Shown here: piece after piece, positions 1 to 64,000 of the stretch | Position numbering within the stretch: the stretch's first letter is position 1 | Layout of the letters: each line of letters opens with the position of its first letter | Notes under the pieces: generated by a model | Database searches by the model: none | What the model was told of the DNA's origin: nothing | What the model saw: the letters and a program-made list of their open reading frames with translations, nothing else | Program-made: the position numbers and the translations under genes | From: Actinomycetota bacterium | GTDB taxonomy: Bacteria; Actinomycetota; AC-67 | Assembly: GCA_040905475.1 (NCBI GenBank) | Contig: JBBDRM010000096.1 | Span: forward strand, 4,318 to 68,317 | Direction: 5' to 3' | Length of the DNA stretch: 64,000 nt

Positions 1-207
1 CAACCATCCGCCCACCACGATGAGGCCCGCACTGACGCCATAGAGAACGAAGGACGCCACGGTCACATGATTGGGCGTTAGGGCAGCGATCTTGCTGGCG
101 CTTCGAAGGAGCTTGTTGGCGAGCCGCGGGTACCACAGGTCGCCCCAGTTGCTGAAGTAGTTCGGCTCGATCACAGAATCCAGAGGCGGATACTCACGAC
201 CGGGCAT
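1..207 (-). CDS. CDP-alcohol phosphatidyltransferase-like membrane protein, N-terminal part only (runs off left edge)
   Basis: Own reverse translation from ATG at 207: MPGREYPPLDSVIEPNYFSNWGDLWYPRLANKLLRSASKIAALTPNHVTVASFVLYGVSAGLIVVGGW. LTPNxVT plus a TM helix resembles this family. Overlaps the upstream gene end by 14 nt. Confidence 0.4.
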   Translation of the reverse strand, partial: MPGREYPPLDSVIEPNYFSNWGDLWYPRLANKLLRSASKIAALTPNHVTVASFVLYGVSAGLIVVGGWL

Positions 208-1390
208 GGGCGACGCTTCCGCGTGGTGCGGGGATAGGAGGTTCTTGCTTTGCCGCGGCAAATCGCCGCATGATCTTCCGCAACTGGCGCAATGCATCCC
301 GCGTGTCGTGCTTACGCAGTGCACCGATGTGTCCGATCTGAAAGATCTTGCCCTTCAGCACGCCCTTGCCCTCATAGACGACGATGCCCTCGGCCTTAAA
401 CTCCCGAGCGAGATTCTCGAAGGTGAGATAGCTCGGCAGCGTGATGCAGGTTACGACGCTCGACGTGTTTCCGTCGCCGTAGTCGGCGTACGGCAACTTC
501 ATTCGAGTCAGTTGTCTGCGGGTAAATTCGGCCCGGTCTCGAATGACCTGGCGAGAGCACTCTGCGCCTCGCTTGGTGATCTCTTTCAGTGAGGCATGCA
601 ATGACACGAAGACTTGCACCGCTGGTGTGTTCGGAGTTTGAGCGTGATCCCGCATGAACCGAAAATGCCGATGCAGATCTAGGTAATGACTCTGGGCGGA
701 AGTGGGCTTGTGTCGCTCAAGCACGCTCTTCTTGACGACCAAGATTCCAACGCCGGGCATCGCCGAAAGGCCCTTGCCTGTAGCACCGACCAAGACGTCG
801 ACGCCCCATTGCTCAACGGAGATCCCCTCGGCCCCGATGCTGCTGATCGCATCAACAAAGATCAGCGTCCCGTGACGATGTGCAAGCTGTGCCACTTCAG
901 CGACCGGATTCATCATGCCGCTACTGGTCTCATGGTGAACAAGGGCAACCAACTGGTAACGCTTCTGCCTCAGAGCCTCCTCGACCTTGCCGAGATCGAT
1001 TTGCTCTTGCCATCGGAAAGGAAGGTGATCGACAGCGTCGTTGTGCAGCTTCGTGACGTCGAAGAGCCGTTCACCAAATTCACCGTTGCTGATGACGAGG
1101 GTGGGGCCGACGGCGCCGATGCTCGACAGGATCGTTTCGTTCGCCGCTGTTCCGGATCCGGTGATGAAGGCGATCTCGTAGAGGCTTTCTTCGCTCTCGA
1201 TTCCGACCAGCGGTTTCAGCATGGTCACGCTTTCCAACATCAGCGAGGAAAATGCCGCCTCCCGATGGCCGATGGCTGTGTTTTTGACGGCGCGCTTAAC
1301 CTGCCTGGAAAGCAGGACGGGCCCCGGGCAAAGCAAAACAGGCCGAGGTTTCTTGCCAAAGGCCTTGAGTAACTTGAGTAAATAGAACAA
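194..1390 (-). CDS. class V (fold-type I) PLP-dependent aminotransferase, AGXT / 2-aminoethylphosphonate-pyruvate transaminase-like
   Basis: 398-aa ORF with ITGSGTAANE, HHETSSG, FVDAISS and the ATGKGLSAMPG lysine region. Visibly lower GC than the rest of the window. Confidence 0.8.
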   Translation of the reverse strand: MFYLLKLLKAFGKKPRPVLLCPGPVLLSRQVKRAVKNTAIGHREAAFSSLMLESVTMLKPLVGIESEESLYEIAFITGSGTAANETILSSIGAVGPTLVISNGEFGERLFDVTKLHNDAVDHLPFRWQEQIDLGKVEEALRQKRYQLVALVHHETSSGMMNPVAEVAQLAHRHGTLIFVDAISSIGAEGISVEQWGVDVLVGATGKGLSAMPGVGILVVKKSVLERHKPTSAQSHYLDLHRHFRFMRDHAQTPNTPAVQVFVSLHASLKEITKRGAECSRQVIRDRAEFTRRQLTRMKLPYADYGDGNTSSVVTCITLPSYLTFENLAREFKAEGIVVYEGKGVLKGKIFQIGHIGALRKHDTRDALRQLRKIMRRFAAAKQEPPIPAPRGSVAHARS

Positions 1391-1590
1391 TAGAGGTCCC
1401 TTCAGCGCCGAGATGACGGCTCGGTGAAAACTCCTAGAGCGGTAGAAATTGCCATCTTACTGTGGCCTGAGGCCTCCTTGCGTGTCGGGATGCGAAGGTG
1501 CGCTCACAAGAGTGAGGGCTCCATTTTGGCTGCACCGACCCGCGCGAGTTTCGTCCTGCCTGACCCAACCGGTCTATCGTGCCTGCATAG

Positions 1591-1657
1591 CGGAGGCGGA
1601 AGGAATCGAACCCACCCGGCCCGGTTAAGGGCCGCACCGGTTTTGAAGTCGCCTCCG
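1591..1657 (-). other. tRNA-derived element (Sec/Ser-type 3' half closed by an 8-bp helix); candidate att remnant, not a foldable tRNA
   Basis: Reverse strand reads CGGAGGCG-ACTTCAAAACCGGTG-CGGCCC/TTAACC/GGGCCG-GGTGGG/TTCGATT/CCTTCC-GCCTCCG. It has a T arm with a GTTCGATTC loop, an extra-arm hairpin and a CUUCAAA anticodon-loop-like segment. I could not fold a D arm or an anticodon stem. Confidence 0.45.
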
Positions 1658-1877
1658 AAGTGTCTACTGAGTCCGATGGCGTGGGCTGGAGCTGTCCATA
1701 GGGGTTGTCTGTGGAGTCGGCTCGCGTCGCTGAATTCGGGCGCCACGTGGTGTCAGAGAACCGCAAGGACGTTGCTATCGGGGCACGTAGTGGCTCCTAT
1801 TCGCCTTGCGAGCGGAGCGTTCGACATGAGTCCACACCGCGTCGCAAGCGTCATGTCCTCTGGCGTCGAAGTCGCGC

Positions 1878-2537
1878 TCAGCCGGCACCAACTGGCTTTA
1901 CCGCCTGCGCGTAGTGGATCCAAGGCCGGAGGTCACCTCTACGCGTCTGCTCGAAGCCGGCTTCCCGCACCATCGGCTCGAGCAGATGAACGGGATTGTT
2001 CCTCATGGCGGGACTGGCGTAGGGAGCACTCAGCAGGCGGCCGACTCGACTGTTGGGAGGTCGGAAGTCGGCGATGAGGACCGACCCGCCGGGGCGAAGG
2101 ACGCGGAACATCTCGCGGATCACCTGCGGGCGCAAATCCTCGGGCAGGTGATGGACCACCAGGCTGCTTACCACGACATCATATGAGCCATCAGGCGCGT
2201 CGAGGGCCTCGGCGATCCCTTCGGAGAAGGTGCAGTTGGCGAGACCGGTGTGCCGGCGGGCGTATGCGATCATGTCTCCGGAGGGATCCACGCCCTGAGC
2301 CGTGCCGCCGGGCGTGACCGCTTCGGCCATCAGGCGCGTGAAGTACCCCGTGCCGCAGCCGACCTCGAGAACCCGGTCCCCCGGGCGGGCGCCGCTCTCG
2401 GCGGCCAAGCGGGCGTAGACGCTGCGTCTGCGGCCGCCGAAGAAGATCCCCGCCAGGACGTCGTAGCTGCGTGCATGGGCGATGAGCCTGCCGGGTGTGT
2501 GAGCGTCCACGTCACCGTGTCGAAGATGTCGTCTCAC
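1878..2537 (-). CDS. class I SAM-dependent methyltransferase
   Basis: Motif I VLEVGCGTGYF, later LRPGGSVLIADF. Start moved to GTG at 2537, 14 nt after the TetR stop, because the longer ORF overlaps the TetR gene. Confidence 0.8.
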   Translation of the reverse strand: MRRHLRHGDVDAHTPGRLIAHARSYDVLAGIFFGGRRRSVYARLAAESGARPGDRVLEVGCGTGYFTRLMAEAVTPGGTAQGVDPSGDMIAYARRHTGLANCTFSEGIAEALDAPDGSYDVVVSSLVVHHLPEDLRPQVIREMFRVLRPGGSVLIADFRPPNSRVGRLLSAPYASPAMRNNPVHLLEPMVREAGFEQTRRGDLRPWIHYAQAVKPVGAG

Positions 2538-2550
2538 GGTCCATCCCCAT

Positions 2551-3144
2551 TCAGCGCGGGCGGCGCAGACCTGCCAGCGTGACCGCAACAAGCCGGCGGA
2601 CAGCGGCCTTTGACTGCATGTTCCTCGCCGCCGCGAGGGAGTGAAGGCAGTAGCTCGCAAGCTCGTCTGGCGCGACGTCGTCCCGCACGTCTCCCGAGGC
2701 TGCGGCTTCGGTCAACAACTCTCGGATCATGTGCCGGAGTTTCTTCTCCGCTCGGGGGACCTGTTCGTCCCGATGCAGGAACACCGCGAGCTCAGAGTTA
2801 TGGTGTCCCTGTGACTCGTGAGCGATCAGCGCGTAGGCGTGCATGACGGCTTCGAGTCGCCCGCCGTCGTCGGTGGCTTGTTCTCGCACGTCGGCGAGAT
2901 GCCCGAGGTGAGCATTGATCTGGCGCTCGTGCCACGCGTGCAGGATCGCCTCGACGTCGGGGAAGTACTTGTAGAGCGTTGCTCGTCCGATGCCGGTTTC
3001 CTCGGCGATCCGCGACATCGTCACGGCGAGCAGACCATGCTCGGCGGCGAGTGCTGCGGTGGTGTCCAGAACGGCTTCCCGCACCTCGCGGCGGTGGGAT
3101 TCGATCGTGTCGTTCCAGAGCTTCGGCACACCCCGAGTATACAT
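2551..3144 (-). CDS. TetR/AcrR family transcriptional regulator
   Basis: N-terminal HTH (TMSRIAEETGIGRATLYKYF). Start set at MYTRG (3144) because the longer ORF start lies inside the operator palindrome. Confidence 0.85.
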   Translation of the reverse strand: MYTRGVPKLWNDTIESHRREVREAVLDTTAALAAEHGLLAVTMSRIAEETGIGRATLYKYFPDVEAILHAWHERQINAHLGHLADVREQATDDGGRLEAVMHAYALIAHESQGHHNSELAVFLHRDEQVPRAEKKLRHMIRELLTEAAASGDVRDDVAPDELASYCLHSLAAARNMQSKAAVRRLVAVTLAGLRRPR

Positions 3145-3170
3145 GATGACAAGAGGCGAGACATCTTGGT

Positions 3171-3199
3171 TTGACAGAGACACTCTGTCTCGCTAACCT
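3171..3199 (+). promoter_or_regulatory. candidate sigma70-type promoter (TTGACA-17-TAACCT) overlapped by perfect inverted repeat GACAGAG-ACA-CTCTGTC (likely TetR operator)
   Basis: Read directly: TTGACA 3171-3176, TAACCT 3194-3199, inverted repeat 3173-3189. Lies in the divergent gap between the TetR gene and the cupredoxin gene. Confidence 0.45.
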
Positions 3200-3253
3200 C
3201 GCAACTCGGTGCGGGTCCAGAGATCGACGACGTAACCGCGGAGGCGACGGAAA

Positions 3254-3856
3254 ATGAATGACCATCCGCCTTCCCCTCAGGCAGGGGTCGAACCCGGCCA
3301 AGGGGAGAAGCCTGGCATGCCGCGCTGGGTGAAGGTGTTTGTCATCGTTGCGGTCGTTTTGCTCGTGGTTGTCGTCATCGGGCTTCTCACCGGCCAACTC
3401 GGCCCCGGAGGTCCCCACGGCCCTGGCCGCCATCTGGGCGCCCGGAGCAACGCCACACCCGCCAGCGCTCAGCAGCAGAACACCGGAAACGTCGGAGGGC
3501 CGGCCGCCGCGAGCGAAGCGTCCCGCACGATCGAGGTCACGCTGCTCGACACGATGAGCTTCGAGCCGGCATCGATCAACGTGTCGGCGGGAGAGACGGT
3601 CACGTTCGCGGTGACCAATGCGGGCCGGGATGTCCACGAATTCACCCTCGGGGATGCCGCGATGCACCAAGAACATGCCCAGGCGATGGCCCACATACCC
3701 GCCGGGGTGACCCATAGCTTTCCCAACAGCCTTACGTTGCAGCCCGGGGAGACCAAGCGACTGACGTGGCGATTCGGTGACGCGGCGCTCGAGTTCGCGT
3801 GCCACGAGCGGGGTCACTACGAGGCAGGGATGCGCGGCCAGGTCATGGTCATTTGA
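3254..3856 (+). CDS. membrane-anchored cupredoxin (type-1 copper-like) protein
   Basis: N-terminal TM helix, then a cupredoxin fold with HEF ... ACHERGHYEAGM (His, Cys-x4-His-x4-Met ligand pattern). GGAGG lies upstream of the ATG. Confidence 0.8.
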   Translation: MNDHPPSPQAGVEPGQGEKPGMPRWVKVFVIVAVVLLVVVVIGLLTGQLGPGGPHGPGRHLGARSNATPASAQQQNTGNVGGPAAASEASRTIEVTLLDTMSFEPASINVSAGETVTFAVTNAGRDVHEFTLGDAAMHQEHAQAMAHIPAGVTHSFPNSLTLQPGETKRLTWRFGDAALEFACHERGHYEAGMRGQVMVI

Positions 3857-3887
3857 CTCAGGTTCTCAACCCCGAGGGATTGCGGCT

Positions 3888-4427
3888 ATGACCATGGCCC
3901 CGGGCCTCCGCAAGTTCGCGCTCGCCGTGCATCTCACGCTCTCGATCGGTTGGATCGGCGCGGTGGCCGCGTACATGGCACTCGACGTTGCCACTGCGAC
4001 GAGCCAAGAGGCTCAGCTCTTGCGTTCCGCGTACCTGGGGATGGACCTGATCGCGCGCAACGTCCTCGTCCCGCTGGCCTTCGCTTCGCTTATCACCGGG
4101 CTCGTCATGTCGCTGGGGACCAAGTGGGGCTTGTTCCGCCACTACTGGGTCCTGATCTCCCTGGTGATGACCATCATCGCAACCGCGGTCCTGCTGGTAG
4201 AAACGCGGACGATCAGCCACCTCGCCGGAGTCGCAGCAGACCCGACAACGTCGGCCGACAAGCTGCGAGCCCTGGGTAGCACGCTGGTCCACTCCGTCGG
4301 CGGCACCGTGGTGTTGGTAGTGATCTTGGTGCTCAATCTGTATAAGCCGCAAGGCATGACGCGGTACGGGTGTCGCAGGCAGCAAGAGGAGCGAACGCAG
4401 CGCGGTCGTACGGCTGCCGTGCCGTAG
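3888..4427 (+). CDS. integral membrane protein (DUF2269-like, 4 TM)
   Basis: Start at the internal ATG (MTMAPGLRKFALAVHL...). Four hydrophobic segments. A paralog-like gene is at 30969-31424, also next to a cupredoxin. Confidence 0.6.
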   Translation: MTMAPGLRKFALAVHLTLSIGWIGAVAAYMALDVATATSQEAQLLRSAYLGMDLIARNVLVPLAFASLITGLVMSLGTKWGLFRHYWVLISLVMTIIATAVLLVETRTISHLAGVAADPTTSADKLRALGSTLVHSVGGTVVLVVILVLNLYKPQGMTRYGCRRQQEERTQRGRTAAVP

Positions 4428-4533
4428 ATCTAGTGACGCGTGTCGTGATCCGCTCGTCATGCAGGCGCGCTGTGTGGCCACTTGGGCAGACGTCGCGGTC
4501 GATGATGTCGAGGGGTTCGCGGACTCGCCAGTA

Positions 4534-5118
4534 CTAGTCGAGCGCTGCGCGCCAGTCGGTCGCGACAGCTTGAGAGTACGGTTGGGTGAAACCGCATCCC
4601 CATGCGAAGCCTCCGTCGCCTGCCACCAATAGGCGCGAGCCTGGGTCGAGGGAGACGCTCGGTCCAGCGGAGGTGATGCCGCCCAGTGTGGACGCGCCCT
4701 TGAGCGTGATCTGCTCGCTGGTACCACCCTTGAACCACTCGCCGACGGTGAAGGTGACCTCGTCGCCGCTCACCGACTTCACCGAGCCGTCGAAGGCGAC
4801 CTGCCGGTTGGCGAGCGTCTCGGGACTGTAGAGCTCGACGCAGGACGCAGCGCCCGGAGTAATCGGGCCGCTCCCTGGACCTGGTGCCGGTGTGTCCGCT
4901 CCTCGCGTCGCAAGCACGATGCCGCCGCCGGCCACGATCAGGACGGCCGCGGCAGCCGAAAGCGCGCCGGCGCGTGTGCGCAACCAGATGGTGCGTTGCT
5001 CGCTCATGACGATCCTTTCCTTCAGGGCCCGCGGGGCGGGATCCTCGGCGGAAGGGATCGCGGTGCCTTGCACGGGATCTGCGTCGCTTAGGCGGCGCAG
5101 CTCGTCGAACTCAGACAT
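4534..5118 (-). CDS. putative anti-sigma factor / single-pass membrane protein
   Basis: Overlaps the stop of the ECF sigma gene by 8 nt. One TM helix (ALSAAAAVLIVAGGGIVLA) followed by an extracytoplasmic domain. Confidence 0.5.
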   Translation of the reverse strand: MSEFDELRRLSDADPVQGTAIPSAEDPAPRALKERIVMSEQRTIWLRTRAGALSAAAAVLIVAGGGIVLATRGADTPAPGPGSGPITPGAASCVELYSPETLANRQVAFDGSVKSVSGDEVTFTVGEWFKGGTSEQITLKGASTLGGITSAGPSVSLDPGSRLLVAGDGGFAWGCGFTQPYSQAVATDWRAALD

Positions 5119-5626
5119 CGATCTCCTTCCGACGAGCCTGTGTCCGGGAGGAAGCGGATCCTGTCAGGCGGTCTCGAAGTCGCGCGCGGGCTCGGCTGAG
5201 GCGCAACGCTGCTGCGTTGGAGCTGCATCCGAGAACGATGGCGATCTGTGGGGCGCCGAGTCCTTCCCACGCCGCCAAGCGCAGGACCTCCCGGTCCTCG
5301 GGCCGCAGGGCCGACAAGGCCTCGATCACCCCTGGGTCTGATGAAGGTTCGGCGGACGCGGGTTCGGCGGCAAGGCGAGCGGCGAGGCGCAGCCGCCGGC
5401 GTTGGGAGCGCAGATGGTTGCCGACAACCTTGTAGGCGACGCCATACAGCCACGCCAGGCTCGACTCATCGTCCGGAACGTGGTCGAGCCGCCGCCAGGC
5501 AACGGTCAGGACCTCGGCGACGATGTCGTCCACATCTGAAGCGGGGACCCTGCGGCGCGCGTATGCCCATAGCGGCCCGTACGCGGACGCGAAGAGCCGG
5601 GTGAAGCGGTCTTCTCGCTCACCCAT
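5111..5626 (-). CDS. ECF-type RNA polymerase sigma-70 factor
   Basis: Region 2 and region 4 are recognisable (LRPEDREVLRLAAWEGLGAPQIAIVLGCSSNAAALRLSRARARLRD). Confidence 0.85.
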   Translation of the reverse strand: MGEREDRFTRLFASAYGPLWAYARRRVPASDVDDIVAEVLTVAWRRLDHVPDDESSLAWLYGVAYKVVGNHLRSQRRRLRLAARLAAEPASAEPSSDPGVIEALSALRPEDREVLRLAAWEGLGAPQIAIVLGCSSNAAALRLSRARARLRDRLTGSASSRTQARRKEIDV

Positions 5627-5701
5627 GTCGCTTGCTCTGACGCAGGGCTACTCCGAAAGGTTCCCCTGAAGCTCATACACAGGAGGCTTCAACCACTTCT
5701 C

Positions 5702-6211
5702 CTAGTCTCCTGTTAGCGAGACGCCGTGACGTTCCGAAAGAGTGGCCACGCTGTCGAAGTCCATCGCGAGTCCGAAGGATTCCAGCAGGTTGAATGCCTC
5801 CGGGGCGCTGGCCTTCTCATCGCCGATCAGGATCGCTCCCAGGCGCTCAAACATCAGTTCCAGCCCCGCGGGAGAGAAGATTTCGAGGTAGCGCGCAGGA
5901 GTATCACCGGGATTCCAATAGGTGTGTGGGACGCCTCGGGGCGCGAGGACGAGCGCCCCTTGACCGGCGTGCACCTCTTGGTCGCCGACTTGCGCGCCGA
6001 ACTCGCCTTCGAGGACGTACCAGAAACCTTGCTCGTTGACGTGGGTGTGCATCGGTCCCGCAAGCACTCGCGGCTGGATCCCCGATTCGACGAGGCCGAA
6101 GGCGCCTGCCGTATCCGCTCCGGAAACCAGGATCCGCGCATCGATCTTGCCGAGTCTGATGAGAGCGGCGTCATCCGCACGAAGGACGATGCGTCCGACT
6201 GAGAAGTCCAA
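5702..6211 (-). CDS. cupin domain protein
   Basis: GPMHTHVNEQGFWYVLEGE ... APRGVPHTYWN cupin motifs. Start set at TTG 6211, preceded by GGGAGG. The rest of the 523-aa ORF is Arg/Pro-rich overprint of the two upstream genes. Confidence 0.75.
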   Translation of the reverse strand: MDFSVGRIVLRADDAALIRLGKIDARILVSGADTAGAFGLVESGIQPRVLAGPMHTHVNEQGFWYVLEGEFGAQVGDQEVHAGQGALVLAPRGVPHTYWNPGDTPARYLEIFSPAGLELMFERLGAILIGDEKASAPEAFNLLESFGLAMDFDSVATLSERHGVSLTGD

Positions 6212-6237
6212 CGATTTCCTCCCTAGTTCTGACCGTG

Positions 6238-6831
6238 CTACTCGCCTGCGGTCTGCGCCAGCGCGCGATACAGGAACGGACCCACGCTCGAGATCCGCCA
6301 GCGCGCAAAGCCTGCCTCGGGGATCGCAGCACGGACGTCCCGGATCGAGTAATGGCTCATCGGCGGGAACAGCTTCGCCACCGGTGGGGGGAAGAAGGCC
6401 GACGTGAGGTCGACGAGCAGGAGCTTGCCTCCGGGTCGCAGAACTCGAGCCGACTCCGCGAGCGCCTTCTGCCAGTCGCCGACGTGATGCCAGACGAACA
6501 TGCTGATCATCAGATCGAAGCTCGCGTCGGGAAAGGCGAGCGAGGTCGCGTCGGCCTGTTCGACGCGCAGCCGGCTGTCGTAGCGCTCCAGCCTGGTGCG
6601 CGTCAGCGCGACCATCTCGGGGTCGTAGTCGCTGGCCGTGAAGCGCCAGCGGGGGAAGCGTCGGAGGAACATCTCGGCGTTGAATCCACCTCCCGAGCCC
6701 ACCTCGAGCACGTCGGCGTCGGTTGGCAGCGGCGCGATGCGAAGCGCCCACGGCAATGTCATTCGCTGGGTGAGCGTCTTCCAGAGGTTGCTCTGAAGTA
6801 CGCGTCGCTCGATCCCTTCCAGCTCGGGCAT
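6238..6831 (-). CDS. class I SAM-dependent methyltransferase
   Basis: VLEVGSGGGFN motif I, LRPGGKLLLVD. ATG at 6831, 2 nt after the upstream stop. Confidence 0.8.
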   Translation of the reverse strand: MPELEGIERRVLQSNLWKTLTQRMTLPWALRIAPLPTDADVLEVGSGGGFNAEMFLRRFPRWRFTASDYDPEMVALTRTRLERYDSRLRVEQADATSLAFPDASFDLMISMFVWHHVGDWQKALAESARVLRPGGKLLLVDLTSAFFPPPVAKLFPPMSHYSIRDVRAAIPEAGFARWRISSVGPFLYRALAQTAGE

Positions 6832-6833
6832 GT

Positions 6834-7562
6834 TCAGCCTCCCGTATAGGTGTCGGGCCGCTCGGCAAACGTGCGCGCGCAGTCGAACGAGCAGAAGAGC
6901 CATGTGCGTCCGGCGTAGACGAGCTGGCCCTGGGCTGTGCCTGACGCGATTCGCATCTGGCACACGGGATCAACATCGCTGGCGCCGTCGCGGTGTTGGG
7001 GATCGACGATCTCGAACAGGCGCACGGGCTCCGAAATGTTCTTGAAGTGTCCCAGGCCGGCGGCGATGGTCTCGATACCCGAGCCGGGAATGTTGGAGGC
7101 GACGGTGTCGGTACACAGGATCTGGCCCGAGCGCGCGTGACCCGCGACTCGCGCTGCCAGGTTGACGGCAGCACCGAAGAAGTCGGAATCCTGCTCCACG
7201 GCGGGACCGTGATGGAGACCGGCCCGCACGGCCGGGAAGAGCGACTCGGCTTTGACGGCCCGCGCCAAGGCAAGAGCTGTAGAGGCTCCTTCCCGCGGAG
7301 TAGAGGCGACGATCATCACCTCGTCGCCGATCGTCTTGACGAGTCGGGCGTCTCCGGCGAGCGCGTTCTTCGTGAGTGCCGAGAAGCGCTTGGCGATCTG
7401 TGCGGCGTCGAGATCTCCGTGCGCCTCGGTCAGGGCGGTGAAGCCCGATAGGTCGGCGAAAAGGAATGTTGCTTCAGTCGTTCTTCCATCCGCCTCGTTC
7501 ATCTCCTCAGATGATGACGCATCGCCGCGGGACTCAACCAATCCGGCCCGCGACGCCGCCAT
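6834..7562 (-). CDS. class III adenylate/guanylate cyclase fused to a C-terminal YHS/TRASH-like metal-binding domain
   Basis: Cyclase motifs FLFADLSGFTALTE, GDEVM, FFGAAVNLAARV. C-terminus DPVCQMRI...FCSFDCARTFAERPDTY. Confidence 0.8.
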   Translation of the reverse strand: MAASRAGLVESRGDASSSEEMNEADGRTTEATFLFADLSGFTALTEAHGDLDAAQIAKRFSALTKNALAGDARLVKTIGDEVMIVASTPREGASTALALARAVKAESLFPAVRAGLHHGPAVEQDSDFFGAAVNLAARVAGHARSGQILCTDTVASNIPGSGIETIAAGLGHFKNISEPVRLFEIVDPQHRDGASDVDPVCQMRIASGTAQGQLVYAGRTWLFCSFDCARTFAERPDTYTGG

Positions 7563-7628
7563 ACCAGGCCCGTGCGCGACGCCACTTCCAGCGAAGTGGC
7601 GTCGTCACGAACGAGCGTGAGGCTAGCA

Positions 7629-7913
7629 CTAGCCGCCCATGATGCCGCCGGTGTGATGGCCACCCATCATGCCGTTCGAACCCATCGTGGCTGCGCCCAT
7701 TTGACCGTTCATCATCTGCGTGTGGAGCTGGTCGCATTGCGCCTGAGCGGCGGCAGGCATCTGGGAATGAAGCTGCTGCATGGACACGCCGTGCTCTTGG
7801 GCCATCTGCTGCTGGCAGGTTCCCTGCTGCGGGCTCCCGGCAACGGCGTAGCCGACGCTGAGCGCGACGAGCGCGGCGAGCGCTACTCCGACGAAGATCC
7901 AGCGAGCCTTCAT
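7629..7913 (-). CDS. small secreted Met/His/Gln-rich protein (candidate Cu(I) binder)
   Basis: 94 aa starting at MKARWIFVGVALAALVALS (signal-like), preceded by GGAGGTG. The mature part has many M, Q and H residues (QMMNGQMGAATMGSNGMMGGHHTGGIMGG). Confidence 0.6.
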   Translation of the reverse strand: MKARWIFVGVALAALVALSVGYAVAGSPQQGTCQQQMAQEHGVSMQQLHSQMPAAAQAQCDQLHTQMMNGQMGAATMGSNGMMGGHHTGGIMGG

Positions 7914-8042
7914 ATCGGTCACCTCCGTTTCTGATGCGAAGGTAGCCGGGTTGTGTGTTGGGGAGATGAAGGATTCGGGTTGAGGGCATGAAGGACAAGC
8001 GGGACGGGGCAGGCGGGTCTGCCGGTTGGTAGCCTTGGGGCC

Positions 8043-8333
8043 GTGCGGATCGGATCTGGGAGGTCGCGGATCCCGGCGGCCCTGCTGCTGGTCGTGGCCG
8101 TTCTGTGCCTCGCTCTTGCGATGCATGCCGCCGCGATGGGCGATCACGTCATGTCGATGCTCGGCGCCTGCCTGGCCGTCCTGGTCGCGATCGTTCTGAC
8201 GCTTTGGATACCGGTCGCTTCGTCGCTCCGGCTCGTCGGCCCTGACCGGCCGACGATCCGTTGGATCGCCCCCGGAGCGAGTCCGCCTCGCGGCCGATAC
8301 CCGCCGGACGAGGGAACCGTCCTGCGACACTGA
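8043..8333 (+). CDS. hypothetical small membrane protein (2 TM, His/Met in helices)
   Basis: 96-aa ORF directly upstream of the cupredoxin lipoprotein gene. GTG start, no clear RBS. Confidence 0.3.
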   Translation: MRIGSGRSRIPAALLLVVAVLCLALAMHAAAMGDHVMSMLGACLAVLVAIVLTLWIPVASSLRLVGPDRPTIRWIAPGASPPRGRYPPDEGTVLRH

Positions 8334-8380
8334 TTCCTTCCGATCGCGATCCTTCCTTACAAACGAGATTCGGAGGAGTG

Positions 8381-8824
8381 ATGCCTGTGTTCAAGCTCAA
8401 GTTCTTGGCCGTCCCGGCAGCTGCGGGTTTGCTGGCTCTTGCCGCGTGCGGCGGTGGTACCGATGCGGGACCGACGTCCGGGGGAGAGGTTCGCACTGTC
8501 GAGGTCAGGGCGCTCGACACCTTGCGCTTCGAGCCCGCTTCCCTCAGCGTTACCAAAGGCGAGAAGATCCGGTTCGTCGTGACCAACTCAGGGAAGATCG
8601 ACCACGAGTTCGTCGTCGGCGACGAAGAGACACAGATGGCCCACGAGGACCAATCCGGTGAGATGGACCACATGGCCGCCGAGTCACTGGCGGCGCTGGA
8701 CCTGAAGCCCGGCGAGACCAAGGAGGCGACCGTCACGTTCGACGAGGCGGGCAAGGTCTTGTTCGGCTGCCACGAGCCGGGTCACTACAACGGCGGGATG
8801 GTCGGAACGATCACCGTCGGCTAG
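8381..8824 (+). CDS. cupredoxin-family lipoprotein
   Basis: Lipobox LLALAAC. HEF ... GCHEPGHYNGGM copper-ligand pattern, paralogous to 3254-3856. GGAGG 5 nt upstream of ATG 8381. Confidence 0.8.
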   Translation: MPVFKLKFLAVPAAAGLLALAACGGGTDAGPTSGGEVRTVEVRALDTLRFEPASLSVTKGEKIRFVVTNSGKIDHEFVVGDEETQMAHEDQSGEMDHMAAESLAALDLKPGETKEATVTFDEAGKVLFGCHEPGHYNGGMVGTITVG

Positions 8825-8838
8825 GCACGATTCGATAC

Positions 8839-8875
8839 GAAGCGAGGGCCCGCGCGAGCGGCCCTCGCTTCTTCA
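8839..8875 (+). terminator. stem-loop terminator candidate after the cupredoxin gene
   Basis: Perfect 12-bp stem GAAGCGAGGGCC / GGCCCTCGCTTC with a 9-nt loop, then a TTC tail (weak U tract). Confidence 0.5.
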
Positions 8876-8910
8876 TGCGGCGCACACATCTCGCGCACGA
8901 CCTCCACACA

Positions 8911-8927
8911 CCTACGGCGTAGGGGTA
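8911..8927. promoter_or_regulatory. candidate CsoR-type operator (CCTAC-GGC-GTAGG followed by GGGGTA)
   Basis: Inverted repeat about 30-40 nt upstream of the first gene (8954) of the long operon that encodes CsoR. A GGGGTA-containing GC-rich palindrome is reminiscent of published CsoR sites. Confidence 0.3.
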
Positions 8928-8953
8928 TGGCGTGACTTCGAAGGAGGTGCGTC

Positions 8954-9253
8954 ATGAAGGCGATCGGGATCGGAATCGTGGGTCTCGTCGTGGTCGTGGC
9001 AATCGCCGTTGCCGCGATCGGCGGCTCTGCCGGAACCGCTCCGGCGACGGGCTGGCCATCGAACGGCGTCCCGCACGAGCAGCTCGAGTCGGACCGGATC
9101 ATGACCCAGCAGATGGGCGTCGATGTCGGTCCCGGGATGCAGGCTGGGATGCCGGCCAACGGCATGCTCGGTCGCTCGATGAGCGCGAGCTACGTGCGGA
9201 TGCTCGAGCAGCATGCCACCGACATTGATCGGATGCTCGCCCGCCGGCCGTAG
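8954..9253 (+). CDS. small membrane-anchored Met-rich protein
   Basis: AAGGAGG RBS. N-terminal TM, then MTQQMGVDVGPGMQAGMPANGMLGRSM. Confidence 0.6.
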   Translation: MKAIGIGIVGLVVVVAIAVAAIGGSAGTAPATGWPSNGVPHEQLESDRIMTQQMGVDVGPGMQAGMPANGMLGRSMSASYVRMLEQHATDIDRMLARRP

Positions 9254-9267
9254 CGGAGGTGGCGGAG

Positions 9268-9384
9268 ATGTCGTGGGATTGGTTGCTCCTGGTCGCGATC
9301 GTCGTCTGCATGGCGGCCGCCGCGTTCGTCTGGTTCTACGCCCTGGAGCGGGCTCGTCGTCGCGAGCGGAAGGCGCGGAGGTGA
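9268..9384 (+). CDS. 38-aa single-TM micro-protein (MSWDWLLLVAIVVCMAAAAFVWFYALERARRRERKARR)
   Basis: Own translation; too short for the ORF track. GGAGG upstream. Its TGA overlaps the GTG of the next gene (GTGA). Confidence 0.45.
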   Translation: MSWDWLLLVAIVVCMAAAAFVWFYALERARRRERKARR

Positions 9385-10493
9385 ACCTTGTGCTGGGTGC
9401 TCGAGTTCCGGTCGCTCGCCGGAACATCCTCGCCGACCGCAGGCGGCTCGTGACCGGTGTCTTCGGTGTCGGCGCGGCGATCGCGCTGATCTTCTTGCTG
9501 CAGAGCCTGTGGGGCGGCTTCCAGGTGCAGCTCGGCTCCTATGCGAAGAATGTGGGCGCCCAGGTCTTCGTTGGTGACCTCGGGACGCGCACGTCGTGGG
9601 AGTCGTCGGTCGTGCCGCTCGCGGCGATCGACCAGATCCGCGCGATCCCGGGTGTCGAGCGCGCGGATCCGATCTTCCTCCGCTCCACGATCCTCACGCT
9701 CCATGCGCGCAAGGTCTTCGCCGCGCTCGTCGGATACGAGCCTGGAGCGCTCGGCGGGCCGTGGCGGATCAGCGCAGGACACGGTGTGCAGACCGCCGGC
9801 GAGGTGGTCATCGACCGGACGCTCGCCCGCCAGCACGACATCGGACTGGGCGATGCGCTCGAGGTCCAGGGCGCGCGGTTCCGCGTGGTCGGGCTGTCGG
9901 ATGGGACGCGGACCTGGATGAGCGCGTACGTCTTCGTGTCCCGCGAGGCCGCCGCCGGCCTTTATAAGACATCGGGAACGGCGAGCTTCATCCTCGTCGA
10001 GACGACGCAGCCCGCTGCGGTGTCGGCTCGCATCGCTCGCGAGGTCGCTCTCACGCCGCTCGAAGTTCGCGAGCTGGTTCGGAACGATCGCAAGCTGATC
10101 GCTGCGATCATGCAAGGACCCATCGAGCTGATGGTGCTCATAGCCTTCGCCGCCGGCACGCTCATCGTCGCTCTGACCGTCTACTCGCAAGTCGTCGAAC
10201 GCGTCCGCGAATACGGGATCGTCAAGGCGCTGGGCGCCGGATGGAAGCGCCTGTTTGCGATCGTGCTCGGACAGACCTTGGTTCTCGCGGCGCTCGGTCT
10301 CATCGCAGGCTTCGGGTTGTCCAAGGCAGGGGGCTGGCTGGTGATCTGGCTGCGCCCGCAGTTCTGGCTGAGCCTCTCCGGAACGCAAGCGCTCCAGGTC
10401 GTAGGCGCGGCCGCGGCGATGGCGCTGCTCGCCGCCGTCGTCCCGACGCGGCGGATCGCGCGCCTCGACCCGGCGAGCGTGTATCGAGGGTGA
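9381..10493 (+). CDS. ABC transporter permease, FtsX/MacB-type (1 of 2)
   Basis: N-terminal RRNILADRRRL plus TM, a large extracytoplasmic loop and a C-terminal FtsX 3-TM bundle (GIVKALGAGW...). Confidence 0.85.
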   Translation: MNLVLGARVPVARRNILADRRRLVTGVFGVGAAIALIFLLQSLWGGFQVQLGSYAKNVGAQVFVGDLGTRTSWESSVVPLAAIDQIRAIPGVERADPIFLRSTILTLHARKVFAALVGYEPGALGGPWRISAGHGVQTAGEVVIDRTLARQHDIGLGDALEVQGARFRVVGLSDGTRTWMSAYVFVSREAAAGLYKTSGTASFILVETTQPAAVSARIAREVALTPLEVRELVRNDRKLIAAIMQGPIELMVLIAFAAGTLIVALTVYSQVVERVREYGIVKALGAGWKRLFAIVLGQTLVLAALGLIAGFGLSKAGGWLVIWLRPQFWLSLSGTQALQVVGAAAAMALLAAVVPTRRIARLDPASVYRG

Positions 10494-11605
10494 TGGCGAT
10501 GGCGGCTCCGATCGGCCGGCGCAACCTCTTCGCCGAACGACGCCGCGCGTTGCTCGGCATCGCAGGCGTCGCCACGGCGCTGCTGCTGGTGCTCGCGCTC
10601 AACGGCATCTTCGCCGGCGTGATGCGCCAAGTCACCAAAGTGATCGACGAGTCGCCGGCCGATGTGCTCGTCGCGCAAGCCGGAGTGCGCAACATGCACA
10701 TGGTTTACTCCGTCATCCCCGCCGAGTCTGTGGAACGCGTTCGCGCCATGCCGGATGTCGCATGGGCGGAGCCGCTTCTGTACGACCTCGACGCCGTCGT
10801 CGGTCACAACGGCGAGCGTCAGAACTCCTATGTGTTCGGCTACGTGCCGGGTCGGCGCGGCGGCCCGAGCAGACTGATCGCCGGCGCGGCGCCCGGTCCA
10901 GAAGAGATCGTGCTTGACCGACTCGGCGCGCAGCGGATCGGCGCGCGCGTGGGCTCGAGTATCGAGGTTTTCGGTGCACGTTGGCGCGTCTCCGGCCTGA
11001 CCGACGGGTTGACCAACATCACCAACACCGTGTCCTACGTCCGGCTCGAAGACTTCGCCCGCGTGCGGCAGACCGCCGGCGTCGTGAGCTACGTGCTGGT
11101 CGGCGCGCGCGCTGCGCCCGGGGCGCTGGCGCGCCGGATCTCGACTGCGACCGGGCTCTCAGCGCTCACGCGAGCGGAGTTCTCCGCGCAGGAGCGCAGG
11201 GCCGTCCAGGACATGTCGACCGACCTGATGCGCATCATGACCGTCGCCGCGTTCGCCATCGGGCTCGCGGTCGTCGCGCTGACGCTGTACGCGTCGACCC
11301 TGTCGCGGCTTCGCGAGGTCGGTGTGATGAAAGCGATCGGGGCGCGCTCGGGTCTACTCGGCCGGGTCGTCATCTCTCAGGCGGTGTGGACGGTGGGCGC
11401 GGCGCTGTCGCTGGCCGTTCCGCTGACGTTCGGACTCGGCTGGGTGGTCGAGCGCGCGTCGGGGAGTATCTCGCTCGCGGTCGAGCCGGGCTCCGTGGTG
11501 ACCGCTGCCGTCGCGGCGGCAGCGCTGGGTGCGCTCGGCGCGCTCGTGCCGCTGATCAAAGTCTCTCGAGTCGATCCCGCCACTGTCTTCCGGAGGGCAT
11601 CATGA
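10493..11605 (+). CDS. ABC transporter permease, FtsX/MacB-type (2 of 2)
   Basis: Paralog of the previous gene (RRNLFAERRRAL..., GVMKAIGARS...). TGATG overlap with the upstream stop. Confidence 0.85.
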   Translation: MAMAAPIGRRNLFAERRRALLGIAGVATALLLVLALNGIFAGVMRQVTKVIDESPADVLVAQAGVRNMHMVYSVIPAESVERVRAMPDVAWAEPLLYDLDAVVGHNGERQNSYVFGYVPGRRGGPSRLIAGAAPGPEEIVLDRLGAQRIGARVGSSIEVFGARWRVSGLTDGLTNITNTVSYVRLEDFARVRQTAGVVSYVLVGARAAPGALARRISTATGLSALTRAEFSAQERRAVQDMSTDLMRIMTVAAFAIGLAVVALTLYASTLSRLREVGVMKAIGARSGLLGRVVISQAVWTVGAALSLAVPLTFGLGWVVERASGSISLAVEPGSVVTAAVAAAALGALGALVPLIKVSRVDPATVFRRAS

Positions 11606-12447
11606 ACGAGATCGCGATCCGAGCCCAGGGGCTCACCAAGACATTCGGGGAAGGCGATGTGCAGGTGCGGGCCGTCCGCGGCGTGGATCTGGAAGTGCGC
11701 CGCGGCGAGGTCCTGCTGATCATGGGGCCCTCCGGCAGCGGGAAGACGACGTTGCTGTCGATGCTTGGCGGCATGCTTCGCCCGAGTGAAGGACGCCTTG
11801 AGATAGACGGCGTCGATCTCGCGTCCTTACCGGAGTCGAAGCTGCCCACATTCCGCGCGCGCCGCTTCGGCTTCGTGTTCCAGGACTTCAACCTGCTGTC
11901 GGCGTTGAGCGCCGAGGAGAACGTCGAGTTCGCCCTCAATCTCGGAGGCGAGAGCGGCAAGAAGGCGCGCGAGCATGCCCGGACGTTGTTGCGGGGCTTC
12001 GGGTTGGGTGAGCGGCTGCGGTTCAAGCCGCACAAGCTCTCGGGCGGGGAGAAGCAGCGGATCGCGATCGCCCGGGCGCTTGCGAACGAGCCGGCCGTGA
12101 TCCTGGCCGACGAGCCGTCGGCGAACCTCGATTCCAAGATCGGCCACGAGATCGCCCGGCTGCTCCGGAGGGCCGCGTCCGAGCAGGGACGCGCGGTGGT
12201 GATCGTGAGCCACGACCAGCGCCTGAAGGACATCGCCGACCGGATCCTGTGGCTCGAGGACGGAGAGTTCCGGGCCATCAGCCAGATGGCCACCGACCCG
12301 GTTTGTGGCATGGCCGTGGAACGCGGCGGGACGCCCCATTTCAGCCTGGACGGCCAGACCTACTTCTTCTGCTCGACCGCCTGCCGCGACGAGTTCGCCG
12401 CCTCCCCACCGGCCCGCTTCCGCGTCGCCGCTGGAGGGGCGCGATGA
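11602..12447 (+). CDS. ABC transporter ATP-binding protein (MacB/LolD-like) with a C-terminal YHS/TRASH domain
   Basis: Walker A GPSGSGKTT, signature LSGGEKQR, Walker B VILADEP. C-terminal 50 aa: DPVCGMAVERGGTPHFSLDGQTYFFCSTACRDEF. ATGA overlap upstream. Confidence 0.9.
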   Translation: MNEIAIRAQGLTKTFGEGDVQVRAVRGVDLEVRRGEVLLIMGPSGSGKTTLLSMLGGMLRPSEGRLEIDGVDLASLPESKLPTFRARRFGFVFQDFNLLSALSAEENVEFALNLGGESGKKAREHARTLLRGFGLGERLRFKPHKLSGGEKQRIAIARALANEPAVILADEPSANLDSKIGHEIARLLRRAASEQGRAVVIVSHDQRLKDIADRILWLEDGEFRAISQMATDPVCGMAVERGGTPHFSLDGQTYFFCSTACRDEFAASPPARFRVAAGGAR

Positions 12448-12833
12448 GGACATCTCCGGCCAACGGACCTGCCAAAGCGAGGCCGTTCGACCCTGCCCGA
12501 TCGCGGCTGCCGGCGCGACGCTATGCCGTGCGGGGGTACCGCACGAAAGTCGAGGACGAGGTGACCAGGAGCCACCAGGAGGAGGTGCTCGGCCGGCTCC
12601 GCCGGATCGAGGGCCAGGTCTCTGGCATCCGCAAGATGCACGAGGAGGGCCGCTACTGCATCGATGTTCTCGACCAGATCTCCGCCGCGCGCGCCGGCCT
12701 CGACGCCGCCGCGCTGCTCATCCTCGAAGACCACGTGAATAGTTGCGTGCGAGACGCCGTCGACGGCGCCGAGCGTGACACCAAGACCTCCGAGATGCTC
12801 GACGCCGTCCGGCGTTTCGTAAGGAGCAAATGA
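12444..12833 (+). CDS. csoR: CsoR/RcnR-family metal-sensing repressor
   Basis: GRLRRIEGQVSGIRKMHEEGRYCIDVLDQISAARAGL...LEDHVNSC (Cys-His-Cys pattern). ATGA-coupled start at 12444; a shorter GTG start near 12561 is possible. Confidence 0.8.
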   Translation: MRTSPANGPAKARPFDPARSRLPARRYAVRGYRTKVEDEVTRSHQEEVLGRLRRIEGQVSGIRKMHEEGRYCIDVLDQISAARAGLDAAALLILEDHVNSCVRDAVDGAERDTKTSEMLDAVRRFVRSK

Positions 12834-13534
12834 GCATGGGATCCGCGACGGTTCTTGTGGTCGACGACGAGCGGAAGATCCGCGACACGGTTCGCTCGTA
12901 TCTTGAGCGCGACGGGTATGCGGTGCTCGTCGCCGACACCGGACAGCGCGCGATCGAGGCAGCAGCGCGCGCAACACCCGATCTGGTCGTGCTGGATCTG
13001 ATGCTTCCCGATCTCTCCGGTGAGGAGGTCGCACGGTCGCTCCGTGCCGTCTCCGAGGTGCCGATCATCATGCTCACCGCGAAGGCCTCGGAGGAAGACC
13101 GGGTCGCCGGGCTGAAGCTCGGCGCCGACGACTATCTCGTTAAGCCGTTCAGCCCCCGTGAGCTGCTCGCGCGCGTCGAAGCGGTCCTGCGTCGAAGCCG
13201 CGGAGGCAGTGCATCCGCAGCGACATCCTTCGATGGGGGCAGGCTTCGCATCGATCGGGAGACGCGCGAGGTCGCCGTCGATGACGAGGCGGTGTCACTG
13301 ACGCGCAGCGAGTTCGATCTGCTCACGGCGCTCGCATCGCGGCCTGCGCGCGTCTTCTCGCGCTACGAGCTGGTGACGCGCGTGCAGGGCTACGACTACG
13401 AGGGCTACGAGCGTGCGATCGACGTCCACGTCAAGAACCTGCGCCGCAAGCTCGGCGAGGATCCGCACCACCCGCGCACCATCCTCACGGTGACCGGCGT
13501 CGGCTACAAGTTCGGAGGCAAGCCGGATGCCTAG
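12830..13534 (+). CDS. OmpR-family response regulator
   Basis: Receiver (VLVVDDE, DLVVLDLMLPDLSG) plus a winged-helix output domain (LTRSEFDLLTALA ... GVGYKF). Confidence 0.9.
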   Translation: MSMGSATVLVVDDERKIRDTVRSYLERDGYAVLVADTGQRAIEAAARATPDLVVLDLMLPDLSGEEVARSLRAVSEVPIIMLTAKASEEDRVAGLKLGADDYLVKPFSPRELLARVEAVLRRSRGGSASAATSFDGGRLRIDRETREVAVDDEAVSLTRSEFDLLTALASRPARVFSRYELVTRVQGYDYEGYERAIDVHVKNLRRKLGEDPHHPRTILTVTGVGYKFGGKPDA

Positions 13535-14948
13535 GACGTTCTCGTTCAAGCTCGGCGCCGCGTTCGCAGGGATCGGGATTGCCGCTGCGGCGCTGACCGC
13601 GATCCTGGTGAACGTCGCGTTCGGATCGCGCTTCACGGGCTATCTCGACTCCCAGCGCGCCGCGCGCACCGAACAGCTCGTGGACGCGCTCGCGGACTCC
13701 TACGACCGGTCGGACGGTTGGGACACCTCGGATCTGGAGAAGCTCGCACCCCTGGCACTGATGGACGGCGGCACCCTGCGGCTCGAAGACACCTCAGGGA
13801 GTCGCGTCTGGGAGGCATCGTCGGCAGCGCTCGGCGATCATTACGCGACGGCCCACCGCGCGATGATGAATAGCGGCGCGCTCGGACCGGAACGCCGGCT
13901 GGCGATCTCGGTCGACGGGAAGGGGGTCGGCGTGGCATGGGTTCGGATCCCCGAACCGGGCGTGCTTCCTGCCGACGTCTCGTTCCGCTCTGCGGTCAAC
14001 CGCCTGCTGCTCTACGGTGGCATCGCCGCCGGGCTGGCCGCCTTGCTGCTGGGCATCGTGCTCGCCCGCCGCGCGACCGCGCCGGCCCGCGCGCTGACCG
14101 GCGCCGCCCGCGCGCTCGCGTCGGGCGACCGAGCCCAGCGCGTGGACTATCAGGCCGCCGACGAGTTCGGTGAGATGGCTCAGACGTTCAATCTGATGGC
14201 TGACACGATCGAGGAGGAGGATCGCCTGCGGCGCGTCTTCGCCTCCGATGTCGCCCACGAGCTTCGTACGCCGCTTGCGATCCTGCGCTCTGAGATCGAG
14301 GCGCTTCAGGACGGCGTTCGCACCTCGACGCCGGCTGCGCTCGGGTCGCTTCACGAGGAGACGCTTCGGCTGACCCGGCTCGTCGGGGATCTCGAGACCC
14401 TCGCCCGGGCCGACGCGGCGGGCTTCTCGCTCGAGCGCGCGCCTACCGATCTGGCGACGCTCGCGCGCGAGACGGTCGCCGAGTTCGAGCCGTTCTTCGG
14501 CGATCGAGGCATCCGCATCGAGGCACGCCTCGAAGCTGCGCCCGCCGAGGCAGACCCGGTCCGCATGCGCCAGGTGATCTCGAATCTGCTGTCCAACGCC
14601 TTGAAGTTCTCGCCCGACGGTGGCCGGCTCACCGTCGAGACTACGCAGGACGGTGCGTGGTCGGTGCTACGCGTTGCAGACGAAGGCCACGGCATCCCGG
14701 CCGACGAGATCGCCCGCGTGTTCGACCGGTTCTTCCGCGGCACCGGCGCGCGCGGAACGGGCTCGGGGATCGGACTGACCGTGGTGCGAGAGCTGGCGCG
14801 CGCGCACGGCGGAGATGCTTCGGTGTCGAACGAAGCCGGCCGGGGAGCAGCCTTCGCGGTGCGGATCCCTTCATCGGCTCCTCGCGCCGTCCACACAGTC
14901 TCTTCATCCCGCGACGCTACGGTGGGGTCGAACGAAGGGAGGACATGA
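13527..14948 (+). CDS. sensor histidine kinase (2 TM, HAMP, HisKA, HATPase_c)
   Basis: H-box SDVAHELRTPLA, N box NLLSNALKFSP, G boxes DEGHGIP and GSGIGLTVV. Confidence 0.9.
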   Translation: MPRTFSFKLGAAFAGIGIAAAALTAILVNVAFGSRFTGYLDSQRAARTEQLVDALADSYDRSDGWDTSDLEKLAPLALMDGGTLRLEDTSGSRVWEASSAALGDHYATAHRAMMNSGALGPERRLAISVDGKGVGVAWVRIPEPGVLPADVSFRSAVNRLLLYGGIAAGLAALLLGIVLARRATAPARALTGAARALASGDRAQRVDYQAADEFGEMAQTFNLMADTIEEEDRLRRVFASDVAHELRTPLAILRSEIEALQDGVRTSTPAALGSLHEETLRLTRLVGDLETLARADAAGFSLERAPTDLATLARETVAEFEPFFGDRGIRIEARLEAAPAEADPVRMRQVISNLLSNALKFSPDGGRLTVETTQDGAWSVLRVADEGHGIPADEIARVFDRFFRGTGARGTGSGIGLTVVRELARAHGGDASVSNEAGRGAAFAVRIPSSAPRAVHTVSSSRDATVGSNEGRT

Positions 14949-15151
14949 TGTGGCACTGGGGTTGGGGTTGGTGGATGGGCTTCGGAATGGTCGCCTTCTG
15001 GGTACTGGTCGGTGTCGGTATCTGGTTACTCGCCCGGACTTCGCCGCCTCGCGATCACAGCCCGAGGGAGATCCTCGCGGAGCGGTTCGCGCGTGGCGAG
15101 ATCTCCGCCGAGGAGTACGACGAGCGACGCCGCGTACTGACCAAGCGATAA
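14945..15151 (+). CDS. SHOCT-domain small membrane protein
   Basis: Trp-rich TM (MMWHWGWGWWMGFGMVAFW) then EILAERFARGEISAEEYDERRRVL. ATGA overlap with the kinase stop. Confidence 0.7.
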   Translation: MMWHWGWGWWMGFGMVAFWVLVGVGIWLLARTSPPRDHSPREILAERFARGEISAEEYDERRRVLTKR

Positions 15152-15268
15152 ACCCCCAAGTTCCCCAAGAAGGCCCCGCATCCCCCGCGGGCCTTCATCG
15201 TGTGTCCGGCGGTTCTTCACATCCTCCACACATCGTTTTCCGACCATGGCGGTGATGGAGGACCGCTC

Positions 15269-15535
15269 ATGACACCGCCGACTCTGACTCTGGTTGTCTC
15301 GTCCTCGTGCCACCTGTGCGAGGACGCGAGGCGGTCTCTTGAAGAGCTCGCATCCGAGTTCCGGTTGGACGTCCGGCTCGTGGACGCCGCCTCGCCGGAA
15401 GGCTGGGCGTTGCTGGCTCGCTACCGCGCCGGCCTGGTTCCGCTGGCGATCCTGGACGGCGAGTGGTTCAGCGCCGGTCGGCTGCCACGTCGCAAGCTCC
15501 GCAAGGCGCTCGAGGCAAGGCAGGTTCCGGCGTGA
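15269..15535 (+). CDS. glutaredoxin/thioredoxin-fold protein (CxxC)
   Basis: 88 aa starting at MTPPTLTLVVSSSCHLCEDA. RBS-like GGTGATGGAGG upstream. Confidence 0.65.
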   Translation: MTPPTLTLVVSSSCHLCEDARRSLEELASEFRLDVRLVDAASPEGWALLARYRAGLVPLAILDGEWFSAGRLPRRKLRKALEARQVPA

Positions 15536-16412
15536 ACCTGCTCGCCGGCGGATCGATCCTGGCGGCGTTCTTCGCGGGATCGGTGGCGCTGTTCAGCCCG
15601 TGCTGCATCGTCTTCCTGCTCCCGGCGTATCTCGCCTCCGCGCTCAAAGGCCGGCGCTGGGCCCTGTTCCCGCTGACGGTCGTGTTCGCGGCCGGACTCG
15701 CGGCCGTGATCCTGCCGCTGACGCTGGGCGTCGGGCTGCTGGCTTCCACGCTGACCCGCTACCACCTGCCCCTGTACATCACCGGCGGGCTGCTGATGCT
15801 GACGCTGGGCGGGCTCGCGATCGCGGGCCGTTCATGGAGCATGGCCGGCCTCCGCGCGCCGGCGTTGCGCTCGGACGCCGGTGGCGTGTTCGCGCTCGGC
15901 GTCTTCTCCGGGATCGCCTCATCATGCTGCGCGCCCGTGCTCGCCGGCGTGCTGGCCCTGTCCGCGCTGGCCGGGTCGCTGCCGGGATCCATGGCTCTCG
16001 GCCTGGCATACGTGTTCGGGATGGTGTTCCCGCTCCTCGTGATCGCGCTCGCTTGGGACCGATTCCGCCTGGGCGAGCGGAAGCTACTCGCCGGTCGCGA
16101 GGTCACGCTGCGTGCCGCAGGCCGCCTGCTCCGGACCTCCACCACAAACCTGCTCGTCGGGGCCGCGTTCATCGCGATGGGCCTCGGCGTGATCGCGCTG
16201 GCGCTGCTCGGCGACCCCACGGACGCCCCAGCGTTCCAGGTCGGCATCGGTCGGTTCCTCACCCGCGTGTTCGGCTCGGTGTTGACCGCTCTCGAGGACG
16301 TGCCGGAGGCGCTGCTGGGCGTGCTGCTTCTCGGTTTCGCCGGGCTGGTCGGCTGGCTGGGGATCCGCGGCGCGAAGAGAGCTTCGTCGAACCGGAGGGG
16401 GTCCTGCCATGA
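15532..16412 (+). CDS. ccdA: CcdA/DsbD-family thiol:disulfide electron-transfer membrane protein; the reading frame has no local stop (probable 1-nt indel near the 3' end)
   Basis: GTGA-coupled start. Motifs SPCC and SSCCAP in TM helices. The in-frame ORF runs on to 17547 through two other genes, while the expected ATGA-coupled TGA at 16410-16412 is in another frame. Confidence 0.65.
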
Positions 16413-17044
16413 CCACCAAGACGTTCACCATGCCGCGGACACCGAGCCGCAAACAGCAGGCACGGCGGCTCGCTCATCGACGCCGCCGACACAAGGTCTG
16501 GCGCACGCGGGCGCTGATCGTTGTGGGCCTCGCCGCACTCGGGGCGATGTTCTGGGCGCTCGGACGCGACGGCGGCGGATCCGGGACGATCGCAACCGGC
16601 GAGCCCGCTCCCGCCTTCTCGCTCGCGACTACCGACGGTCGGACCATCTCGTTGGCCAGCCTTCAAGGGCGCAACGTGCTGCTCTACTTCAACGAGGGCG
16701 TCGGTTGCGACTCGTGCTTCAGCCAGCTCGTGGAGATCGAGAAGTCCCAGGCGCGACTCGACGAGCTCGGCGTCACGCTGTTGCCCTTTATGCCGAACCC
16801 GGCCCCCGAAGTTCGTCGCGAGCTCGCGCGTTTCGGGCTGCGCACCCCCGCGCTGATCGATTCGTCGCTTGCCGTCGCGCGCGCCTTCGACACGCTCGGG
16901 CGTGGCCACCACGCCAACCTGCCCGGCCACAGCTTCATCCTTGTGGACCAGGCGGGGACGATCCGCTGGCGCGGCGACTATCCGAGCATGTATGTGGCGA
17001 CCGCCGAGCTGCTCGAGACGATCGGCTCGCGGTTGGAGGGGTGA
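16409..17044 (+). CDS. membrane-anchored thioredoxin-fold protein (TlpA/AhpC-TSA redoxin-like, CDSC motif)
   Basis: TM anchor, then APAFSLATTDGRTISLASLQGRNVLLYFNEGVGCDSC. GGAGGGGG RBS. Confidence 0.85.
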   Translation: MTTKTFTMPRTPSRKQQARRLAHRRRRHKVWRTRALIVVGLAALGAMFWALGRDGGGSGTIATGEPAPAFSLATTDGRTISLASLQGRNVLLYFNEGVGCDSCFSQLVEIEKSQARLDELGVTLLPFMPNPAPEVRRELARFGLRTPALIDSSLAVARAFDTLGRGHHANLPGHSFILVDQAGTIRWRGDYPSMYVATAELLETIGSRLEG

Positions 17045-17121
17045 GCCTTCTTCATCTGAGGCTCGCGGGGTCCACACACCGTCTTCATCCCACGCGCCTA
17101 TCGTTGCATCAGGAGGAGACC

Positions 17122-17547
17122 ATGCAGGCCACGATCGCACACCCGAGCCGGTCTCCACGGATCCGGCGAAGCGTTCGTGTCGGTGCTGCCGCCTCGGCCA
17201 TCCTTGCCGCCTTCTATGTCTCGGTCGTGTGGGGCGCCTCCCGGTCGGCAGGACACCTCGCTGATCAGATCGCGAGTGACTGGTACTTCCTCGTCCCGAT
17301 CATGGCGGGCTTCGGCATCCAGATCGGGCTCGTCTCCGAGCTTCGACGGCGCCACCAGATGCGCGGCGCCGCTGCCGCGACGGGGGCGGCCGGCGCGGGA
17401 TCCTCCACGGTCGGGATGATCGCCTGCTGCGCCCACCACATCGCCGACCTCGCACCGTTCATCGGCGCGACCGGTGCGGCGGCATTCCTCACCGACTATC
17501 GATCGCGTTCATGGGCGTGGGCCTCGGCGTCAACGCCCTGGGGGTAA
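17122..17547 (+). CDS. membrane protein with a CCxHH motif (GMIACCAHHIADL); C-terminus apparently frameshifted near 17500-17506
   Basis: AGGAGGAG RBS. After ...AFLTDYR a second frame encodes a clean TM helix and basic tail (FMGVGLGVNALGVTIAWRRLRRS...) ending at TGA 17613-17615. Confidence 0.6.
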   Translation: MQATIAHPSRSPRIRRSVRVGAAASAILAAFYVSVVWGASRSAGHLADQIASDWYFLVPIMAGFGIQIGLVSELRRRHQMRGAAAATGAAGAGSSTVGMIACCAHHIADLAPFIGATGAAAFLTDYRSRSWAWASASTPWG

Positions 17548-17599
17548 CGATCGCGTGGCGACGGCTTCGGCGGTCGCCGGGACACCTGGAGGAGGCGGC

Positions 17600-18019
17600 A
17601 TGCGCGCCCGAGTGATCGGAGTCATAGGAACGGTGCTGGCCCTCGTTGTCGGGGTCGTGCTTTGGCTGAACGGCGGCACCTCGGAGAAGACGTCGTCGGC
17701 ACTCGCGCCGAAGACCGTGAAGGTGGGAGCCATCGATGTCCGGATCGAGCCGCACCACATCGACGCGACGGGCGCGCTCGTGAAGGTCACGCTCGACACC
17801 CACACCACCGACCTCGACATGCCGCTCTCGGGAACCCTCGACGTGGATGGCGTCACATGGCAGGGCGGGAACTGGACCGGCGATCCACCCTCCGGTCACC
17901 ACCGTGCCGGTGAGTTCCGCTTCCGGGCGGCGGGAAGTCCCACCGGAGCTGCAACGTTCACACTTGGCGGTTTCGACGATCCCGTCTCGGCGCAGTGGAG
18001 CCTGCGCGATGGCAAGTGA
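17600..18019 (+). CDS. membrane-anchored extracytoplasmic protein, His-containing beta-rich domain (function unknown)
   Basis: MRARVIGVIGTVLALVVGVVLWL anchor. GGAGGAGG RBS. Sits in the copper operon. Confidence 0.6.
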   Translation: MRARVIGVIGTVLALVVGVVLWLNGGTSEKTSSALAPKTVKVGAIDVRIEPHHIDATGALVKVTLDTHTTDLDMPLSGTLDVDGVTWQGGNWTGDPPSGHHRAGEFRFRAAGSPTGAATFTLGGFDDPVSAQWSLRDGK

Positions 18020-18024
18020 ATGGG

Positions 18025-18279
18025 ATGACGAACATGGAACGCACGCAGAAGCTGCGCATCTTCGGTATCGGCGCGGGTGTCGTCGCGACAGCGCTGTGGG
18101 CATTCGGGGTGCCGCTTGCAACGATCCTTCTCGTCGGCGTTTGGCTGCTCTGTCCGCTGATGATGATGGGCATGCACGGCGGTCACGGACACGGCTCACA
18201 CGAGGCTCACCGCCCTGGGGACACCCTCGAGAAGCACGAGGCCTCAACCCACACCGGAGGCAACGGCCGCCATGGATGA
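18025..18279 (+). CDS. DUF2933-like small membrane protein with a His-rich tail
   Basis: Two TM helices then CPLMMMGMHGGHGHGSHEAH. Confidence 0.6.
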   Translation: MTNMERTQKLRIFGIGAGVVATALWAFGVPLATILLVGVWLLCPLMMMGMHGGHGHGSHEAHRPGDTLEKHEASTHTGGNGRHG

Positions 18280-18322
18280 GCGGCCTGCTCCTTAGCGAGG
18301 ACACCGCAGATGCCGCGCGGCG

Positions 18323-18568
18323 ATGTTGACCGCGATCGCCGCCTCGGCGCTGCTTTTCGGATGGTTGCTGGCTTTCGGCTGGTCGCGGGGCGACGCTCTG
18401 TCGGCCGCATCGGGCGCGCTGGTTTTTGCGTGTATCGGCGTCTGCGTGTGGGCGTGGATCTCCACAGAACGCGCCTGGCGCCGAGTCCCCCCTTATGGAC
18501 CGCCGCCGGGCGCGGCGGACGCTCGCGGTCATAGGCTGGGACGAGCGCGCAAGGGAGCTGGCGGATGA
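18323..18568 (+). CDS. hypothetical small membrane protein
   Basis: Two TM helices. The stop overlaps the CopA ATG (ATGA), supporting translation. Confidence 0.5.
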
Positions 18569-21516
18569 CGGGTGCCGAGATCCTGGTCACGGCCGGTGGG
18601 ATCGCTCTCATCGGCGGGCTCGCCTGGTTCTTCTTCGGACCAAAGCAGGCGCGCCGCGCCGAGGTCCGCGGCGGCGTCCAGGAGATCGGCGTTCTGGTCA
18701 AGGGCGGGTACTCGCCGAGCTTGATCCGGGTCCGCCAGGGCGTGCCGCTGCGGCTGGTCTTCGATCGGCAGGACAACAGCGACTGCACCTCGCGCGTGGT
18801 CTTCCCCGACTTTGCCGTGAGCAAGTCGCTCGGCGCCTTCGCCAAGACCGCCGTCGAGCTGATGCCCGCGCGCAGCGGGGAGTTCGGTTTCGCATGTGGC
18901 ATGAACATGCTTCACGGCACGCTCATCGTCGAGCCCGACAGCGATGGGTCCGCGGCTTCGGCTCAAGCTCCGTCCGAGGAAATGCATGCGCATGAGATCG
19001 CGCGCGCCGTGGGTGTCGGGCCAACCCAACCGGTTGGGCAGGCGCAGCGCGTCGAGTTCTCGCTGCGCGCCGACGGGGTCGCCTGCCCGACGTGCGTGAC
19101 CAACATCGAACGCGCGCTCGACCACCTGCCGGGCGTCGACCGAGTCCAGGCGAGCCATGGCGCCGAGCGGGTGACCGTCGACTTCGATCCCTCTCAGCTC
19201 GGCGTCGAGCAGATGCGCGACGCGATCGGCTCCGCCGGTTACCGGGTCGAGGAGCGCCACGACCCGGGATCCGCCGAGACCGAAGACGCCGAAGCTTTGG
19301 CGCGCCGCACCGAGATCGCCGACCTGAGCCGGCGCGTCGTTTTCGGCGCGATCCTCACCGCACCGGTGCTCGCGGCAGTGATGGCCGTCGAGTTCTTCGA
19401 TGTGACCTGGGTACCGGAGTGGCTGATGAACCGGTGGGCGCAGCTCGCGTTCATCGCGCCGGTCATGGCCTACACAGGCTGGCCGATCCATCGCACCGGC
19501 TGGCTCACGTTGCGCAACCGCACCGCCGACATGAACTCGCTCATCACCCTCGGCACCAGCGCCGCCTTCCTCTACAGCTTGTTCGTCACGCTCTTTCCCG
19601 GCGCCGTCCCCGAGAAGCTCCGTGAGGTCTACTACGAGGCGGTCGGCGTGATCCTCACGCTCATCCTTCTCGGCCGGCTTCTGGAGGCGCGCGCGAAGGC
19701 CGGCACCGGCGAGGCGATCCGAAAGCTCATCGGCATGCAAGCCAAGACCGCGCGCGTGCTACGCGGCGGCGAGGAGTTCGAGATCCCCATCGAGGACGTT
19801 CAGGTCGGCGACACGATCGCCGTGAAACCGGGCGAGAAGATCCCCGTCGACGGCGAGGTGACCGAAGGACGATCGGCGGTCGATGAGTCGATGGTCACCG
19901 GCGAGCCCATCCCCGTCTCCAAGGAAGCCGGCGACACCGTCATCGGAGCGACGATCAACCAGACCGGCGCGTTCCGGTTCCAGGCGACCAAGGTCGGGCG
20001 CGACACGATGCTCGCGCAGATCATCCGTCTCGTCGAGCAGGCGCAAGCCTCCAAGGCTCCGATCCAGCGCCTCGCCGACCTCGTCTCGAGCTACTTCGTC
20101 CCGGCGGCAGTGTTCATCGCGATCGGCGCGTTCATCATCTGGTTCAACTTCGGCCCCGATCCGGCGCTCACGTTCGCGCTCGTCAGCGCCGTTTCGGTTT
20201 TGATCATCGCCTGCCCATGCGCGCTCGGACTCGCGACGCCACTTTCGATCATGGTCGGCACCGGCAAGGGCGCAGAGAACGGCGTGCTCATCCGATCGGC
20301 TGAGGCGCTGGAAACCGCACATAAGCTCGACACGATCATCCTCGACAAGACCGGCACCATCACAAAGGGCGCGCCCGCGCTCACCGACGTCGTCGTATCA
20401 GACGGGACAGACGAGGGAGAGCTCGTGCGCCTTGTCGCATCCGCCGAGCGCTCCTCGGAGCATCCACTCGCCGCCGCCATCGTCGCCGGCGCCCAAGCGC
20501 GCGGGATCTCGCTCACCGATCCGACCGAGTTCGACTCGGTTACCGGCAAAGGCGTCCGCGCGACCATCGAGGGTCACAGCGTGCTCGTCGGACGCAAGCA
20601 GCTGCTCACCGAAGCGGACGTCGACCCCTCGGCGCTCGAAGACGTCGTCGGCCGGCTCGCCGCCGAGGGTAAGACCGCTATCTACGCAGCGATCGACGGG
20701 CGCCCGGCCGGAGTCGTCGCCGTCGCCGACACGCTCAAAGAGGACTCGCCTGCCGCCGTGCGCGCGCTGCGCGACCTCGGTCTTGAGGTCGTGATGATCA
20801 CCGGCGACAACGCCCGCACGGCCGAAGCCGTCGCGCGCCAGGTCGGTATCGAGCGCGTGCTCGCCGAAGTGCTGCCGCAAGACAAGGCGCTGGAAGTTCG
20901 GCGGCTGCAAGACGAGGGCAAGCTCGTCGCGATGGTCGGCGACGGCATCAACGACGCACCCGCGCTCGCGCAAGCCGATGTCGGCATAGCTATCGGCACC
21001 GGCACGGACGTGGCCATCGAAGCGGCCGACGTGACGCTGATCTCCGGCGAGCTGCGCGGCATCGTGTCGTCACTCGCGCTTAGCCGGGCGACCATGCGCA
21101 ACATCAAGCAGAATCTCTTCTTCGCCTTCATTTACAACTCGATCGGCATCCCGATCGCCGCCGGGATCCTGTATCCGGTGATGGGACTCGTATTGAGCCC
21201 GATGATCGCCGCCGGCGCGATGGCGGCGAGCTCGCTGTCAGTCGTGACGAACTCGAACCGGCTCCGCCGCTTCCGCGCGCCCGACCTGAAGGAAAGCGTG
21301 CGCCCCATCACCGGAACGGTGCACGTCGAGATCGGCCAAAGAGAACCGACCACCAGGGAGGAGACCATGGCCACCGTCCACGACCCCGTCTGCGGCATGG
21401 ACATCGACCCGGCCGACGCCGCCGGTACCGAAGAATACGAAGGCAAGACCTACCACTTCTGCTCGAAGTCCTGCCAGGAGAAGTTCAAAGCCGAGCCGGA
21501 GAAGTATGTGGCGTGA
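18565..21516 (+). CDS. copA: copper-translocating P1B-type ATPase with an N-terminal TM plus cupredoxin-like domain, one HMA domain and a C-terminal YHS/TRASH domain
   Basis: [46 protein letters not shown]-terminus [14 protein letters not shown]...[11 protein letters not shown]-terminus [35 protein letters not shown]. Confidence 0.95.
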
Positions 21517-21572
21517 ACAGGCAGCATTGCTTCCTCGCTCGCACGTGATGACCTCGAATCCGATCGTGATCG

Positions 21573-22479
21573 TCAAGGCTCGATCCGTGGTCGTCGCAGC
21601 AGGGTGTCGGCCGGACTGTGCCGCTCATGTTGCCGGCGAACGCCTGCGGCTGCGAGCTCGACGTAGCGTCGAACCATCGCGAGCGAACGATGGCCGAGGA
21701 GCTTCTGGAGCGTGAAGACATCCCCGCCGCTGAGGATGAACCGCTTGGCGCCGGTGTGCCGCAGGGTGTGCGGCGATGAGCGTACGCCTTGGATACTGGC
21801 GCGGCGCTCGTAGGTGCGCATCGCGGCGGCGAAGCCTTCGCGCGTCAGCCGTCTTCCGGTTCGAGAGATGGACAGCGGATCGCTCGGCTGCAGATCTACA
21901 ACAGTTCGTAGATACCGCCCGATCGCCTGGGCTGCGACCTGGCCGGGGGGAAGCTGGCGTTGGCGGCTTCCCTTGCCCATCACCAGGATTGATCGCTCGG
22001 CGAGATCGACATCCTCTCGGTTGAGCCCCAGCAGCTCGGAGACACGCGCGAGCGTGTCCAGTAGCAGGATCAGGATCGCCCGGTTGCGGATGCCCGTCCA
22101 TCGCCGTTGATCCACCACGTCGAACAGATTTCGGAGATGCTCGTCGGTGAGGGTGGCGATGATCATCTGCGGCACCTTCGGCAACTCGATGTCCCGCGAG
22201 ATCTCCTCGTCGAGATAGCCATTGCGGTACCCGAACCGCGCCATGCTCTTCGCAACCTGACCGGCGCCGTGAACCGTGTGCGGCGCAACACCCGAGGAGT
22301 GAAGCGCGAGGAGGTAGTCGTCGAGATGCGCCGCCTGCAGATCCGCTGCGAGCGCGACGCCACGCGCGACGCACTAAGTCGAGGAACGCTCCGGAGTGAC
22401 GCTCGTTCCACTCGATCGTTCGCGGAGCGAGATTCTTGGCGTGCGCGCGAGCCAGGTACTCCTCGCGCAGGCAGGCCAT
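21573..22479 (-). pseudogene. tyrosine recombinase/integrase (XerC/D-phage type), frameshifted near 22370-22380
   Basis: Catalytic domain in the 21573-22244 frame (ARVSELLGL, HTLRHTGA, LLGHRSLAMVRRY). The N-terminal SAM-like domain (MACLREEYLARAHAKNLAPRTIEWNERHSGAFLD) is in another frame. An in-frame TAG blocks extension. Confidence 0.75.
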
Positions 22480-22694
22480 CGATGGTCGTCTCACGGAGCC
22501 CGCTGGCGTTGCCGGAGGGGTGCGCCATGGCTGTCTCCTCTCTCGCGGATGAAGCGGAGAGTGGACGGCAAGGGGCGACCTTCGGGTAACGCGTGGTGCC
22601 AGAGCCGTTCGAGTCGCGGCAAAGCTGCAGGTCATCGGCCGTGCGTCAGCGCGGGTCCGGTTAGAAAGACCGGTGGGGGTTTCGAACGACGTTT

Positions 22695-22805
22695 GCGCAG
22701 GTCAGCGACTTTGGCACCTGAAAAACCGGTGTCACTTGTCTGGCTGGTTCCGCGACCAGCGCACCACCCCTGCGGCTGCTGAAAGCACCAAACGCGCAGG
22801 TCAGA
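22695..22805 (+). repeat. 11-bp direct repeat GCGCAGGTCAG, two copies exactly 100 bp apart (22695-22705, 22795-22805)
   Basis: Read directly. The second copy abuts the tRNA-like remnant. Possible integrase arm or core sites. Confidence 0.35.
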
Positions 22806-22810
22806 CTGGG

Positions 22811-22868
22811 GAGGCGGAGAGAATCGAACTCACCAAGTGGCTCAACGCCACTTCTACGGTTTTGAAGG
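22811..22868 (-). other. tRNA-Sec/Ser-like 3' half remnant (anticodon-loop-like CUUCAAA to acceptor 3' strand); candidate att site
   Basis: Reverse strand: CTTCAAAACCGTAG-AAGTGGC/GTTGA/GCCACTT-GGTGAG/TTCGATT/CTCTCC-GCCTCC. It shares CTTCAAAACCG, GTTCGATTC and TCCGCCTCC with the 1591-1657 element. No complementary 5' acceptor strand was found within 150 nt. Confidence 0.45.
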
Positions 22869-23102
22869 GCCCGGCTTTCGGTTCTTCCGTGTCTGACGCG
22901 ACGGCCTGAGTCGCGTTTCTGCACGTCCGTCTAGGGGCTCCATCCGAAGCGGTCTGGCCGGTTGGCGCTCATCCGGGGGAGTCGTCTCGAGATTGGCGGC
23001 AGAATTGGCGACACTGTGCTCCGTTCTGCTGGCTTCCGTGCCGCAACATGACCCGACACGAACCCGGCCGTTCGGACGCCTGGGAAGCCGCCAAGCGGCG
23101 AC

Positions 23103-24251
23103 TCAGTACCACCGCCGGAGCCAGTACTTTTCGAACGCGACCTTTGCGATGTGCCAGCGGCGGCCGGGGCTGTGCAAGCGGACGTCGGGCGCCTCCTCCG
23201 CGTAGAAGTTCCCGGTGGCGTAGGCGGCGATTCCGTCTCCCATCTCCACGAAGCACGAACCCATTCCAACGAACGACGCGGTCGGGGTGCGTCCAGCAAG
23301 CTCGTCGGCGATCCGCTCCGCGACGACCTTGGCCTGGCCGTGGGCGAACACGCCGGCCTTCGGAAGGAACTTCCCGCCGGCGATCGGGATGGCCGTCGCG
23401 TCGCCGATCGCGTAGGCGCCTTCGGCCGCGGTTGCGAGCGTCGCGCGGTCGACCGGAACGAACCCGTTGGCCGTCAGGCCGCTGCGCGCCAGTAGCTCGG
23501 GCGCGCGGTGTGGCGGGATCCCGAGCAGGAGATCGAAGCCGGCGCGCTCGCCGCCGGCGAGGACGAGCTCCCGGCCCGCGGCGTCGATGCCTTCCACGGT
23601 CGCTTCGGGATGGAAGCCGATCCCTCGGCCTGCCAGCATGGCCTCGAGTGCTTCACCGATCTCAGGGCCGGCCGTCGGCATCGGGAACGGCTCGGGGGTG
23701 AAGACGTCGATGCTCACCCGGTCACGGATGCCGCGGCGGCGGATGATCGACTCGGCGAGCATCGCGGCCTCGTACGGGGCGGCCGGGCACTTGTAGGGGA
23801 GCCGGGAGACGACCACCGCGATCCGCTCGCCTGCGAACTCGCGGAGCGCGCGTCCGGCCGCCTCGGCGCCCTCGACCGTGTAGAGGTTGTGCGCCGCATC
23901 GACGAATCCGGGGAGGGCCTCTGGCGCGAGCTCGGCGCCCGGCGCCACGACCACACGGTCGTAGGGGATCGCGGGACCAATCGTTTTGACGGTGCGGGCG
24001 TGCGTGTCGATCTCTAGGGCCTCGGTCTCGATCACGTCGATGCCGGCGCGCCGGAGCCGCCCGAGATCGGCCGTGATCTGGTCACGGCGGCGCGCGCCGC
24101 TCATCAGCCAGAGGAGCGAGGGCTGGAACCGGTAGCTCAGGCTGCGGTCCACGAGGGCGATCCGGCCGTCGCGAAGCCGTCTCCTGAGGAGCCGAGCTGC
24201 GACCACTCCGCCGATCCCGCCCCCGAGCACCACGACGCTCTTCTCCGCCAT
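23103..24251 (-). CDS. FAD-dependent sulfide:quinone oxidoreductase-like flavoprotein
   Basis: VVVLGGGIGGV dinucleotide fold, LPYKCPAAPYEAA, AIGDA. GAGGAGG RBS before MAEKS. Confidence 0.8.
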   Translation of the reverse strand: MAEKSVVVLGGGIGGVVAARLLRRRLRDGRIALVDRSLSYRFQPSLLWLMSGARRRDQITADLGRLRRAGIDVIETEALEIDTHARTVKTIGPAIPYDRVVVAPGAELAPEALPGFVDAAHNLYTVEGAEAAGRALREFAGERIAVVVSRLPYKCPAAPYEAAMLAESIIRRRGIRDRVSIDVFTPEPFPMPTAGPEIGEALEAMLAGRGIGFHPEATVEGIDAAGRELVLAGGERAGFDLLLGIPPHRAPELLARSGLTANGFVPVDRATLATAAEGAYAIGDATAIPIAGGKFLPKAGVFAHGQAKVVAERIADELAGRTPTASFVGMGSCFVEMGDGIAAYATGNFYAEEAPDVRLHSPGRRWHIAKVAFEKYWLRRWY

Positions 24252-24262
24252 CGCAAGCCTCC

Positions 24263-24847
24263 TCACCGTTCCGCTACGGGATCACCGCTCCCTTCCAAAG
24301 GGTTGAGCTTGCTTTCGAGCGCTCGGTTGATCGTGCCGACGAAGGTCTCCCTCGTCGCCGGGAACGGGATCCGCTCGCAACCGCGAACGAGATCCTCGTG
24401 CCTGGCGATGTCGGGCTGCGGGGCCTCGACGCACACGGGCGTTGCGGGAAGGACGGTCCGCAGGGCCCGAAGAACGGCCTGTGTCTTTGGTCGGCCCAGT
24501 CCGAGCCCGAACACGATGACGTCGGCTCGGGCGGCAAGCGGACACATGCCTTCGTCCACGAGTAGGCAACGACGGCGGGGAAACAGCTCCGGCGGACCCT
24601 GCGGGCCGGGACATGTCGCCACCGCGAAGCCTGCACGGCGCAGCAACCTCTCGTCGGCCCATAGTTCCGCGAGATCGGGGTTCTCTACGAGCACGGTCGG
24701 CGGGCTCCGGTGGGACCGCGCGTCCGACTCATCCGCTCGGGGCGCAATCATTCGTTGCCGTTCGGGCGTTCTGTTTCCGTGCGGCTCGCCCATGCCCCCC
24801 TCGCCCATCAGCCCGATGTAAAGGTCGGTCCACCGCATCCCCGCCAC
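24263..24847 (-). CDS. receiver-like protein with Cys triad (family member P1); start uncertain
   Basis: TVLVENPDLAELWADERLLRRAGFAVATCPGP...C...MCPLAARADVIVFGLG aligns with 52981-53643, 53640-54092 and 58128-58577. Confidence 0.55.
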   Translation of the reverse strand: MAGMRWTDLYIGLMGEGGMGEPHGNRTPERQRMIAPRADESDARSHRSPPTVLVENPDLAELWADERLLRRAGFAVATCPGPQGPPELFPRRRCLLVDEGMCPLAARADVIVFGLGLGRPKTQAVLRALRTVLPATPVCVEAPQPDIARHEDLVRGCERIPFPATRETFVGTINRALESKLNPLEGSGDPVAER

Positions 24848-24907
24848 CTCCTCTCGGGAGCGATGCTCTCCTCGACGCCACCATCCGGCGGATGCGCTGC
24901 CGCTCCC

Positions 24908-24923
24908 AGGGCCGAAGGACCCT
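24908..24923. promoter_or_regulatory. DevR/DosR-type palindromic box candidate AGGGCCGAAGGACCCT
   Basis: 61 nt upstream of the P1-SQR operon start. Fits the recurring AGGGnCC-NN-GGnCCCT pattern. Confidence 0.4.
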
Positions 24924-25018
24924 CCGGATAGAGGCCGATAGATGGTGCCGCCACGTGGCCTCGATGCGGAGACTTCGAGCGTCGCGTGTGGTCACGAGCT
25001 GTGAGAGGCGTAATGCAG

Positions 25019-25516
25019 TTATCGCCGTCGGGAGGCCCGAGAGCCGGCGCGATGGGCCCGCCCAGACCGCGCATGTTCCTCGTCTGGTCGGCCGAGTCCT
25101 GGTCGGGCGCGCAGCGCCTCTCGGCGCAGGCCGGCGAAGCTCGTGCGAGCGAGCTTGGCCTCGAGCGCGGCCTGGGCATCGAACCACGCGTCGTGCACCG
25201 CGCAAGTTCCGTCGAGCCGGCAGGGGCCTCCGCGCAGGACGCACTTCTGGCTGCGGACCGGCCCCTCAGAGGCCTCGATCACCTCGAGCAGCGAGATCTC
25301 GCGGGCGGGTCGGGCGAGCGCATAGCCTCCGTCGGGCCCGGCGAGCGACGTCACCAGGCCGGCCTTGATGAGCGCGCCGAGCACCTGGGGGAGGAACTTC
25401 TCGGGCAGATCCATCTCCGAGGCGATCTCGCGGCCCTTCAGCCGACGCCCGGCGCGGGCGAGCGCCAGCACCGATCGCACTGCATAATCGCCCGTCTGGC
25501 CCAGCTCGATCCGCAT
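25019..25516 (-). CDS. Rrf2-family transcriptional regulator (NsrR/IscR-like, three clustered Cys)
   Basis: N-terminal wHTH (GDYAVRSVLALA...) and CVLRGGPCRLDGTCAVH. Divergent from the nirK operon. Confidence 0.85.
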   Translation of the reverse strand: MRIELGQTGDYAVRSVLALARAGRRLKGREIASEMDLPEKFLPQVLGALIKAGLVTSLAGPDGGYALARPAREISLLEVIEASEGPVRSQKCVLRGGPCRLDGTCAVHDAWFDAQAALEAKLARTSFAGLRREALRARPGLGRPDEEHARSGRAHRAGSRASRRR

Positions 25517-25535
25517 GACAACCTTGAGTTTACAG

Positions 25536-25562
25536 CTAAAGGTTCCTATGGTAAATCTTTAG
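25536..25562. promoter_or_regulatory. AT-rich imperfect inverted repeat CTAAAGgttcctatggtaaatCTTTAG, candidate Rrf2 operator/promoter
   Basis: The 62-bp gap 25517-25578 is conspicuously AT-rich in a GC-rich window and contains this repeat. Confidence 0.3.
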
Positions 25563-25578
25563 TTGGTGACTTAGGGTT

Positions 25579-26871
25579 ATGGGCGCAAGAGACGCAGTGG
25601 ACCGGCCGGCCGGACGTCGCGGGGTGACGGGCCTGTATCACCGCTCGGCGCAGGTGTGGGCGGCGGGGGCTCTCCTGGCGATGCTGCTGCCGCCTGGTGT
25701 GCGGCTGGGCTGGTGGCTTCCTCTCCATCTGGCGCTCGCCGGTGCCGTCTCGCAGTCGATCGTGGGTGGTCAGTTCCAGTTTTCCTCTGCGCTGGCGATG
25801 GCTCCTCCCTCGTCCCCGGTGTTCCCATTGGTCCGTCTGGGCGTCATGAACGTAGGTGCTCTTCTCATCGTCCTCGGTCGAGTGATCGGATCCCCGGAGA
25901 CCCTCGTCGTCGGCGCCGCCGCGCTCGGGAGCGCGATCCTGTGGGCGGCCGTCGCCGTGGACGGGATCTGGCGGCGTTCGATCGTGCGACGCTTCCCTGC
26001 CACTCGCGGGTTCTATCTCCTTGCGAGCGTGAGCATGCTTGGGGGTGCCGCGCTCGGCGCAGTCCTGGGCGGCGGGGCGTTCCAGTCCGGTGAGGCCTAC
26101 CTGTCGCACCGGCTGACGCACATGAGCCTGAACCTGTTCGGCTGGGCGGGACTTACCATCCTGGGAACGCTTATCACCTTCCTGCCGACCGTACTCCACG
26201 TCCGCGTACCGGCGGCGCGCGCCGCCGCGGCGACGCCGGCTGTGATCTTCTGCGGCCTCGGGCTGCTCGCGGCCGGCCTGGCTGCCGGCTTTGACGCTCT
26301 GGCGACGGCCGGCGGGTTGGGGTTCGCGGCGGGCCTCGCGCTGTTCGGACGCCAGGTCTTCGGTGTCCTCCGTCAGAGGCGTCCGCGCGCGGTCCCGGTT
26401 GTCGCTCGCCACCTGTTCGCCGGCCTCGGGTGGCTCGCCGTTGTGACGGTCGTGCAGGTGCCGCTGCTCGCGCGCGGCGATGCGGCGGCGCTGCGCGACC
26501 TGTGGGTCGTGGGGATCGGTGGCGGGCTGGTGCTGCAGGCGGTGATCGGATCCTGGGCGTTCCTGCTGCCGATGTCCCGGCCGACCACGCCGGCGCGCAA
26601 GGGTCGCGAGCTGGTGGCCTTCGAGGTCGGCGCCCGCGCGCAGGTCCTCGCCTACAACGCGGGTCTGGCGCTGGTGCTCCTCGCGCTACGCGGGTTCCTC
26701 CCGGGGCAAGCTGGGGCGGCGGGGATCGCGCTGGCCTGGTCGGCGGCGGCTTGGGCGCTCGCAAAGACCGTGGTGTTTCCGATGATGGCGCGCCAGCGTC
26801 GGGTGCACCGCGCCGCCGAGGAGTGGTGGTCACCGCGCGACGCGGGCCAGAGATCCGCAGCAGAGAGGTGA
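25579..26871 (+). CDS. polytopic membrane protein (about 12 TM), function unknown, first gene of the nirK operon
   Basis: 430-aa hydrophobic ORF ending 6 nt before nirK. An NnrS-like role is possible but no diagnostic motif was recognised. Confidence 0.65.
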   Translation: MGARDAVDRPAGRRGVTGLYHRSAQVWAAGALLAMLLPPGVRLGWWLPLHLALAGAVSQSIVGGQFQFSSALAMAPPSSPVFPLVRLGVMNVGALLIVLGRVIGSPETLVVGAAALGSAILWAAVAVDGIWRRSIVRRFPATRGFYLLASVSMLGGAALGAVLGGGAFQSGEAYLSHRLTHMSLNLFGWAGLTILGTLITFLPTVLHVRVPAARAAAATPAVIFCGLGLLAAGLAAGFDALATAGGLGFAAGLALFGRQVFGVLRQRRPRAVPVVARHLFAGLGWLAVVTVVQVPLLARGDAAALRDLWVVGIGGGLVLQAVIGSWAFLLPMSRPTTPARKGRELVAFEVGARAQVLAYNAGLALVLLALRGFLPGQAGAAGIALAWSAAAWALAKTVVFPMMARQRRVHRAAEEWWSPRDAGQRSAAER

Positions 26872-26877
26872 GCAGCG

Positions 26878-28338
26878 ATGAAGACGATGCCCGAAGTTCC
26901 CACCCAACAGCCCACGGCGCCACCGCCGCGGGATCCACGGCATGCCCACCGGGGGCTGAGCACCCTGTTCGGGGTGATGCTCATCCTGGTCGCCGTGCTC
27001 GCACTCATCACCGCGCTCATCGGGGGCGGCGACGTGCCGTCGAAGACCGACGCGGAGCTCAAGCTCACGCCGAAGGCCGAACTGCCGGTGATCGAGGCGC
27101 GGGAGGCGGTGAATTGGACCCATGCTCCAAACGTGCCGCCGCGGATCGATCGGAACGGGCAAGCACGGCTGGTGGTCAACTGGAGGGCGACCGAGTTCGT
27201 CGGCGACCTCGACGCGGCGAACAACGTCCGCTACTCGTACTGGGGCTTCGAGGGCTCAGTCCCCGGCCCGATCCTGCGGGCGCGGGTCGGAGACCTGGTC
27301 GAGGTCCATCTGACCAACGCCGCGGGCAACACCCATCCGCACAACATCGACTTCCATTTCGCAACGGGGCCCGGCGGCGGGGCGTCTGCGCTCAACGTCT
27401 CACCGGGTGAGACGGCAATCGTCGAGGTGCGCGCGCTGGCACCGGGGATCTACATGTACCACTGCGCCACGCCCGACATCCCCACCCATATCGCCAACGG
27501 CATGTACGGGTTCGTGATCGTCGAGCCCGAGGAAGGATTGCCGCCGGTCGATCACGAGCTGTACGTCGTGCAGTCCGAGTTCTACACCGCGCCCGGCGGC
27601 AAGGCGGCGCCCCTGACGCTGGATGTGAAGAAGCTCGACCTCGAGGAGCCCGACTACGTCGTGTTCAACGGCGCCACCGGCTCCCTGATGGGCGACAGCG
27701 CGCCACAGGTCAAGGTCGGGGATCGCGTTCGGATCTGGTTCGGGAACGCGGGGCCGCAGCTCATCTCTTCGTTCCACGTGATCGGCGAGATCTTCGACCG
27801 CGTGTACCGCGAGGGCGACCTCGTCTCGCCGCCCGCCCGGGGGGTGCAGACGACGCTCGTACCGGCCGGCGGTGCGACGGCGGTCGAGCTGACCGTCGAC
27901 GTCCCCGGCACCTACCTGCTCGTGGATCACGCGATCGCTCGCACGGTCCACAAGGGAGCCCTCGGCTCGATCATGGCGGAGGGCGCGGCGAACCCGGAGG
28001 TTTTCGCACCCGGCGCGGACAACCCGCCGCCGGCCGGCGATGACGGCCACGGCGGCGAACCCGCCGGGCAGCCCGTCACGATCACCCAGGGAGCCTGGGA
28101 TCAGGCCAACGCAGAGCACGCGTACGACCCCGCCGTGATCCGGGTCAAGGCCGGAACGACCGTTACCTGGACCAACGGCGACGAGGTCGCACACACCGTG
28201 ACGGCCGACGACGGAAGCTTCGATTCCGGGTTCCTGAACGCCGGCCAGTCCTGGAGTCACACGTTCACCGAGCCGGGAACCTACGCCTACCACTGCATCC
28301 CGCATCCCTGGATGAAGGGAACCGTTTTCGTCTCGTAG
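26878..28338 (+). CDS. nirK: copper-containing nitrite reductase with an N-terminal TM anchor and a C-terminal fused cupredoxin domain
   Basis: HPHNIDFH, YHCATPDIPTHIANGMYG, SSFHVIGE. The C-terminal 90 aa are plastocyanin-like (AHTVTADDGSFDSG...YHCIPHPWMKG). Confidence 0.9.
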   Translation: MKTMPEVPTQQPTAPPPRDPRHAHRGLSTLFGVMLILVAVLALITALIGGGDVPSKTDAELKLTPKAELPVIEAREAVNWTHAPNVPPRIDRNGQARLVVNWRATEFVGDLDAANNVRYSYWGFEGSVPGPILRARVGDLVEVHLTNAAGNTHPHNIDFHFATGPGGGASALNVSPGETAIVEVRALAPGIYMYHCATPDIPTHIANGMYGFVIVEPEEGLPPVDHELYVVQSEFYTAPGGKAAPLTLDVKKLDLEEPDYVVFNGATGSLMGDSAPQVKVGDRVRIWFGNAGPQLISSFHVIGEIFDRVYREGDLVSPPARGVQTTLVPAGGATAVELTVDVPGTYLLVDHAIARTVHKGALGSIMAEGAANPEVFAPGADNPPPAGDDGHGGEPAGQPVTITQGAWDQANAEHAYDPAVIRVKAGTTVTWTNGDEVAHTVTADDGSFDSGFLNAGQSWSHTFTEPGTYAYHCIPHPWMKGTVFVS

Positions 28339-28467
28339 CCGAGCGAGCCCCGGAAGGCAGGGCCCGGTGAGCAGCTCCGCTGGCCGGCTCACGGCCATCC
28401 GGCCCGGCGGCCCGGGGCCCGTCCGCTCTGGTGGCCGTGGCGCGCCGCCGGGTGAGATGAGGAAGGG

Positions 28468-29534
28468 ATGGAAGTCCAGACGATGTCGATGTTCTTCGCG
28501 CTCCTCACGGTGGTCGCGAACCTCGTCGTGCTGTCCGCGTCCGGGCTCTGGGTGTGGGGCAAGCTGACCGGGTACGGGAGCGAAGGAGCGGAAGGGCTGC
28601 GAGCGTGGATCGCCCCGCGGCCCTGCCGCTGGCCTGGGCGGTCGCTCTCGTCGCCACGACCGGGAGTCTCTACTACTCGGAGGTGGCGGGGTACGTCCCG
28701 TGCACGATCTGCTGGTACCAGCGCGTCGCGATGTACCCCATGGCGCTGGTGCTCTGCATCGCCTCTTTCCGCCGCGACTCGGCCATGCCCGGCTACAACG
28801 CGGCCGATGCGCTCGAAGCCTTGTCGCGGATCACGGAAGCCGCGATCGGCCCCGAGGCGGCCGCCACCGTCGACCAGCAGGTCGTCTGCGACCTGCCGGC
28901 GCGCGCGCTGGTCGAGGCGGCTGTGGGGAAGGAGCTGTTGGTTCTCGGCGCGCGTGGGCTGGGCGGGTTCCGCGGTCTGCTGGTCGGTTCAGTCAGCCAG
29001 CGCTGCCTCCGTCACAGCGCAACCCCGGTCGCCATCATCCGCAAGATCCCCGACGGACCGACCAACCGGGAAGAACGGGTCGTCGCCGCCGTCGACGGAT
29101 CGGACACGGCGAACAGAGCGCTGCGGTGGGCGCTCGAAGCGGCTCGAGTGCGAGGGGCTACCCTCGAGGTGGTCCATGCATGGCTTCCGCCATACATCGG
29201 CGGACTGGCGACCACTCCCTCTGAGAGCAGGCCGTACGAGCACGCTTCTCGGCAGGTCATCGACGCGGCGCTTGCCGCGGTCGACGCGGATACGTTCGAC
29301 GTTCCGATCAGGCCCATCTCGATCGAACGCTCGCCGGCGGGCGCGATCCTGGATGCTGCGGAGGGCGCGGATCTGGTGGTGATGGGCTCGCGCGGGCTCG
29401 GGGTGTTCAAGGGAGTGCTGATCGGATCAGTCGCGACGCAGGTGACGAACCACGCGACCTGTCCCGTGGTCGTCGTGCCCCCGAGCCGGCTCCAGATCGG
29501 CGAGGGCCCACGCAGACGGGCTGCACTCGAGTGA
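28468..29534 (+). pseudogene. chimeric/frameshifted ORF: DsbB/BdbC-like N-terminal half joined in frame to a truncated tandem universal stress protein
   Basis: Frame 1: [16 protein letters not shown]... Frameshift near 28609-28625. Then ...[39 protein letters not shown] stops resembling DsbB and continues as half a USP domain plus a full USP domain ([20 protein letters not shown]). Confidence 0.6.
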
Positions 29535-29625
29535 CGTTGGGAGCTGAGATGCGTGCGCTGCTCGGCTGAAAGCGGTTCACGGCAATCATTATCGTCGGCC
29601 GGCCAGCGCGGATTCAGAGTGGGAA

Positions 29626-30087
29626 TCACCTCTGTGTCGCGGCCGGCGGGACACCGAAGCTTCGACCGCTGACGAGGGCCGTCTCGATCCGCAGGAAGCG
29701 GTCGGCGGACCCGTCCCTGAACGCCCAGGCGCGCAGCGGTAGGGCGCGAGCCTCCGCCAACTCGGAGGGATCGGTGATCTCCGAGCCCTGTCCGCAGATG
29801 AGGACGCTCCATCCCCACGCTCCGGCGGGATCGTGGTCGTCGACCTCGAATGCCACTACCCGCTGGTGGATGGCAGCATCCAGTTTGGTCCCGGGAACGG
29901 TGCGGATGACGATCTGATCGCCTGCGAGGGCGAAGTTGACGGGCAGGATCGCGGGAAGGGCCTGGATGCTCACGCCGAGCCGGCCTACCGTAACCGTTGC
30001 CAGCAGTGCTAAGCACTGCTCGCGGGTGAGCTCCTCCAATCGCTCAACGGGAGATGCGGTCGGGGATGCCTCAAGGTCGTGCTTCAT
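29626..30087 (-). CDS. pyridoxamine 5'-phosphate oxidase-family (FMN/F420-binding split-barrel) protein
   Basis: LTREQCLALLATVTVGRLGV...PVNFAL...VIRT pattern. Confidence 0.75.
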   Translation of the reverse strand: MKHDLEASPTASPVERLEELTREQCLALLATVTVGRLGVSIQALPAILPVNFALAGDQIVIRTVPGTKLDAAIHQRVVAFEVDDHDPAGAWGWSVLICGQGSEITDPSELAEARALPLRAWAFRDGSADRFLRIETALVSGRSFGVPPAATQR

Positions 30088-30240
30088 CGCGTCAGGGTTG
30101 AGGGATCATGGACGACCGCCCAGGACCCGACCTCGCATCGGCCTTTGGGGTTCCGCTGGAAGGATCGTGGTCTCGTGATCGACTCTTGCCTCCCGGTCCC
30201 GTGCCGCCGCCAGCGTCCACGCCAAGGCGACAGGGCGGAT

Positions 30241-30256
30241 AGGGTCGCCCGGCCCT
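30241..30256. promoter_or_regulatory. DevR/DosR-type box candidate AGGGTCGCCCGGCCCT
   Basis: About 150 nt upstream of the PPOX-family gene start (30087). Confidence 0.35.
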
Positions 30257-30289
30257 ACCCGGAGGGGCCTATCGGCGCCGGGCGCCGGT

Positions 30290-30925
30290 TCACTCGTGGA
30301 CGGCGAGCGCCGCGACGAAGCCCGCCGCTGGGTCGTAGCCAGCGCGCGGCGCCTCTGCCTCGTACGCCGCGGGGCCGGGCGGCTGGTAGAGCGACGAGCG
30401 GATCGATACCAGACGAAATCCGGCACGCGCGAGCATCGACTGGATCTCCTCCTGCGCGAGGAAGTGCGCGTCGCGGAAGGAGGGGTCTCCCTCCGCCCCG
30501 CGGCGGGCATACCATCTAGCCCAAGGTCCCTCCCGCGGAAGCTCTCCGAGGACCAGGCCGCCGGACGCCACAAGGACGCGGTGTGCCTCGGCGAACACTC
30601 GCTCGGGGTCGCGGACGAAGCACAGCGTGAAGGCGATCAGGACGGCCCCGAATGTAGCGTCGGCGAACGGCAGGGTCTCGCCCGTGGCCTCCACCACGTT
30701 GACGCCGCGGCCCCGGGCGAGCAGGAGGGCATCGTGCGAAGGGTCGATCCCGAACTCGATGCCCAGCGCCTCGGCGAAACGCCCGGTTCCCACACCGATC
30801 TCGAGCCGGGGTCGCCGCAGCCCCTCGAACATCGGCTCGAGACAGGCCAGCTCAACGTGGAAGAGGGTCCGGCCTTTCGGACTGTCGTACCAGGCGTCGT
30901 AGTCCTGCACCGAATGCTCGTCCAT
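30290..30925 (-). CDS. class I SAM-dependent methyltransferase
   Basis: LEIGVGTGRFAE motif I, LVASGGLVLGE. Confidence 0.85.
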   Translation of the reverse strand: MDEHSVQDYDAWYDSPKGRTLFHVELACLEPMFEGLRRPRLEIGVGTGRFAEALGIEFGIDPSHDALLLARGRGVNVVEATGETLPFADATFGAVLIAFTLCFVRDPERVFAEAHRVLVASGGLVLGELPREGPWARWYARRGAEGDPSFRDAHFLAQEEIQSMLARAGFRLVSIRSSLYQPPGPAAYEAEAPRAGYDPAAGFVAALAVHE

Positions 30926-30968
30926 CAGCGCTTCCGCGATCCCGGTTCCGTGAGTGATCGCTGCTCCC

Positions 30969-31424
30969 TCACAGGCCGGGTTTCCAGACCATCAGGACCG
31001 CGACCGCGATCAGGAAGCTTCCCGCGACTGATCCCGCCGCGGCCTGGCGCGTCCACAGCGCACGGAGTCCCGGGTCACTCGGTTCGGTGCCGGCCGCGAG
31101 GACGCGGCGCGCTCGAGCGGAGCCCGGCGTGAGCACTGCCGCGACGAGGAGGATGGCGATCCCGTAGAGGATCAGTGCCGTCGCGAGCCACGCCTCGCCG
31201 AGGATGGAGCGACGGCCGAGCAGGATCAGGGCAATCCCGCTCGCGATCTGAAGGGCGATGAGCGGATACACGACGCGGACGCGCGCATGGGCGATCGCCT
31301 CGTAGACGACCGCCGCGGTCGCCCCGCTCTGCCTGCGCGCCCGGGGACCCATGATGCCGAAGGCGATCTCCGGTCCCACGCCGCCGATCGCGGCGAGGAC
31401 ATGCAGGACGAGCCAGACGCGCAT
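30969..31424 (-). CDS. DUF2269-like integral membrane protein
   Basis: Four TM helices. The cupredoxin/membrane-protein pairing is the same as at 3254-4427. Confidence 0.65.
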   Translation of the reverse strand: MRVWLVLHVLAAIGGVGPEIAFGIMGPRARRQSGATAAVVYEAIAHARVRVVYPLIALQIASGIALILLGRRSILGEAWLATALILYGIAILLVAAVLTPGSARARRVLAAGTEPSDPGLRALWTRQAAAGSVAGSFLIAVAVLMVWKPGL

Positions 31425-31440
31425 TGCTCGCAGCGGCGAC

Positions 31441-31917
31441 CTAGGTGACGGTGAACGCGGCCCGCATCCCCATCCTGTAGTGGGCTTCGGTCGCGCCGTG
31501 CTCCGTGTGCATGAGGTTGCAGATCAGCACGTACTTCCCCTCCGAGAGGTCGAACGTTTGGCTCTCGGTCTGTCCGACCGCGAACTCCTCGATCTCACCG
31601 ACGATCTGGATGCCGGCGCCCTCTTCGTCGACCGAGCCATCGTCCCTCACGGGAAGCGCGTCCGGCGCGAGATCGGTGCGGATCACGACGAGCTCGTGCT
31701 CGTCCTCGGGACCGGTGTTCTCCGCGCGGAAGGTGATCTGGCCGGCCGGCGAGGACGCCTGGGCCGGGAGCACGGCCCATTCCTGAAGGCGAACGTCCAC
31801 CGTCGTGCGCGCGCCTCCCGCTTCCTCGCCGCCGCCGCAGGCCGCGAGCAAAAGCACCGGCGCGGCAAACGCAGAGAGCACGACGGCCCAACGGCCCCGC
31901 ATCGCAGCCATGCGCAT
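31441..31917 (-). CDS. cupredoxin-like lipoprotein
   Basis: Lipobox LLLAACGG. HELVV ... ICNLMHTEHGATEAHYRMGM ligand-like pattern. Confidence 0.75.
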   Translation of the reverse strand: MRMAAMRGRWAVVLSAFAAPVLLLAACGGGEEAGGARTTVDVRLQEWAVLPAQASSPAGQITFRAENTGPEDEHELVVIRTDLAPDALPVRDDGSVDEEGAGIQIVGEIEEFAVGQTESQTFDLSEGKYVLICNLMHTEHGATEAHYRMGMRAAFTVT

Positions 31918-31941
31918 AGCTCGCCTCCTCCCTGATCGACC

Positions 31942-32328
31942 TTACTCGAGCCGGGCTCCGGGCTTCGTCAGCGCGTGCAGGAGGTCGCGTGCCGAGACCA
32001 TTCCTATCATCCGCCCCTTCTCGAAGACGGGGAGGTGCCTGGCTCCGAGCATCAGCATCATCGCCGCCGCCTCGGACACGTCGGTCTCGGGGGAGACCTT
32101 CACGACGCCCTCCGTCATGTAGTCGCGAACCTCGGTCATCACGGGATCCGCGCCCTCGGCGATCGCGCGCGCGAGGTCCCGCTCGGTCACGATTCCGGTC
32201 AGGTGGTTCCTCTCGAAGACGGCGAGCGAGCTGAGCTCGTGATCGTGCATGCGGATCGCGGCGGACTTCAGGGTCTCCCCGGTTTCCGCCGCCATGATCC
32301 CCGGTTCGTAGATGCTGCTGACCTTCAT
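31942..32328 (-). CDS. CBS-pair domain protein
   Basis: Two CBS repeats (LTGIVTERDLARA, MIGMVSARDLLHA). Confidence 0.85.
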   Translation of the reverse strand: MKVSSIYEPGIMAAETGETLKSAAIRMHDHELSSLAVFERNHLTGIVTERDLARAIAEGADPVMTEVRDYMTEGVVKVSPETDVSEAAAMMLMLGARHLPVFEKGRMIGMVSARDLLHALTKPGARLE

Positions 32329-32663
32329 CGCTTCGCCCCCTTGGACGGTCGCCGCGCGCGCGGCGCCGCGCGCCGGCCCGTGCCTCGTCCGGCGGGCTGC
32401 AGGCTGTTCATCCGTGAGCCGCGCCGGGTGCGGCTCGGCGACGGTTGGGTCTCGCGAGGGAACCGCGCGACGTATTCGTGCTCCAGCTCGAGCATCCGGT
32501 CGGTGTGCGCGCGGATGGCGTGGGAACCGCCGTGGAGGATCGTCTCCTCGCGTGTGCGCCAGAGCCGACGCGACTCACGCTCGAAATCGCGATCGCTCAG
32601 CTTCGCCGCGGGCACGCCGAGCTTGCCGCCTCTCGGGGCCGCGGCTCCTTTCGATCCGCTCAT
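32325..32663 (-). CDS. conserved hypothetical protein (actinobacterial DUF6158-like)
   Basis: LSDRDFERESRRLWRTREETILHGGSHAIRAHTDRMLELEHEY. ATGA coupling at both ends. Confidence 0.5.
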   Translation of the reverse strand: MSGSKGAAAPRGGKLGVPAAKLSDRDFERESRRLWRTREETILHGGSHAIRAHTDRMLELEHEYVARFPRETQPSPSRTRRGSRMNSLQPAGRGTGRRAAPRARRPSKGAKR

Positions 32664-32917
32664 GACCGCCGCTCCGTGTGCGTCGTGCGCATACGGCACG
32701 TCCCGCGGCTCCAGGGGATGCCCGCTTCGAGCAGGCGGCAGGCGCCGGCGGCTGGATCGTAGTAGAAGCACTGCTCGTCACCACACTCGGGTTCGAGCAG
32801 GATCACGGCGTGGAGTCGGCTCGGACCGACCCCATCCGACTCGATCAGCCGCTGCCAGGCGTCCATATATGGATCCGCAGGCTGCGGCTTGCGTATGAGC
32901 AACGGCGCGTCGGCCAC
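32660..32917 (-). CDS. small Cys-rich protein (paralog of 43082-43378)
   Basis: AAGGAGG 6 nt before GTG 32917. Motif LLEPECGDEQCFYYDPAAGAC. Confidence 0.5.
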   Translation of the reverse strand: MADAPLLIRKPQPADPYMDAWQRLIESDGVGPSRLHAVILLEPECGDEQCFYYDPAAGACRLLEAGIPWSRGTCRMRTTHTERRS

Positions 32918-32989
32918 GGTGGCCTCCTTCACAGGGTCAGCGTTCCATCGCGAGGGGGAACCGGGCAGAGGCTTCAGGCCCCCGGACCG

Positions 32990-33006
32990 AGGGTCTCCCG
33001 GGCCCT
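32990..33006. promoter_or_regulatory. DevR/DosR-type box candidate AGGGTCTCCCGGGCCCT (17 nt)
   Basis: In the divergent gap between 32917 (-) and the USP gene at 33064 (+). Confidence 0.4.
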
Positions 33007-33063
33007 GCGTCGGGCGGCTGCCCCTGCCATGCTCGTGCCGAGGACCCTTTCGAGGGGGTTGAG

Positions 33064-33507
33064 ATGGCCGCGAACCGGATCGTGATCGGCCTGGACGGAT
33101 CGGAGGGATCGGCTCGCGCAGTCCGGTGGTGCGTGGAGCTTGCGCGCGACCTCGGTTCGGCGATCGTAGCCGTTCACGTCTTCTCTGTTCCGGTCTATGA
33201 GGCGGTACCGGCAGGTTTCCCGGTCGCGCCCCTGGATGACGAGACGATCCGCAAGGAGCTCGCCGAGACGCTCGAGCGAGAATGGTGCGCGCCCATCCGC
33301 GATGCCTCGATCCCGTTCCGCAGCGCGGTCGAGGGCGGGCATCCGGCAACGGTCCTCATGGAGGTCGCCGAGCGGGAGGACGCGCGCATGATCGTCGTGG
33401 GCAGCCGGGGGATGGGCGGATTCAAGGAGTTGCTGCTGGGAAGCGTGAGTCACCAGCTCGCACACCACGCGCGCCGCCCACTCGTCATCGTGCCCCCTCC
33501 AACCTAG
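33064..33507 (+). CDS. universal stress protein (UspA family)
   Basis: IVIGLDGSEGS ... VVGSRGMGGFKELLLGSVSHQLAHHARRPLVIVP. Confidence 0.9.
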   Translation: MAANRIVIGLDGSEGSARAVRWCVELARDLGSAIVAVHVFSVPVYEAVPAGFPVAPLDDETIRKELAETLEREWCAPIRDASIPFRSAVEGGHPATVLMEVAEREDARMIVVGSRGMGGFKELLLGSVSHQLAHHARRPLVIVPPPT

Positions 33508-33764
33508 TCACAGCTATGAAAGGACCGTGATGAGACTGGCGCGCTTCCTGCACGGCACGTCGGGTACATGCACACCCGGTTGTCGCTCTGGAGGAGGCGG
33601 AGGACGGAGGCATCGCCGGCTTCTTCGACGTCGCGCCGCTGGAAGCGCTCGAGCCGTCCGGACCCCTCCCGAAGGGCGTGTCCTACAGCGGATTGGAGTG
33701 CGTTCGCCAGGATGGACGCTGGCGCTGCCGGGTGCTCATCGACGTCTGAAGGGTTTCGCATCAC
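33504..33764 (-). CDS. hypothetical protein
   Basis: 86-aa ORF, TGATG-coupled to the upstream membrane gene. Codon bias is weaker than in its neighbours. Confidence 0.3.
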   Translation of the reverse strand: MMRNPSDVDEHPAAPASILANALQSAVGHALREGSGRLERFQRRDVEEAGDASVLRLLQSDNRVCMYPTCRAGSAPVSSRSFHSCD

Positions 33765-34789
33765 GACACCTTACGGAGCGTCGGCTTCTCCGTCCGTTCC
33801 TCCGGCGGGCTCCTCTTCGCGTACCCCATCAGCCGTGCCGTCACGACGGCGACGGCGAGGATGGCGACGCCGGTGAGCGCCAGCGCGGTCGGCACCCCGA
33901 GTGCTTCTCCGAAGTAGCGGACGACCCCGCCGGTCACGTAGGCGAACAGCCCGACGGCTCCGATCGCCAGCCCGGGCGGGAAGCGCAGACCGACGGCGAG
34001 CGCCATGATGCTCCCGGCCGTGACGAGTCCGAGCCCGTAGACGCCGCCGTCCTGCTCGATCGCCGTCGGCGCGATGAGCGCAGTGATCGTGCCGAGCGGC
34101 ACGCCGGCCCACCAGGGCTCGAGCAGGCGGCGCCAGCCGCCGATCGCCCATCCGGCGCCATAGACCCACCACGCGAGAGCGAACGTCCAACCCGGCGGCT
34201 CTTGCGAGGTCCACGCCACCGACGAGCTGACGAGGACGAGGCCGGCCGCGAAGAGCGCGAGATGCTGGAGTGCGCCCCGGTTGAACCGCCAGAGGATGGT
34301 CGCATACACGGTCGCCGCGAACGCGGCCGCCGTCACGACCGCTCGCTCCTCGAGATCGTAGGTCCAGGTCGCGATCAGCGCAGCGGTGACGCCCACGCCG
34401 ACCGTCGAGACGAGCCAGACGACCGAGGTGAGGCGGCGGAACGCTGGCTCGCCGGACCGGCGTGCGGCGACGCCGGCGACGAGGAACCCGACGGCTGCTG
34501 CCCCGATCACCCCGATGCGAAAGGTCTCGCTCATCTCGTCCCATCGCTGCCCGATCGCAGCGCCGCCTCCGGCCAGCACGAGGATCGCCCCGATGTACCC
34601 GATCGCCTCTGCGAGCAGAGAGATGCGCCGGGGTTGAACGTCGGCGCTGGGGTTCGTGGCCGCCCTGTTCGCTCCAGAGCGCCGCACCCACAGGAAGACT
34701 CCCGCGATCAGTCCCCCGACGATCACAACCGGAATCAGTGCGGTCAGGAACCTCACGTCGTCCACCTCCCGCTCGCATCCTGGCCTCAC
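33761..34789 (-). CDS. polytopic membrane protein (DUF2157-like)
   Basis: 342-aa ORF with about 10 hydrophobic segments. The antisense 441-aa ORF is Arg-rich noise. Confidence 0.7.
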   Translation of the reverse strand: MRPGCEREVDDVRFLTALIPVVIVGGLIAGVFLWVRRSGANRAATNPSADVQPRRISLLAEAIGYIGAILVLAGGGAAIGQRWDEMSETFRIGVIGAAAVGFLVAGVAARRSGEPAFRRLTSVVWLVSTVGVGVTAALIATWTYDLEERAVVTAAAFAATVYATILWRFNRGALQHLALFAAGLVLVSSSVAWTSQEPPGWTFALAWWVYGAGWAIGGWRRLLEPWWAGVPLGTITALIAPTAIEQDGGVYGLGLVTAGSIMALAVGLRFPPGLAIGAVGLFAYVTGGVVRYFGEALGVPTALALTGVAILAVAVVTARLMGYAKRSPPEERTEKPTLRKVS

Positions 34790-34804
34790 CGGCGACCCGG
34801 AGCC

Positions 34805-34821
34805 AGGGCCGGATGCCCCCT
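34805..34821. promoter_or_regulatory. weak DevR/DosR-type box candidate AGGGCCGGATGCCCCCT
   Basis: In the divergent gap 34790-34966. The adjacent perfect palindrome CCCTGC-TC-GCAGGG is also present. Confidence 0.25.
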
Positions 34822-34966
34822 GCTCGCAGGGTCACGAGGCAGGCGCGGATGACGGAGCAGTCCGCGTCGATGGAGCCCGCAAAGGTCCCTGCGTCTCGGG
34901 GCCGCCCGACCCTCCCCCGGGCGGGGCTCGGCGCGGAGCATGTGTGTAGACGCCGGGGGTTACGCC

Positions 34967-36121
34967 ATGCTGACGCAGGAGACGGTCGATCGCATCCGCC
35001 GCTTCAGGGGGAACTCGTTCCCCGTCCTGTCGGTGTACCTGAACCTCGGTCCCGACATCCGGGAATCTCGATCGGTGGGTGCCCGGCTGCGGGACATGCT
35101 CAGGCCCATCCGCGCCGCGACGGAATCGCTCGACCATCGGGCAGCGACTTCGCTCCGCAGGGACGTCGAGGCGGTCCTCGATCTCGAGAAGCGGATCGCG
35201 AAGGAGGTCGGCCACGGAGTGGCCGTCTTCTCATGCGCGGGTGTGGACTTCCTCGAATACCTGAGCCTGCCGCGCAAGCTGTGGGACGTCGCGATCGCAG
35301 ACGCGAAGCCGTACATCCGGCCGCTCGACGCTCTCCTCGACGAGTTCCATCGGTACTGCGCGGTGATCGTGGATCGCCGGCGCGCGCGGATCTTCGAGTT
35401 CTACATGGGCGAGCTCGAAGCGTGGCATGAGACGGTGCAAGAGGGGAGGCGCATCAGCAATTTCGGTGGCTGGTACGGCCTTGCCGAGTATGGCGTCCGC
35501 CGCCACGCGGAGGAGGTCGCCCACCGCCATTACCGCGAGACCGCCACGGTCGTCGGCGAGCTGTTCGAGGAGCGCCGCTTCGACATGCTCATGCTCGGGG
35601 GCCACAAGGGGAGCGTGGAAGAGTTCTTGCCCTTCCTTCCCGCCTGGCTCGCCAAGCTCGTCGCGGGGACCTTCGTCTTGGACCCGCATACCGCAACTCC
35701 AGCCATCATCAGGGAACGCTGCACCAAGCTCGAAGAAGCCTACGAGCGATCGCTCGAACGCCAGGCCGTCGCCGAGCTGTTCGGTCGCGCGCGCCGTGCG
35801 CGGCTCGGAGTCGTCGGCCTCGGCCGCACCCTGGCCGCATCCAACGCCCGGGCGGTGGACGTTCTTCTCGCGGACGACGGCGCCACCGCTTCCGGCGTGG
35901 AGTGCGACGCGTGCGGGTGGCTCAGCCTCACCGGAGAGACTTGCCCGATCTGCGGCGCCGTCACACGCGCGAGCGCGGACGTCATAGACCAGATCGCCCG
36001 GCGGGTCATCGAAAACGGCGGCACCGTGGAGCACGTCTTCGCCGAGACGCCGCTGCGCGGCCATGTCGTGGGAGCGTTGCTGCGCTTCCCGATCCCGGAT
36101 CCAACCGGCAAGAAGCGATAG
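34967..36121 (+). CDS. bacterial archaeo-eukaryotic release factor-like (aeRF1-like, Rv2629-type) protein with a CxxC...CxxC zinc ribbon
   Basis: About 385 aa. Pattern FPVLSVYL..., AVFSCAG..., RRARIFEF..., LLGGHK.... Insert ECDACGWLSLTGETCPICG. Call made from memory of the family, not searched. Confidence 0.6.
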   Translation: MLTQETVDRIRRFRGNSFPVLSVYLNLGPDIRESRSVGARLRDMLRPIRAATESLDHRAATSLRRDVEAVLDLEKRIAKEVGHGVAVFSCAGVDFLEYLSLPRKLWDVAIADAKPYIRPLDALLDEFHRYCAVIVDRRRARIFEFYMGELEAWHETVQEGRRISNFGGWYGLAEYGVRRHAEEVAHRHYRETATVVGELFEERRFDMLMLGGHKGSVEEFLPFLPAWLAKLVAGTFVLDPHTATPAIIRERCTKLEEAYERSLERQAVAELFGRARRARLGVVGLGRTLAASNARAVDVLLADDGATASGVECDACGWLSLTGETCPICGAVTRASADVIDQIARRVIENGGTVEHVFAETPLRGHVVGALLRFPIPDPTGKKR

Positions 36122-36130
36122 GAGGCTGCC

Positions 36131-37228
36131 ATGGAGATCACGCTGTCGATCATCAAGGCCGACACCGGCGGGTTCGTCGGTCACACCGAGGTCCACCCCG
36201 ACATGATCAAGGTCGCGACCGAGCGTGCGGCCGGCGCGGTCGAGACCGGACTGCTGATCGACGCGCAGGTCAATCGCGTCGGCGACGACCTCGCGCTCAT
36301 CATGACGCACACGCGCGGCGCCGACAGCCGGTTGGTGCACGAGTTCGCCTGGCAAGTGTTCCTGGCAACGACCGAGGTCGCGAAGGGCCTCGGCCTCTAC
36401 GGGGCGGGACAGGACCTGCTTTCGGACGCCTTCAGCGGGAACCTGCGTGGGATGGGTCCGGGCTACGCGGAGATGGTCTTCGAGGAGCGTCAGAGCGAGC
36501 CCGTGGTCATCTTCCTCGCCGACAAGACCGAGCCGGGTGCCTTCAACTATCCGCTGGCCAAGATGTTCGCCGACCCGTTCGCGAGCTCCGGCCTCGTGAT
36601 CGACACCAAGATGCACGACGGATTCGCGTTCGAGGTACTCGACCTAAAGGCAAGTCAGGTCGTTCGACTGGAGACGCCGGAGGACTATTACGACCTGCTG
36701 ATGCTGATCGGCGCGCCGCACCGGTACGTGATCCGGCGGATCTGGTCGCGTGCGCTCAACATCGTCGCCGCGGCGACCTCGACGCAACGGCTGTCGCTCA
36801 TCGCCGGGCGCTACGTCGGCAAGGACGATCCGGTGATGGCGGTTCGCTGCCAGAGCGGGCTACCCGCGGTCGGCGAGGTGCTCGACCCGTTCGCGTTCCC
36901 GCACCTCGTCGGCGGGTGGATGCGCGGGTCGCACTTCGGGCCGCTGATGCCGACGTCGGTCGAGGATGCGACGCCGTCGCGTTTCGACGGGCCGCCCCGC
37001 ATCGTCGCGCTCGGCTTCCAGATCCACGAGGGGCACCTGGTCGGTCCGCGCGACATGTTCGGGGACCCGGGGTTCGATCGGGCTCGGCAGACCGCGCTCG
37101 AGGCAGCCGACTACATGAGGCGCATGGGCCCCTTCGAGCCGCACCGGCTCGGCCTTGACGAGCTCGAATACACGACGATGCCGGAGCTCATGAAGCGCTT
37201 ACAGGCCCGGTGGCAGCCGGAAACCTGA
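36131..37228 (+). CDS. fbp: fructose-1,6-bisphosphate aldolase/phosphatase (class V FBPase, archaeal type)
   Basis: MEITLSIIKADTGGFVGH..., GAGQDLLSDAFSGNLRGMGPG, length 365 aa. Confidence 0.9.
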   Translation: MEITLSIIKADTGGFVGHTEVHPDMIKVATERAAGAVETGLLIDAQVNRVGDDLALIMTHTRGADSRLVHEFAWQVFLATTEVAKGLGLYGAGQDLLSDAFSGNLRGMGPGYAEMVFEERQSEPVVIFLADKTEPGAFNYPLAKMFADPFASSGLVIDTKMHDGFAFEVLDLKASQVVRLETPEDYYDLLMLIGAPHRYVIRRIWSRALNIVAAATSTQRLSLIAGRYVGKDDPVMAVRCQSGLPAVGEVLDPFAFPHLVGGWMRGSHFGPLMPTSVEDATPSRFDGPPRIVALGFQIHEGHLVGPRDMFGDPGFDRARQTALEAADYMRRMGPFEPHRLGLDELEYTTMPELMKRLQARWQPET

Positions 37229-37246
37229 ACGAGGGAGGTGAGCGGG

Positions 37247-37387
37247 ATGAACGTCAAGAGATGGATCGCGATCCTGGCGGCTGCCGCAGCCGCGTTAGCG
37301 ATCCTCCGGTGGTGGGATCGCCGGCGGAAGGCCGAAGAAGACCTCGGGTTCGAAGCCGAGGGGCGGAGGGCGGCGGAAGCCGCGTGA
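37247..37387 (+). CDS. 46-aa single-TM micro-protein (MNVKRWIAILAAAAAALAILRWWDRRRKAEEDLGFEAEGRRAAEAA)
   Basis: Own translation. GAGGGAGG RBS 7 nt upstream. Confidence 0.4.
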   Translation: MNVKRWIAILAAAAAALAILRWWDRRRKAEEDLGFEAEGRRAAEAA

Positions 37388-37421
37388 CGCTGGAGCATCA
37401 CAACGACAGAAGGGAGGTGTC

Positions 37422-37910
37422 ATGTCTACCGTCACCGAGTACCTCGCTGATCGTGAGGTTGAGTTCCTGGCCTTCGATCACACGCGCACGGAGACGGCGA
37501 TCCAGGAGGCGCGGACGCTCGGCGTGGCTTCCGGGGAGGTGGCGAAGACGATCGTGCTCGACACGTCGGTGGGGCACGCGCTCGCGGTGATCCCCGCGTC
37601 GCGGCGTCTCGACACGAAGCGCGCCGCCGACGCGATGGGAGACCGGCACGTGAGGCTCGCCACCGAGGCGGAGATCGCGAAGGACTTCGCAGACTACCAA
37701 CTCGGCGCGATCCCCCCGCTCGCCGGGTTGCTTGGGATCCCGCTCTACGTCGACGAAGAGCTTGCCCGTCACGAGAGCGTCGTCTTCGCGTCGGGAAAGC
37801 AGACGGAGTCGGTGAAGATGCGCACGGCGGACCTGCTCGCGGATCAGAAGGTCACGATCGTGCCCCTGTGCGAGCGCGAGGCGACCTTCGACGAGGACTG
37901 GATGGAGTAA
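37422..37910 (+). CDS. YbaK/EbsC-family aminoacyl-tRNA deacylase-like protein
   Basis: VAKTIVL...AVIPASRRLD ... LGAIPPL. Confidence 0.8.
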   Translation: MSTVTEYLADREVEFLAFDHTRTETAIQEARTLGVASGEVAKTIVLDTSVGHALAVIPASRRLDTKRAADAMGDRHVRLATEAEIAKDFADYQLGAIPPLAGLLGIPLYVDEELARHESVVFASGKQTESVKMRTADLLADQKVTIVPLCEREATFDEDWME

Positions 37911-37955
37911 GTCACCGGTCCGGAGAGGATTGGATGGTGCAGGCGCACGCCGGGC

Positions 37956-39125
37956 TTGCGCGTCCTGACGGCACCGTTCGACGCTCTCAAATCGGGCAAA
38001 GCGTCCCCAGGTCGGCCATGGGAGCTGCTTGCCCCGGCCTGTAGAATCGTCGCTGCGCAAGCGCGGAGGATTCATGGCGGATCGGCTGGGGGCCTCGTCC
38101 GCATCGTCGCGCGGCGGAGCCGCACGCTGGTCGACGCATCCGTCGCGAGCGTCGTGACCCCGGAGCTCGGGGACGAGTTGCTCGTCGTGAGGGTGGCCGA
38201 CGGCGAGCACGCGTCGGAGCTCGAGGGCATGCGCTTCCCAGCGAACGAGTCGATCTCCGGAGTGGTCATGCGCTCACAGGAGACGCTGATCCTCACCGAC
38301 GTGTCTGCCGACCCCCGGGTGCATCAGCCTGTCGTGAAGACGGCCTCGGTCGGTCCCGCGATCTTCGCCCCGCTCGCCGTCGCGGATCGCGTCTTCGGCA
38401 CCCTTCTGATCGGGCGCCCCGTGGAGGCGCAGCCGTTTCTCGACGAGGAGCGTTCGGTGATCGAGCTGTTCGCCTCGCAGGCGGCGATCGCTCTGGAGCA
38501 TGCGCGCTTCCAGAACGAGCTCCACCGGCTGGCCGTGCTCGAGGATCGCGAGCGCATCGGCCGCGAGCTGCACGACGGCGCCATCCAGTCGCTGTTCGCG
38601 GCCGGCATGAAGCTCCAGTCGGCCGTCAGTGCCGGCGGCGCCGACGCCTGGCAGCGCGTCGAGCAGGCGGTGGGCGACATCGACCACGTCATCGGGGACC
38701 TGAGGAGCTACATCTTCGGCCTGCGGCCCGGAGTTGCGGCGCGGGCCGGGACCGCCGAGGCGCTGCGCCGGCTGGGACAGGAGCTGCAGGACAGCTCGGG
38801 CGTCGTCGCGGTCATCGACATCGATCCCGAGGCGGCGGCCCGGATCGAGCCGGCCGACCACGTCGTGCAGTTCGTGCGCGAGGCCCTGTCGAACGTGGGA
38901 CGGCACGCGCGCGCGACCACCTGCAGGCTCTTCGTCGGCAGGGTCGGCGACGGCGTGCTGGTCGAGATCGATGACGACGGCGACGGGTTCCACCCGGACG
39001 ACCGGATTGGGGCGGGGCAGGGGCTCCCGAACCTTCATGAGCGCGCCGCCGCCCTCGGAGCCAGGCTCGAGATCGACTCCGGTCCAGGCAGGGGGACGAC
39101 GGTCCGAGCGACGATTCCCGGCTGA
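37956..39125 (+). CDS. GAF-domain sensor histidine kinase (HisKA_3/NarL-partner type, DevS-like); start uncertain
   Basis: GAF region, H-box RERIGRELHDGAIQSLF, HATPase EALSNVGRHARA, DDGDGF, GQGLPNLHERA. Confidence 0.85.
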   Translation: MRVLTAPFDALKSGKASPGRPWELLAPACRIVAAQARRIHGGSAGGLVRIVARRSRTLVDASVASVVTPELGDELLVVRVADGEHASELEGMRFPANESISGVVMRSQETLILTDVSADPRVHQPVVKTASVGPAIFAPLAVADRVFGTLLIGRPVEAQPFLDEERSVIELFASQAAIALEHARFQNELHRLAVLEDRERIGRELHDGAIQSLFAAGMKLQSAVSAGGADAWQRVEQAVGDIDHVIGDLRSYIFGLRPGVAARAGTAEALRRLGQELQDSSGVVAVIDIDPEAAARIEPADHVVQFVREALSNVGRHARATTCRLFVGRVGDGVLVEIDDDGDGFHPDDRIGAGQGLPNLHERAAALGARLEIDSGPGRGTTVRATIPG

Positions 39126-39161
39126 CCCCGGTCGCCCGGCCGGCCGTCGGACCTCTCCGTG

Positions 39162-39178
39162 AGGGGCTCTTGGCCCCT
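39162..39178. promoter_or_regulatory. DevR/DosR-type box candidate AGGGGCTCTTGGCCCCT (17 nt)
   Basis: About 100 nt upstream of 39279. Confidence 0.4.
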
Positions 39179-39278
39179 ATCCGCCCTTTGGCCCGCGGAC
39201 GAGACTGAACCCGACGGACGAGATGAAGACACACGTCAAGGACGCGCCCGCGAGAGCGGGGGAGGAGAGGAGGACGTC

Positions 39279-39464
39279 ATGGCAACCGCCACCAAGACGA
39301 AGCGGACGGCGAAGAAGCCGGCCGGAGCCGAAGTCGGCAAGAAGGTCCTGACCGCCGCGTTCGGCGCGCTCGAGACAGCCGGCAGGCGGATCACGAAGTT
39401 CGCCCACGAGAGCAAGAAAAAGCTCTCGACGAACGGACACAAGACGAAGGCGAAGGCTACGTAG
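39279..39464 (+). CDS. small Lys/Ala-rich basic protein
   Basis: 61 aa: MATATKTKRTAKKPAGAEVGKK... GGAGGAGAGGAGG RBS. Confidence 0.5.
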   Translation: MATATKTKRTAKKPAGAEVGKKVLTAAFGALETAGRRITKFAHESKKKLSTNGHKTKAKAT

Positions 39465-39489
39465 CCGACCCGGAGACCGGAGCTCGCCG

Positions 39490-40824
39490 ATGCCGGGAGC
39501 GCTTCTCACCGATCTCTACGAGCTGACGATGGCGGCGAGCTACCTCCGCCGCGGGATGGAGGGGCCGGCCATGTTCAGCCTGTTCGCGCGCCGCCTCCCC
39601 GCGAACCGTGGCTTCCTCGTCGCCACCGGCCTCGAAGATTGCCTGACGTTCCTCGAGTCCTTCTCGTTCGAGGACGCCGACATCGAATACTTGCGGCGGT
39701 CTCAGGGATTCGACGAGGCGACGCTGCGTGCGTTCCGGGAGATGCGGTTCACCGGCGACGTGTGGGCCGTGCCCGAGGGCCGCGTCGTCTTCGCCGACGA
39801 GCCGCTGGTCGAGGTGACCGGTCCGATCGCCGAAGCCCAGCTCGTCGAAACGGTCCTGCTGAACCACATCACGTTCCAGACGACGGTGGCGACGAAGGCC
39901 GCGCGCTGCGTGCTGGCCGCGCGCGGCAGGGATCTGGTCGACTTCTCCTTCCGCCGCACGCACGGAATCGAGGCGGGGATGGCCGTCGCGCGCGCCTCCG
40001 CGATGGTCGGCTTCGTCGCGACGAGCAACGTCGAAGCCGCACGGCGCTACGGGCTTCGCGCGGCGGGAACGATGGCCCACTCCTACGTGGAAGCCTTCCC
40101 GCTCGAGATCGAGGCGTTCCGCGCCTTCGCGGAGGACTTCCCCGACCGGACGACGTTCCTGGTCGATACCTACGACACGCCGGCGGGCGTGCGCGCGGCC
40201 GCTCGTGTGATCGTGGAGCTCGGACTGACCGAACGGCTCGCCGTGCGGCTCGACAGTGGCGACCTTGCCGCTCTCGCGCGAGAGGCCCGGCGCATCCTCG
40301 ACGAGGCCGGCCTGCCCTCGTGTCGCATCCTCGCCAGCGGGGGGCTCGACGAGTACGACATCGACGAGATGCTGGCCGGCGGCGCGCCGATCGATGCCTT
40401 CGGCGTCGGCACCAAGTTGGGAACCTCCGCCGACGCGGCGTCGCTCGACTCGGCCTACAAGCTCGTGCAGTACGGCGACCGGCCGGTGCTGAAGCTCTCC
40501 TCCGGCAAGGCGACCGCCCCCGGCCCCAAGCAGGTCTTCCGCGCCGAGGGCATGCGCGACGTCGTCGCGTTGCGCTCGGAGCCTGCGCCCCCCGGCGCGC
40601 GTGCGCTCCTCGAGCCGGTGATGCGGCGCGGCCGGCGCCTCGGGCCGCCTGGGACGATCACGGCGGCACGGGAGCGATTCGAGGCGGATCTGGCGACGCT
40701 GCCCCCGGACGCTCGGCGCCTCCGGGATCCGGACCCACCGAGGGCCCGGTTCTCCGAGGCGCTGCTCGATCTGACCGCGGTCCTGAAGCAGCGAGCCGCC
40801 GAGAGTGCGGACTTGCCCGGGTAG
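39490..40824 (+). CDS. pncB: nicotinate phosphoribosyltransferase
   Basis: LLTDLYELTMAASY, FSFRRTHG, GTMAHSYV, VRLDSGDL, GVGTKL. Confidence 0.9.
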   Translation: MPGALLTDLYELTMAASYLRRGMEGPAMFSLFARRLPANRGFLVATGLEDCLTFLESFSFEDADIEYLRRSQGFDEATLRAFREMRFTGDVWAVPEGRVVFADEPLVEVTGPIAEAQLVETVLLNHITFQTTVATKAARCVLAARGRDLVDFSFRRTHGIEAGMAVARASAMVGFVATSNVEAARRYGLRAAGTMAHSYVEAFPLEIEAFRAFAEDFPDRTTFLVDTYDTPAGVRAAARVIVELGLTERLAVRLDSGDLAALAREARRILDEAGLPSCRILASGGLDEYDIDEMLAGGAPIDAFGVGTKLGTSADAASLDSAYKLVQYGDRPVLKLSSGKATAPGPKQVFRAEGMRDVVALRSEPAPPGARALLEPVMRRGRRLGPPGTITAARERFEADLATLPPDARRLRDPDPPRARFSEALLDLTAVLKQRAAESADLPG

Positions 40825-40862
40825 CTCGAGCCGCCCCGACGGGTCACGGCGCCCCCCGGCTC

Positions 40863-40878
40863 CGGGCCCTTCGACCCT
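40863..40878. promoter_or_regulatory. DevR/DosR-type box candidate CGGGCCCTTCGACCCT
   Basis: 35 nt upstream of ATG 40913. Confidence 0.35.
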
Positions 40879-40912
40879 AGGTGGGAACGCTGGGCGCGGG
40901 AACGATGGACGC

Positions 40913-41818
40913 ATGGAATTCGCGCTGCCGACCGCCCTGGCCGCCCTGGTCCTGATCCTTCTGTACTGGCGCGCGTGCCGGCACGGCCGCCGAACTGCGG
41001 CGCCCGGGCTGGAGGCGAGGCCTGCGGCGCGCGTGACGGTCGTGCTCGACGTGGGGGACGCCGAGCCGGGAAGCGAGAGCGTGCGCAGGCTGGTCCACGA
41101 GGCGGCCTCGCGTGCGCGCGCCGGCCGTCCGGAGATCACCGAGATCGAGGTCCTCGGCCGGACCGGGAAGCTGCTCGAACGCGTCTCCTCCGCCCCTCCG
41201 GAGCAACACCTGGTGAGCTTCCCGTCGATATCCCTGCTCGAACCGCGCGCGCGCCATCGAACGCCGGAGCCGCCAGGTGGACTGGAGGACGAGCTGCACC
41301 CCACGGTGATCCCGCGGTTCGAGCCTCGTGAGCGGCCGGCGCCGAAGCGCCCCCTCGCGGATTCCTTCGACCTGCCCGAACCGGTGCAAAGCCGGATCCG
41401 GGACCGGGATGATCCGATCGACATCGTGCGCGCGATCCTCGATGCGGCGGGCTTGCGCGTCGAGGTGGCGGGGGACGTCGTGCAGAGCGGCGACACGGCG
41501 ATCGTGGTTCTGCCGCACACGCACGAGTATCCAGCGGATGCGCTGAATCATGCCTTCTTGCGGTTCCGCGAGAGCGGCGCCTTATCGGGGTTCGTCGTGA
41601 GTCTCGGCCTCATGGATCCGGGTGACGTGCGCAGGAGGGAGTTGCTCGCGCCCGAGTTCCGCCACGCGGGCCGTGAAGCGATCCAGCGGATGGGCGACGC
41701 CGTGGCGGTCGGATCGAACCCGCTCGCGTTCGCCTTCGGGCCGGCCGTCCTTCCCGAAGCCGTCAAGCAGGGAGGAAATGGTGGAGACGTTCACGGTCGC
41801 GGTCGACAAGCCGGATGA
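40913..41818 (+). CDS. hypothetical membrane-anchored protein
   Basis: N-terminal TM (MEFALPTALAALVLILLYW), no recognised domain. The 3' end overlaps the next gene by 41 nt, so the true end is uncertain. Confidence 0.45.
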   Translation: MEFALPTALAALVLILLYWRACRHGRRTAAPGLEARPAARVTVVLDVGDAEPGSESVRRLVHEAASRARAGRPEITEIEVLGRTGKLLERVSSAPPEQHLVSFPSISLLEPRARHRTPEPPGGLEDELHPTVIPRFEPRERPAPKRPLADSFDLPEPVQSRIRDRDDPIDIVRAILDAAGLRVEVAGDVVQSGDTAIVVLPHTHEYPADALNHAFLRFRESGALSGFVVSLGLMDPGDVRRRELLAPEFRHAGREAIQRMGDAVAVGSNPLAFAFGPAVLPEAVKQGGNGGDVHGRGRQAG

Positions 41819-42263
41819 CCTCAACGTCATCCTCGGCCAGGCGCATTTCATCAAGACGGTCGAGGATCTCTACGAGGCGCTCGCGGGGAGTTCGCCGCAC
41901 CTCAAGTTCGGCCTCGCCTTCTGCGAGTCGTCGGGTCCGCGGCTGGTACGGCGCGCGGGCAATGACGCGGAACTCGTGGACCTAGCGGTACGCAACGCGC
42001 TCGCGATCGGTGCGGGACACAGCTTCGTCGTCTTCGTCCGCGAGGGATATCCGGTGAACGTGCTCAACCAGGTGAAGCTCGTGCCCGAGGTTTGCCGCAT
42101 CTTCTGCGCCACCGCCAACCCGGTCGAGGTCGTGGTCGCCGAGACGGAGAGCCGGCGCGGGATCCTGGGCGTGATCGACGGAGCGGCGCCGCTCGGCGTC
42201 GAGACGGCGGAGGACGAGCGCGAGCGCAAGGAGCTGCTGCGCGCGATCGGCTACAAGCTCTGA
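41778..42263 (+). CDS. adenosine-specific kinase family protein (PF04008-like)
   Basis: NVILGQAHFIKTVEDLYEAL, KFGLAFCESSGPRLVR, CATANPVEVVVAE, GILGVIDG. GGAGG RBS. Confidence 0.8.
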   Translation: MVETFTVAVDKPDDLNVILGQAHFIKTVEDLYEALAGSSPHLKFGLAFCESSGPRLVRRAGNDAELVDLAVRNALAIGAGHSFVVFVREGYPVNVLNQVKLVPEVCRIFCATANPVEVVVAETESRRGILGVIDGAAPLGVETAEDERERKELLRAIGYKL

Positions 42264-42279
42264 CCGAGAGGAGGAAGCG

Positions 42280-42489
42280 ATGAAGGCGAAGGTAGGAGAC
42301 CGGTTGGTCATCAAGGGACACCACATCGGGGAGCCCGTGCGCGACGGCGAGATCTTGGAGGTTCGGGGACCCGACGGGGGACCGCCGTATCTCGTCCGGT
42401 GGGAGGATGGCCATGTCGGGCTCGTCTTCCCAGGTTCGGACGCGGACGTCGAGCACTTCGAGAAGCACCCTGCGGCGGTTGCCCGCTGA
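42280..42489 (+). CDS. DUF1918-like small protein
   Basis: MKAKVGDRLVIKGHHIGEPVRDGEILEVRGPDGGPPYLVRWEDGH. Confidence 0.7.
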   Translation: MKAKVGDRLVIKGHHIGEPVRDGEILEVRGPDGGPPYLVRWEDGHVGLVFPGSDADVEHFEKHPAAVAR

Positions 42490-42490
42490 G

Positions 42491-43012
42491 GTGAAGCAAC
42501 CCCGCGTGACCGTGGCGCCTCCTGCGGTCCATCCGAAGACCCTCGACGAGGAGCTGCTTTCCTGGCCGCTCCCCGAGGCCGCCGCGGATGAACCGGAACG
42601 GGTCGCACGGATCTCGGCCGAGATCTCGCGGGGGTTCCGTATCCTGGCGCAGATCGGCCCGGCGGTGTTCATGTTCGGATCGACGCGGACCCCGGTCCGT
42701 CACCCCGACTACGCGTTCGCCCGCCAGGGGCCGGCCGAGATCAGCGGAGCAGGGTTCGCGATCATCACGGGAGCGGGACCCGGCATCATGGAAGCGGCGA
42801 ACCGCGGCGCGCGCGACGCCGGGGCGCTCTCTGTCGGCCTCAACATCGAGCTCCCGGACCCCCAGCGAATCAACCCGTACGTGGACCTGGTCCTGAGCTT
42901 CCGCTATTTCTTCGCCCGCAAGCTCATGTTCGTGCGCTACGCGTCCGCGTTCGTCTTCTTCCCCGGCGGGTCCGACGCTGGATGCGCCAGCGGAACGGCG
43001 TCTCCTCGATGA
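42491..43012 (+). pseudogene. LOG-family (TIGR00730, cytokinin riboside 5'-monophosphate phosphoribohydrolase-like) gene truncated at the PGG motif
   Basis: FGSTRTP, ITGAGPGIMEAANRGA, FRYFFARK, FFPGG, then unrelated SDAGCASGTASPR-stop. The expected GxGTxxE and about 70 C-terminal residues are missing in all three frames. Confidence 0.6.
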
Positions 43013-43081
43013 GTTCCAGGGTGCCGGGCTTCGCGTGTGGCGCCGGGGCATCGGGGCGCGAGGCCGCCGGAGAGCCGGGGC

Positions 43082-43378
43082 TCACGGGTCCCGCCTCGCT
43101 TCCCTCCGCGCGAGGAGCCACGCGAGCGCGCGGCGGTCGGTCTGCAAGGCGACGCCGTAGGCGATCAGGCCGCAGCCTCTGACGTCAGGATCGTGGAAGA
43201 GGCAGGTCTCCTCGTCGCAAGTCGGATCGTCGAGGAGGCGGGTCGCCCAAACGCTCGTGGGATCCCACAGCTCCTTGCGCTCTAGCTTGCAGGCCGGGAA
43301 CCCACCGCGCCGGGCGCCATCCGACCGAGCCTTGATCAGAGCGTCGCGCTCCCGGAGGACCTCCGCCGGTGAACGCAT
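43082..43378 (-). CDS. small Cys-rich protein (paralog of 32660-32917)
   Basis: LLDDPTCDEETCLFHDPDVRGC aligns with LLEPECGDEQCFYYDPAAGAC. Confidence 0.5.
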   Translation of the reverse strand: MRSPAEVLRERDALIKARSDGARRGGFPACKLERKELWDPTSVWATRLLDDPTCDEETCLFHDPDVRGCGLIAYGVALQTDRRALAWLLARREARRDP

Positions 43379-43383
43379 CCCAG

Positions 43384-43851
43384 TCACCTCGCCCGGGTGG
43401 GGTGTTCGTGCCATGCGCTTGCCTGCGCCGTTGCTAAGACGTGGATCGCCCCATCGACGTCGCAGACTGCGGCGAGGGTGTTGTAGATCGTTCCGTGCCC
43501 CTTGATGTTTCGGTGGAGCAAGTCGACCCGTTGCGCATCCTCATCGGTAACGATCGTCAACACGTAGCGGATTCTCGTCATGCGCGGTGGTGCGTCTTGG
43601 CGTTCGCTGGTGACGTGGATGCGGGCGTGCTCGTATCGGAACGGCAAGATCTCGGAGAAACGTTCGACGTTCTTCAGGATGCATGCGGCGAAGGCTGCCG
43701 TCATCAGGTCGGCTGGTCCGGGGAGATCCTGGGCTTGGGTCGCGGAGGCGTCGAACCGGATCGTCCTTCCGTTCGTGGTGGCCTGTGCGGCTCCGCCGCG
43801 CGTGGATTCAGCATCGACGTCGTAACGGTGCGGAGTCTGGGTGGGTGTCAT
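43384..43851 (-). CDS. OsmC/Ohr-family peroxiredoxin-like protein
   Basis: GPADLMTAAFAACILKNV ... typical length. Confidence 0.8.
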   Translation of the reverse strand: MTPTQTPHRYDVDAESTRGGAAQATTNGRTIRFDASATQAQDLPGPADLMTAAFAACILKNVERFSEILPFRYEHARIHVTSERQDAPPRMTRIRYVLTIVTDEDAQRVDLLHRNIKGHGTIYNTLAAVCDVDGAIHVLATAQASAWHEHPTRAR

Positions 43852-44225
43852 GATGCGACTCCTGCGGTTTTGAGATGCTTGTCTTCGAACTGGTCGAGCG
43901 CCTCGAGCGCTTGGGCGCCGTAGACGAGGGCGGGGCCGCCGCCCATCATGACTGCTACGCCGATCGTCTCGAGCACTTCGTCGCGGCTGGCGCCGGCCTC
44001 GAGCGCGTCATGCACGTGGTAGGCCACGCAGCCGTCGCAGTGGGCGGTGATCGATATGCCGATGGAGATGAGTTCCTTGGTCTTGGTGTCGAGCGCGCCC
44101 GGGCGCAGCGATTCGGTGTGCAGGCGGAAGAAGCTTCCGATGGCTGCGGGAAGTTCTGCGCGCAGTTGTGCGATCAGCTCGTTGAGGTGCGCGTGGTAGG
44201 CGGGGAAGTCGGTGGTCTGGCTCAT
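43848..44225 (-). CDS. carboxymuconolactone decarboxylase / AhpD-like protein (CxxC)
   Basis: LDTKTKELISIGISITAHCDGCVAYH. GGAGGTG RBS before MSQTT. Confidence 0.85.
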   Translation of the reverse strand: MSQTTDFPAYHAHLNELIAQLRAELPAAIGSFFRLHTESLRPGALDTKTKELISIGISITAHCDGCVAYHVHDALEAGASRDEVLETIGVAVMMGGGPALVYGAQALEALDQFEDKHLKTAGVAS

Positions 44226-44342
44226 GACACACCTCCATGTGTGGTGCCCGTGGGCGAAGGGCTTCCTCGAAGATCGGTCGCCATCACGCACCTCCGGTGC
44301 GGCCGGACTCCTCCAGCCTCCCTCTCGCCTGCCGGGATCGGA

Positions 44343-44358
44343 AGGGTCCTTGGGCCCT
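44343..44358. promoter_or_regulatory. DevR/DosR-type box candidate AGGGTCCTTGGGCCCT
   Basis: In the divergent gap between 44225 (-) and the CBS-BON gene at 44566 (+). Confidence 0.45.
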
Positions 44359-44565
44359 GCTTGGGCGGGGCGTTCGAGCGCTCTGCCGCGCGAGTTCGCC
44401 GGGGCCGGCTCGCCACGGGGCCATCGACCCGGAGGAGGCGGGCCTGTCGCCCCTGAGAGCTACGGCCGGCCCCGGCTAGATTGAGGCTGTTCCGAGAGGT
44501 AGAGGAAAGCCTATGGAGGTGGACCAAAGCCACTCGGAACATCCATTTCAGCGTTTGGAGGGCCG

Positions 44566-45207
44566 ATGCGAGCCAGGGAGATCATGACCGCCCCGGTCGT
44601 CACGGTGCGGCACGAGACTCCGGTCAAGGAAGCCGCGGCGCTCCTCGTGCAGCACGGCATCAACGCGATGCCGGTCACCGACGAGAAGACCGGCATCGTC
44701 GGCATCGTCTCAGAGCGTGACCTGCTCCCGCTGGAGACCGAACCGGATCCGCGTCTCCACGTCATCGTGCCGCGGAGCCGCCCGCACGTTCCCGCGACGG
44801 TCGCCGAGGTCATGACCCGGGAGGTCGTCACGATGGCGGAGGAATCGGACGTGGCCGACGTTGCGCGCGCGATGCTCGACGCGCACGTGAAGCAGGTCCC
44901 GATCGTCTCCTCGGGCAAGGTCGTCGGGATCATCGCGCGGCGGGATCTCCTGCGGATCCTTGCCCGCGACGACACGGCGATCGAGGCCGACGTGCAGGCG
45001 ATGCTCGACGGGTCCACCGGGGTGATCGGAGCGTTCCGTGCCCGTGTCTCCGGCGGCGTCGTGACGCTCGACGGTCCGCCGGACGAGAGGGATCGGAGGC
45101 TCGCCGAACGGCTCGCGCGGTGCGTTCCCGGTGTGGTCGCCGCCGTCTTCGCCGACGAGTCGCCGCCGCCGGTGACCGCTCCACCGGCGAGGGCCGCCGG
45201 TAAGTAG
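44566..45207 (+). CDS. CBS-pair plus BON domain protein
   Basis: Two CBS repeats, then VSGGVVTLDGPPDERDRRLAERLARCVPGVVAV. Confidence 0.85.
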   Translation: MRAREIMTAPVVTVRHETPVKEAAALLVQHGINAMPVTDEKTGIVGIVSERDLLPLETEPDPRLHVIVPRSRPHVPATVAEVMTREVVTMAEESDVADVARAMLDAHVKQVPIVSSGKVVGIIARRDLLRILARDDTAIEADVQAMLDGSTGVIGAFRARVSGGVVTLDGPPDERDRRLAERLARCVPGVVAAVFADESPPPVTAPPARAAGK

Positions 45208-45216
45208 TGGTCGGAG

Positions 45217-45477
45217 TTACGCCTCGGTCGCGGTAGCCAGCGCCGCGAAGATGTAGTCGATGCAGGCGTCGAGCGTTTCGATCTTCGGGTAATCGCGCTC
45301 CGGGACGTCCACGCTGATCTCCTGCTGGATCCCGGAGACGAAGTTGAGGAAGTCCATCGAGTCGAGGTCGAACTGCTCCTGCATCGACCGCCCCGGGTCG
45401 ATCCCCTCGAGGTCGGCCTCAGGTGCGACCTGCCCGAGGATTCGCAGGACGGCTTGGCGGATCTCGTCTCTGGTCAT
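45217..45477 (-). CDS. acyl carrier protein-like (phosphopantetheine attachment DLDSMD)
   Basis: 86 aa: [19 protein letters not shown]...[15 protein letters not shown]. Confidence 0.7.
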
Positions 45478-45849
45478 AGGTGCTCCGGCTCCTGGAGGAG
45501 GTGGTCGATCGCCGCGAGGAACAGCCCTCCGCGATGCCCATCGCTCGCGGTGATCCGCGGAGAGCGTCGCGGTGACGATAGGCCGGGATCCGAGCAACCC
45601 CTCGTGGGCCCACGGCCGGTCGGCGATCCTCCCGAAGCCGACGAGCGACACTTGCGGTGGGTAGATGACGCCGAAGACGGTTTCCACCTCCTGCTCCCCG
45701 AGGTTGGTCACGGTGACCGTGGGGTCGGACATCTCGGAAGCGCGAAGGACGCCCGCGCGCGCACGCTGCACGAGATCGCTCCGTGTGGGAGGGAAGTGAT
45801 GCGACGAACCGTTCGAGACGTCATGACGACCGAGGTGGTGCTCGCCCAC
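45474..45849 (-). pseudogene. C-terminal fragment of a 2-oxoacid dehydrogenase E2 acyltransferase catalytic domain, frameshifted near 45540-45548
   Basis: [10 protein letters not shown]...[12 protein letters not shown]...LSADHR, then a second frame gives [23 protein letters not shown]-stop, ATGA-coupled to the ACP gene. The N-terminal two thirds of the domain are absent. Confidence 0.55.
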
Positions 45850-46483
45850 GAAGCCTCACCGTTCAAGGAGCTCGTCCATCTGATGCAGTCCGCGGACGTC
45901 AGCGCTCTCCCCGTTGTGAACGAGACGGGCGAGCTGGTGGGGATCGTCTCGGAGGCGGATCTCCTCCGCAAGCAAACAGGTTGGCGACGAGCCCGCGCTG
46001 CTTCCGCGGGACCGTCGCAAGGCTGCCGCCCTGATCGCGGGGGAGCTGATGACGGCGCCGGTGGTTACGACGGATCCGGAAGCAACCCTGGCAGAGTCCG
46101 CCCGCCTGATGCACGAGCACGGCGTGAAGCGGCTCCCCGTGATCGACGGCGACGGCAAGCTCGTGGGGATCGTGAGCCGCAAGGATCTGCTGAAGATCTT
46201 CCTACGCGCTGATCGAGACATCCTGCGAGACGTCGTGCACGACGTCGTGGACCGGACGCTCTGGATGGGGCCGGAGGAGGCTGGGCTTCGTGTCGACGTC
46301 ACACAAGGGATCGTGAGGTTCGAGGGAAAGGTCGACCGCCGCCGGGCGATCCGGATCCTGGTCGGACTCGCCTGGGGGATCGACGGCGTCGTCGGAGTCG
46401 ATAACGCCCTCTCCTATCGCATCGACGACGAGATGATCCCGACCGGGTACGTCAGCCCATCAGAAGTGAAGCGCTCCTCGTAG
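45799..46483 (+). pseudogene. CBS-pair plus BON domain protein, frameshifted near 45972-45978 (possibly a sequencing error)
   Basis: [14 protein letters not shown]...IVSEADLLRK in one frame. VGDEPALLPRDRRKAAALIAGELMTAPVVT...BON in the next. Paralog of 58955-59693. Confidence 0.7.
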
Positions 46484-46510
46484 GGATCGAGCACCGCTCG
46501 GCCGGGCGTC

Positions 46511-46714
46511 TCAGTCCACTCTCGAGAGGCTTCTGGCCCTGGCGGTTGACGCTCCGAACACGGGATGAAGCGTGATTAGCGGTCGCTTTCGCTCCAGAGG
46601 CAGCCGGATGATCCGTGCTTCCTTCGGGTACTCGGCTAGGCATACCTGGCAGAGCCCGTGCTCTATCGACCCCGCGCTCCTGCAACGATCGCAATCTACG
46701 AGCCGGCCCCTCAC
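46511..46714 (-). CDS. small zinc-ribbon-like protein (CxxC...CxxC)
   Basis: AAGGAGG 5 nt before the GTG. VDCDRCRSAGSIEHGLCQVC. Locally lower GC. Confidence 0.55.
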   Translation of the reverse strand: MRGRLVDCDRCRSAGSIEHGLCQVCLAEYPKEARIIRLPLERKRPLITLHPVFGASTARARSLSRVD

Positions 46715-46795
46715 TCGTTCCTCCTTGGTAGAAGGCGCAGGTCACAGTACGAGCGGGCGCGCTGCTGGGGTGAGTGCCTGAGGTCCTCCCGGCTC

Positions 46796-46811
46796 AGGGC
46801 CGATCGGCCCT
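46796..46811. promoter_or_regulatory. DevR/DosR-type box, perfect 16-bp palindrome AGGGCCGATCGGCCCT
   Basis: 82 nt upstream of the zinc-ribbon gene start (46714). Confidence 0.5.
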
Positions 46812-46896
46812 GGGACAGGCGTGGTCGCCGGCCCGATTGGACTACTTCCTCCAGAGATCGGACGGTTCCTCTCACCCGCCTCTGGGAGTCGCCCGG

Positions 46897-47328
46897 CTAT
46901 GGACGGACCGCGGCCTGGATCTCCTTGCGAACCGCGTGTCCCAGCCGGCCGATCTGCTCGGCGAACGTCACGACAAGGTCGTCGAAGGAGACGACACCCG
47001 TCAGGTGCCCCTTCACGTCGAGCACAGGGAGCCGCCGCAAGCCCTTCTCGGCCATCTCGCTCGCGGCGGCGAACACGTCGGCGTTGTCGTAGAGGAACGC
47101 GACGTTGCGGGACATCACGCCCTCGACCGGCGCGCTCCCGTCAAGCCCTTCGGCGATGCCTCGAACGACCATGTCGCGGTCGGTCACGACGCCCTTCAGC
47201 GCGCCGTGCTCGTCGACAACCAGAACGCTGCCGACGTTGTCTTGCCGCATCGTTCGCGCAACCTCGACGATCGGGGCGGACGGCGAGCACGTCGTCGCGG
47301 GTCGGTGCTGAAGCTCACGAACATCCAT
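46897..47328 (-). CDS. CBS-pair domain protein (Hrp1-like)
   Basis: AAGGAGG RBS before MDVRELQ. Two CBS repeats. Confidence 0.85.
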   Translation of the reverse strand: MDVRELQHRPATTCSPSAPIVEVARTMRQDNVGSVLVVDEHGALKGVVTDRDMVVRGIAEGLDGSAPVEGVMSRNVAFLYDNADVFAAASEMAEKGLRRLPVLDVKGHLTGVVSFDDLVVTFAEQIGRLGHAVRKEIQAAVRP

Positions 47329-47692
47329 CGGTCTTGCCTCCTTCGGCGGCTTCATCGGGCAGGATGAGATAGAAGAGCGTGCACCCCTCGATGCCTGCTC
47401 GAGCGCCGTGCTCGACACCGGCCGGGACGTGCGCATAGCTGCCCGCCCGGAGGTGATGACCGTCGAACATGCAACCCCCGCTCACCACCCACACGTGATG
47501 CGCGGCGCGACGGTGCTTGTGCGACTCGATCGACGCTCCCGGCTGTAGATGGAGTAGGGCCGCCCGCGCCTGCCCCTCGATCCACAGCACTCTCTCCCGA
47601 GCGTCGACGTGGTGCGCGAACGCCTCCCAGGGCAGCTCCTCCGCGATCGAGTGCTGCAGCACGATGGTCGTCGACCGTGCCATTCGGCTCAC
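47315..47692 (-). CDS. cupin domain protein (paralog of 54119-54448)
   Basis: LHLQPGASIESHKHRRAAHHVWVVSGGCMFDGHHLRAGSYAHVPAGVEHG. Confidence 0.75.
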   Translation of the reverse strand: MSRMARSTTIVLQHSIAEELPWEAFAHHVDARERVLWIEGQARAALLHLQPGASIESHKHRRAAHHVWVVSGGCMFDGHHLRAGSYAHVPAGVEHGARAGIEGCTLFYLILPDEAAEGGKTDGCS

Positions 47693-47732
47693 TCCTCAAC
47701 ATGGATCTTGTGGGAGGCCGCGCCTCGCTCCC

Positions 47733-47748
47733 AGGGCCGATCGGCCCC
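47733..47748. promoter_or_regulatory. DevR/DosR-type box AGGGCCGATCGGCCCC (14-bp perfect palindromic core)
   Basis: In the divergent gap between the cupin operon (47692, -) and the ATPase remnant (47817, +). Confidence 0.5.
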
Positions 47749-47816
47749 GCCGGTGCGGTCCGCGCGGCCCAGGTGCGCCGCGCTCCCTGCCTCCTACCGT
47801 GTTGTCCCAGGAGATC

Positions 47817-48831
47817 ATGTTGAAGGCTGATCCCGCCCCTTCGGAGACGGCCGCCCGCGGCAGTCTCGTGCGAGCCGCCATGGCGACCACGGATGAGCTC
47901 ACCCGGGAGCTCGGCACCACACGCCAGGGACTGAGCGCAGGCGAAGCCGCCGCACGCCTCGGCCGTCTCGGAGAGAACCGGCTGCCCCAAGCGCACGGCC
48001 CGAGCCTCCCGCGTCAATTCGCCGACCAGTTGACCCATTTCTTCGCGCTCATCCTCTGGGTCGCCGCCGGACTGGCCTTCATAGCGGGGATGCCCCAGCT
48101 CGCGTGGGCGATCATCGCGGTTGTTCTCATCAACGGCGCGTTCAGCTTGGCACACGAGTACCGAGCCGAGCGGGCCACCCGCGCGCTCTCCGCGCTCCTG
48201 CCCCGCATCGCGACCGTGCTGCGCGACGGACGGAAGACCTCGGTGGACGCCGCCTATCTCGTGCCCGGCGACGTCATCCTGGTTCGCGAGGGTGACCGGA
48301 TCTCGGCCGATGCGCGGTTGATGCGCTCCGACGGGTTGAAGGTGGACAACTCCGCGCTCACCGGCGAGTCCGAACCCGTGCCGCGGAACGCGCAGACCGT
48401 TGCCGACCGCACGGAACCCCTCGAAGCGCCGAATCTGATCGCGACGCTTCCACTCGGAGCCGCGGTGTTCTTCGGATGGCGACCAGGTGAACCGCTTCCT
48501 TCGGAGGGCATCGCGCTCGCCACACTCTCGACCATGGTGTTCTCCGGGATCGTGCTCATGCAGATGGCCAACGCCTTCGAGTGCAGGAGCAACCCCCGTG
48601 TCGCTGTTCGCGATCCGGCCGCTCTCCAACCGGCTGCTCGTCGGGGCCGTGGCGACCGAGGCGATCGCCCTCGTGACGTTCGTCTACCTGCCGCCACTGC
48701 GGCGCGCGCTCGGACACCATGCGCTGTCGTGGAGACAGTGGGTCCCACTGATGGTCGCGCCTCTTATCCTGTTGGGCGCCGAGGAGACGCGGAAATGGAT
48801 GGCGCGACGGCTGCGGGCCGGCTCACCCTGA
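47817..48831 (+). pseudogene. P2-type cation-transporting ATPase remnant: N-terminal/actuator part joined to the last TM helices (P and N domains deleted), plus a frameshift in a C5 run near 48593-48598
   Basis: GLSAGEAAARL, TGESEPVPR ... EAPNLI joins directly to ATLPLGAAVFF...ANAFECRSNP. The next frame gives SLFAIRPLSNRLLVGA...EETRKWMARR. No DKTGT anywhere. Confidence 0.7.
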
Positions 48832-48841
48832 GCGGTCGCGC

Positions 48842-49948
48842 TCAGGCGCTCGGGTGCCGCGCCGTGAGAACACGCATGAGATCGTCGCGACGCAACAGTC
48901 CGACTACCCGTCCGTCCTCGACGACGGCGGCCGCCTGCCGTCCGGACAGGAGCGAGCTCATGACCTCGCCTTCGATCGGATCCGCGGGCCCGAGCGTCGG
49001 CGCGGAACGGTCCGTGGCTTCCAGAGTCCGGCTTGCGGCCGAGCTCTCGGCGATGGCTTCGGCGTAGAGCATGCCGAAGTACACCCCTTGGGAGAGCACG
49101 GGGAAGTCACGCTGCGCCGAGTAGCGCATCTCATCGACGACGTTCGCGATCGGCATCCTCGCGTCCACGGTGAGCGGCTGATGGAGCATGACGTCGCGGG
49201 CACGCAGTCCGCGCGCGCGCGCGTGGATGACGGTCGCGACCTCCTCGGTCGAGGCTCCGAAGTACACGAACGCGCCGATGACGACGAGCCAGAAGTTCAC
49301 GAACAGGCCGGCCATGACCATGACCCCTGCGAGAAGGCGTCCGATCGACGCGGCGCGCTTCGTCGCGGCCTCGAGATCCATACGACGTTCGAGGAGCGAT
49401 CGAAGGACACGGCCGCCGTCGAGCGGGAAGGCGGGGAGGAGGTTGAATGTCCCGACGAGCAGGTTGAACCAGACGAGGCGGTGCACGAACGGCCCGTCGT
49501 ACAGATCGATGGGGAGGAACGCGATGCCGGCGGCCGCGGCTCCCAGGGCCGCGATCACCGCGATCGCGTAGCTGGTTAACGGGCCGACGATCGCGATGGC
49601 GAGCTCGTCGCGCGGCGCCTCCGGCAGGTTCTCGAGCTTCGAGACGCCTCCGATCGGCAGCAGGACGATCGCTCGGACGAGCGCCCCTCTCTGGCGCGCC
49701 ACGATGCTGTGCGCGAGCTCATGGGCCAGCACGCACGAAAAGATGATGACGAGCCACGCGAGTCCGCTCAGGGCGCCCGGTCCGTTCGGGCCTGCCGATC
49801 CCGCGGCGAAGAGCACGATGAGAACCAGGAACGTGACGTGGACCCGGATCTCGATCCCGGCGACCCGTCCGATCGGGAAGGATAGATCGCGCGCCGCTCC
49901 GCCCGGGCCCTTGCCCGGGGTCGTGCCTTGCCGGATCCGTTGCGCCAT
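48842..49948 (-). CDS. site-2 (M50) metalloprotease with a C-terminal CBS pair
   Basis: HELAHS, NLLPAFPLDGGR, CBS repeats at the C-terminus. Confidence 0.9.
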   Translation of the reverse strand: MAQRIRQGTTPGKGPGGAARDLSFPIGRVAGIEIRVHVTFLVLIVLFAAGSAGPNGPGALSGLAWLVIIFSCVLAHELAHSIVARQRGALVRAIVLLPIGGVSKLENLPEAPRDELAIAIVGPLTSYAIAVIAALGAAAAGIAFLPIDLYDGPFVHRLVWFNLLVGTFNLLPAFPLDGGRVLRSLLERRMDLEAATKRAASIGRLLAGVMVMAGLFVNFWLVVIGAFVYFGASTEEVATVIHARARGLRARDVMLHQPLTVDARMPIANVVDEMRYSAQRDFPVLSQGVYFGMLYAEAIAESSAASRTLEATDRSAPTLGPADPIEGEVMSSLLSGRQAAAVVEDGRVVGLLRRDDLMRVLTARHPSA

Positions 49949-50000
49949 GCTCGTCCCAACCGGTTCCCGCCCAGCCTGACCGGTACCGAGTCGCGGAGGA

Positions 50001-50016
50001 AGGGTCGATCGGTCTC
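50001..50016. promoter_or_regulatory. weak DevR/DosR-type box candidate AGGGTCGATCGGTCTC
   Basis: In the divergent gap between 49948 (-) and 50217 (+). The right arm is degenerate. Confidence 0.3.
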
Positions 50017-50216
50017 ATCCTGTGGGGTCGAACGCCTCCGCTGAATCGCCCGACGGTCCTCCGCCCCTCCGAAGCCGGGCCGGAGGGCCCTGCCGATCCC
50101 GTCCGCGGAGGGCAACGATCGCAGAAGCGCCGGCCGAGCCGGCAGGTCCACGAGGGAGGCATAGCCATCGCCGCGATCGAGGTCGACCAAGCCCGGAAGG
50201 CCGAGGAGCGCATCGG

Positions 50217-52187
50217 ATGAAGGCGACGACGCGCGCCCCCTCGCCCCCGGAGGTTGCCGGGCCGGCTCCCGCCCTGATCCCGACGGCCTCACTTCCCGAC
50301 CGGACCTTTGAGGCGGTCGTCTTCGAGTGGGACGGAACCGCCGTTCCCGACCGCAACGCCGACGCGGGCGAGGTGCGCGCGCGCATCGAAGCGCTGTGCG
50401 CAACCGGCACCGAGATCGTTGTCGTCAGCGGCACGCACGTAGGAAACATCGACGGCCAGCTCGGCGCGCGGTCCGTGGGACCGGGCCGGTTGCACCTGTG
50501 CCTGAACCGCGGCTCGGAGGTCTTCCGCGTCGATCGTGAAGGGCCGCATCTCGTCTATCGACGGACGGCAAGTCCCGAAGAGGATGCCGCGCTCGATCGA
50601 GCAGCGGCGCTGACCGTCGAGCGCCTTCGTGCGCGGGGGCTGCGGGCGGAGATCGTCTCGCAAAGGCTGAACCGGCGGAAGATCGACCTCATCCCGGACG
50701 CCCGGACGGCCCTCGCGAAACTTCGCGATCTGGAGGCCATCGGGTTCGATCGCCTCCTGGCCGGGCATCGAGCCGAGTGGGCGGCTCGCTGGCGGGACGC
50801 TGACGTCACGATCGAAGGCGACGACGACGCGCAGCGCGCGGTCCGGTTCGCGCTCTTCCACCTCATGGCCTCGTCGGCCGGCGACGGGGAAGCCGCCGTG
50901 GGCGCGCGCGGCCTGAGCGGCCCGGCGTACGGCGGCCGCGTCTTCTGGGACGCCGAGGTGTTCGTGCTTGCGTTCCTCGCTGCGACGCACCCGGCTTCTG
51001 CGCGCGCGATGGTCGAGTACCGCATCCGCCGGCTCCCCGCTGCACGCCGCGAGGCGAAGAAGCGGCGGAACGAAGGCGCGCACTTCCCGTGGGAATCCGC
51101 CGACGATGGCACCGAGGTCGCTCCGCGTTTCGTGCGCCCTCCGGATGGCCGCATCGTGCCCATCCGCACGGGCGAGCACGTGGAGCATGTCACGGCCGAC
51201 ATCGCGTGGGCAGCCTGGCACTACGTGCAATGGACCGGAGACGAGGCGTTCCTCCGCGGTCCGGGCCGCATGCTGCTCACCGAGACCGCCCGCTACTGGG
51301 CCTCGTGGGTGCGCTTCGACCGCGCCGGACGAGCCCATCTCTACGGAGTGACCGGCCCCGATGAGTACCACGAGATCGTCGACGACAATGCCTACACCAA
51401 CGTCATGGTGCGCTGGAATCTCGGCCGCGCCGCCGATCTGGTCGAGCGCGACGGGATCGGCGCCACGAGGGACGAGGCTTCGCGGTGGCGCCGGATCGCG
51501 GCCGCGCTGACCGACGGCTACGACACCGCAACGGGCGTCTACGAGCAGTTCGCCGGGTTCCGGCGTCTGGAGCCCGTCGTGATCTCGGAGCTCGCCGCCC
51601 GTCCGGTGGCCGCCGACGTGCTGCTCGGGCGAGAACGAGTTGCACGAGCACAGGTCATCAAGCAGGCGGATGTGCTCATGCTCCATCACCTCGCGCCAGG
51701 GGAGGTCACGCGCGGATCGTTCGAGCCCAACCTCGATTTCTACGAGCCACGCACCGCGCACGGCAGTTCGCTCTCGCCTGGTATCCATGCGGCGCTGCTC
51801 GCCCGAGCCGGCCGGACGGAGCGAGCACTGGAACTGTTCCGGATCGCGTGCCGGCTCGACCTCGACGACCTTACCGGGACGACCGCCGCCGGTCTCCACC
51901 TCGCGGCGATGGGTGGTGTCTGGCAGGCGCTTGCTTGCGGCTTCGCCGGGGTGCGCCCGGGCGGTCGCGCACTAACGCTCGATCCCCGGCTGCCCGAGAC
52001 GTGGGACGCGCTCGGCCTTCGGCTGCGTTTCCGAGGCCGGCGCGTTGGGCTTCGGATCGAGCGTGACCGGATCGACATCGAATGCGATAGCAGCGTCCGC
52101 TTCATGCTACCCGGCGGGCGCCGTGTGACCGTGCGCCCTCCGGGGCTGCGGTTGGCGTACGAGGGGGAAGGATGGAGGGGGGAATGA
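50217..52187 (+). CDS. HAD-like domain fused to glycoside hydrolase family 65 (trehalose/kojibiose phosphorylase-type) catalytic domain; OtsB1-like architecture
   Basis: FEAVVFEWDGT (HAD motif I-like). GH65 central region RAVRFALFHL, HFPWESADDGTE, DDNAYTN, VIKQADVLML, GSSLSPGIHA. Confidence 0.85.
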   Translation: MKATTRAPSPPEVAGPAPALIPTASLPDRTFEAVVFEWDGTAVPDRNADAGEVRARIEALCATGTEIVVVSGTHVGNIDGQLGARSVGPGRLHLCLNRGSEVFRVDREGPHLVYRRTASPEEDAALDRAAALTVERLRARGLRAEIVSQRLNRRKIDLIPDARTALAKLRDLEAIGFDRLLAGHRAEWAARWRDADVTIEGDDDAQRAVRFALFHLMASSAGDGEAAVGARGLSGPAYGGRVFWDAEVFVLAFLAATHPASARAMVEYRIRRLPAARREAKKRRNEGAHFPWESADDGTEVAPRFVRPPDGRIVPIRTGEHVEHVTADIAWAAWHYVQWTGDEAFLRGPGRMLLTETARYWASWVRFDRAGRAHLYGVTGPDEYHEIVDDNAYTNVMVRWNLGRAADLVERDGIGATRDEASRWRRIAAALTDGYDTATGVYEQFAGFRRLEPVVISELAARPVAADVLLGRERVARAQVIKQADVLMLHHLAPGEVTRGSFEPNLDFYEPRTAHGSSLSPGIHAALLARAGRTERALELFRIACRLDLDDLTGTTAAGLHLAAMGGVWQALACGFAGVRPGGRALTLDPRLPETWDALGLRLRFRGRRVGLRIERDRIDIECDSSVRFMLPGGRRVTVRPPGLRLAYEGEGWRGE

Positions 52188-52984
52188 CCGTGAAGATCCT
52201 CGCGTGCATCGACGACAGTCCGTCCGCGCGGCCGGTCCTCGACACCGCGCGCGCCCTCGCGCGCGTTCTCAAGGCCGACGTGGAGGCGCTCCACGTACGG
52301 GAGAACGGCACGATGGCCGTGCAGCGGGATGCGCAGGCGGTAGACGTGCCGCTTCACGTGGAGTTGGGCGATCCCATCTCGATGATCGCCGGCGCCCTGA
52401 GAGAGGACCAGGTCCTGCTCGGAGTCCTCGGGACGAGGAGGGACGCAGTGGGGTGGAGACCGGCCGGGCACGTCGCGCTCGCCGTCGCCGAGGGCGCTTC
52501 GAAGCCGCTCGTGGTCGTGCCGCCTGACTTTCCGTCGCGTGCGCCCGAGGAAGTGAGAAGGCTGCTCGTGCCGCTCGACGGCACGCCCGAGGCGGCCACG
52601 GCGGTCCGGTCGTCCGTCCACGTGTTCGCCGGCTCCGGGGTCGAGGTCGTCGCGCTCCACGTTTTCGATCGGGAGCACGCGCCGCGGTTCATGGACCGCC
52701 CCGAGCACGACTTGGAGGTCTGGGCGGAGGAGTTCCTGGCACGTTACTGCGCGGAACCCGGCGCACGGGTCGAGATCCGCAGGGGAGAGGCGGGCGAGCA
52801 AGTCGTCGAGGTCGCGGAGTCGGCTCGAGTGGACATGATCGCCCTCGGCTGGTCGCAGGATCTCTCGCCCGGCCATGCCGCCGTGGTCCGAGATGTCCTG
52901 ACGCGCGCCTGCGTCCCGATCATGCTCGTCCCCATCGCCGCCGCGCCCGTCGAGACAGAACGGATCGCCGCGGAGGCGACATGA
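52184..52984 (+). CDS. tandem universal stress protein
   Basis: Two USP domains (KILACIDDS..., RLLVPLDGT...). Confidence 0.85.
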   Translation: MTVKILACIDDSPSARPVLDTARALARVLKADVEALHVRENGTMAVQRDAQAVDVPLHVELGDPISMIAGALREDQVLLGVLGTRRDAVGWRPAGHVALAVAEGASKPLVVVPPDFPSRAPEEVRRLLVPLDGTPEAATAVRSSVHVFAGSGVEVVALHVFDREHAPRFMDRPEHDLEVWAEEFLARYCAEPGARVEIRRGEAGEQVVEVAESARVDMIALGWSQDLSPGHAAVVRDVLTRACVPIMLVPIAAAPVETERIAAEAT

Positions 52985-53643
52985 CCGCCGCGACGCCACC
53001 CCGTCTCCACCACGGGGTCATTGGCCCCGCGGTGCGGGACCCGGATGGCCCTGGCAGAGGCGAGGCGCGACCGTCTATGCCTATGGAGGAGCAAGGAGTG
53101 GCGGTGCACGGGACGTGGGTGGTCCTGCTCGTGGAAGCGGATCCCGAGGCGACCGAGCGGCTGGGCGCCTGGCTCGGCCGCGACGGCTATTGGGTGCTCA
53201 CGTGCGCCGGGCCGCTCGCGCCCACCTACACGTGCCCTGGCGGGCAGGGGGAGCGATGCCCTCTTGTCGAACTCGCCGACGTGGTCGTGCTCGACCTCCA
53301 GCTCGAAACCGACACGATGATGGAAGGAGTGCCCGGGTGGCAGCTCATGCTCTACTACCTGTCGATCGGGAAGCCGGTGGTCGCGCTCGCCGATCCCGGG
53401 GATGCCATCCAGCTGGCGTCGGACGAGTCCGTGGTGGTCCTGTCGCGCAGGCCGACGCGCGACGAGCTCACGGTAGCCGTCCGCTCGCTGCTCGGGGAGG
53501 CGGAGCCGGCCCGGCTGCCGGCGCGCGCAGAGACGATCCCGCTCCGTCCCGAGCGCGCCGCCTCGGAGGACGCCGTTATCGATGTCACCGAGGCTTCAGA
53601 TGGGCCGAGCGAGACGGTGGCTGCGAAGGGGGGCGCGCGATGA
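52981..53643 (+). CDS. receiver-like protein with Cys triad (family member P2)
   Basis: ATGA-coupled to the USP gene. VVLLVEADPEATERLGAWLGRDGYWVLTCAGPLAPTYTCPGGQGERCPLVELADVVVLDLQL. Confidence 0.6.
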   Translation: MTAATPPRLHHGVIGPAVRDPDGPGRGEARPSMPMEEQGVAVHGTWVVLLVEADPEATERLGAWLGRDGYWVLTCAGPLAPTYTCPGGQGERCPLVELADVVVLDLQLETDTMMEGVPGWQLMLYYLSIGKPVVALADPGDAIQLASDESVVVLSRRPTRDELTVAVRSLLGEAEPARLPARAETIPLRPERAASEDAVIDVTEASDGPSETVAAKGGAR

Positions 53644-54092
53644 GCCGGGCAGCGGCCGGCACCGCGGACGCGGCGGAGAGCGCGCGCAAGCGCCGGCTCG
53701 TGCTCCTGGTGGGCCCTGACTCCGAAGGGCGGCGTGATCTCGCGCGCGCCCTGATCGAGGGTGGCCACTCCACGGTCATCTGCTCCGGTCCTCCGGGTTG
53801 CGTGCTGCTGAGAGAGGATCGCTGCGTGCTCGTGGACGCCGCCGACGTCACCGTCATCATGCCCTCGCATTCCTCGCGCCGCGAGGTGACATCGGCGCTC
53901 GCGCTGTGCGCGCGGGAGGCCAGGAATGCCGTGATCGTCGAGCCATCGCTCATCGAGCAGACGCCGCCCGGCGCGGAGATCGTGCCTTCGGCCAAGACCA
54001 AGGTCGTCCTCGAGGCCGTGGAGCGGGCACTCGAGCGCGGCCGTGGAAGCGCACGAAAGGGGGTCGCCGATGTCGCCGACATCTGGCTCTGA
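53640..54092 (+). CDS. receiver-like protein with Cys triad (family member P3)
   Basis: ATGA-coupled. LVLLVGPDSEGRRDLARALIEGGHSTVICSGPPGCVLLREDRCVLVDAADVTVIM. Confidence 0.6.
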   Translation: MSRAAAGTADAAESARKRRLVLLVGPDSEGRRDLARALIEGGHSTVICSGPPGCVLLREDRCVLVDAADVTVIMPSHSSRREVTSALALCAREARNAVIVEPSLIEQTPPGAEIVPSAKTKVVLEAVERALERGRGSARKGVADVADIWL

Positions 54093-54118
54093 GCGAACGA
54101 TCGATACGCAGGAGATCG

Positions 54119-54448
54119 TTGCTCGACACCGACGAGATCCGCGCCCTGCTGTGGAAGCCGTCGACCGGGCAGCGGGGCGTGACCGTCAAGGCGCTTTGGG
54201 AGGACTCGAAGGACCGCTCCACCGCCGGCCTGATGCGCCTGGAGCCCGGAGCGAAGGTGACCGTGCACACGCATCGCTATTCGGTGCATCACGTGTGGGT
54301 CACGGAAGGATCGTGCTCGGTGGGGGGCAAGTCACTCGGCCCGGGCGCCTACTGCTTCGTGCCGGCGGGGGTCCAGCACGGGATCGACGCCGCGGGACGG
54401 GGCGGGTCCACGCTGTTCTACCTGTACCTGCGCGCCGAGATGGACTGA
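54119..54448 (+). CDS. cupin domain protein
   Basis: TTG start after AGGAG. LMRLEPGAKVTVHTHRYSVHHVWVTEGSCSVGG...VPAGVQHG. Confidence 0.7.
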   Translation: MLDTDEIRALLWKPSTGQRGVTVKALWEDSKDRSTAGLMRLEPGAKVTVHTHRYSVHHVWVTEGSCSVGGKSLGPGAYCFVPAGVQHGIDAAGRGGSTLFYLYLRAEMD

Positions 54449-54460
54449 CCGCCGAGCCGG

Positions 54461-54760
54461 TCACGGTGCCGACGCCGAGCCGCCGAAAAACCTCTTCGCG
54501 TTCTCCGCGTGCTTGTAGCCTTCCACCGACCACTCGCACGTGGGCGGATCCGTGCAGCGCGGGTCGCCTTCGCCGGTGGCGAAGTTGTAGTTGCACTCGG
54601 GGCAGAAGACCTTGAGGTCCTCCGGGAGGTACGGACAGTCGTACCAGTTGCACGAGCGCGTGCCCTCCCCGGTGAGGAAGTTGTAGCTGCATCCCGGGCA
54701 CTGGCGAAAGGCGAAGGTAGGCTCCGCTCGAGCTTCCCGCGTCCGCCTCAGCCAGCCCAT
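54461..54760 (-). CDS. Cys-rich protein with an internal duplication (CPxCxYNFxTGEGxxxC twice)
   Basis: QCPGCSYNFLTGEGTRSC ... FCPECNYNFATGEGDPRC, 10 Cys in 99 aa. Confidence 0.6.
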   Translation of the reverse strand: MGWLRRTREARAEPTFAFRQCPGCSYNFLTGEGTRSCNWYDCPYLPEDLKVFCPECNYNFATGEGDPRCTDPPTCEWSVEGYKHAENAKRFFGGSASAP

Positions 54761-54809
54761 GGTGCGCCTCCTCAGGTGCCCATCGTTTCGCCTGACCGCG
54801 TGCGCGACC

Positions 54810-54886
54810 AGGGCCGGTTGGCCCCCGTCGCGCTAGCCGGGTAGCCCCGTGCCGCCGTGCGGGAAATTGGCAGGTCCATCGGCCCT
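54810..54886. promoter_or_regulatory. two DevR/DosR-type box candidates: AGGGCCGGTTGGCCCC (54810-54825) and AGGTCCATCGGCCCT (54872-54886)
   Basis: In the divergent gap between 54760 (-) and 54921 (+). Confidence 0.45.
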
Positions 54887-54920
54887 TCGAAGCGCGCCGC
54901 GCCTGGCCGACGATAGGGGC

Positions 54921-55385
54921 ATGTTCATCCGGTATTACGTCGAGCTCCCGATGGCCTTCGCGGAGACCGAAAAGGCTCTTCTCCGGTCACCCGATGCCAT
55001 ACTCGGAGACCTGGCCCGTCGGGCCTACGCTCGGGGGGAGTCCCTCCTGACCGAGGTGGGATTCGACGTCGGGGGACGCCGGCTCGCCAAGCGAGTCGCC
55101 GTCGAGCTGCACGAGCCCGTCCGGTTCGACTCCAAGACCACGCTTCCGATGACCTGGCACGCCACTGGCCCGGATGGGCTCTTCCCGAGCCTCGAGGCCG
55201 ACCTCGAGATCGCCCCGCTCGGTCGCAGCTCCACCCAGCTCGCCATCAGCGCCCGGTATCCCCCTCCGCTGGGAGCGCTGGGGCGCGCGCTCGATCGTGG
55301 CGTGCTCCACCGGGTCGCGGAAGCCGCCGTCAAGGACTTCCTCGACCACGTGGGGCGCGCGCTGATCGACAGCGCGGCCGCGTGA
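54921..55385 (+). CDS. hypothetical protein
   Basis: 154 aa starting at MFIRYYVELPMAF. Good codon bias, no motif recognised. Confidence 0.5.
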   Translation: MFIRYYVELPMAFAETEKALLRSPDAILGDLARRAYARGESLLTEVGFDVGGRRLAKRVAVELHEPVRFDSKTTLPMTWHATGPDGLFPSLEADLEIAPLGRSSTQLAISARYPPPLGALGRALDRGVLHRVAEAAVKDFLDHVGRALIDSAAA

Positions 55386-55403
55386 CGGGAGCGCTCGCGC
55401 TGG

Positions 55404-55607
55404 TCATGCTCCAATCGCTGGAGCGCGGAGCCGCCGGATGCGAGGAACGATCGTCATCAGAGCAGCCGGCGCCGCGCCGCCCGCCAGCACGAGTATCCAC
55501 TCTCTCGCCTCGAGCTGCGCGGTGCCGAACACGCGCTGAAGCGGGCCTACGGTCACGACGGCGAGCTGGAGCGCGAGGCCGGCCGCGACGGCCAGCACGA
55601 GCCACAC
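55404..55607 (-). pseudogene. isolated C-terminal fragment (last TM helices) of a P-type cation ATPase
   Basis: WLVLAVAAGLALQLAVVTVGPLQRVFGTAQLEAREWILVLAGGAAPAALMTIVPRIRR matches only the Cation_ATPase_C end. There is no room for the rest of the gene. Confidence 0.45.
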
Positions 55608-55616
55608 GCCCGGCCC

Positions 55617-56599
55617 TTGGCGGGCCCGTTCGCCGCGGGGGCGTCGCGCGGCGAACTGAGCGCCTCAGCCCGGATCGAGCGGCGGGTACCGCTGCTTGCC
55701 GTCTTCATGGGCGCGCGCGGCGCGCCCGCGGCCCTCCGCACGGGCGGGATCCCGGCCTTCGTTTTCCCCGAGGACGCCGCCCGCGCCCTCGCTCGTGCGG
55801 CACGGCACGGGACCTGGCGGGAACGCCCCGAAGGTCGCATTCCCGAGTTCGCCGACGTTGGACGCGACGTCGTGGCCGCGCTCCTCTCGGAGATCCTCGA
55901 ACGGGGCCGCGATGGCTGCGGCCCGAGGAGGTGGGCCGGATCCTTGAGGCATATCGCATCCCTGTCGTTCCGTGGCGTGTCGTCCCGACGCCGACCGCCG
56001 CGGCGAGGGCGGCGCGGGGGATCGGGGGTTCCGTCGCGTTGAAGGCCGTCGCTCCGACGCTCCTTCACAAGAGCGACGCCGGGGGTGTTCGCCTTGGCCT
56101 GCACGATCCCCGCGCGGCGCAGGTCGCCGCCGCCGAGATCCGGGACCGCGTCCAGAGCGCGGGACACGCGGTGGAGGGTTTCCTCGTGCAGGCCATGGTT
56201 CCCACGGGGGTCGAGATGTTCGTCGGCGTCGTGCACGATGGGGTGTTCGGTCCGGTCGTCGCGTGCGGCGCCGGCGGCACGGCCGTGGAGCTGCTCCACG
56301 ACGTTCAGGTTCGCATCGCCCCGCTCGCCGACGCCGACGCCGACGCCGAAGAGATGATCCGCTCGCTCACGACCTTCCCGCTACTCGACGGGTACCGGGG
56401 AGCACCGAAGGCCGACGTCGCCGGGCTCGAGGATGTGCTGCTGCGCGTGAGCGCGCTCGTGGACGCACACCACGAGATCGCGGAGATGGACTTAAACCCG
56501 GTGATGGTCGGCCCGGACGGCGCCGTCGTCGTGGACGCGCGCATCCGCATCGAATCCCCGACGCGTCGGCTTCCTCTCGCCGCCAGGCTGCGCGGCTGA
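55617..56599 (+). pseudogene. C-terminal half of an ADP-forming acetyl-CoA synthetase / acetate-CoA ligase-family protein (ATP-grasp), 5'-truncated and frameshifted near 55912-55918
   Basis: VPLLAVFMGARGAPAALRTGGIPAFVFPEDAARAL in one frame. WLRPEEVGRILEAYRIPVV...ALKAVAPTLLHKSDAGGVRLGL...EMDLNPVMV in another. The CoA-binding N-terminal domains are absent. Confidence 0.6.
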
Positions 56600-56601
56600 G
56601 C

Positions 56602-58131
56602 CTACTCGGCGACCAGAGCGGCGAGCGCCTCCAGCGCGTCTGGCGGTGGTGGAGGTGCGTCGAGCGCGCGCAGCCCCTCCTCCAGCGCTTCCTCGGGTGG
56701 ACGCGTCGTGTCGATCGTGCGCGCATCGGGCCACGGGTCTGCTCGCATGAGCATCGCGCGGGCGGTTTCCGGGGTGGCGTCGGACGCGTCGCCGCCTTCT
56801 CGGTTGCGTGCTCGGAGCCGGTCCGCCGCGAGCGCGTGCGGCGCCGCGCAGCGGAGCTCGACGAGATCGGCGTACGCGCCGGCGGCGGCTGCGGCGGCTG
56901 CCTCACGCAGGTGGCGATCGGTCCACGACGCGTCCAGCACGACCGAGTCGCCCAGGGCGATCGCTCGCCGCGCCCGGGCGAGCATCTCCCGGTAGGTCCT
57001 CTCGGTCATCTCGCGCGTGTAGATCCCCGCGGCGTACTCGGCGGGCGCGCGCTCGGAGTGCGCGATTCCGGCGAGATCTTTGCGCACCTCGTCCGAGCGG
57101 ATGAGCGCCCAGCGGCGGGCGTCGGCGATCCCGAGCGCGAGCGTCGACTTCCCCGTGCCGGGGAGCCCGCCCACGAGCACGATGACGGGCCGGGCGCGGG
57201 TCAGCCTCTCGTGGGCGAGCCGGAGGAGTCGAGCGGCCTCGGCTCTCGCCGGTCGCTCGCCCTGTTCGGCGCGGATGCAGGCGACCTTCGAGCGCACCAG
57301 CGCGCGGTAAGCGATGTAGTGATCGGCGAGGCTCGACGGGAACGGGTCGCCGGAGAACTCCCGGTACCACGCCACCAGCCGGTCGGCGAGCTCCGGGCGT
57401 TCCAGGCGCTCGATGTCCATCGCGAGGAAGGCGATGTCGGCGACGACATCTGCGTAGCGGAACCGGTCGTTGAACTCGATGCAGTCGAGGATGCGAGGGC
57501 CGTCGTCGAGGCAGAAGATGTCGTCGGCGAGCAGATCGCCGTGCCCGTCGCGGACCCGTCCCTCGGACGCCCGGAGGCGGAAGAGCCGCCCTCGCGCGTC
57601 CAGATACCGATGCGCGAGCGCGCGCACGCGCTCGAATCCATCCGCCGGCAGCAGGGAACCCACATATGGCGCCATCTCGCTGAAGTTGTCGTCCCAGTTC
57701 TTCCGGACTGCGTCGGGGGTCCCGGCGCGCGTGATCTCCTCCGAGGTGACCGCGCGCTCGTGGAACGCGGTGATCGTGCGCGCGATGCTTCGCAGGCAAC
57801 CGTCGACGTCGGCTCGGCGGGAGATGAGCGTCGAGAGGCGTCGCGGCGCGGGCATCCGCCGCATGGCGACCAGATGGTCGCAGGGAGCGCCGTCGGGGCC
57901 GATCAGGTCGACCACGCCGAGGTAGACGTCGGGGGCGAGGCGCCGGTTGAGCTCGACCTCCCGCCGGCAGGCGGCTTCGCGCTGCTCGCGCGTCGAGAAG
58001 TCGAGGAACGCGAACCTGACTGGCCTCTTCAGCTTGTACGCGCGATCCCCAACGAAGAACAGGTGCGAGATGTGTGTCGTCACCACCGAGGCCTGCGGGC
58101 GGGCGGCGGATGCCGGCGCGATGCGCGTCAT
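56602..58131 (-). CDS. bifunctional aminoglycoside-phosphotransferase-like / AAA (P-loop kinase) protein, Rv2004c-like
   Basis: APH-like DGHGDLLADDIF, then Walker A GGLPGTGKST. Confidence 0.85.
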   Translation of the reverse strand: MTRIAPASAARPQASVVTTHISHLFFVGDRAYKLKRPVRFAFLDFSTREQREAACRREVELNRRLAPDVYLGVVDLIGPDGAPCDHLVAMRRMPAPRRLSTLISRRADVDGCLRSIARTITAFHERAVTSEEITRAGTPDAVRKNWDDNFSEMAPYVGSLLPADGFERVRALAHRYLDARGRLFRLRASEGRVRDGHGDLLADDIFCLDDGPRILDCIEFNDRFRYADVVADIAFLAMDIERLERPELADRLVAWYREFSGDPFPSSLADHYIAYRALVRSKVACIRAEQGERPARAEAARLLRLAHERLTRARPVIVLVGGLPGTGKSTLALGIADARRWALIRSDEVRKDLAGIAHSERAPAEYAAGIYTREMTERTYREMLARARRAIALGDSVVLDASWTDRHLREAAAAAAAGAYADLVELRCAAPHALAADRLRARNREGGDASDATPETARAMLMRADPWPDARTIDTTRPPEEALEEGLRALDAPPPPPDALEALAALVAE

Positions 58132-58577
58132 GAGGCCGCCTTCACGGACGGCGCAGACCGAGTTCCTCTTCCGCCCTTGCCCGTTCCGAGGAGCCTCTCC
58201 ACCGCAGATGTAACAGCTTGCGCACCGGAGTACTTCTCGATCGCCTCCATGGGGCCACGCCCGCCCACGTCATCGGGCGATCCCACGGATACGACGAGCA
58301 TCGGCCGCCGGCCGTAGACCGGATGCGCACGGTAGGCCTTCAGGAGGTGGATCCCCCGGTAGGTCCGGCCTCGTATCGGACCGAACAGCGGGCACGAGAA
58401 CACGATGAGTTCGGCGGCGTCGGCGAGCGGGCACGCCCCGTACTTGAGCATCGGGCACGCGGCGAACGGTGTCGGGCCGCCGCCGCACCGGATCACCCGG
58501 TGTCCCGCCTGCTCCAACAGACCCGCCTCGTACAGGCCGAGGTCGGGGACGTCTTCGACGAGCAGCACCGTCGCCAT
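58128..58577 (-). CDS. receiver-like protein with Cys triad (family member P4)
   Basis: MATVLLVEDVPDLGLYEAGLLEQAGHRVIRCGGGPTPFAACPMLKYGACPLADAAELIVFS. The stop is ATGA-coupled to the kinase gene. Confidence 0.65.
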   Translation of the reverse strand: MATVLLVEDVPDLGLYEAGLLEQAGHRVIRCGGGPTPFAACPMLKYGACPLADAAELIVFSCPLFGPIRGRTYRGIHLLKAYRAHPVYGRRPMLVVSVGSPDDVGGRGPMEAIEKYSGAQAVTSAVERLLGTGKGGRGTRSAPSVKAAS

Positions 58578-58622
58578 GTCGGCCACCCACGGAAAGACTC
58601 GCAGTCCCAGGCTCTCGGGGGC

Positions 58623-58661
58623 AGGGCCGAGCGTCCCCCCGGCGAGGGGGCGGCGGCCCCT
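58623..58661. promoter_or_regulatory. two DevR/DosR-type box candidates: AGGGCCGAGCGTCCCC (58623-58638) and AGGGGGCGGCGGCCCCT (58645-58661)
   Basis: 46-84 nt upstream of the P4 start (58577). Confidence 0.4.
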
Positions 58662-58690
58662 ATTTGATTCGCCCTGGAACGGCGAGCGTG

Positions 58691-58937
58691 ATGGTGAAGG
58701 CAAGCCCCCACGGGATCCCGACGGCCGGCTTCCGGGTCGACTGCGACTTCGAGATGAGCGATGACGCGCGGTCGCGCGTGACTGCCGCTCGCCTCCACCT
58801 CGTGCTGCCGGCATCGTTCCCCGCGGAGCGCCGCCAAGCGCTTCTGCGTGTCGCGGAGCAGTGCACCGTTGCACAACTCGATCCGCAACGCGCCGGAGGT
58901 GACCATCACCACCACCGGAGCCGAGCAAGCGGCCTGA
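58691..58937 (+). pseudogene. 5'-truncated, frameshifted OsmC-family fragment
   Basis: ...RLHLVLPASFPAERRQALLRVAEQCTV, then a second frame gives NSIRNAPEVTITTTGAEQAA-stop. The N-terminal half of the domain is missing. Confidence 0.45.
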
Positions 58938-58954
58938 GGAGGAAGGGAGCGGTC

Positions 58955-59693
58955 GTGAGACGTACCGTCAAGGACGTGATGACGCGCGACGTCGTCGTCG
59001 CGCGAGACTCCTGGGTCATTCAAGAACGTCGTGCGGCACCTGAGAGCTTCCGGGGTCAGCGCTCTCCCGGTAGTTGATCCTGAGGGACGCGCCCTCGGCA
59101 TCGTCTCGGAGGCAGACCTGTTGCTCAAGGAGAAATGGGCGGCGGTGGGGGAACATCACGGGGTGCTTGCGTGGGCGCGCGGGCGTCGCGAGCGCCGCAA
59201 GGCCGAGGCGCTGACCGTGCGCGAGCTCATGACGTCGCCGGTGATCACTGCCGGCCCGGACGACACGCTCGGCGCCGCCGCACGCCTGATGCACGAGCGC
59301 GGCGTGAAGCGCCTCCCGGTCGTCGATGCCGACGGGAAGGTAGTCGGGATCGTGAGCCGGCAGGACCTCGTGAAGATCTTCCTGCGGCCCGACGACGAGA
59401 TCCGGAACGACGTCGTGCGCGACGTGATCCACCGCTCCCTCTGGCTCGACCCTCGAGTCGTGCGCGTGGATGTCACTGATGGCGTCGTAACCCTGGAGGG
59501 AAGGCCCGAGAACAAGAGCCTCGTCGAGATCCTCATCGGACTCGTTCGAGGGATGGACGGCGTTGTCGGCATCGTTCCTCGCCTGTCATTCGAGATCGAC
59601 GACACTCGCGTACGGCCGGACGTGCCGCTGCCCTGGCGCGTCCTGCCGCCGAGCCTGCGGTACCCGTCGCCACGGCAACGGCGAGCGAGGTGA
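58955..59693 (+). pseudogene. CBS-pair plus BON domain protein, frameshifted near 59015-59020 (possibly a sequencing error)
   Basis: GAGGAGGAAGGGAG RBS, VRRTVKDVMTRDVVVARDS in one frame. FKNVVRHLRASGVSALPVV...BON in the next. Confidence 0.7.
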
Positions 59694-59699
59694 TCGGCG

Positions 59700-60241
59700 A
59701 TGTCCATGCACACCAAACCTCTCAGGGAGGAACACGAGGAGTTGCGGATCTGGGTCGACACGCTCAAGGAGACGGGGATCGGGTCGGGTACGTTTCTGTC
59801 GGGATCCTCCGTGACCTCATCGATGAGGCCTATGAGTTCCTCACGCATCATCTGATCCCCCACGCGGTCGCCGAGGACGAGGTGCTGTATCCGGCCGTCG
59901 CGCGCCTGATGGGCGCCTCCGAGGCGACGGCGACGATGAGCCGCGATCATGTGGAAGTGGAGAAGCTCACCCAGGAGCTGAGCGCCCTGCGCGCCCACCT
60001 GGCTGCGACGACGCCGGGAGACCTGCAAGCGAAGACGCTGCGCCGGAACCTGTACGCGCTGCACGCGCTGATCTCGCTGCACTTCGCCACGGAGGAGGAG
60101 GTCTACCTCCCGATCCTCGACGCGCGGCTCTCCGAGGGGGAGGCGGCCGGGGTCTTCGCGCGCATGGAGGAGGCCGAGCACGTGGCGCGCGGACGCGCCG
60201 CGGAACACGCGGTTCCCGGCAGCCGATCCCTGCGGGCGTAG
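59700..60241 (+). pseudogene. hemerythrin-like domain protein, frameshifted in a G run near 59770-59778 (possibly a sequencing error)
   Basis: MSMHTKPLREEHEELRIWVDTLKETG in one frame. DRVGYVSVGILRDLIDEAYEFLTHHLIPHAVAEDEVLYP...HFATEEEVYLP in the next. Confidence 0.7.
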
Positions 60242-60259
60242 CGCCGGCCTCGAGCGTCG

Positions 60260-60547
60260 TCAGTTGCTCCAGGTGCTCAGAGGACCCGCTTCGGCCGCGA
60301 AGCCCTCGTAGAGGGCCGCCGCGACGAGCGGGTCGAGGTTGGCGAGCTCGGGTCCCCGCCGGGGATGCCGCCCCGAGTCCTGGACGGTCGTGTAGCCCAG
60401 CTCCATCGCGTCGCCGATCAGGTAGGTGCCGCGGGCCGGCGCGAACGCCTCGCCCGCGTAGCCGACGCGGCCCCAGGCCGCTTTGGCGCCCAGAACGTCG
60501 CCGCCGGCAGCCAGCCGGTTCCCATCGGTGCCCCGTGAAGCACGCAT
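60260..60547 (-). CDS. hypothetical protein (possibly a gene fragment)
   Basis: 95-aa ORF with strong GC3 bias. No motif recognised. Confidence 0.3.
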   Translation of the reverse strand: MRASRGTDGNRLAAGGDVLGAKAAWGRVGYAGEAFAPARGTYLIGDAMELGYTTVQDSGRHPRRGPELANLDPLVAAALYEGFAAEAGPLSTWSN

Positions 60548-60581
60548 ACGGCGAGTAGACCGGCGCCGGCCTGCCGATCCA

Positions 60582-60644
60582 AGGGCCGATCGGACCGCCG
60601 CCGCTCGGGTCTGAGGCCTCCGCGGTCGGGGGTCCTTCGGCCCT
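60582..60644. promoter_or_regulatory. two DevR/DosR-type box candidates: AGGGCCGATCGGACCG (60582-60597) and GGGGTCCTTCGGCCCT (60629-60644)
   Basis: 70-130 nt upstream of the NarL-family regulator gene (60715), as expected for autoregulation. Confidence 0.5.
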
Positions 60645-60714
60645 CGCTCCCTACCAGGCTCCCACGTAGCGTGTCGCGTCAGGAGGCCGCCGTCAGCCGA
60701 GCGTCGGAGAGCGA

Positions 60715-61407
60715 ATGGGGCAAACAGGACCGCCGCGGGCCCGCCCGAAGCGGGCCTTCACGCGCGTCCTCCTGGTGGACGACCACGAGGTCGTCCGCGG
60801 CGGGATCAAGGGCCTGCTCGCGACCGAGGACGACATCCGCGTCGTCGGCGAGGCCGGCTCGGTGCGCGACGCGATCGATGAAGCCGAGCGCACGCGTCCG
60901 GACGTCATCGTGATGGACGTCCGGCTCACCGACGGGAGCGGCATCGAGGCGACGCGCGAGATCCGCTCTCGGCGACCCGATACGAAGGTGCTGATGCTCA
61001 CCTCTTTCGCCGACGACGAGGCGCTCTTCGCGTCGATCCTTGCCGGCGCCTCGGGCTATGTCCTGAAGCAGGTGCGGGGCGGAGACATCCTTCGCGGCAT
61101 CCGCGCGATCGCGCGTGGTGAGAGCCTGCTCGACCCGACCGTCACCGGCGCCGTCATGGAGCGCCTGCGCAAGGGGAAGCATCTGCTGAAGGACCCGAAG
61201 CTCGCGCGACTCTCGCCCCACGAGGAGCGGATCCTCGAGCTCGTCGCCGAGGGGAAGACGAACGGCGAGATCGGCCGGCGGCTCAAGCTCGCCGAGAAGA
61301 CGGTCAAGAACTACGTCTCGAACATCCTGATGAAGCTCGAGGTCTCCCGGAGAGCCGAGGCGGCCGCCTACATGGCGCGCCACACTTCCCTTCCCGGCTC
61401 TTCGTGA
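60715..61407 (+). CDS. NarL/LuxR-family response regulator (DevR/DosR-like)
   Basis: VLLVDDHEVVRGG, DVIVMDVRLTDGSG, HTH LSPHEERILELVAEGKTNGEIGRRLKLAEKTVKNYVSNILMKLEV. Confidence 0.9.
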   Translation: MGQTGPPRARPKRAFTRVLLVDDHEVVRGGIKGLLATEDDIRVVGEAGSVRDAIDEAERTRPDVIVMDVRLTDGSGIEATREIRSRRPDTKVLMLTSFADDEALFASILAGASGYVLKQVRGGDILRGIRAIARGESLLDPTVTGAVMERLRKGKHLLKDPKLARLSPHEERILELVAEGKTNGEIGRRLKLAEKTVKNYVSNILMKLEVSRRAEAAAYMARHTSLPGSS

Positions 61408-61475
61408 GATGCCTGCGCGGCCCGGTGGTCGCGCGCGTAGGAGGCTGAATCCGGCACTCGGACGAGGAGGGCGCA

Positions 61476-61988
61476 ATGAGCGTGACCGATCGCGAATTCT
61501 GGACCGTGATCCACGGCATGGTCCTGGGCACGCTTTTTCTGCTCGCGTTCGCGGGCGGGATCGCGGGGCTGTGGAGCCTGCGGCCGGCCCTGGTGACGCC
61601 GGCCGGGATCCGCGAGCGGATCCACCGGCTCAACATCGGCGTCTGGTCGATGGCGATCGTCGCGTGGGGGACGGTGATCACCGGCACCTACATCGTGTAC
61701 CCGTGGTACCGCGACGCGGCGGAGACCAGCGCGCGTTCACGGCTCCTGGCCAACCCGGAGACTGCCTTGTGGCACACCTTCGGGATGGAGTGGAAGGAGC
61801 ACGTCGCCTGGATCGCGCCGATCCTGGCCACGGCGGTCGCCTTCATCGTGACCTACTACGGCCGCCGTCTCGCCCGCGATGACCGGATGCGCAAGCTCGC
61901 GATGGCGCTGTTCACCGGAGCGTTCCTCGCAGCCGCGGTGGCGGGGCTGTTCGGAGCCTTCATCAACAAGGCGGCTCCGATCCAGTGA
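61476..61988 (+). CDS. integral membrane protein (4 TM)
   Basis: GAGGAGGG RBS. Hydrophobic segments. Confidence 0.6.
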   Translation: MSVTDREFWTVIHGMVLGTLFLLAFAGGIAGLWSLRPALVTPAGIRERIHRLNIGVWSMAIVAWGTVITGTYIVYPWYRDAAETSARSRLLANPETALWHTFGMEWKEHVAWIAPILATAVAFIVTYYGRRLARDDRMRKLAMALFTGAFLAAAVAGLFGAFINKAAPIQ

Positions 61989-62386
61989 GGGAGGATGACA
62001 TGGAGTCGACGACGCGCGATATCGAGGGAGGCGAGACATCGGCCATGGAACGTCCGGAAGTGGAATCGGCTCGCCCCAACGGTCCGGCGGTTGCTGCTCT
62101 GGTCGCGGCAGCGTTCGGCTCGTTCGTTCTGGGGCTGTTCACGACCCTCGCCGAAGTGTCGGAGCCGCTCAAGAACTGGCTGAACTGGAGCAACCCGGTA
62201 GGACCGCTCTCCGGCAAGACCGGTCTCGCCCTTGCGGCATGGGTGGGCGCGTGGCTGGCGCTCGGTGTTGCATGGCGGCGCAGCGAGGTCGACCTCCCGA
62301 AGGCGTTGATCGCCTCGGCGGCGCTGATCGGGCTCGGCGTGCTCGGGACGTTCCCGTCGTTCTTCGAGCAGTTCGCGGTCGGTTGA
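61985..62386 (+). CDS. integral membrane protein
   Basis: GTGA-coupled start. Three to four TM helices. Confidence 0.55.
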   Translation: MREDDMESTTRDIEGGETSAMERPEVESARPNGPAVAALVAAAFGSFVLGLFTTLAEVSEPLKNWLNWSNPVGPLSGKTGLALAAWVGAWLALGVAWRRSEVDLPKALIASAALIGLGVLGTFPSFFEQFAVG

Positions 62387-62398
62387 GGAGGGTTCGCC

Positions 62399-62530
62399 AT
62401 GTTGGGTGCGGAGCAAGTGATCTTCATCGAAGAGATCCCCACGTGGGTCTTCATCCCCTTCGCGGCGGCCGTCGCAGGCGTTCTCGCCTGGGTCGTGCAC
62501 TGGATCCTGCGGTCCCCGGCCGCGAAGTGA
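62399..62530 (+). CDS. 43-aa single-TM micro-protein (MLGAEQVIFIEEIPTWVFIPFAAAVAGVLAWVVHWILRSPAAK)
   Basis: Own translation. GAGGAGGG RBS upstream. Confidence 0.4.
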   Translation: MLGAEQVIFIEEIPTWVFIPFAAAVAGVLAWVVHWILRSPAAK

Positions 62531-62559
62531 GCGGCCAGGGCCGCGGGAGAGGAGACGAG

Positions 62560-63069
62560 ATGCGGACGAGCGGCTGGCGGCGGATCGCGACCGGCGTGTG
62601 GGCGTGGCCGCGCGATCCCCAGATCTACGGCCGGCTCGACGTCGACGCGATTCCGATCCTGGACGCGATCGACCGCGTGAGTGCGACGGCAGGCGTGAAG
62701 GTGTCAGCCACGGACTTCATCGTCCGCGCCGTCGCGCACGCGCTCGCCGAGAACCCCGACGTCAACACGCGCCTCAGGTTCGGACGCTTCGTCCCGCGCG
62801 GTGGGGTTGATGTGTTTGTCATCGTGTCGACCGGCGCCGGGCGGGATCTGTCGGGCGTGAAGGTCTCGCACGCCGACCGCAAGGATGTCGTTGCCGTGGC
62901 ACGCGAGGTCGATGAGGAAGCCGGTGGCGTCAGAGATGGCCGCCGCACCGACCTGGAGCGCGCGAAGCGGCTGCTCGAATCGCTCCCGCTTCCCCTCTCA
63001 TCGAGACGCCGAGGAAGGATGAGGGATGGTGCGCACCGCGGCGGAAGCGCGGGAGGAGCGGATCGATGA
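62560..63069 (+). pseudogene. N-terminal part of a catalytic-domain-only 2-oxoacid dehydrogenase acyltransferase-like protein, truncated near 63000
   Basis: MRTSGWRRIATGVWAWPRDPQIYGRLDVD...FIVRAVAHALAENPDVNTRL...VFVIVS..., then an Arg-rich tail. The expected C-terminal about 90 aa (DHR motif region) is absent in all frames. Confidence 0.55.
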
Positions 63070-64000
63070 GATTCTGTCTCAGTTCTTCCCGGCGAGCGAC
63101 CCGCCGAGCTGGTGGGTCGGCGAGCCCGCGAGACCATCGGGACGCGTGGACGTAATGTTCCGCGACCGTCGCGAGGCGGGTCGCGTCCTTGCAGCGCGGC
63201 TCGACTTCTTGCGCACCGAGGATCCCGTCGTCGTGGGCCTCCCCCGCGGAGGCGTCCCGGTGGCGGCCGAGGTCGCGCGCGAGCTCGGTGCGCCTCTCGA
63301 CGTCCTCGTCGTTCGAAAGCTCGGCTGCCCGTGGCAGCCGGAACTGGGAATGGGCGCCGTCGGCGAGGGAGGGATCATCGTCCTGAACGAGGACCTCGTC
63401 GCCCGATTTGGCCTTAGCCGCGACGACGTCGAAACGGTCGCCCGCGCCGAGCGGCAGGAGCTCGAACGTCGAGTTCGCCGGTATCGCGGGGATCGGGCGG
63501 CCACGTCCCTGGAGGGCCGCACGGTGATCGTGGTCGATGACGGCATCGCGACTGGGTTCACGGTCCGAGCAGCGGTCGCGATCGCGCGGCGGCGCGGCGC
63601 CCGGCGCGTGGTACTGGCGACCCCAGTCGCGCCGTCCAGGACCGTCGAAGAGCTCGCCCGCGTCGCCGACGACGTCGTGACGATGGAGGAGCCCGAGGAG
63701 TTTCTCGCCATAGGCCAGTTCTACGAGGACTTCACGCAGACTAGCGACGAGGAGGTCGCGGCGTATCTGGCTGGGAGCATGCTGCCCCTCGTCGAGGCCG
63801 TGGGAACGGCCGATCCTCCCGACCCTGTCGAGATCGACCTCTCGGAGGTGCGTCTCGCCGGCGACCTGACGCTCCCGGCCGACCCCGTCGGCGTCATCGT
63901 CTTCGCCCATGGGAGCGGGAGCAGCCGCCTGAGCCCGAGGAACCGCTTCGTCGCACGAGCGCTCAACGAGGGCAGGCTGGCGACGCTGCTGTTCGACCTG
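63026..64000 (+). CDS. phosphoribosyltransferase domain fused to an alpha/beta (dienelactone) hydrolase, Rv0571c-like; 3' end beyond the window
   Basis: Own translation (open to the window end, so absent from the ORF track). FRDRREAGRVLA, GLPRGGVPVAAEVA, VIVVDDGIATGFT, then VIVFAHGSGSSRLSPRN. The N-terminal 43 aa carry FPASDPPSWW. An alternative start is at ATG 63155. Confidence 0.8.
   Translation, partial: MVRTAAEAREERIDEILSQFFPASDPPSWWVGEPARPSGRVDVMFRDRREAGRVLAARLDFLRTEDPVVVGLPRGGVPVAAEVARELGAPLDVLVVRKLGCPWQPELGMGAVGEGGIIVLNEDLVARFGLSRDDVETVARAERQELERRVRRYRGDRAATSLEGRTVIVVDDGIATGFTVRAAVAIARRRGARRVVLATPVAPSRTVEELARVADDVVTMEEPEEFLAIGQFYEDFTQTSDEEVAAYLAGSMLPLVEAVGTADPPDPVEIDLSEVRLAGDLTLPADPVGVIVFAHGSGSSRLSPRNRFVARALNEGRLATLLFDL

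Follow-up and report, generated by a model that had tools for sequence, protein, structure and literature searches.

The GC-rich palindrome that recurs in the promoter gaps of this DNA is genuine. It is the box that, according to published work, dormancy regulators of the DosR/OsdR family bind, so it is not a new kind of element. In the window (the whole stretch analysed, 64 kb of a contig that extends further), it marks about 20 promoters of a dense stress-gene cluster in an uncultured, high-GC soil bacterium, a clear new instance of a system already known. With a probability of roughly 85%, the sequence data indicate that a DevR/DosR/OsdR-type response regulator, the one encoded at 60715-61407, uses the boxes as its operators. 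What is new here is the geometry between box and -10 element and the 23-bp tandem arrangement, both of which recur in 80 other loci.

An earlier note on this DNA had listed 16 copies of a palindrome of 16-17 bp. All 16 strings were found once each in the window, exactly where the note had placed them, and all were inside gaps of the provisional gene map. The palindrome was thus confirmed but its variable length was not, the element having a fixed length of 16 bp and a core spacer of N4. Runs of GGGG/CCCC had shifted the reading register of three N4 boxes with an exact core, which is why those at 34805, 39162 and 58645 looked like 17-mers. The variant at 32990 has 16 bp with one mismatch and can also be read as an exact N5 core, and the 15-mer at 54872 turned out to be a 16-mer with one mismatch, its first base at 54871. 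The copy at 46796 is, as claimed, a perfect consensus box. The list was incomplete, lacking five exact-core boxes (34898, 44416, 44439, 50076 and 53014), and it did not include the tandem arrangement, in which most boxes have a partner exactly 23 bp away.

Matches to AGGGNCN4GNCCCT with at most one mismatch numbered 21, against 3.4 ± 1.9 in shuffled sequence, and the exact core GGGNC-N4-GNCCC occurred 17 times, against 4.3 ± 2.0 (maximum 9) in shuffles of the window. All 17 exact cores were intergenic, none was coding, and all lay inside 24.9-60.7 kb; the intergenic DNA of 24.8-60.7 kb, taken alone, gave 0.85 ± 0.92 (maximum 5) when shuffled. Shuffles were dinucleotide shuffles (100 for the pattern search and the window core, 500 for intergenic DNA), and 'intergenic' was defined by our own codon-usage gene caller, many of the flanking genes being supported by Pfam. 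Cores with spacers of 0-3 and 5-10 nt gave 0-6 matches each, leaving N4 as the only enriched spacing. When inverted repeats were enumerated without bias, the palindromes ranking highest in intergenic DNA were GGCC-N4-GGCC and GGGCC-N4-GGCCC. A weight matrix from an independent source, 25 published OsdR sites of S. coelicolor, found 8 window matches at ≥12 bits (1.0 expected), six of them intergenic, and all four matches at ≥14 bits were intergenic. An exact box was present in 13 of the 22 cluster gaps of at least 60 bp, and the gap at 32.9 kb held an additional pair of one-mismatch boxes.

The boxes also keep a fixed distance to promoter elements. A -10-like ANNNT sits 22 nt downstream of the boxes. 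Counted from the box start, it is found at precisely +38 in 11 of the 24 orientations that face a gene (background 0.54, P 1.6e-12) and in 1 of the 10 that do not, and all 18 promoters combining a box with ANNNT are gene-facing. In 80 independent regulator-anchored loci from MAGs of Actinomycetota, Chloroflexota and Dormibacterota, ANNNT was found 33 times at +38 and 21 times at +39 (n=135, background 3.9, P 2.8e-21). This distance places the box centre at about -42.5. Gene coordinates are from our own caller and all transcription start sites (TSSs) are predicted; the latter coincide with independently called start codons for g42, g52 and g72, and for g19 to within 1 nt. A partner box exactly 23 bp away was seen 9 times in the window versus a background of 0.19, and partners at 22-23 bp were seen 19 + 10 times in the other loci versus 1.05. 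N4 cores of the 80 loci were 63% intergenic, compared with about 16% for other spacers, while GH65-anchored high-GC metagenome loci, a negative control, showed no N4 enrichment.

In the left part of the cluster, the box at 24908-24923 (AGGGCCGAAGGACCCT, - strand) precedes g31 (24263-24838, -), a Cys-containing receiver-like protein, with the -10 GATGGT at 24880-24885. Tandem boxes at 30241 (exact) and 30264 (one mismatch; 30241-30279, -) point toward the PNPOx-like g36 (29626-30087, -), whose -10 GACGCT (30212-30217) is at offset +39. The pair 32967 and 32990 (one mismatch each, 32967-33005) lies between the divergent promoters of g42 (-; -10 AACGCT 32939-32944, predicted TSS at about 32932, the start codon) and the USP gene g43 (+; -10 CATGCT 33028-33033). 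At 34805-34820, AGGGCCGGATGCCCCC (+ strand letters), with a degenerate partner at 34828, belongs to the promoter of g44 (-; DUF2157 membrane protein; -10 CAGGAT 34777-34782), and GGGGCCGCCCGACCCT at 34898-34913 (+) to that of the operon g45 (baeRF family 10), g46 (FBPase_3) and g48 (YbaK-like), where the -10 is GAGCAT (34936-34941) and the true start probably lies downstream of the one called at 34940. A degenerate box at 39140 and the box at 39162/39163 (AGGGGCTCTTGGCCCCT, register ambiguous; 39140-39178, +) precede g50 and g51 (NAPRTase; -10 GAGACT 39201-39206). The boxes at 40840 (one mismatch) and 40863 (exact; 40840-40878, +) form the promoter of g52 and of the + strand genes behind it, g53 (adenosine kinase), g54 (DUF1918) and g55 (LOG); here the -10 is AACGAT (40901-40906), and the predicted TSS of g52, at about 40913, is the start codon (leaderless).

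Further along, the box at 44343-44358 (AGGGTCCTTGGGCCCT, -), with a degenerate partner at 44366, lies in the promoter of g58 (CMD) and g57 (OsmC), both on the - strand (-10 GAGGCT 44315-44320), and the tandem exact boxes 44416 and 44439 (44416-44454, +) in that of g59 (CBS-CBS-BON; -10 TAGATT 44477-44482). The perfect box at 46796 is distal to a degenerate one at 46773 (46773-46811, -), upstream of an unannotated Cys-rich ORF of 67 aa (46511-46714, -) with an AAGGAGG RBS and the -10 TACTGT (46744-46749). Boxes 47733 (exact) and 47756 (one mismatch; 47733-47771) lie between divergent promoters, one for g63 (Cupin_7) and g62 (CBS) (-; -10 CAAGAT 47705-47710) and the other for a remnant of a CtpF-like P-type ATPase (47817-49067, +; -10 TACCGT 47795-47800). 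Two tandems are close neighbours: the degenerate boxes 50001 (two mismatches) and 50024 (one mismatch; 50001-50039, -) precede g65 (M50 protease with CBS; -10 CAGGCT 49973-49978), and 50053 (one mismatch) and 50076 (exact; 50053-50091, +) precede g66 (GH65, OtsB1-like) and g67 (double USP; -10 AACGAT 50114-50119). The exact box 53014 and the degenerate 53037 (53014-53052, +) are followed by g68-g69, Cys-containing receiver-like paralogs on the + strand, for which no -10 is assigned. The box at 54810-54825 (AGGGCCGGTTGGCCCC, -) is that of g71, a Cys-rich protein of 99 aa (-; -10 AACGAT 54782-54787). The tandem exact boxes 58623 and 58646 (58623-58661) again lie between divergent promoters, for g77 (receiver-like Cys protein) and g76 (APH-like with AAA_33) on the - strand (-10 GAGTCT 58595-58600) and for an unannotated ORF (58691-59077, +; -10 GAGCGT 58684-58689), possibly followed by g78 (CBS-BON) and g79 (hemerythrin).

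No copies had been noticed in the gaps of the island at 1.6-22.9 kb, which holds for exact boxes but not for a one-mismatch box at 12479 (GAGGCCGTTCGACCCT) with a degenerate partner at 12456 (12456-12494, +). It shows the full promoter architecture, 5' of the CsoR-like g19 (+; start 12528, -10 GACGCT 12517-12522, predicted TSS at about 12529), and is a candidate outlier that could be due to chance.

The proposed box-binding activator is the 60715-61407 protein (+ strand), which combines a receiver domain with a GerE/LuxR HTH (Pfam Response_reg and GerE). Its best PDB match is DevR (3c3w, E 1.7e-54, 50% identity), and the EKTVKNY segment is identical to that of DevR, including the base-reading K179, K182 and N183. 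Also conserved are D54, N167, T180, Y184 and R196/R197, while two DNA-backbone contact residues are changed (Q153 to H, K168 to G). No NCBIfam model makes the regulator a DevR equivalog; MadR, the best of them, scores 180 bits where the cut-off is 300. Three tandem boxes, rather than the two reported earlier, lie 5' of the gene, at 60582 (AGGGCCGATCGGACCG), 60606 (CGGGTCTGAGGCCTCC) and 60629 (GGGGTCCTTCGGCCCT) (60582-60644, +), followed by the -10 TAGCGT (60667-60672) and a predicted TSS at about 60679. This region is predicted to be an autoregulatory promoter.

The boxes might instead be bound by another regulator, a second DevR-like paralog or other HTH protein encoded outside the window, with the 60715 protein only a target or a sharer of sites. 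Regulators of the DevR type whose recognition helices are nearly identical occur commonly and can be orphans, and cross-talk is discussed in the OsdR paper (PMC5069765). Streptomyces paralogs with the near-identical helix EKTIKNY showed little local box enrichment, so that boxes nearby cannot be predicted from such a helix alone, and the sites could be shared with a further DevR-like paralog encoded elsewhere in the genome. However, no second NarL-type regulator was found in the window, the only one has three boxes upstream, and in at least 10 other genomes boxes also lie 5' of the operons that encode its orthologues. A different regulator is therefore considered unlikely.

The candidate cognate kinase is encoded at 37956-39125 (+), the only HisKA_3 kinase of the window, a DevS/DosT/OsdK-like sensor with a single GAF, HisKA_3 and HATPase_c (Pfam). 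Although 22 kb separate it from the regulator, its orthologues adjoin the regulator in related loci. Its GAF domain is closest to DosT GAF-A (2vzw, 1.9e-7) and DevS, but the heme-ligand histidine of those proteins is not conserved, so that sensing of hypoxia or NO is not established. Conserved companions of the kinase-regulator pair in related genomes are genes like g72 (54921-55385, +), an SRPBCC/START-fold protein of an unannotated family, and boxes were found 5' of the kinase/g72-like/regulator module in L003, L004, L005, L011, L012, L013 and L075. In the window, g72 is predicted to be box-driven and leaderless, with a one-mismatch box at 54871-54886 (CAGGTCCATCGGCCCT, +), the -10 GACGAT (54909-54914) and a predicted TSS, at about 54921, on the start codon.

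If the 60715 protein is the binding regulator, a dimer, phosphorylated most likely by the GAF-HisKA_3 kinase, would bind the 16-bp palindrome (A)GGGNC-N4-GNCCC(T), with the recognition-helix equivalents of DevR K179/K182/N183 reading the GGG..C half-sites, usually at tandem sites 23 bp apart, centre to centre. The promoter-proximal box, centred at about -42.5, would substitute for a -35 element, and the regulator would recruit RNA polymerase to weak -10 elements (nANNNT), a class II activation as by DevR in M. tuberculosis. Some 20 promoters in 36 kb would be wired in this way, several divergent pairs sharing one tandem site and several promoters giving leaderless mRNAs. The regulon would comprise USP, CBS/BON, cupin, PNPOx-like, GH65/OtsB1-like, NAPRTase, M50-CBS, hemerythrin and unknown genes, and the three boxes 5' of the regulator gene would confer positive autoregulation.

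That the regulator binds the boxes but mainly represses, occluding the -35 region, is very unlikely. A site centred at -42.5 overlaps that region and is compatible with occlusion, and deletion of OsdR in S. coelicolor both up- and down-regulates genes (PMC5069765). Yet weak -10 elements, here seldom beginning with T, and the lack of an evident -35 of their own are typically seen in promoters that depend on an activator; moreover, the same geometry in M. tuberculosis is activating, and a DosR-RNAP activation complex has been solved. We infer activation on these grounds.

It is extremely improbable that the palindromes, instead of being bound by protein, act as structural elements such as RNA or DNA hairpins or terminators, or belong to REP/MITE-like repeats. 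Their GC-rich 6-bp arms and 4-nt loop could form hairpins, and every copy is intergenic, but the variable arm positions 5/12 were complementary in 5 of 17 boxes, against 6.4 by chance, which means no compensatory covariation. Flanks were not conserved, no Rfam family matched, no T run followed any box in the inspected flanks, and the fixed distance to -10 elements upstream of genes and the 23-bp tandems also argue for protein sites. A chance or compositional artefact of a 69% GC genome, in which GGGCC/GGCCC words are common, is refuted, since the motif is not as frequent in coding DNA (0 copies versus about 3.6 expected) or shuffles (observed count reached in 0/100 and 0/500), the comparison by which the earlier note had proposed to test the motif, and since only the N4 spacer is enriched and the high-GC control loci lack enrichment.

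The earlier proposal, that the NarL-family regulator at 60715 binds a box of DevR/DosR type in GC-shifted form and regulates its own gene, is supported, and all available tests agree with it. The note had drawn its comparison with the mycobacterial box and did not mention the one of Streptomyces OsdR. The downstream genes, described as typical DosR-regulon families, are so at the level of Pfam families only. At tgs1 of M. tuberculosis, box centres have been measured at -42.5 and -63.5 (PMC3177182), and the window boxes resemble the proximal site; tandem boxes are 23 bp apart in the window but 21 bp at tgs1, so cooperative contacts may differ. The likeness to the DevR/DosR box stands, while the motif itself is not new because the window consensus is letter-for-letter the EMSA-validated box AGGGCCGATCGGCCCT of S. 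coelicolor OsdR, a functional orthologue of DevR (PMC5069765), and that box is in turn a relative of the DevR/DosR box of M. tuberculosis.

Enrichment of the palindrome in the dormancy cluster was confirmed, with corrections to the description in the earlier note. Each of the 16 copies listed there was present once at its coordinate, and 16 of 16 lay in gaps of a gene map drawn up for this work by codon usage, with Pfam annotation added; what is called intergenic here rests on these gene calls. In a window of 69% GC, 84% of it coding as called, the pattern AGGGNCN4GNCCCT had 21 matches if up to one mismatch was allowed, where dinucleotide shuffles of the window had 3.4 ± 1.9, and its core, GGGNC-N4-GNCCC, was present in 17 copies, against 4.3 ± 2.0 (maximum 9). 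The exact cores were all intergenic (17/17, 0 in called coding DNA) and all between 24.9 and 60.7 kb; when only the intergenic DNA of the cluster (5.4 kb) was shuffled, the expectation was 0.85 ± 0.92, and none of 500 shuffles exceeded 5. Spacers of 0 to 10 served as an internal control, and enrichment was found only at N4. An independent position weight matrix (PWM) from 25 published S. coelicolor sites (Urem et al.), chosen against circularity, gave 8 matches at ≥12 bits where 1.0 was expected, 6 of them intergenic, and 4 matches at ≥14 bits, all intergenic. Unbiased enumeration of inverted repeats in intergenic DNA placed GGCC-N4-GGCC, GGGCC-N4-GGCCC, AGGG-N8-CCCT and GGGC-N6-GCCC among the top-ranked patterns, and these are sub-windows of one box.

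The palindrome itself stood, while the variable length of 16-17 bp first ascribed to it did not, as the element has a fixed length of 16 bp. Nearly all core matches with N3 or N5 were N4 boxes in a shifted register, caused by runs of GGGG or CCCC, and true 17-bp or 15-bp variants were ruled out as register effects or one-mismatch 16-mers. The four supposed 17-mers comprised three exact N4 boxes (34805, 39162 and 58645) and a one-mismatch 16-mer (32990); the supposed 15-mer at 54872 was also a one-mismatch 16-mer, starting at 54871. Five exact boxes had been overlooked (16-mer starts 34898, 44416, 44439, 50076 and 53014), and 13 of the 22 gaps of at least 60 bp in the cluster contained one or more exact boxes.

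Three regularities absent from the earlier note make up the promoter grammar. The boxes kept a fixed distance to a -10-like motif, ANNNT (A-11, T-7). Counted from the box start, an offset of exactly 38 nt was seen in 11 of the 24 gene-facing orientations, against a background of 0.54 at other offsets (P = 1.6e-12), and in 1 of 10 non-facing orientations. In 80 independent regulator-anchored loci of other genomes (designated by L-numbers), ANNNT occurred at +38 in 33 of 135 cases and at +39 in 21 of 135 (background 3.9, P = 2.8e-21), and only in the gene-facing orientation. With this offset, 31.5 nt would separate A-11 from the box centre upstream of it, and the centre would fall near -42.5 relative to the predicted transcription start sites (TSSs). 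In the tgs1 promoter of M. tuberculosis the boxes lie at -42.5 and -63.5, or 21 bp apart, and tandem boxes are a stated hallmark of DevR promoters (PMC3177182). Tandem partners with at most one mismatch were found exactly 23 bp away nine times in the window (background 0.19), and at 22-23 bp in the 80 other loci (19 + 10, against 1.05). All promoters of the window with a box and ANNNT (18/18) face a gene, and the tandem pairs 32967/32990, 47733/47756 and 58623/58646 serve divergent promoters.

With the TSS predicted as box start + 50, it fell on start codons that had been called independently, those of g42 (32932), g52 (40913) and g72 (54921), g-numbers being those of the gene map, and came within 1 nt of the start codon of the CsoR-like gene g19 at 12528. 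These coincidences imply leaderless mRNAs and cross-validate the geometry; several transcripts of the regulon appear to be leaderless. Three boxes in a row (60582, 60606 and 60629), with a -10 of TAGCGT, form the promoter of the NarL-type regulator gene at 60715-61407 (+), a position that suits the autoregulation proposed earlier, and operons of orthologous regulators likewise have boxes in front of them. The perfect box at 46796 looked at first like an orphan between convergent genes. It occupies the distal position in the promoter of a 67-aa Cys-rich ORF (46511-46714 (-)), followed by a degenerate proximal box at 46773, a -10 of TACTGT and an AAGGAGG ribosome-binding site. This ORF, with its perfect consensus box upstream, had fallen below the size-and-score filter of the gene caller.

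Exactly one NarL-type regulator is encoded in the window, consisting of a receiver domain (Response_reg, 7.8e-24) and a C-terminal GerE/LuxR helix-turn-helix (GerE, 9e-17). Its best solved structure was DevR/DosR (3c3w, E 1.7e-54, 188 bits), ahead of VraR (165) and NarL (117), and it shared 50% identity with DevR over 204 aa (E 1e-63); OsdR of S. coelicolor and DevR are 61% identical (PMC5069765). The recognition-helix stretch LAEKTVKNYVS is identical to that of DevR and includes K179, K182 and N183, the residues that read the GGGACT/TGTCCC motifs in the cryo-EM structure of DosR with RNAP and promoter (PMC13486717). The phospho-acceptor Asp54 (VMDVRL) is kept, as are N167, T180, Y184 and R196/R197. 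The DevR backbone contacts Q153 and K168 are replaced by H and G. In an NCBIfam search the highest score was that of MadR, 180 bits where the cut-off is 300, and no DevR or OsdR model matched. The proposal of a DevR/DosR-type box with its regulator was essentially right: judged by the consensus, by DevR as nearest relative and by the retained base-reading residues, the boxes would be bound by the 60715 regulator.

Weak -10 elements, with no separate -35 in sight, point to class II activation by the phosphorylated regulator. Under the proposed mechanism, the regulator would bind the boxes, activate from them, be partnered by the kinase of the cluster and positively autoregulate its own gene. 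Less probably, a different DevR-like paralog, encoded outside the window, may bind the boxes in place of the only NarL-type regulator found within it, and at some promoters the regulator may repress. Far less remains of the idea that the boxes are hairpins, terminators or REP-like elements. The variable arm positions 5 and 12 are complementary in 5 of 17 boxes, where 6.4 would be so by chance, and for this lack of covariation the hairpin/terminator reading was rejected; no Rfam family matches, and the placement of the boxes with respect to genes and -10 elements is also at odds with such elements.

The only HisKA_3 kinase of the window is encoded at 37956-39125 (+) and has a single GAF domain followed by HisKA_3 and HATPase_c. 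The best PDB matches of its GAF segment were the heme-binding GAF-A domains of DosT (2vzw, 1.9e-7) and DevS (2y79, 1.2e-6). DevS and DosT carry two GAF domains, and the proximal heme ligand is a histidine, H149 of DevS and H147 of DosT. Provisionally, this histidine is absent from the kinase, as judged by HMMER alignments of low identity in which HH/H of the (H)HPPMRTFLGVPV motif faces K/T of the kinase. Its absence lowers the case for a hypoxia/NO sensor of the DevS/DosT type, not the case for a DosR/OsdR-type regulator and box, and hints at a different input signal. Kinase and regulator genes are not adjacent in the window but 22 kb apart.

Among the genes that follow the boxes are those for universal stress proteins (USPs), CBS and CBS-BON proteins, cupins, PNPOx-like proteins, OsmC, CMD and hemerythrin families (Pfam), as well as a GH65/OtsB1-like protein, an NAPRTase, an M50-CBS protease, an APH-like/AAA_33 protein and a decayed CtpF-like ATPase. 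As far as sequence similarity goes, this list resembles the dormancy regulons of mycobacteria and Streptomyces at the family level only. In PDB sequence searches for links to DosR-regulon proteins of M. tuberculosis, the best match of the DUF1918 protein g54 was Rv2302 (7e-14); the CBS protein g40 matched Rv2626c at 7e-9, not as its best match, and the double USP g67 had no match at 1e-5. For g72, g31, g68, g69 and g77 there was no Pfam match even at E ≤ 1 and no NCBIfam match. The product of g72 (54921-55385) has 783 homologues, all annotated as hypothetical, and its AlphaFold model (pLDDT 75, pTM 0.72) matched SRPBCC/START/Bet v 1 ligand-binding folds (best E 1.8e-5, TM about 0.5). In related metagenome-assembled genomes (MAGs; L003-L008) a g72-like gene is flanked by those for the GAF kinase and the DosR-like regulator, and this position, with the modelled fold, suggests that g72 may specify a ligand-binding accessory of the two-component system.

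Other members of the cluster are unusual in composition or appear degraded. Four receiver-like paralogs, all behind boxes (24263-24838(-), 53077-53643(+), 53640-54092(+) and 58128-58586(-)), begin with VLLVE and have three invariant cysteines (C-x-G-P ... C ... C-P-L), and none has a Pfam or NCBIfam match; homologues occur near the regulator in L006, L010 and L012, and these proteins may be redox- or metal-sensing pseudo-receivers. The cluster also has several small Cys-rich (CxxC-type) ORFs (46511-46714(-), 54461-54760(-), 32660-32932(-) and 43082-43378(-)), at least three of them directly box-driven. Remnants of one or more cation-transporting P-type ATPases (47817-49067(+), 48598-48831(+) and 55404-55607(-)) comprise an ORF for the N-terminal and actuator domains, still behind a box promoter, and two isolated Cation_ATPase_C fragments, and look like gene decay within the regulon. 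Fragments of 2-oxoacid dehydrogenase were found at 45217-45771 and 62560-63069, and a DsbB fragment is fused to a double USP at 28605-29534. One box-driven operon pairs a release-factor-like protein of baeRF family 10 (34940-36121) with an archaeal-type class V fructose-1,6-bisphosphatase (FBPase_3, 36131-37228, Pfam E 7.5e-172), an unusual combination in a stress regulon.

An unrelated copper/metal-resistance island (1400-22300), with 0 exact boxes, makes up the left 22 kb of the window. It carries genes for a TetR regulator, several cupredoxins, an ECF sigma factor, a MacB-type ABC transporter, a CsoR-like repressor (12528-12833), an OmpR-type regulator with a HisKA kinase, and a CopA-type P1B ATPase with HMA and YHS domains (18565-21516). 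The phage-type integrase gene at its end (21573-22244 (-)) suggests a mobile insertion beside the dormancy cluster. The claim that the palindrome is missing from the 1.6-22.9 kb island held for exact boxes and failed for a one-mismatch box, GAGGCCGTTCGACCCT, at 12479, which is preceded at 23 bp by a degenerate partner, shows ANNNT (GACGCT) at +38 and has its predicted TSS beside the start of the CsoR-like gene (window 12456-12530); it is either a stray DosR-type promoter in the copper island or a chance match. A nirK-like copper nitrite reductase with an extra C-terminal cupredoxin (26878-28338) is preceded by a membrane-protein gene, and this unit is divergent from an Rrf2-family regulator (25019-25516; whole region 25019-28338). 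The gap at 25517-25623 has no DosR-type box, so that an Rrf2/NsrR-type regulator probably controls the nirK unit. Scans of the window for Rfam families and tRNAs gave no match.

Among species-representative genomes, the nearest regulators were 70-77% identical and came from MAGs labelled Actinomycetota, Chloroflexota and Candidatus Dormibacterota, labels that can be wrong for MAGs. In ten loci (L003, L004, L005, L007, L009, L011, L012, L013, L051 and L075) the regulator is accompanied by a GAF kinase with 37-48% identity to that of the window, and most of these loci also have a g72-like gene; kinase and regulator genes are adjacent in L003-L013, L051 and L075. Seven of the loci (L003, L004, L005, L011, L012, L013 and L075) have exact boxes in the gaps that immediately precede the module. 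Across the 80 loci, 112 of 179 N4 cores (63%) were intergenic, against about 16% for other spacers and an intergenic sequence fraction of 11.5%. The S. coelicolor PWM gave no match of ≥12 bits upstream of any regulator in these loci, which is attributed to its bias against GGGAC/GGGTC half-sites and to regulators that stand second or third in their operons; the generic core pattern recovered boxes where the PWM had not.

Regulator matches from Streptomyces were about 60% identical to that of the window. In the Streptomyces/Kitasatospora loci (L022-L047) the helix reads EKTIKNY, a 2-oxoacid-dehydrogenase/PP-binding-like gene is a neighbour and a GAF kinase is not adjacent, and clear local box enrichment was absent from these loci; their regulators are probably an orphan paralog distinct from OsdR, with targets elsewhere. 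The EKTVKNY or EKTIKNY helix was rejected as a divider of box-rich from box-poor loci, the difference (0.9 vs 0.5 boxes per 10 kb) being too weak. A metagenome scan with the GH65 protein for close relatives gave a best identity of 57%, and its loci were reused as a negative control. These high-GC loci, anchored on GH65 and not on the regulator, showed no N4 enrichment, which together with the shuffle and spacer controls excludes chance as the source of the boxes.

The motif itself is already known, having been published for Streptomyces. What the window adds is a very clean natural example, with about 20 DosR/OsdR-type promoters in 36 kb on one contig of an uncultured bacterium. Its promoter grammar (box at -42.5, tandems and shared divergent promoters), which needed footprinting in M. 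tuberculosis, can be read from the DNA, and it recurs in MAGs that carry the labels of three phyla. Leads for specialists are the 22-23-bp spacing, a kinase that lacks the heme histidine, the conserved companion of SRPBCC fold and the unannotated regulon members, and they bear on the signals sensed by DosR-type systems outside pathogens. A literature search of incomplete coverage found no paper linking DosR to Chloroflexota or Dormibacterota. It is conceivable, if rather unlikely, that uncultured Actinomycetota, Chloroflexota and Dormibacterota of soil widely share a distinct DosR/OsdR branch, with a heme-less single-GAF sensor, an SRPBCC partner, a cooperative tandem geometry of 22-23 bp instead of 21 bp, and Cys pseudo-receivers in its regulon. 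Within such a branch, the conserved ligand-binding companion would imply a small-molecule or metabolic trigger and not O2/NO/CO. If true, DosR-type dormancy control would be an ancient cross-phylum module of Terrabacteria with interchangeable inputs.

Among known systems, class II activators of the NarL/FixJ family (NarL, VraR and LiaR) share the REC and GerE domains, binding as a dimer to an inverted repeat and a HisKA_3 partner, but the recognition sequence and residues are DevR-specific here, and NarL and VraR scored below DevR. The DevR/DosR - DevS/DosT system of M. tuberculosis is closer. Common to both regulons, at the family level, are USP, CBS, CtpF-like ATPase, GH65/OtsB-like, PRTase, NAPRTase, M50-CBS and DUF1918 proteins, whereas homologues of hspX, nitroreductase (acg-type), narK2/narX, tgs1 and fdxA were not seen in the window. 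Both have GGGNC...GNCCC half-sites with the essential G and C (Chauhan et al. 2011, PMC3177182; 2026 DosR-TAC cryo-EM, PMC13486717), conserved K179/K182/N183, a proximal box at -42.5 and tandem boxes as the rule, and in both a single tandem pair can serve two divergent promoters, the M. tuberculosis case being tgs1-Rv3131. The differences are the half-site (GGGCC/GGGTC here, GGGAC in M. tuberculosis), the tandem spacing (22-23 bp, as opposed to 21 bp at tgs1), a kinase with one GAF domain lacking the heme-ligand histidine, and the SRPBCC-fold companion conserved in the module.

A further counterpart is the OsdR (SCO0204)/OsdK (SCO0203) system of S. coelicolor, whose 16-bp consensus, AGGGCCGATCGGCCCT, is identical, letter for letter, to the consensus of the window's boxes and to the perfect copy at 46796 (PMC5069765). 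Urem et al. (2016, mSystems; PMC5069765) obtained the OsdR box from 12 Streptomyces species and confirmed it in EMSAs that included point mutants, and OsdR also binds M. tuberculosis DevR targets (PMC5069765). Both regulators are DevR-like members of the NarL family, both systems have their sites grouped in a single region of the chromosome where USP, PNPOx-like and hemerythrin genes abound, and both have a site before the regulator's own gene (-81 in S. coelicolor). Here, however, the host is not Streptomyces, the kinase gene is non-adjacent with a single GAF, and the sites are denser, at about 20 promoters in 36 kb, compared with 27 elements predicted for OsdR at a relaxed cut-off in SCO0167-0181 and SCO0198-0219. 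The 23-bp tandem spacing and the -42.5 placement do not figure in the portions of the OsdR description drawn on here (PMC5069765). The system, which introduces no new class of element, probably works like DevR/DosR and OsdR.
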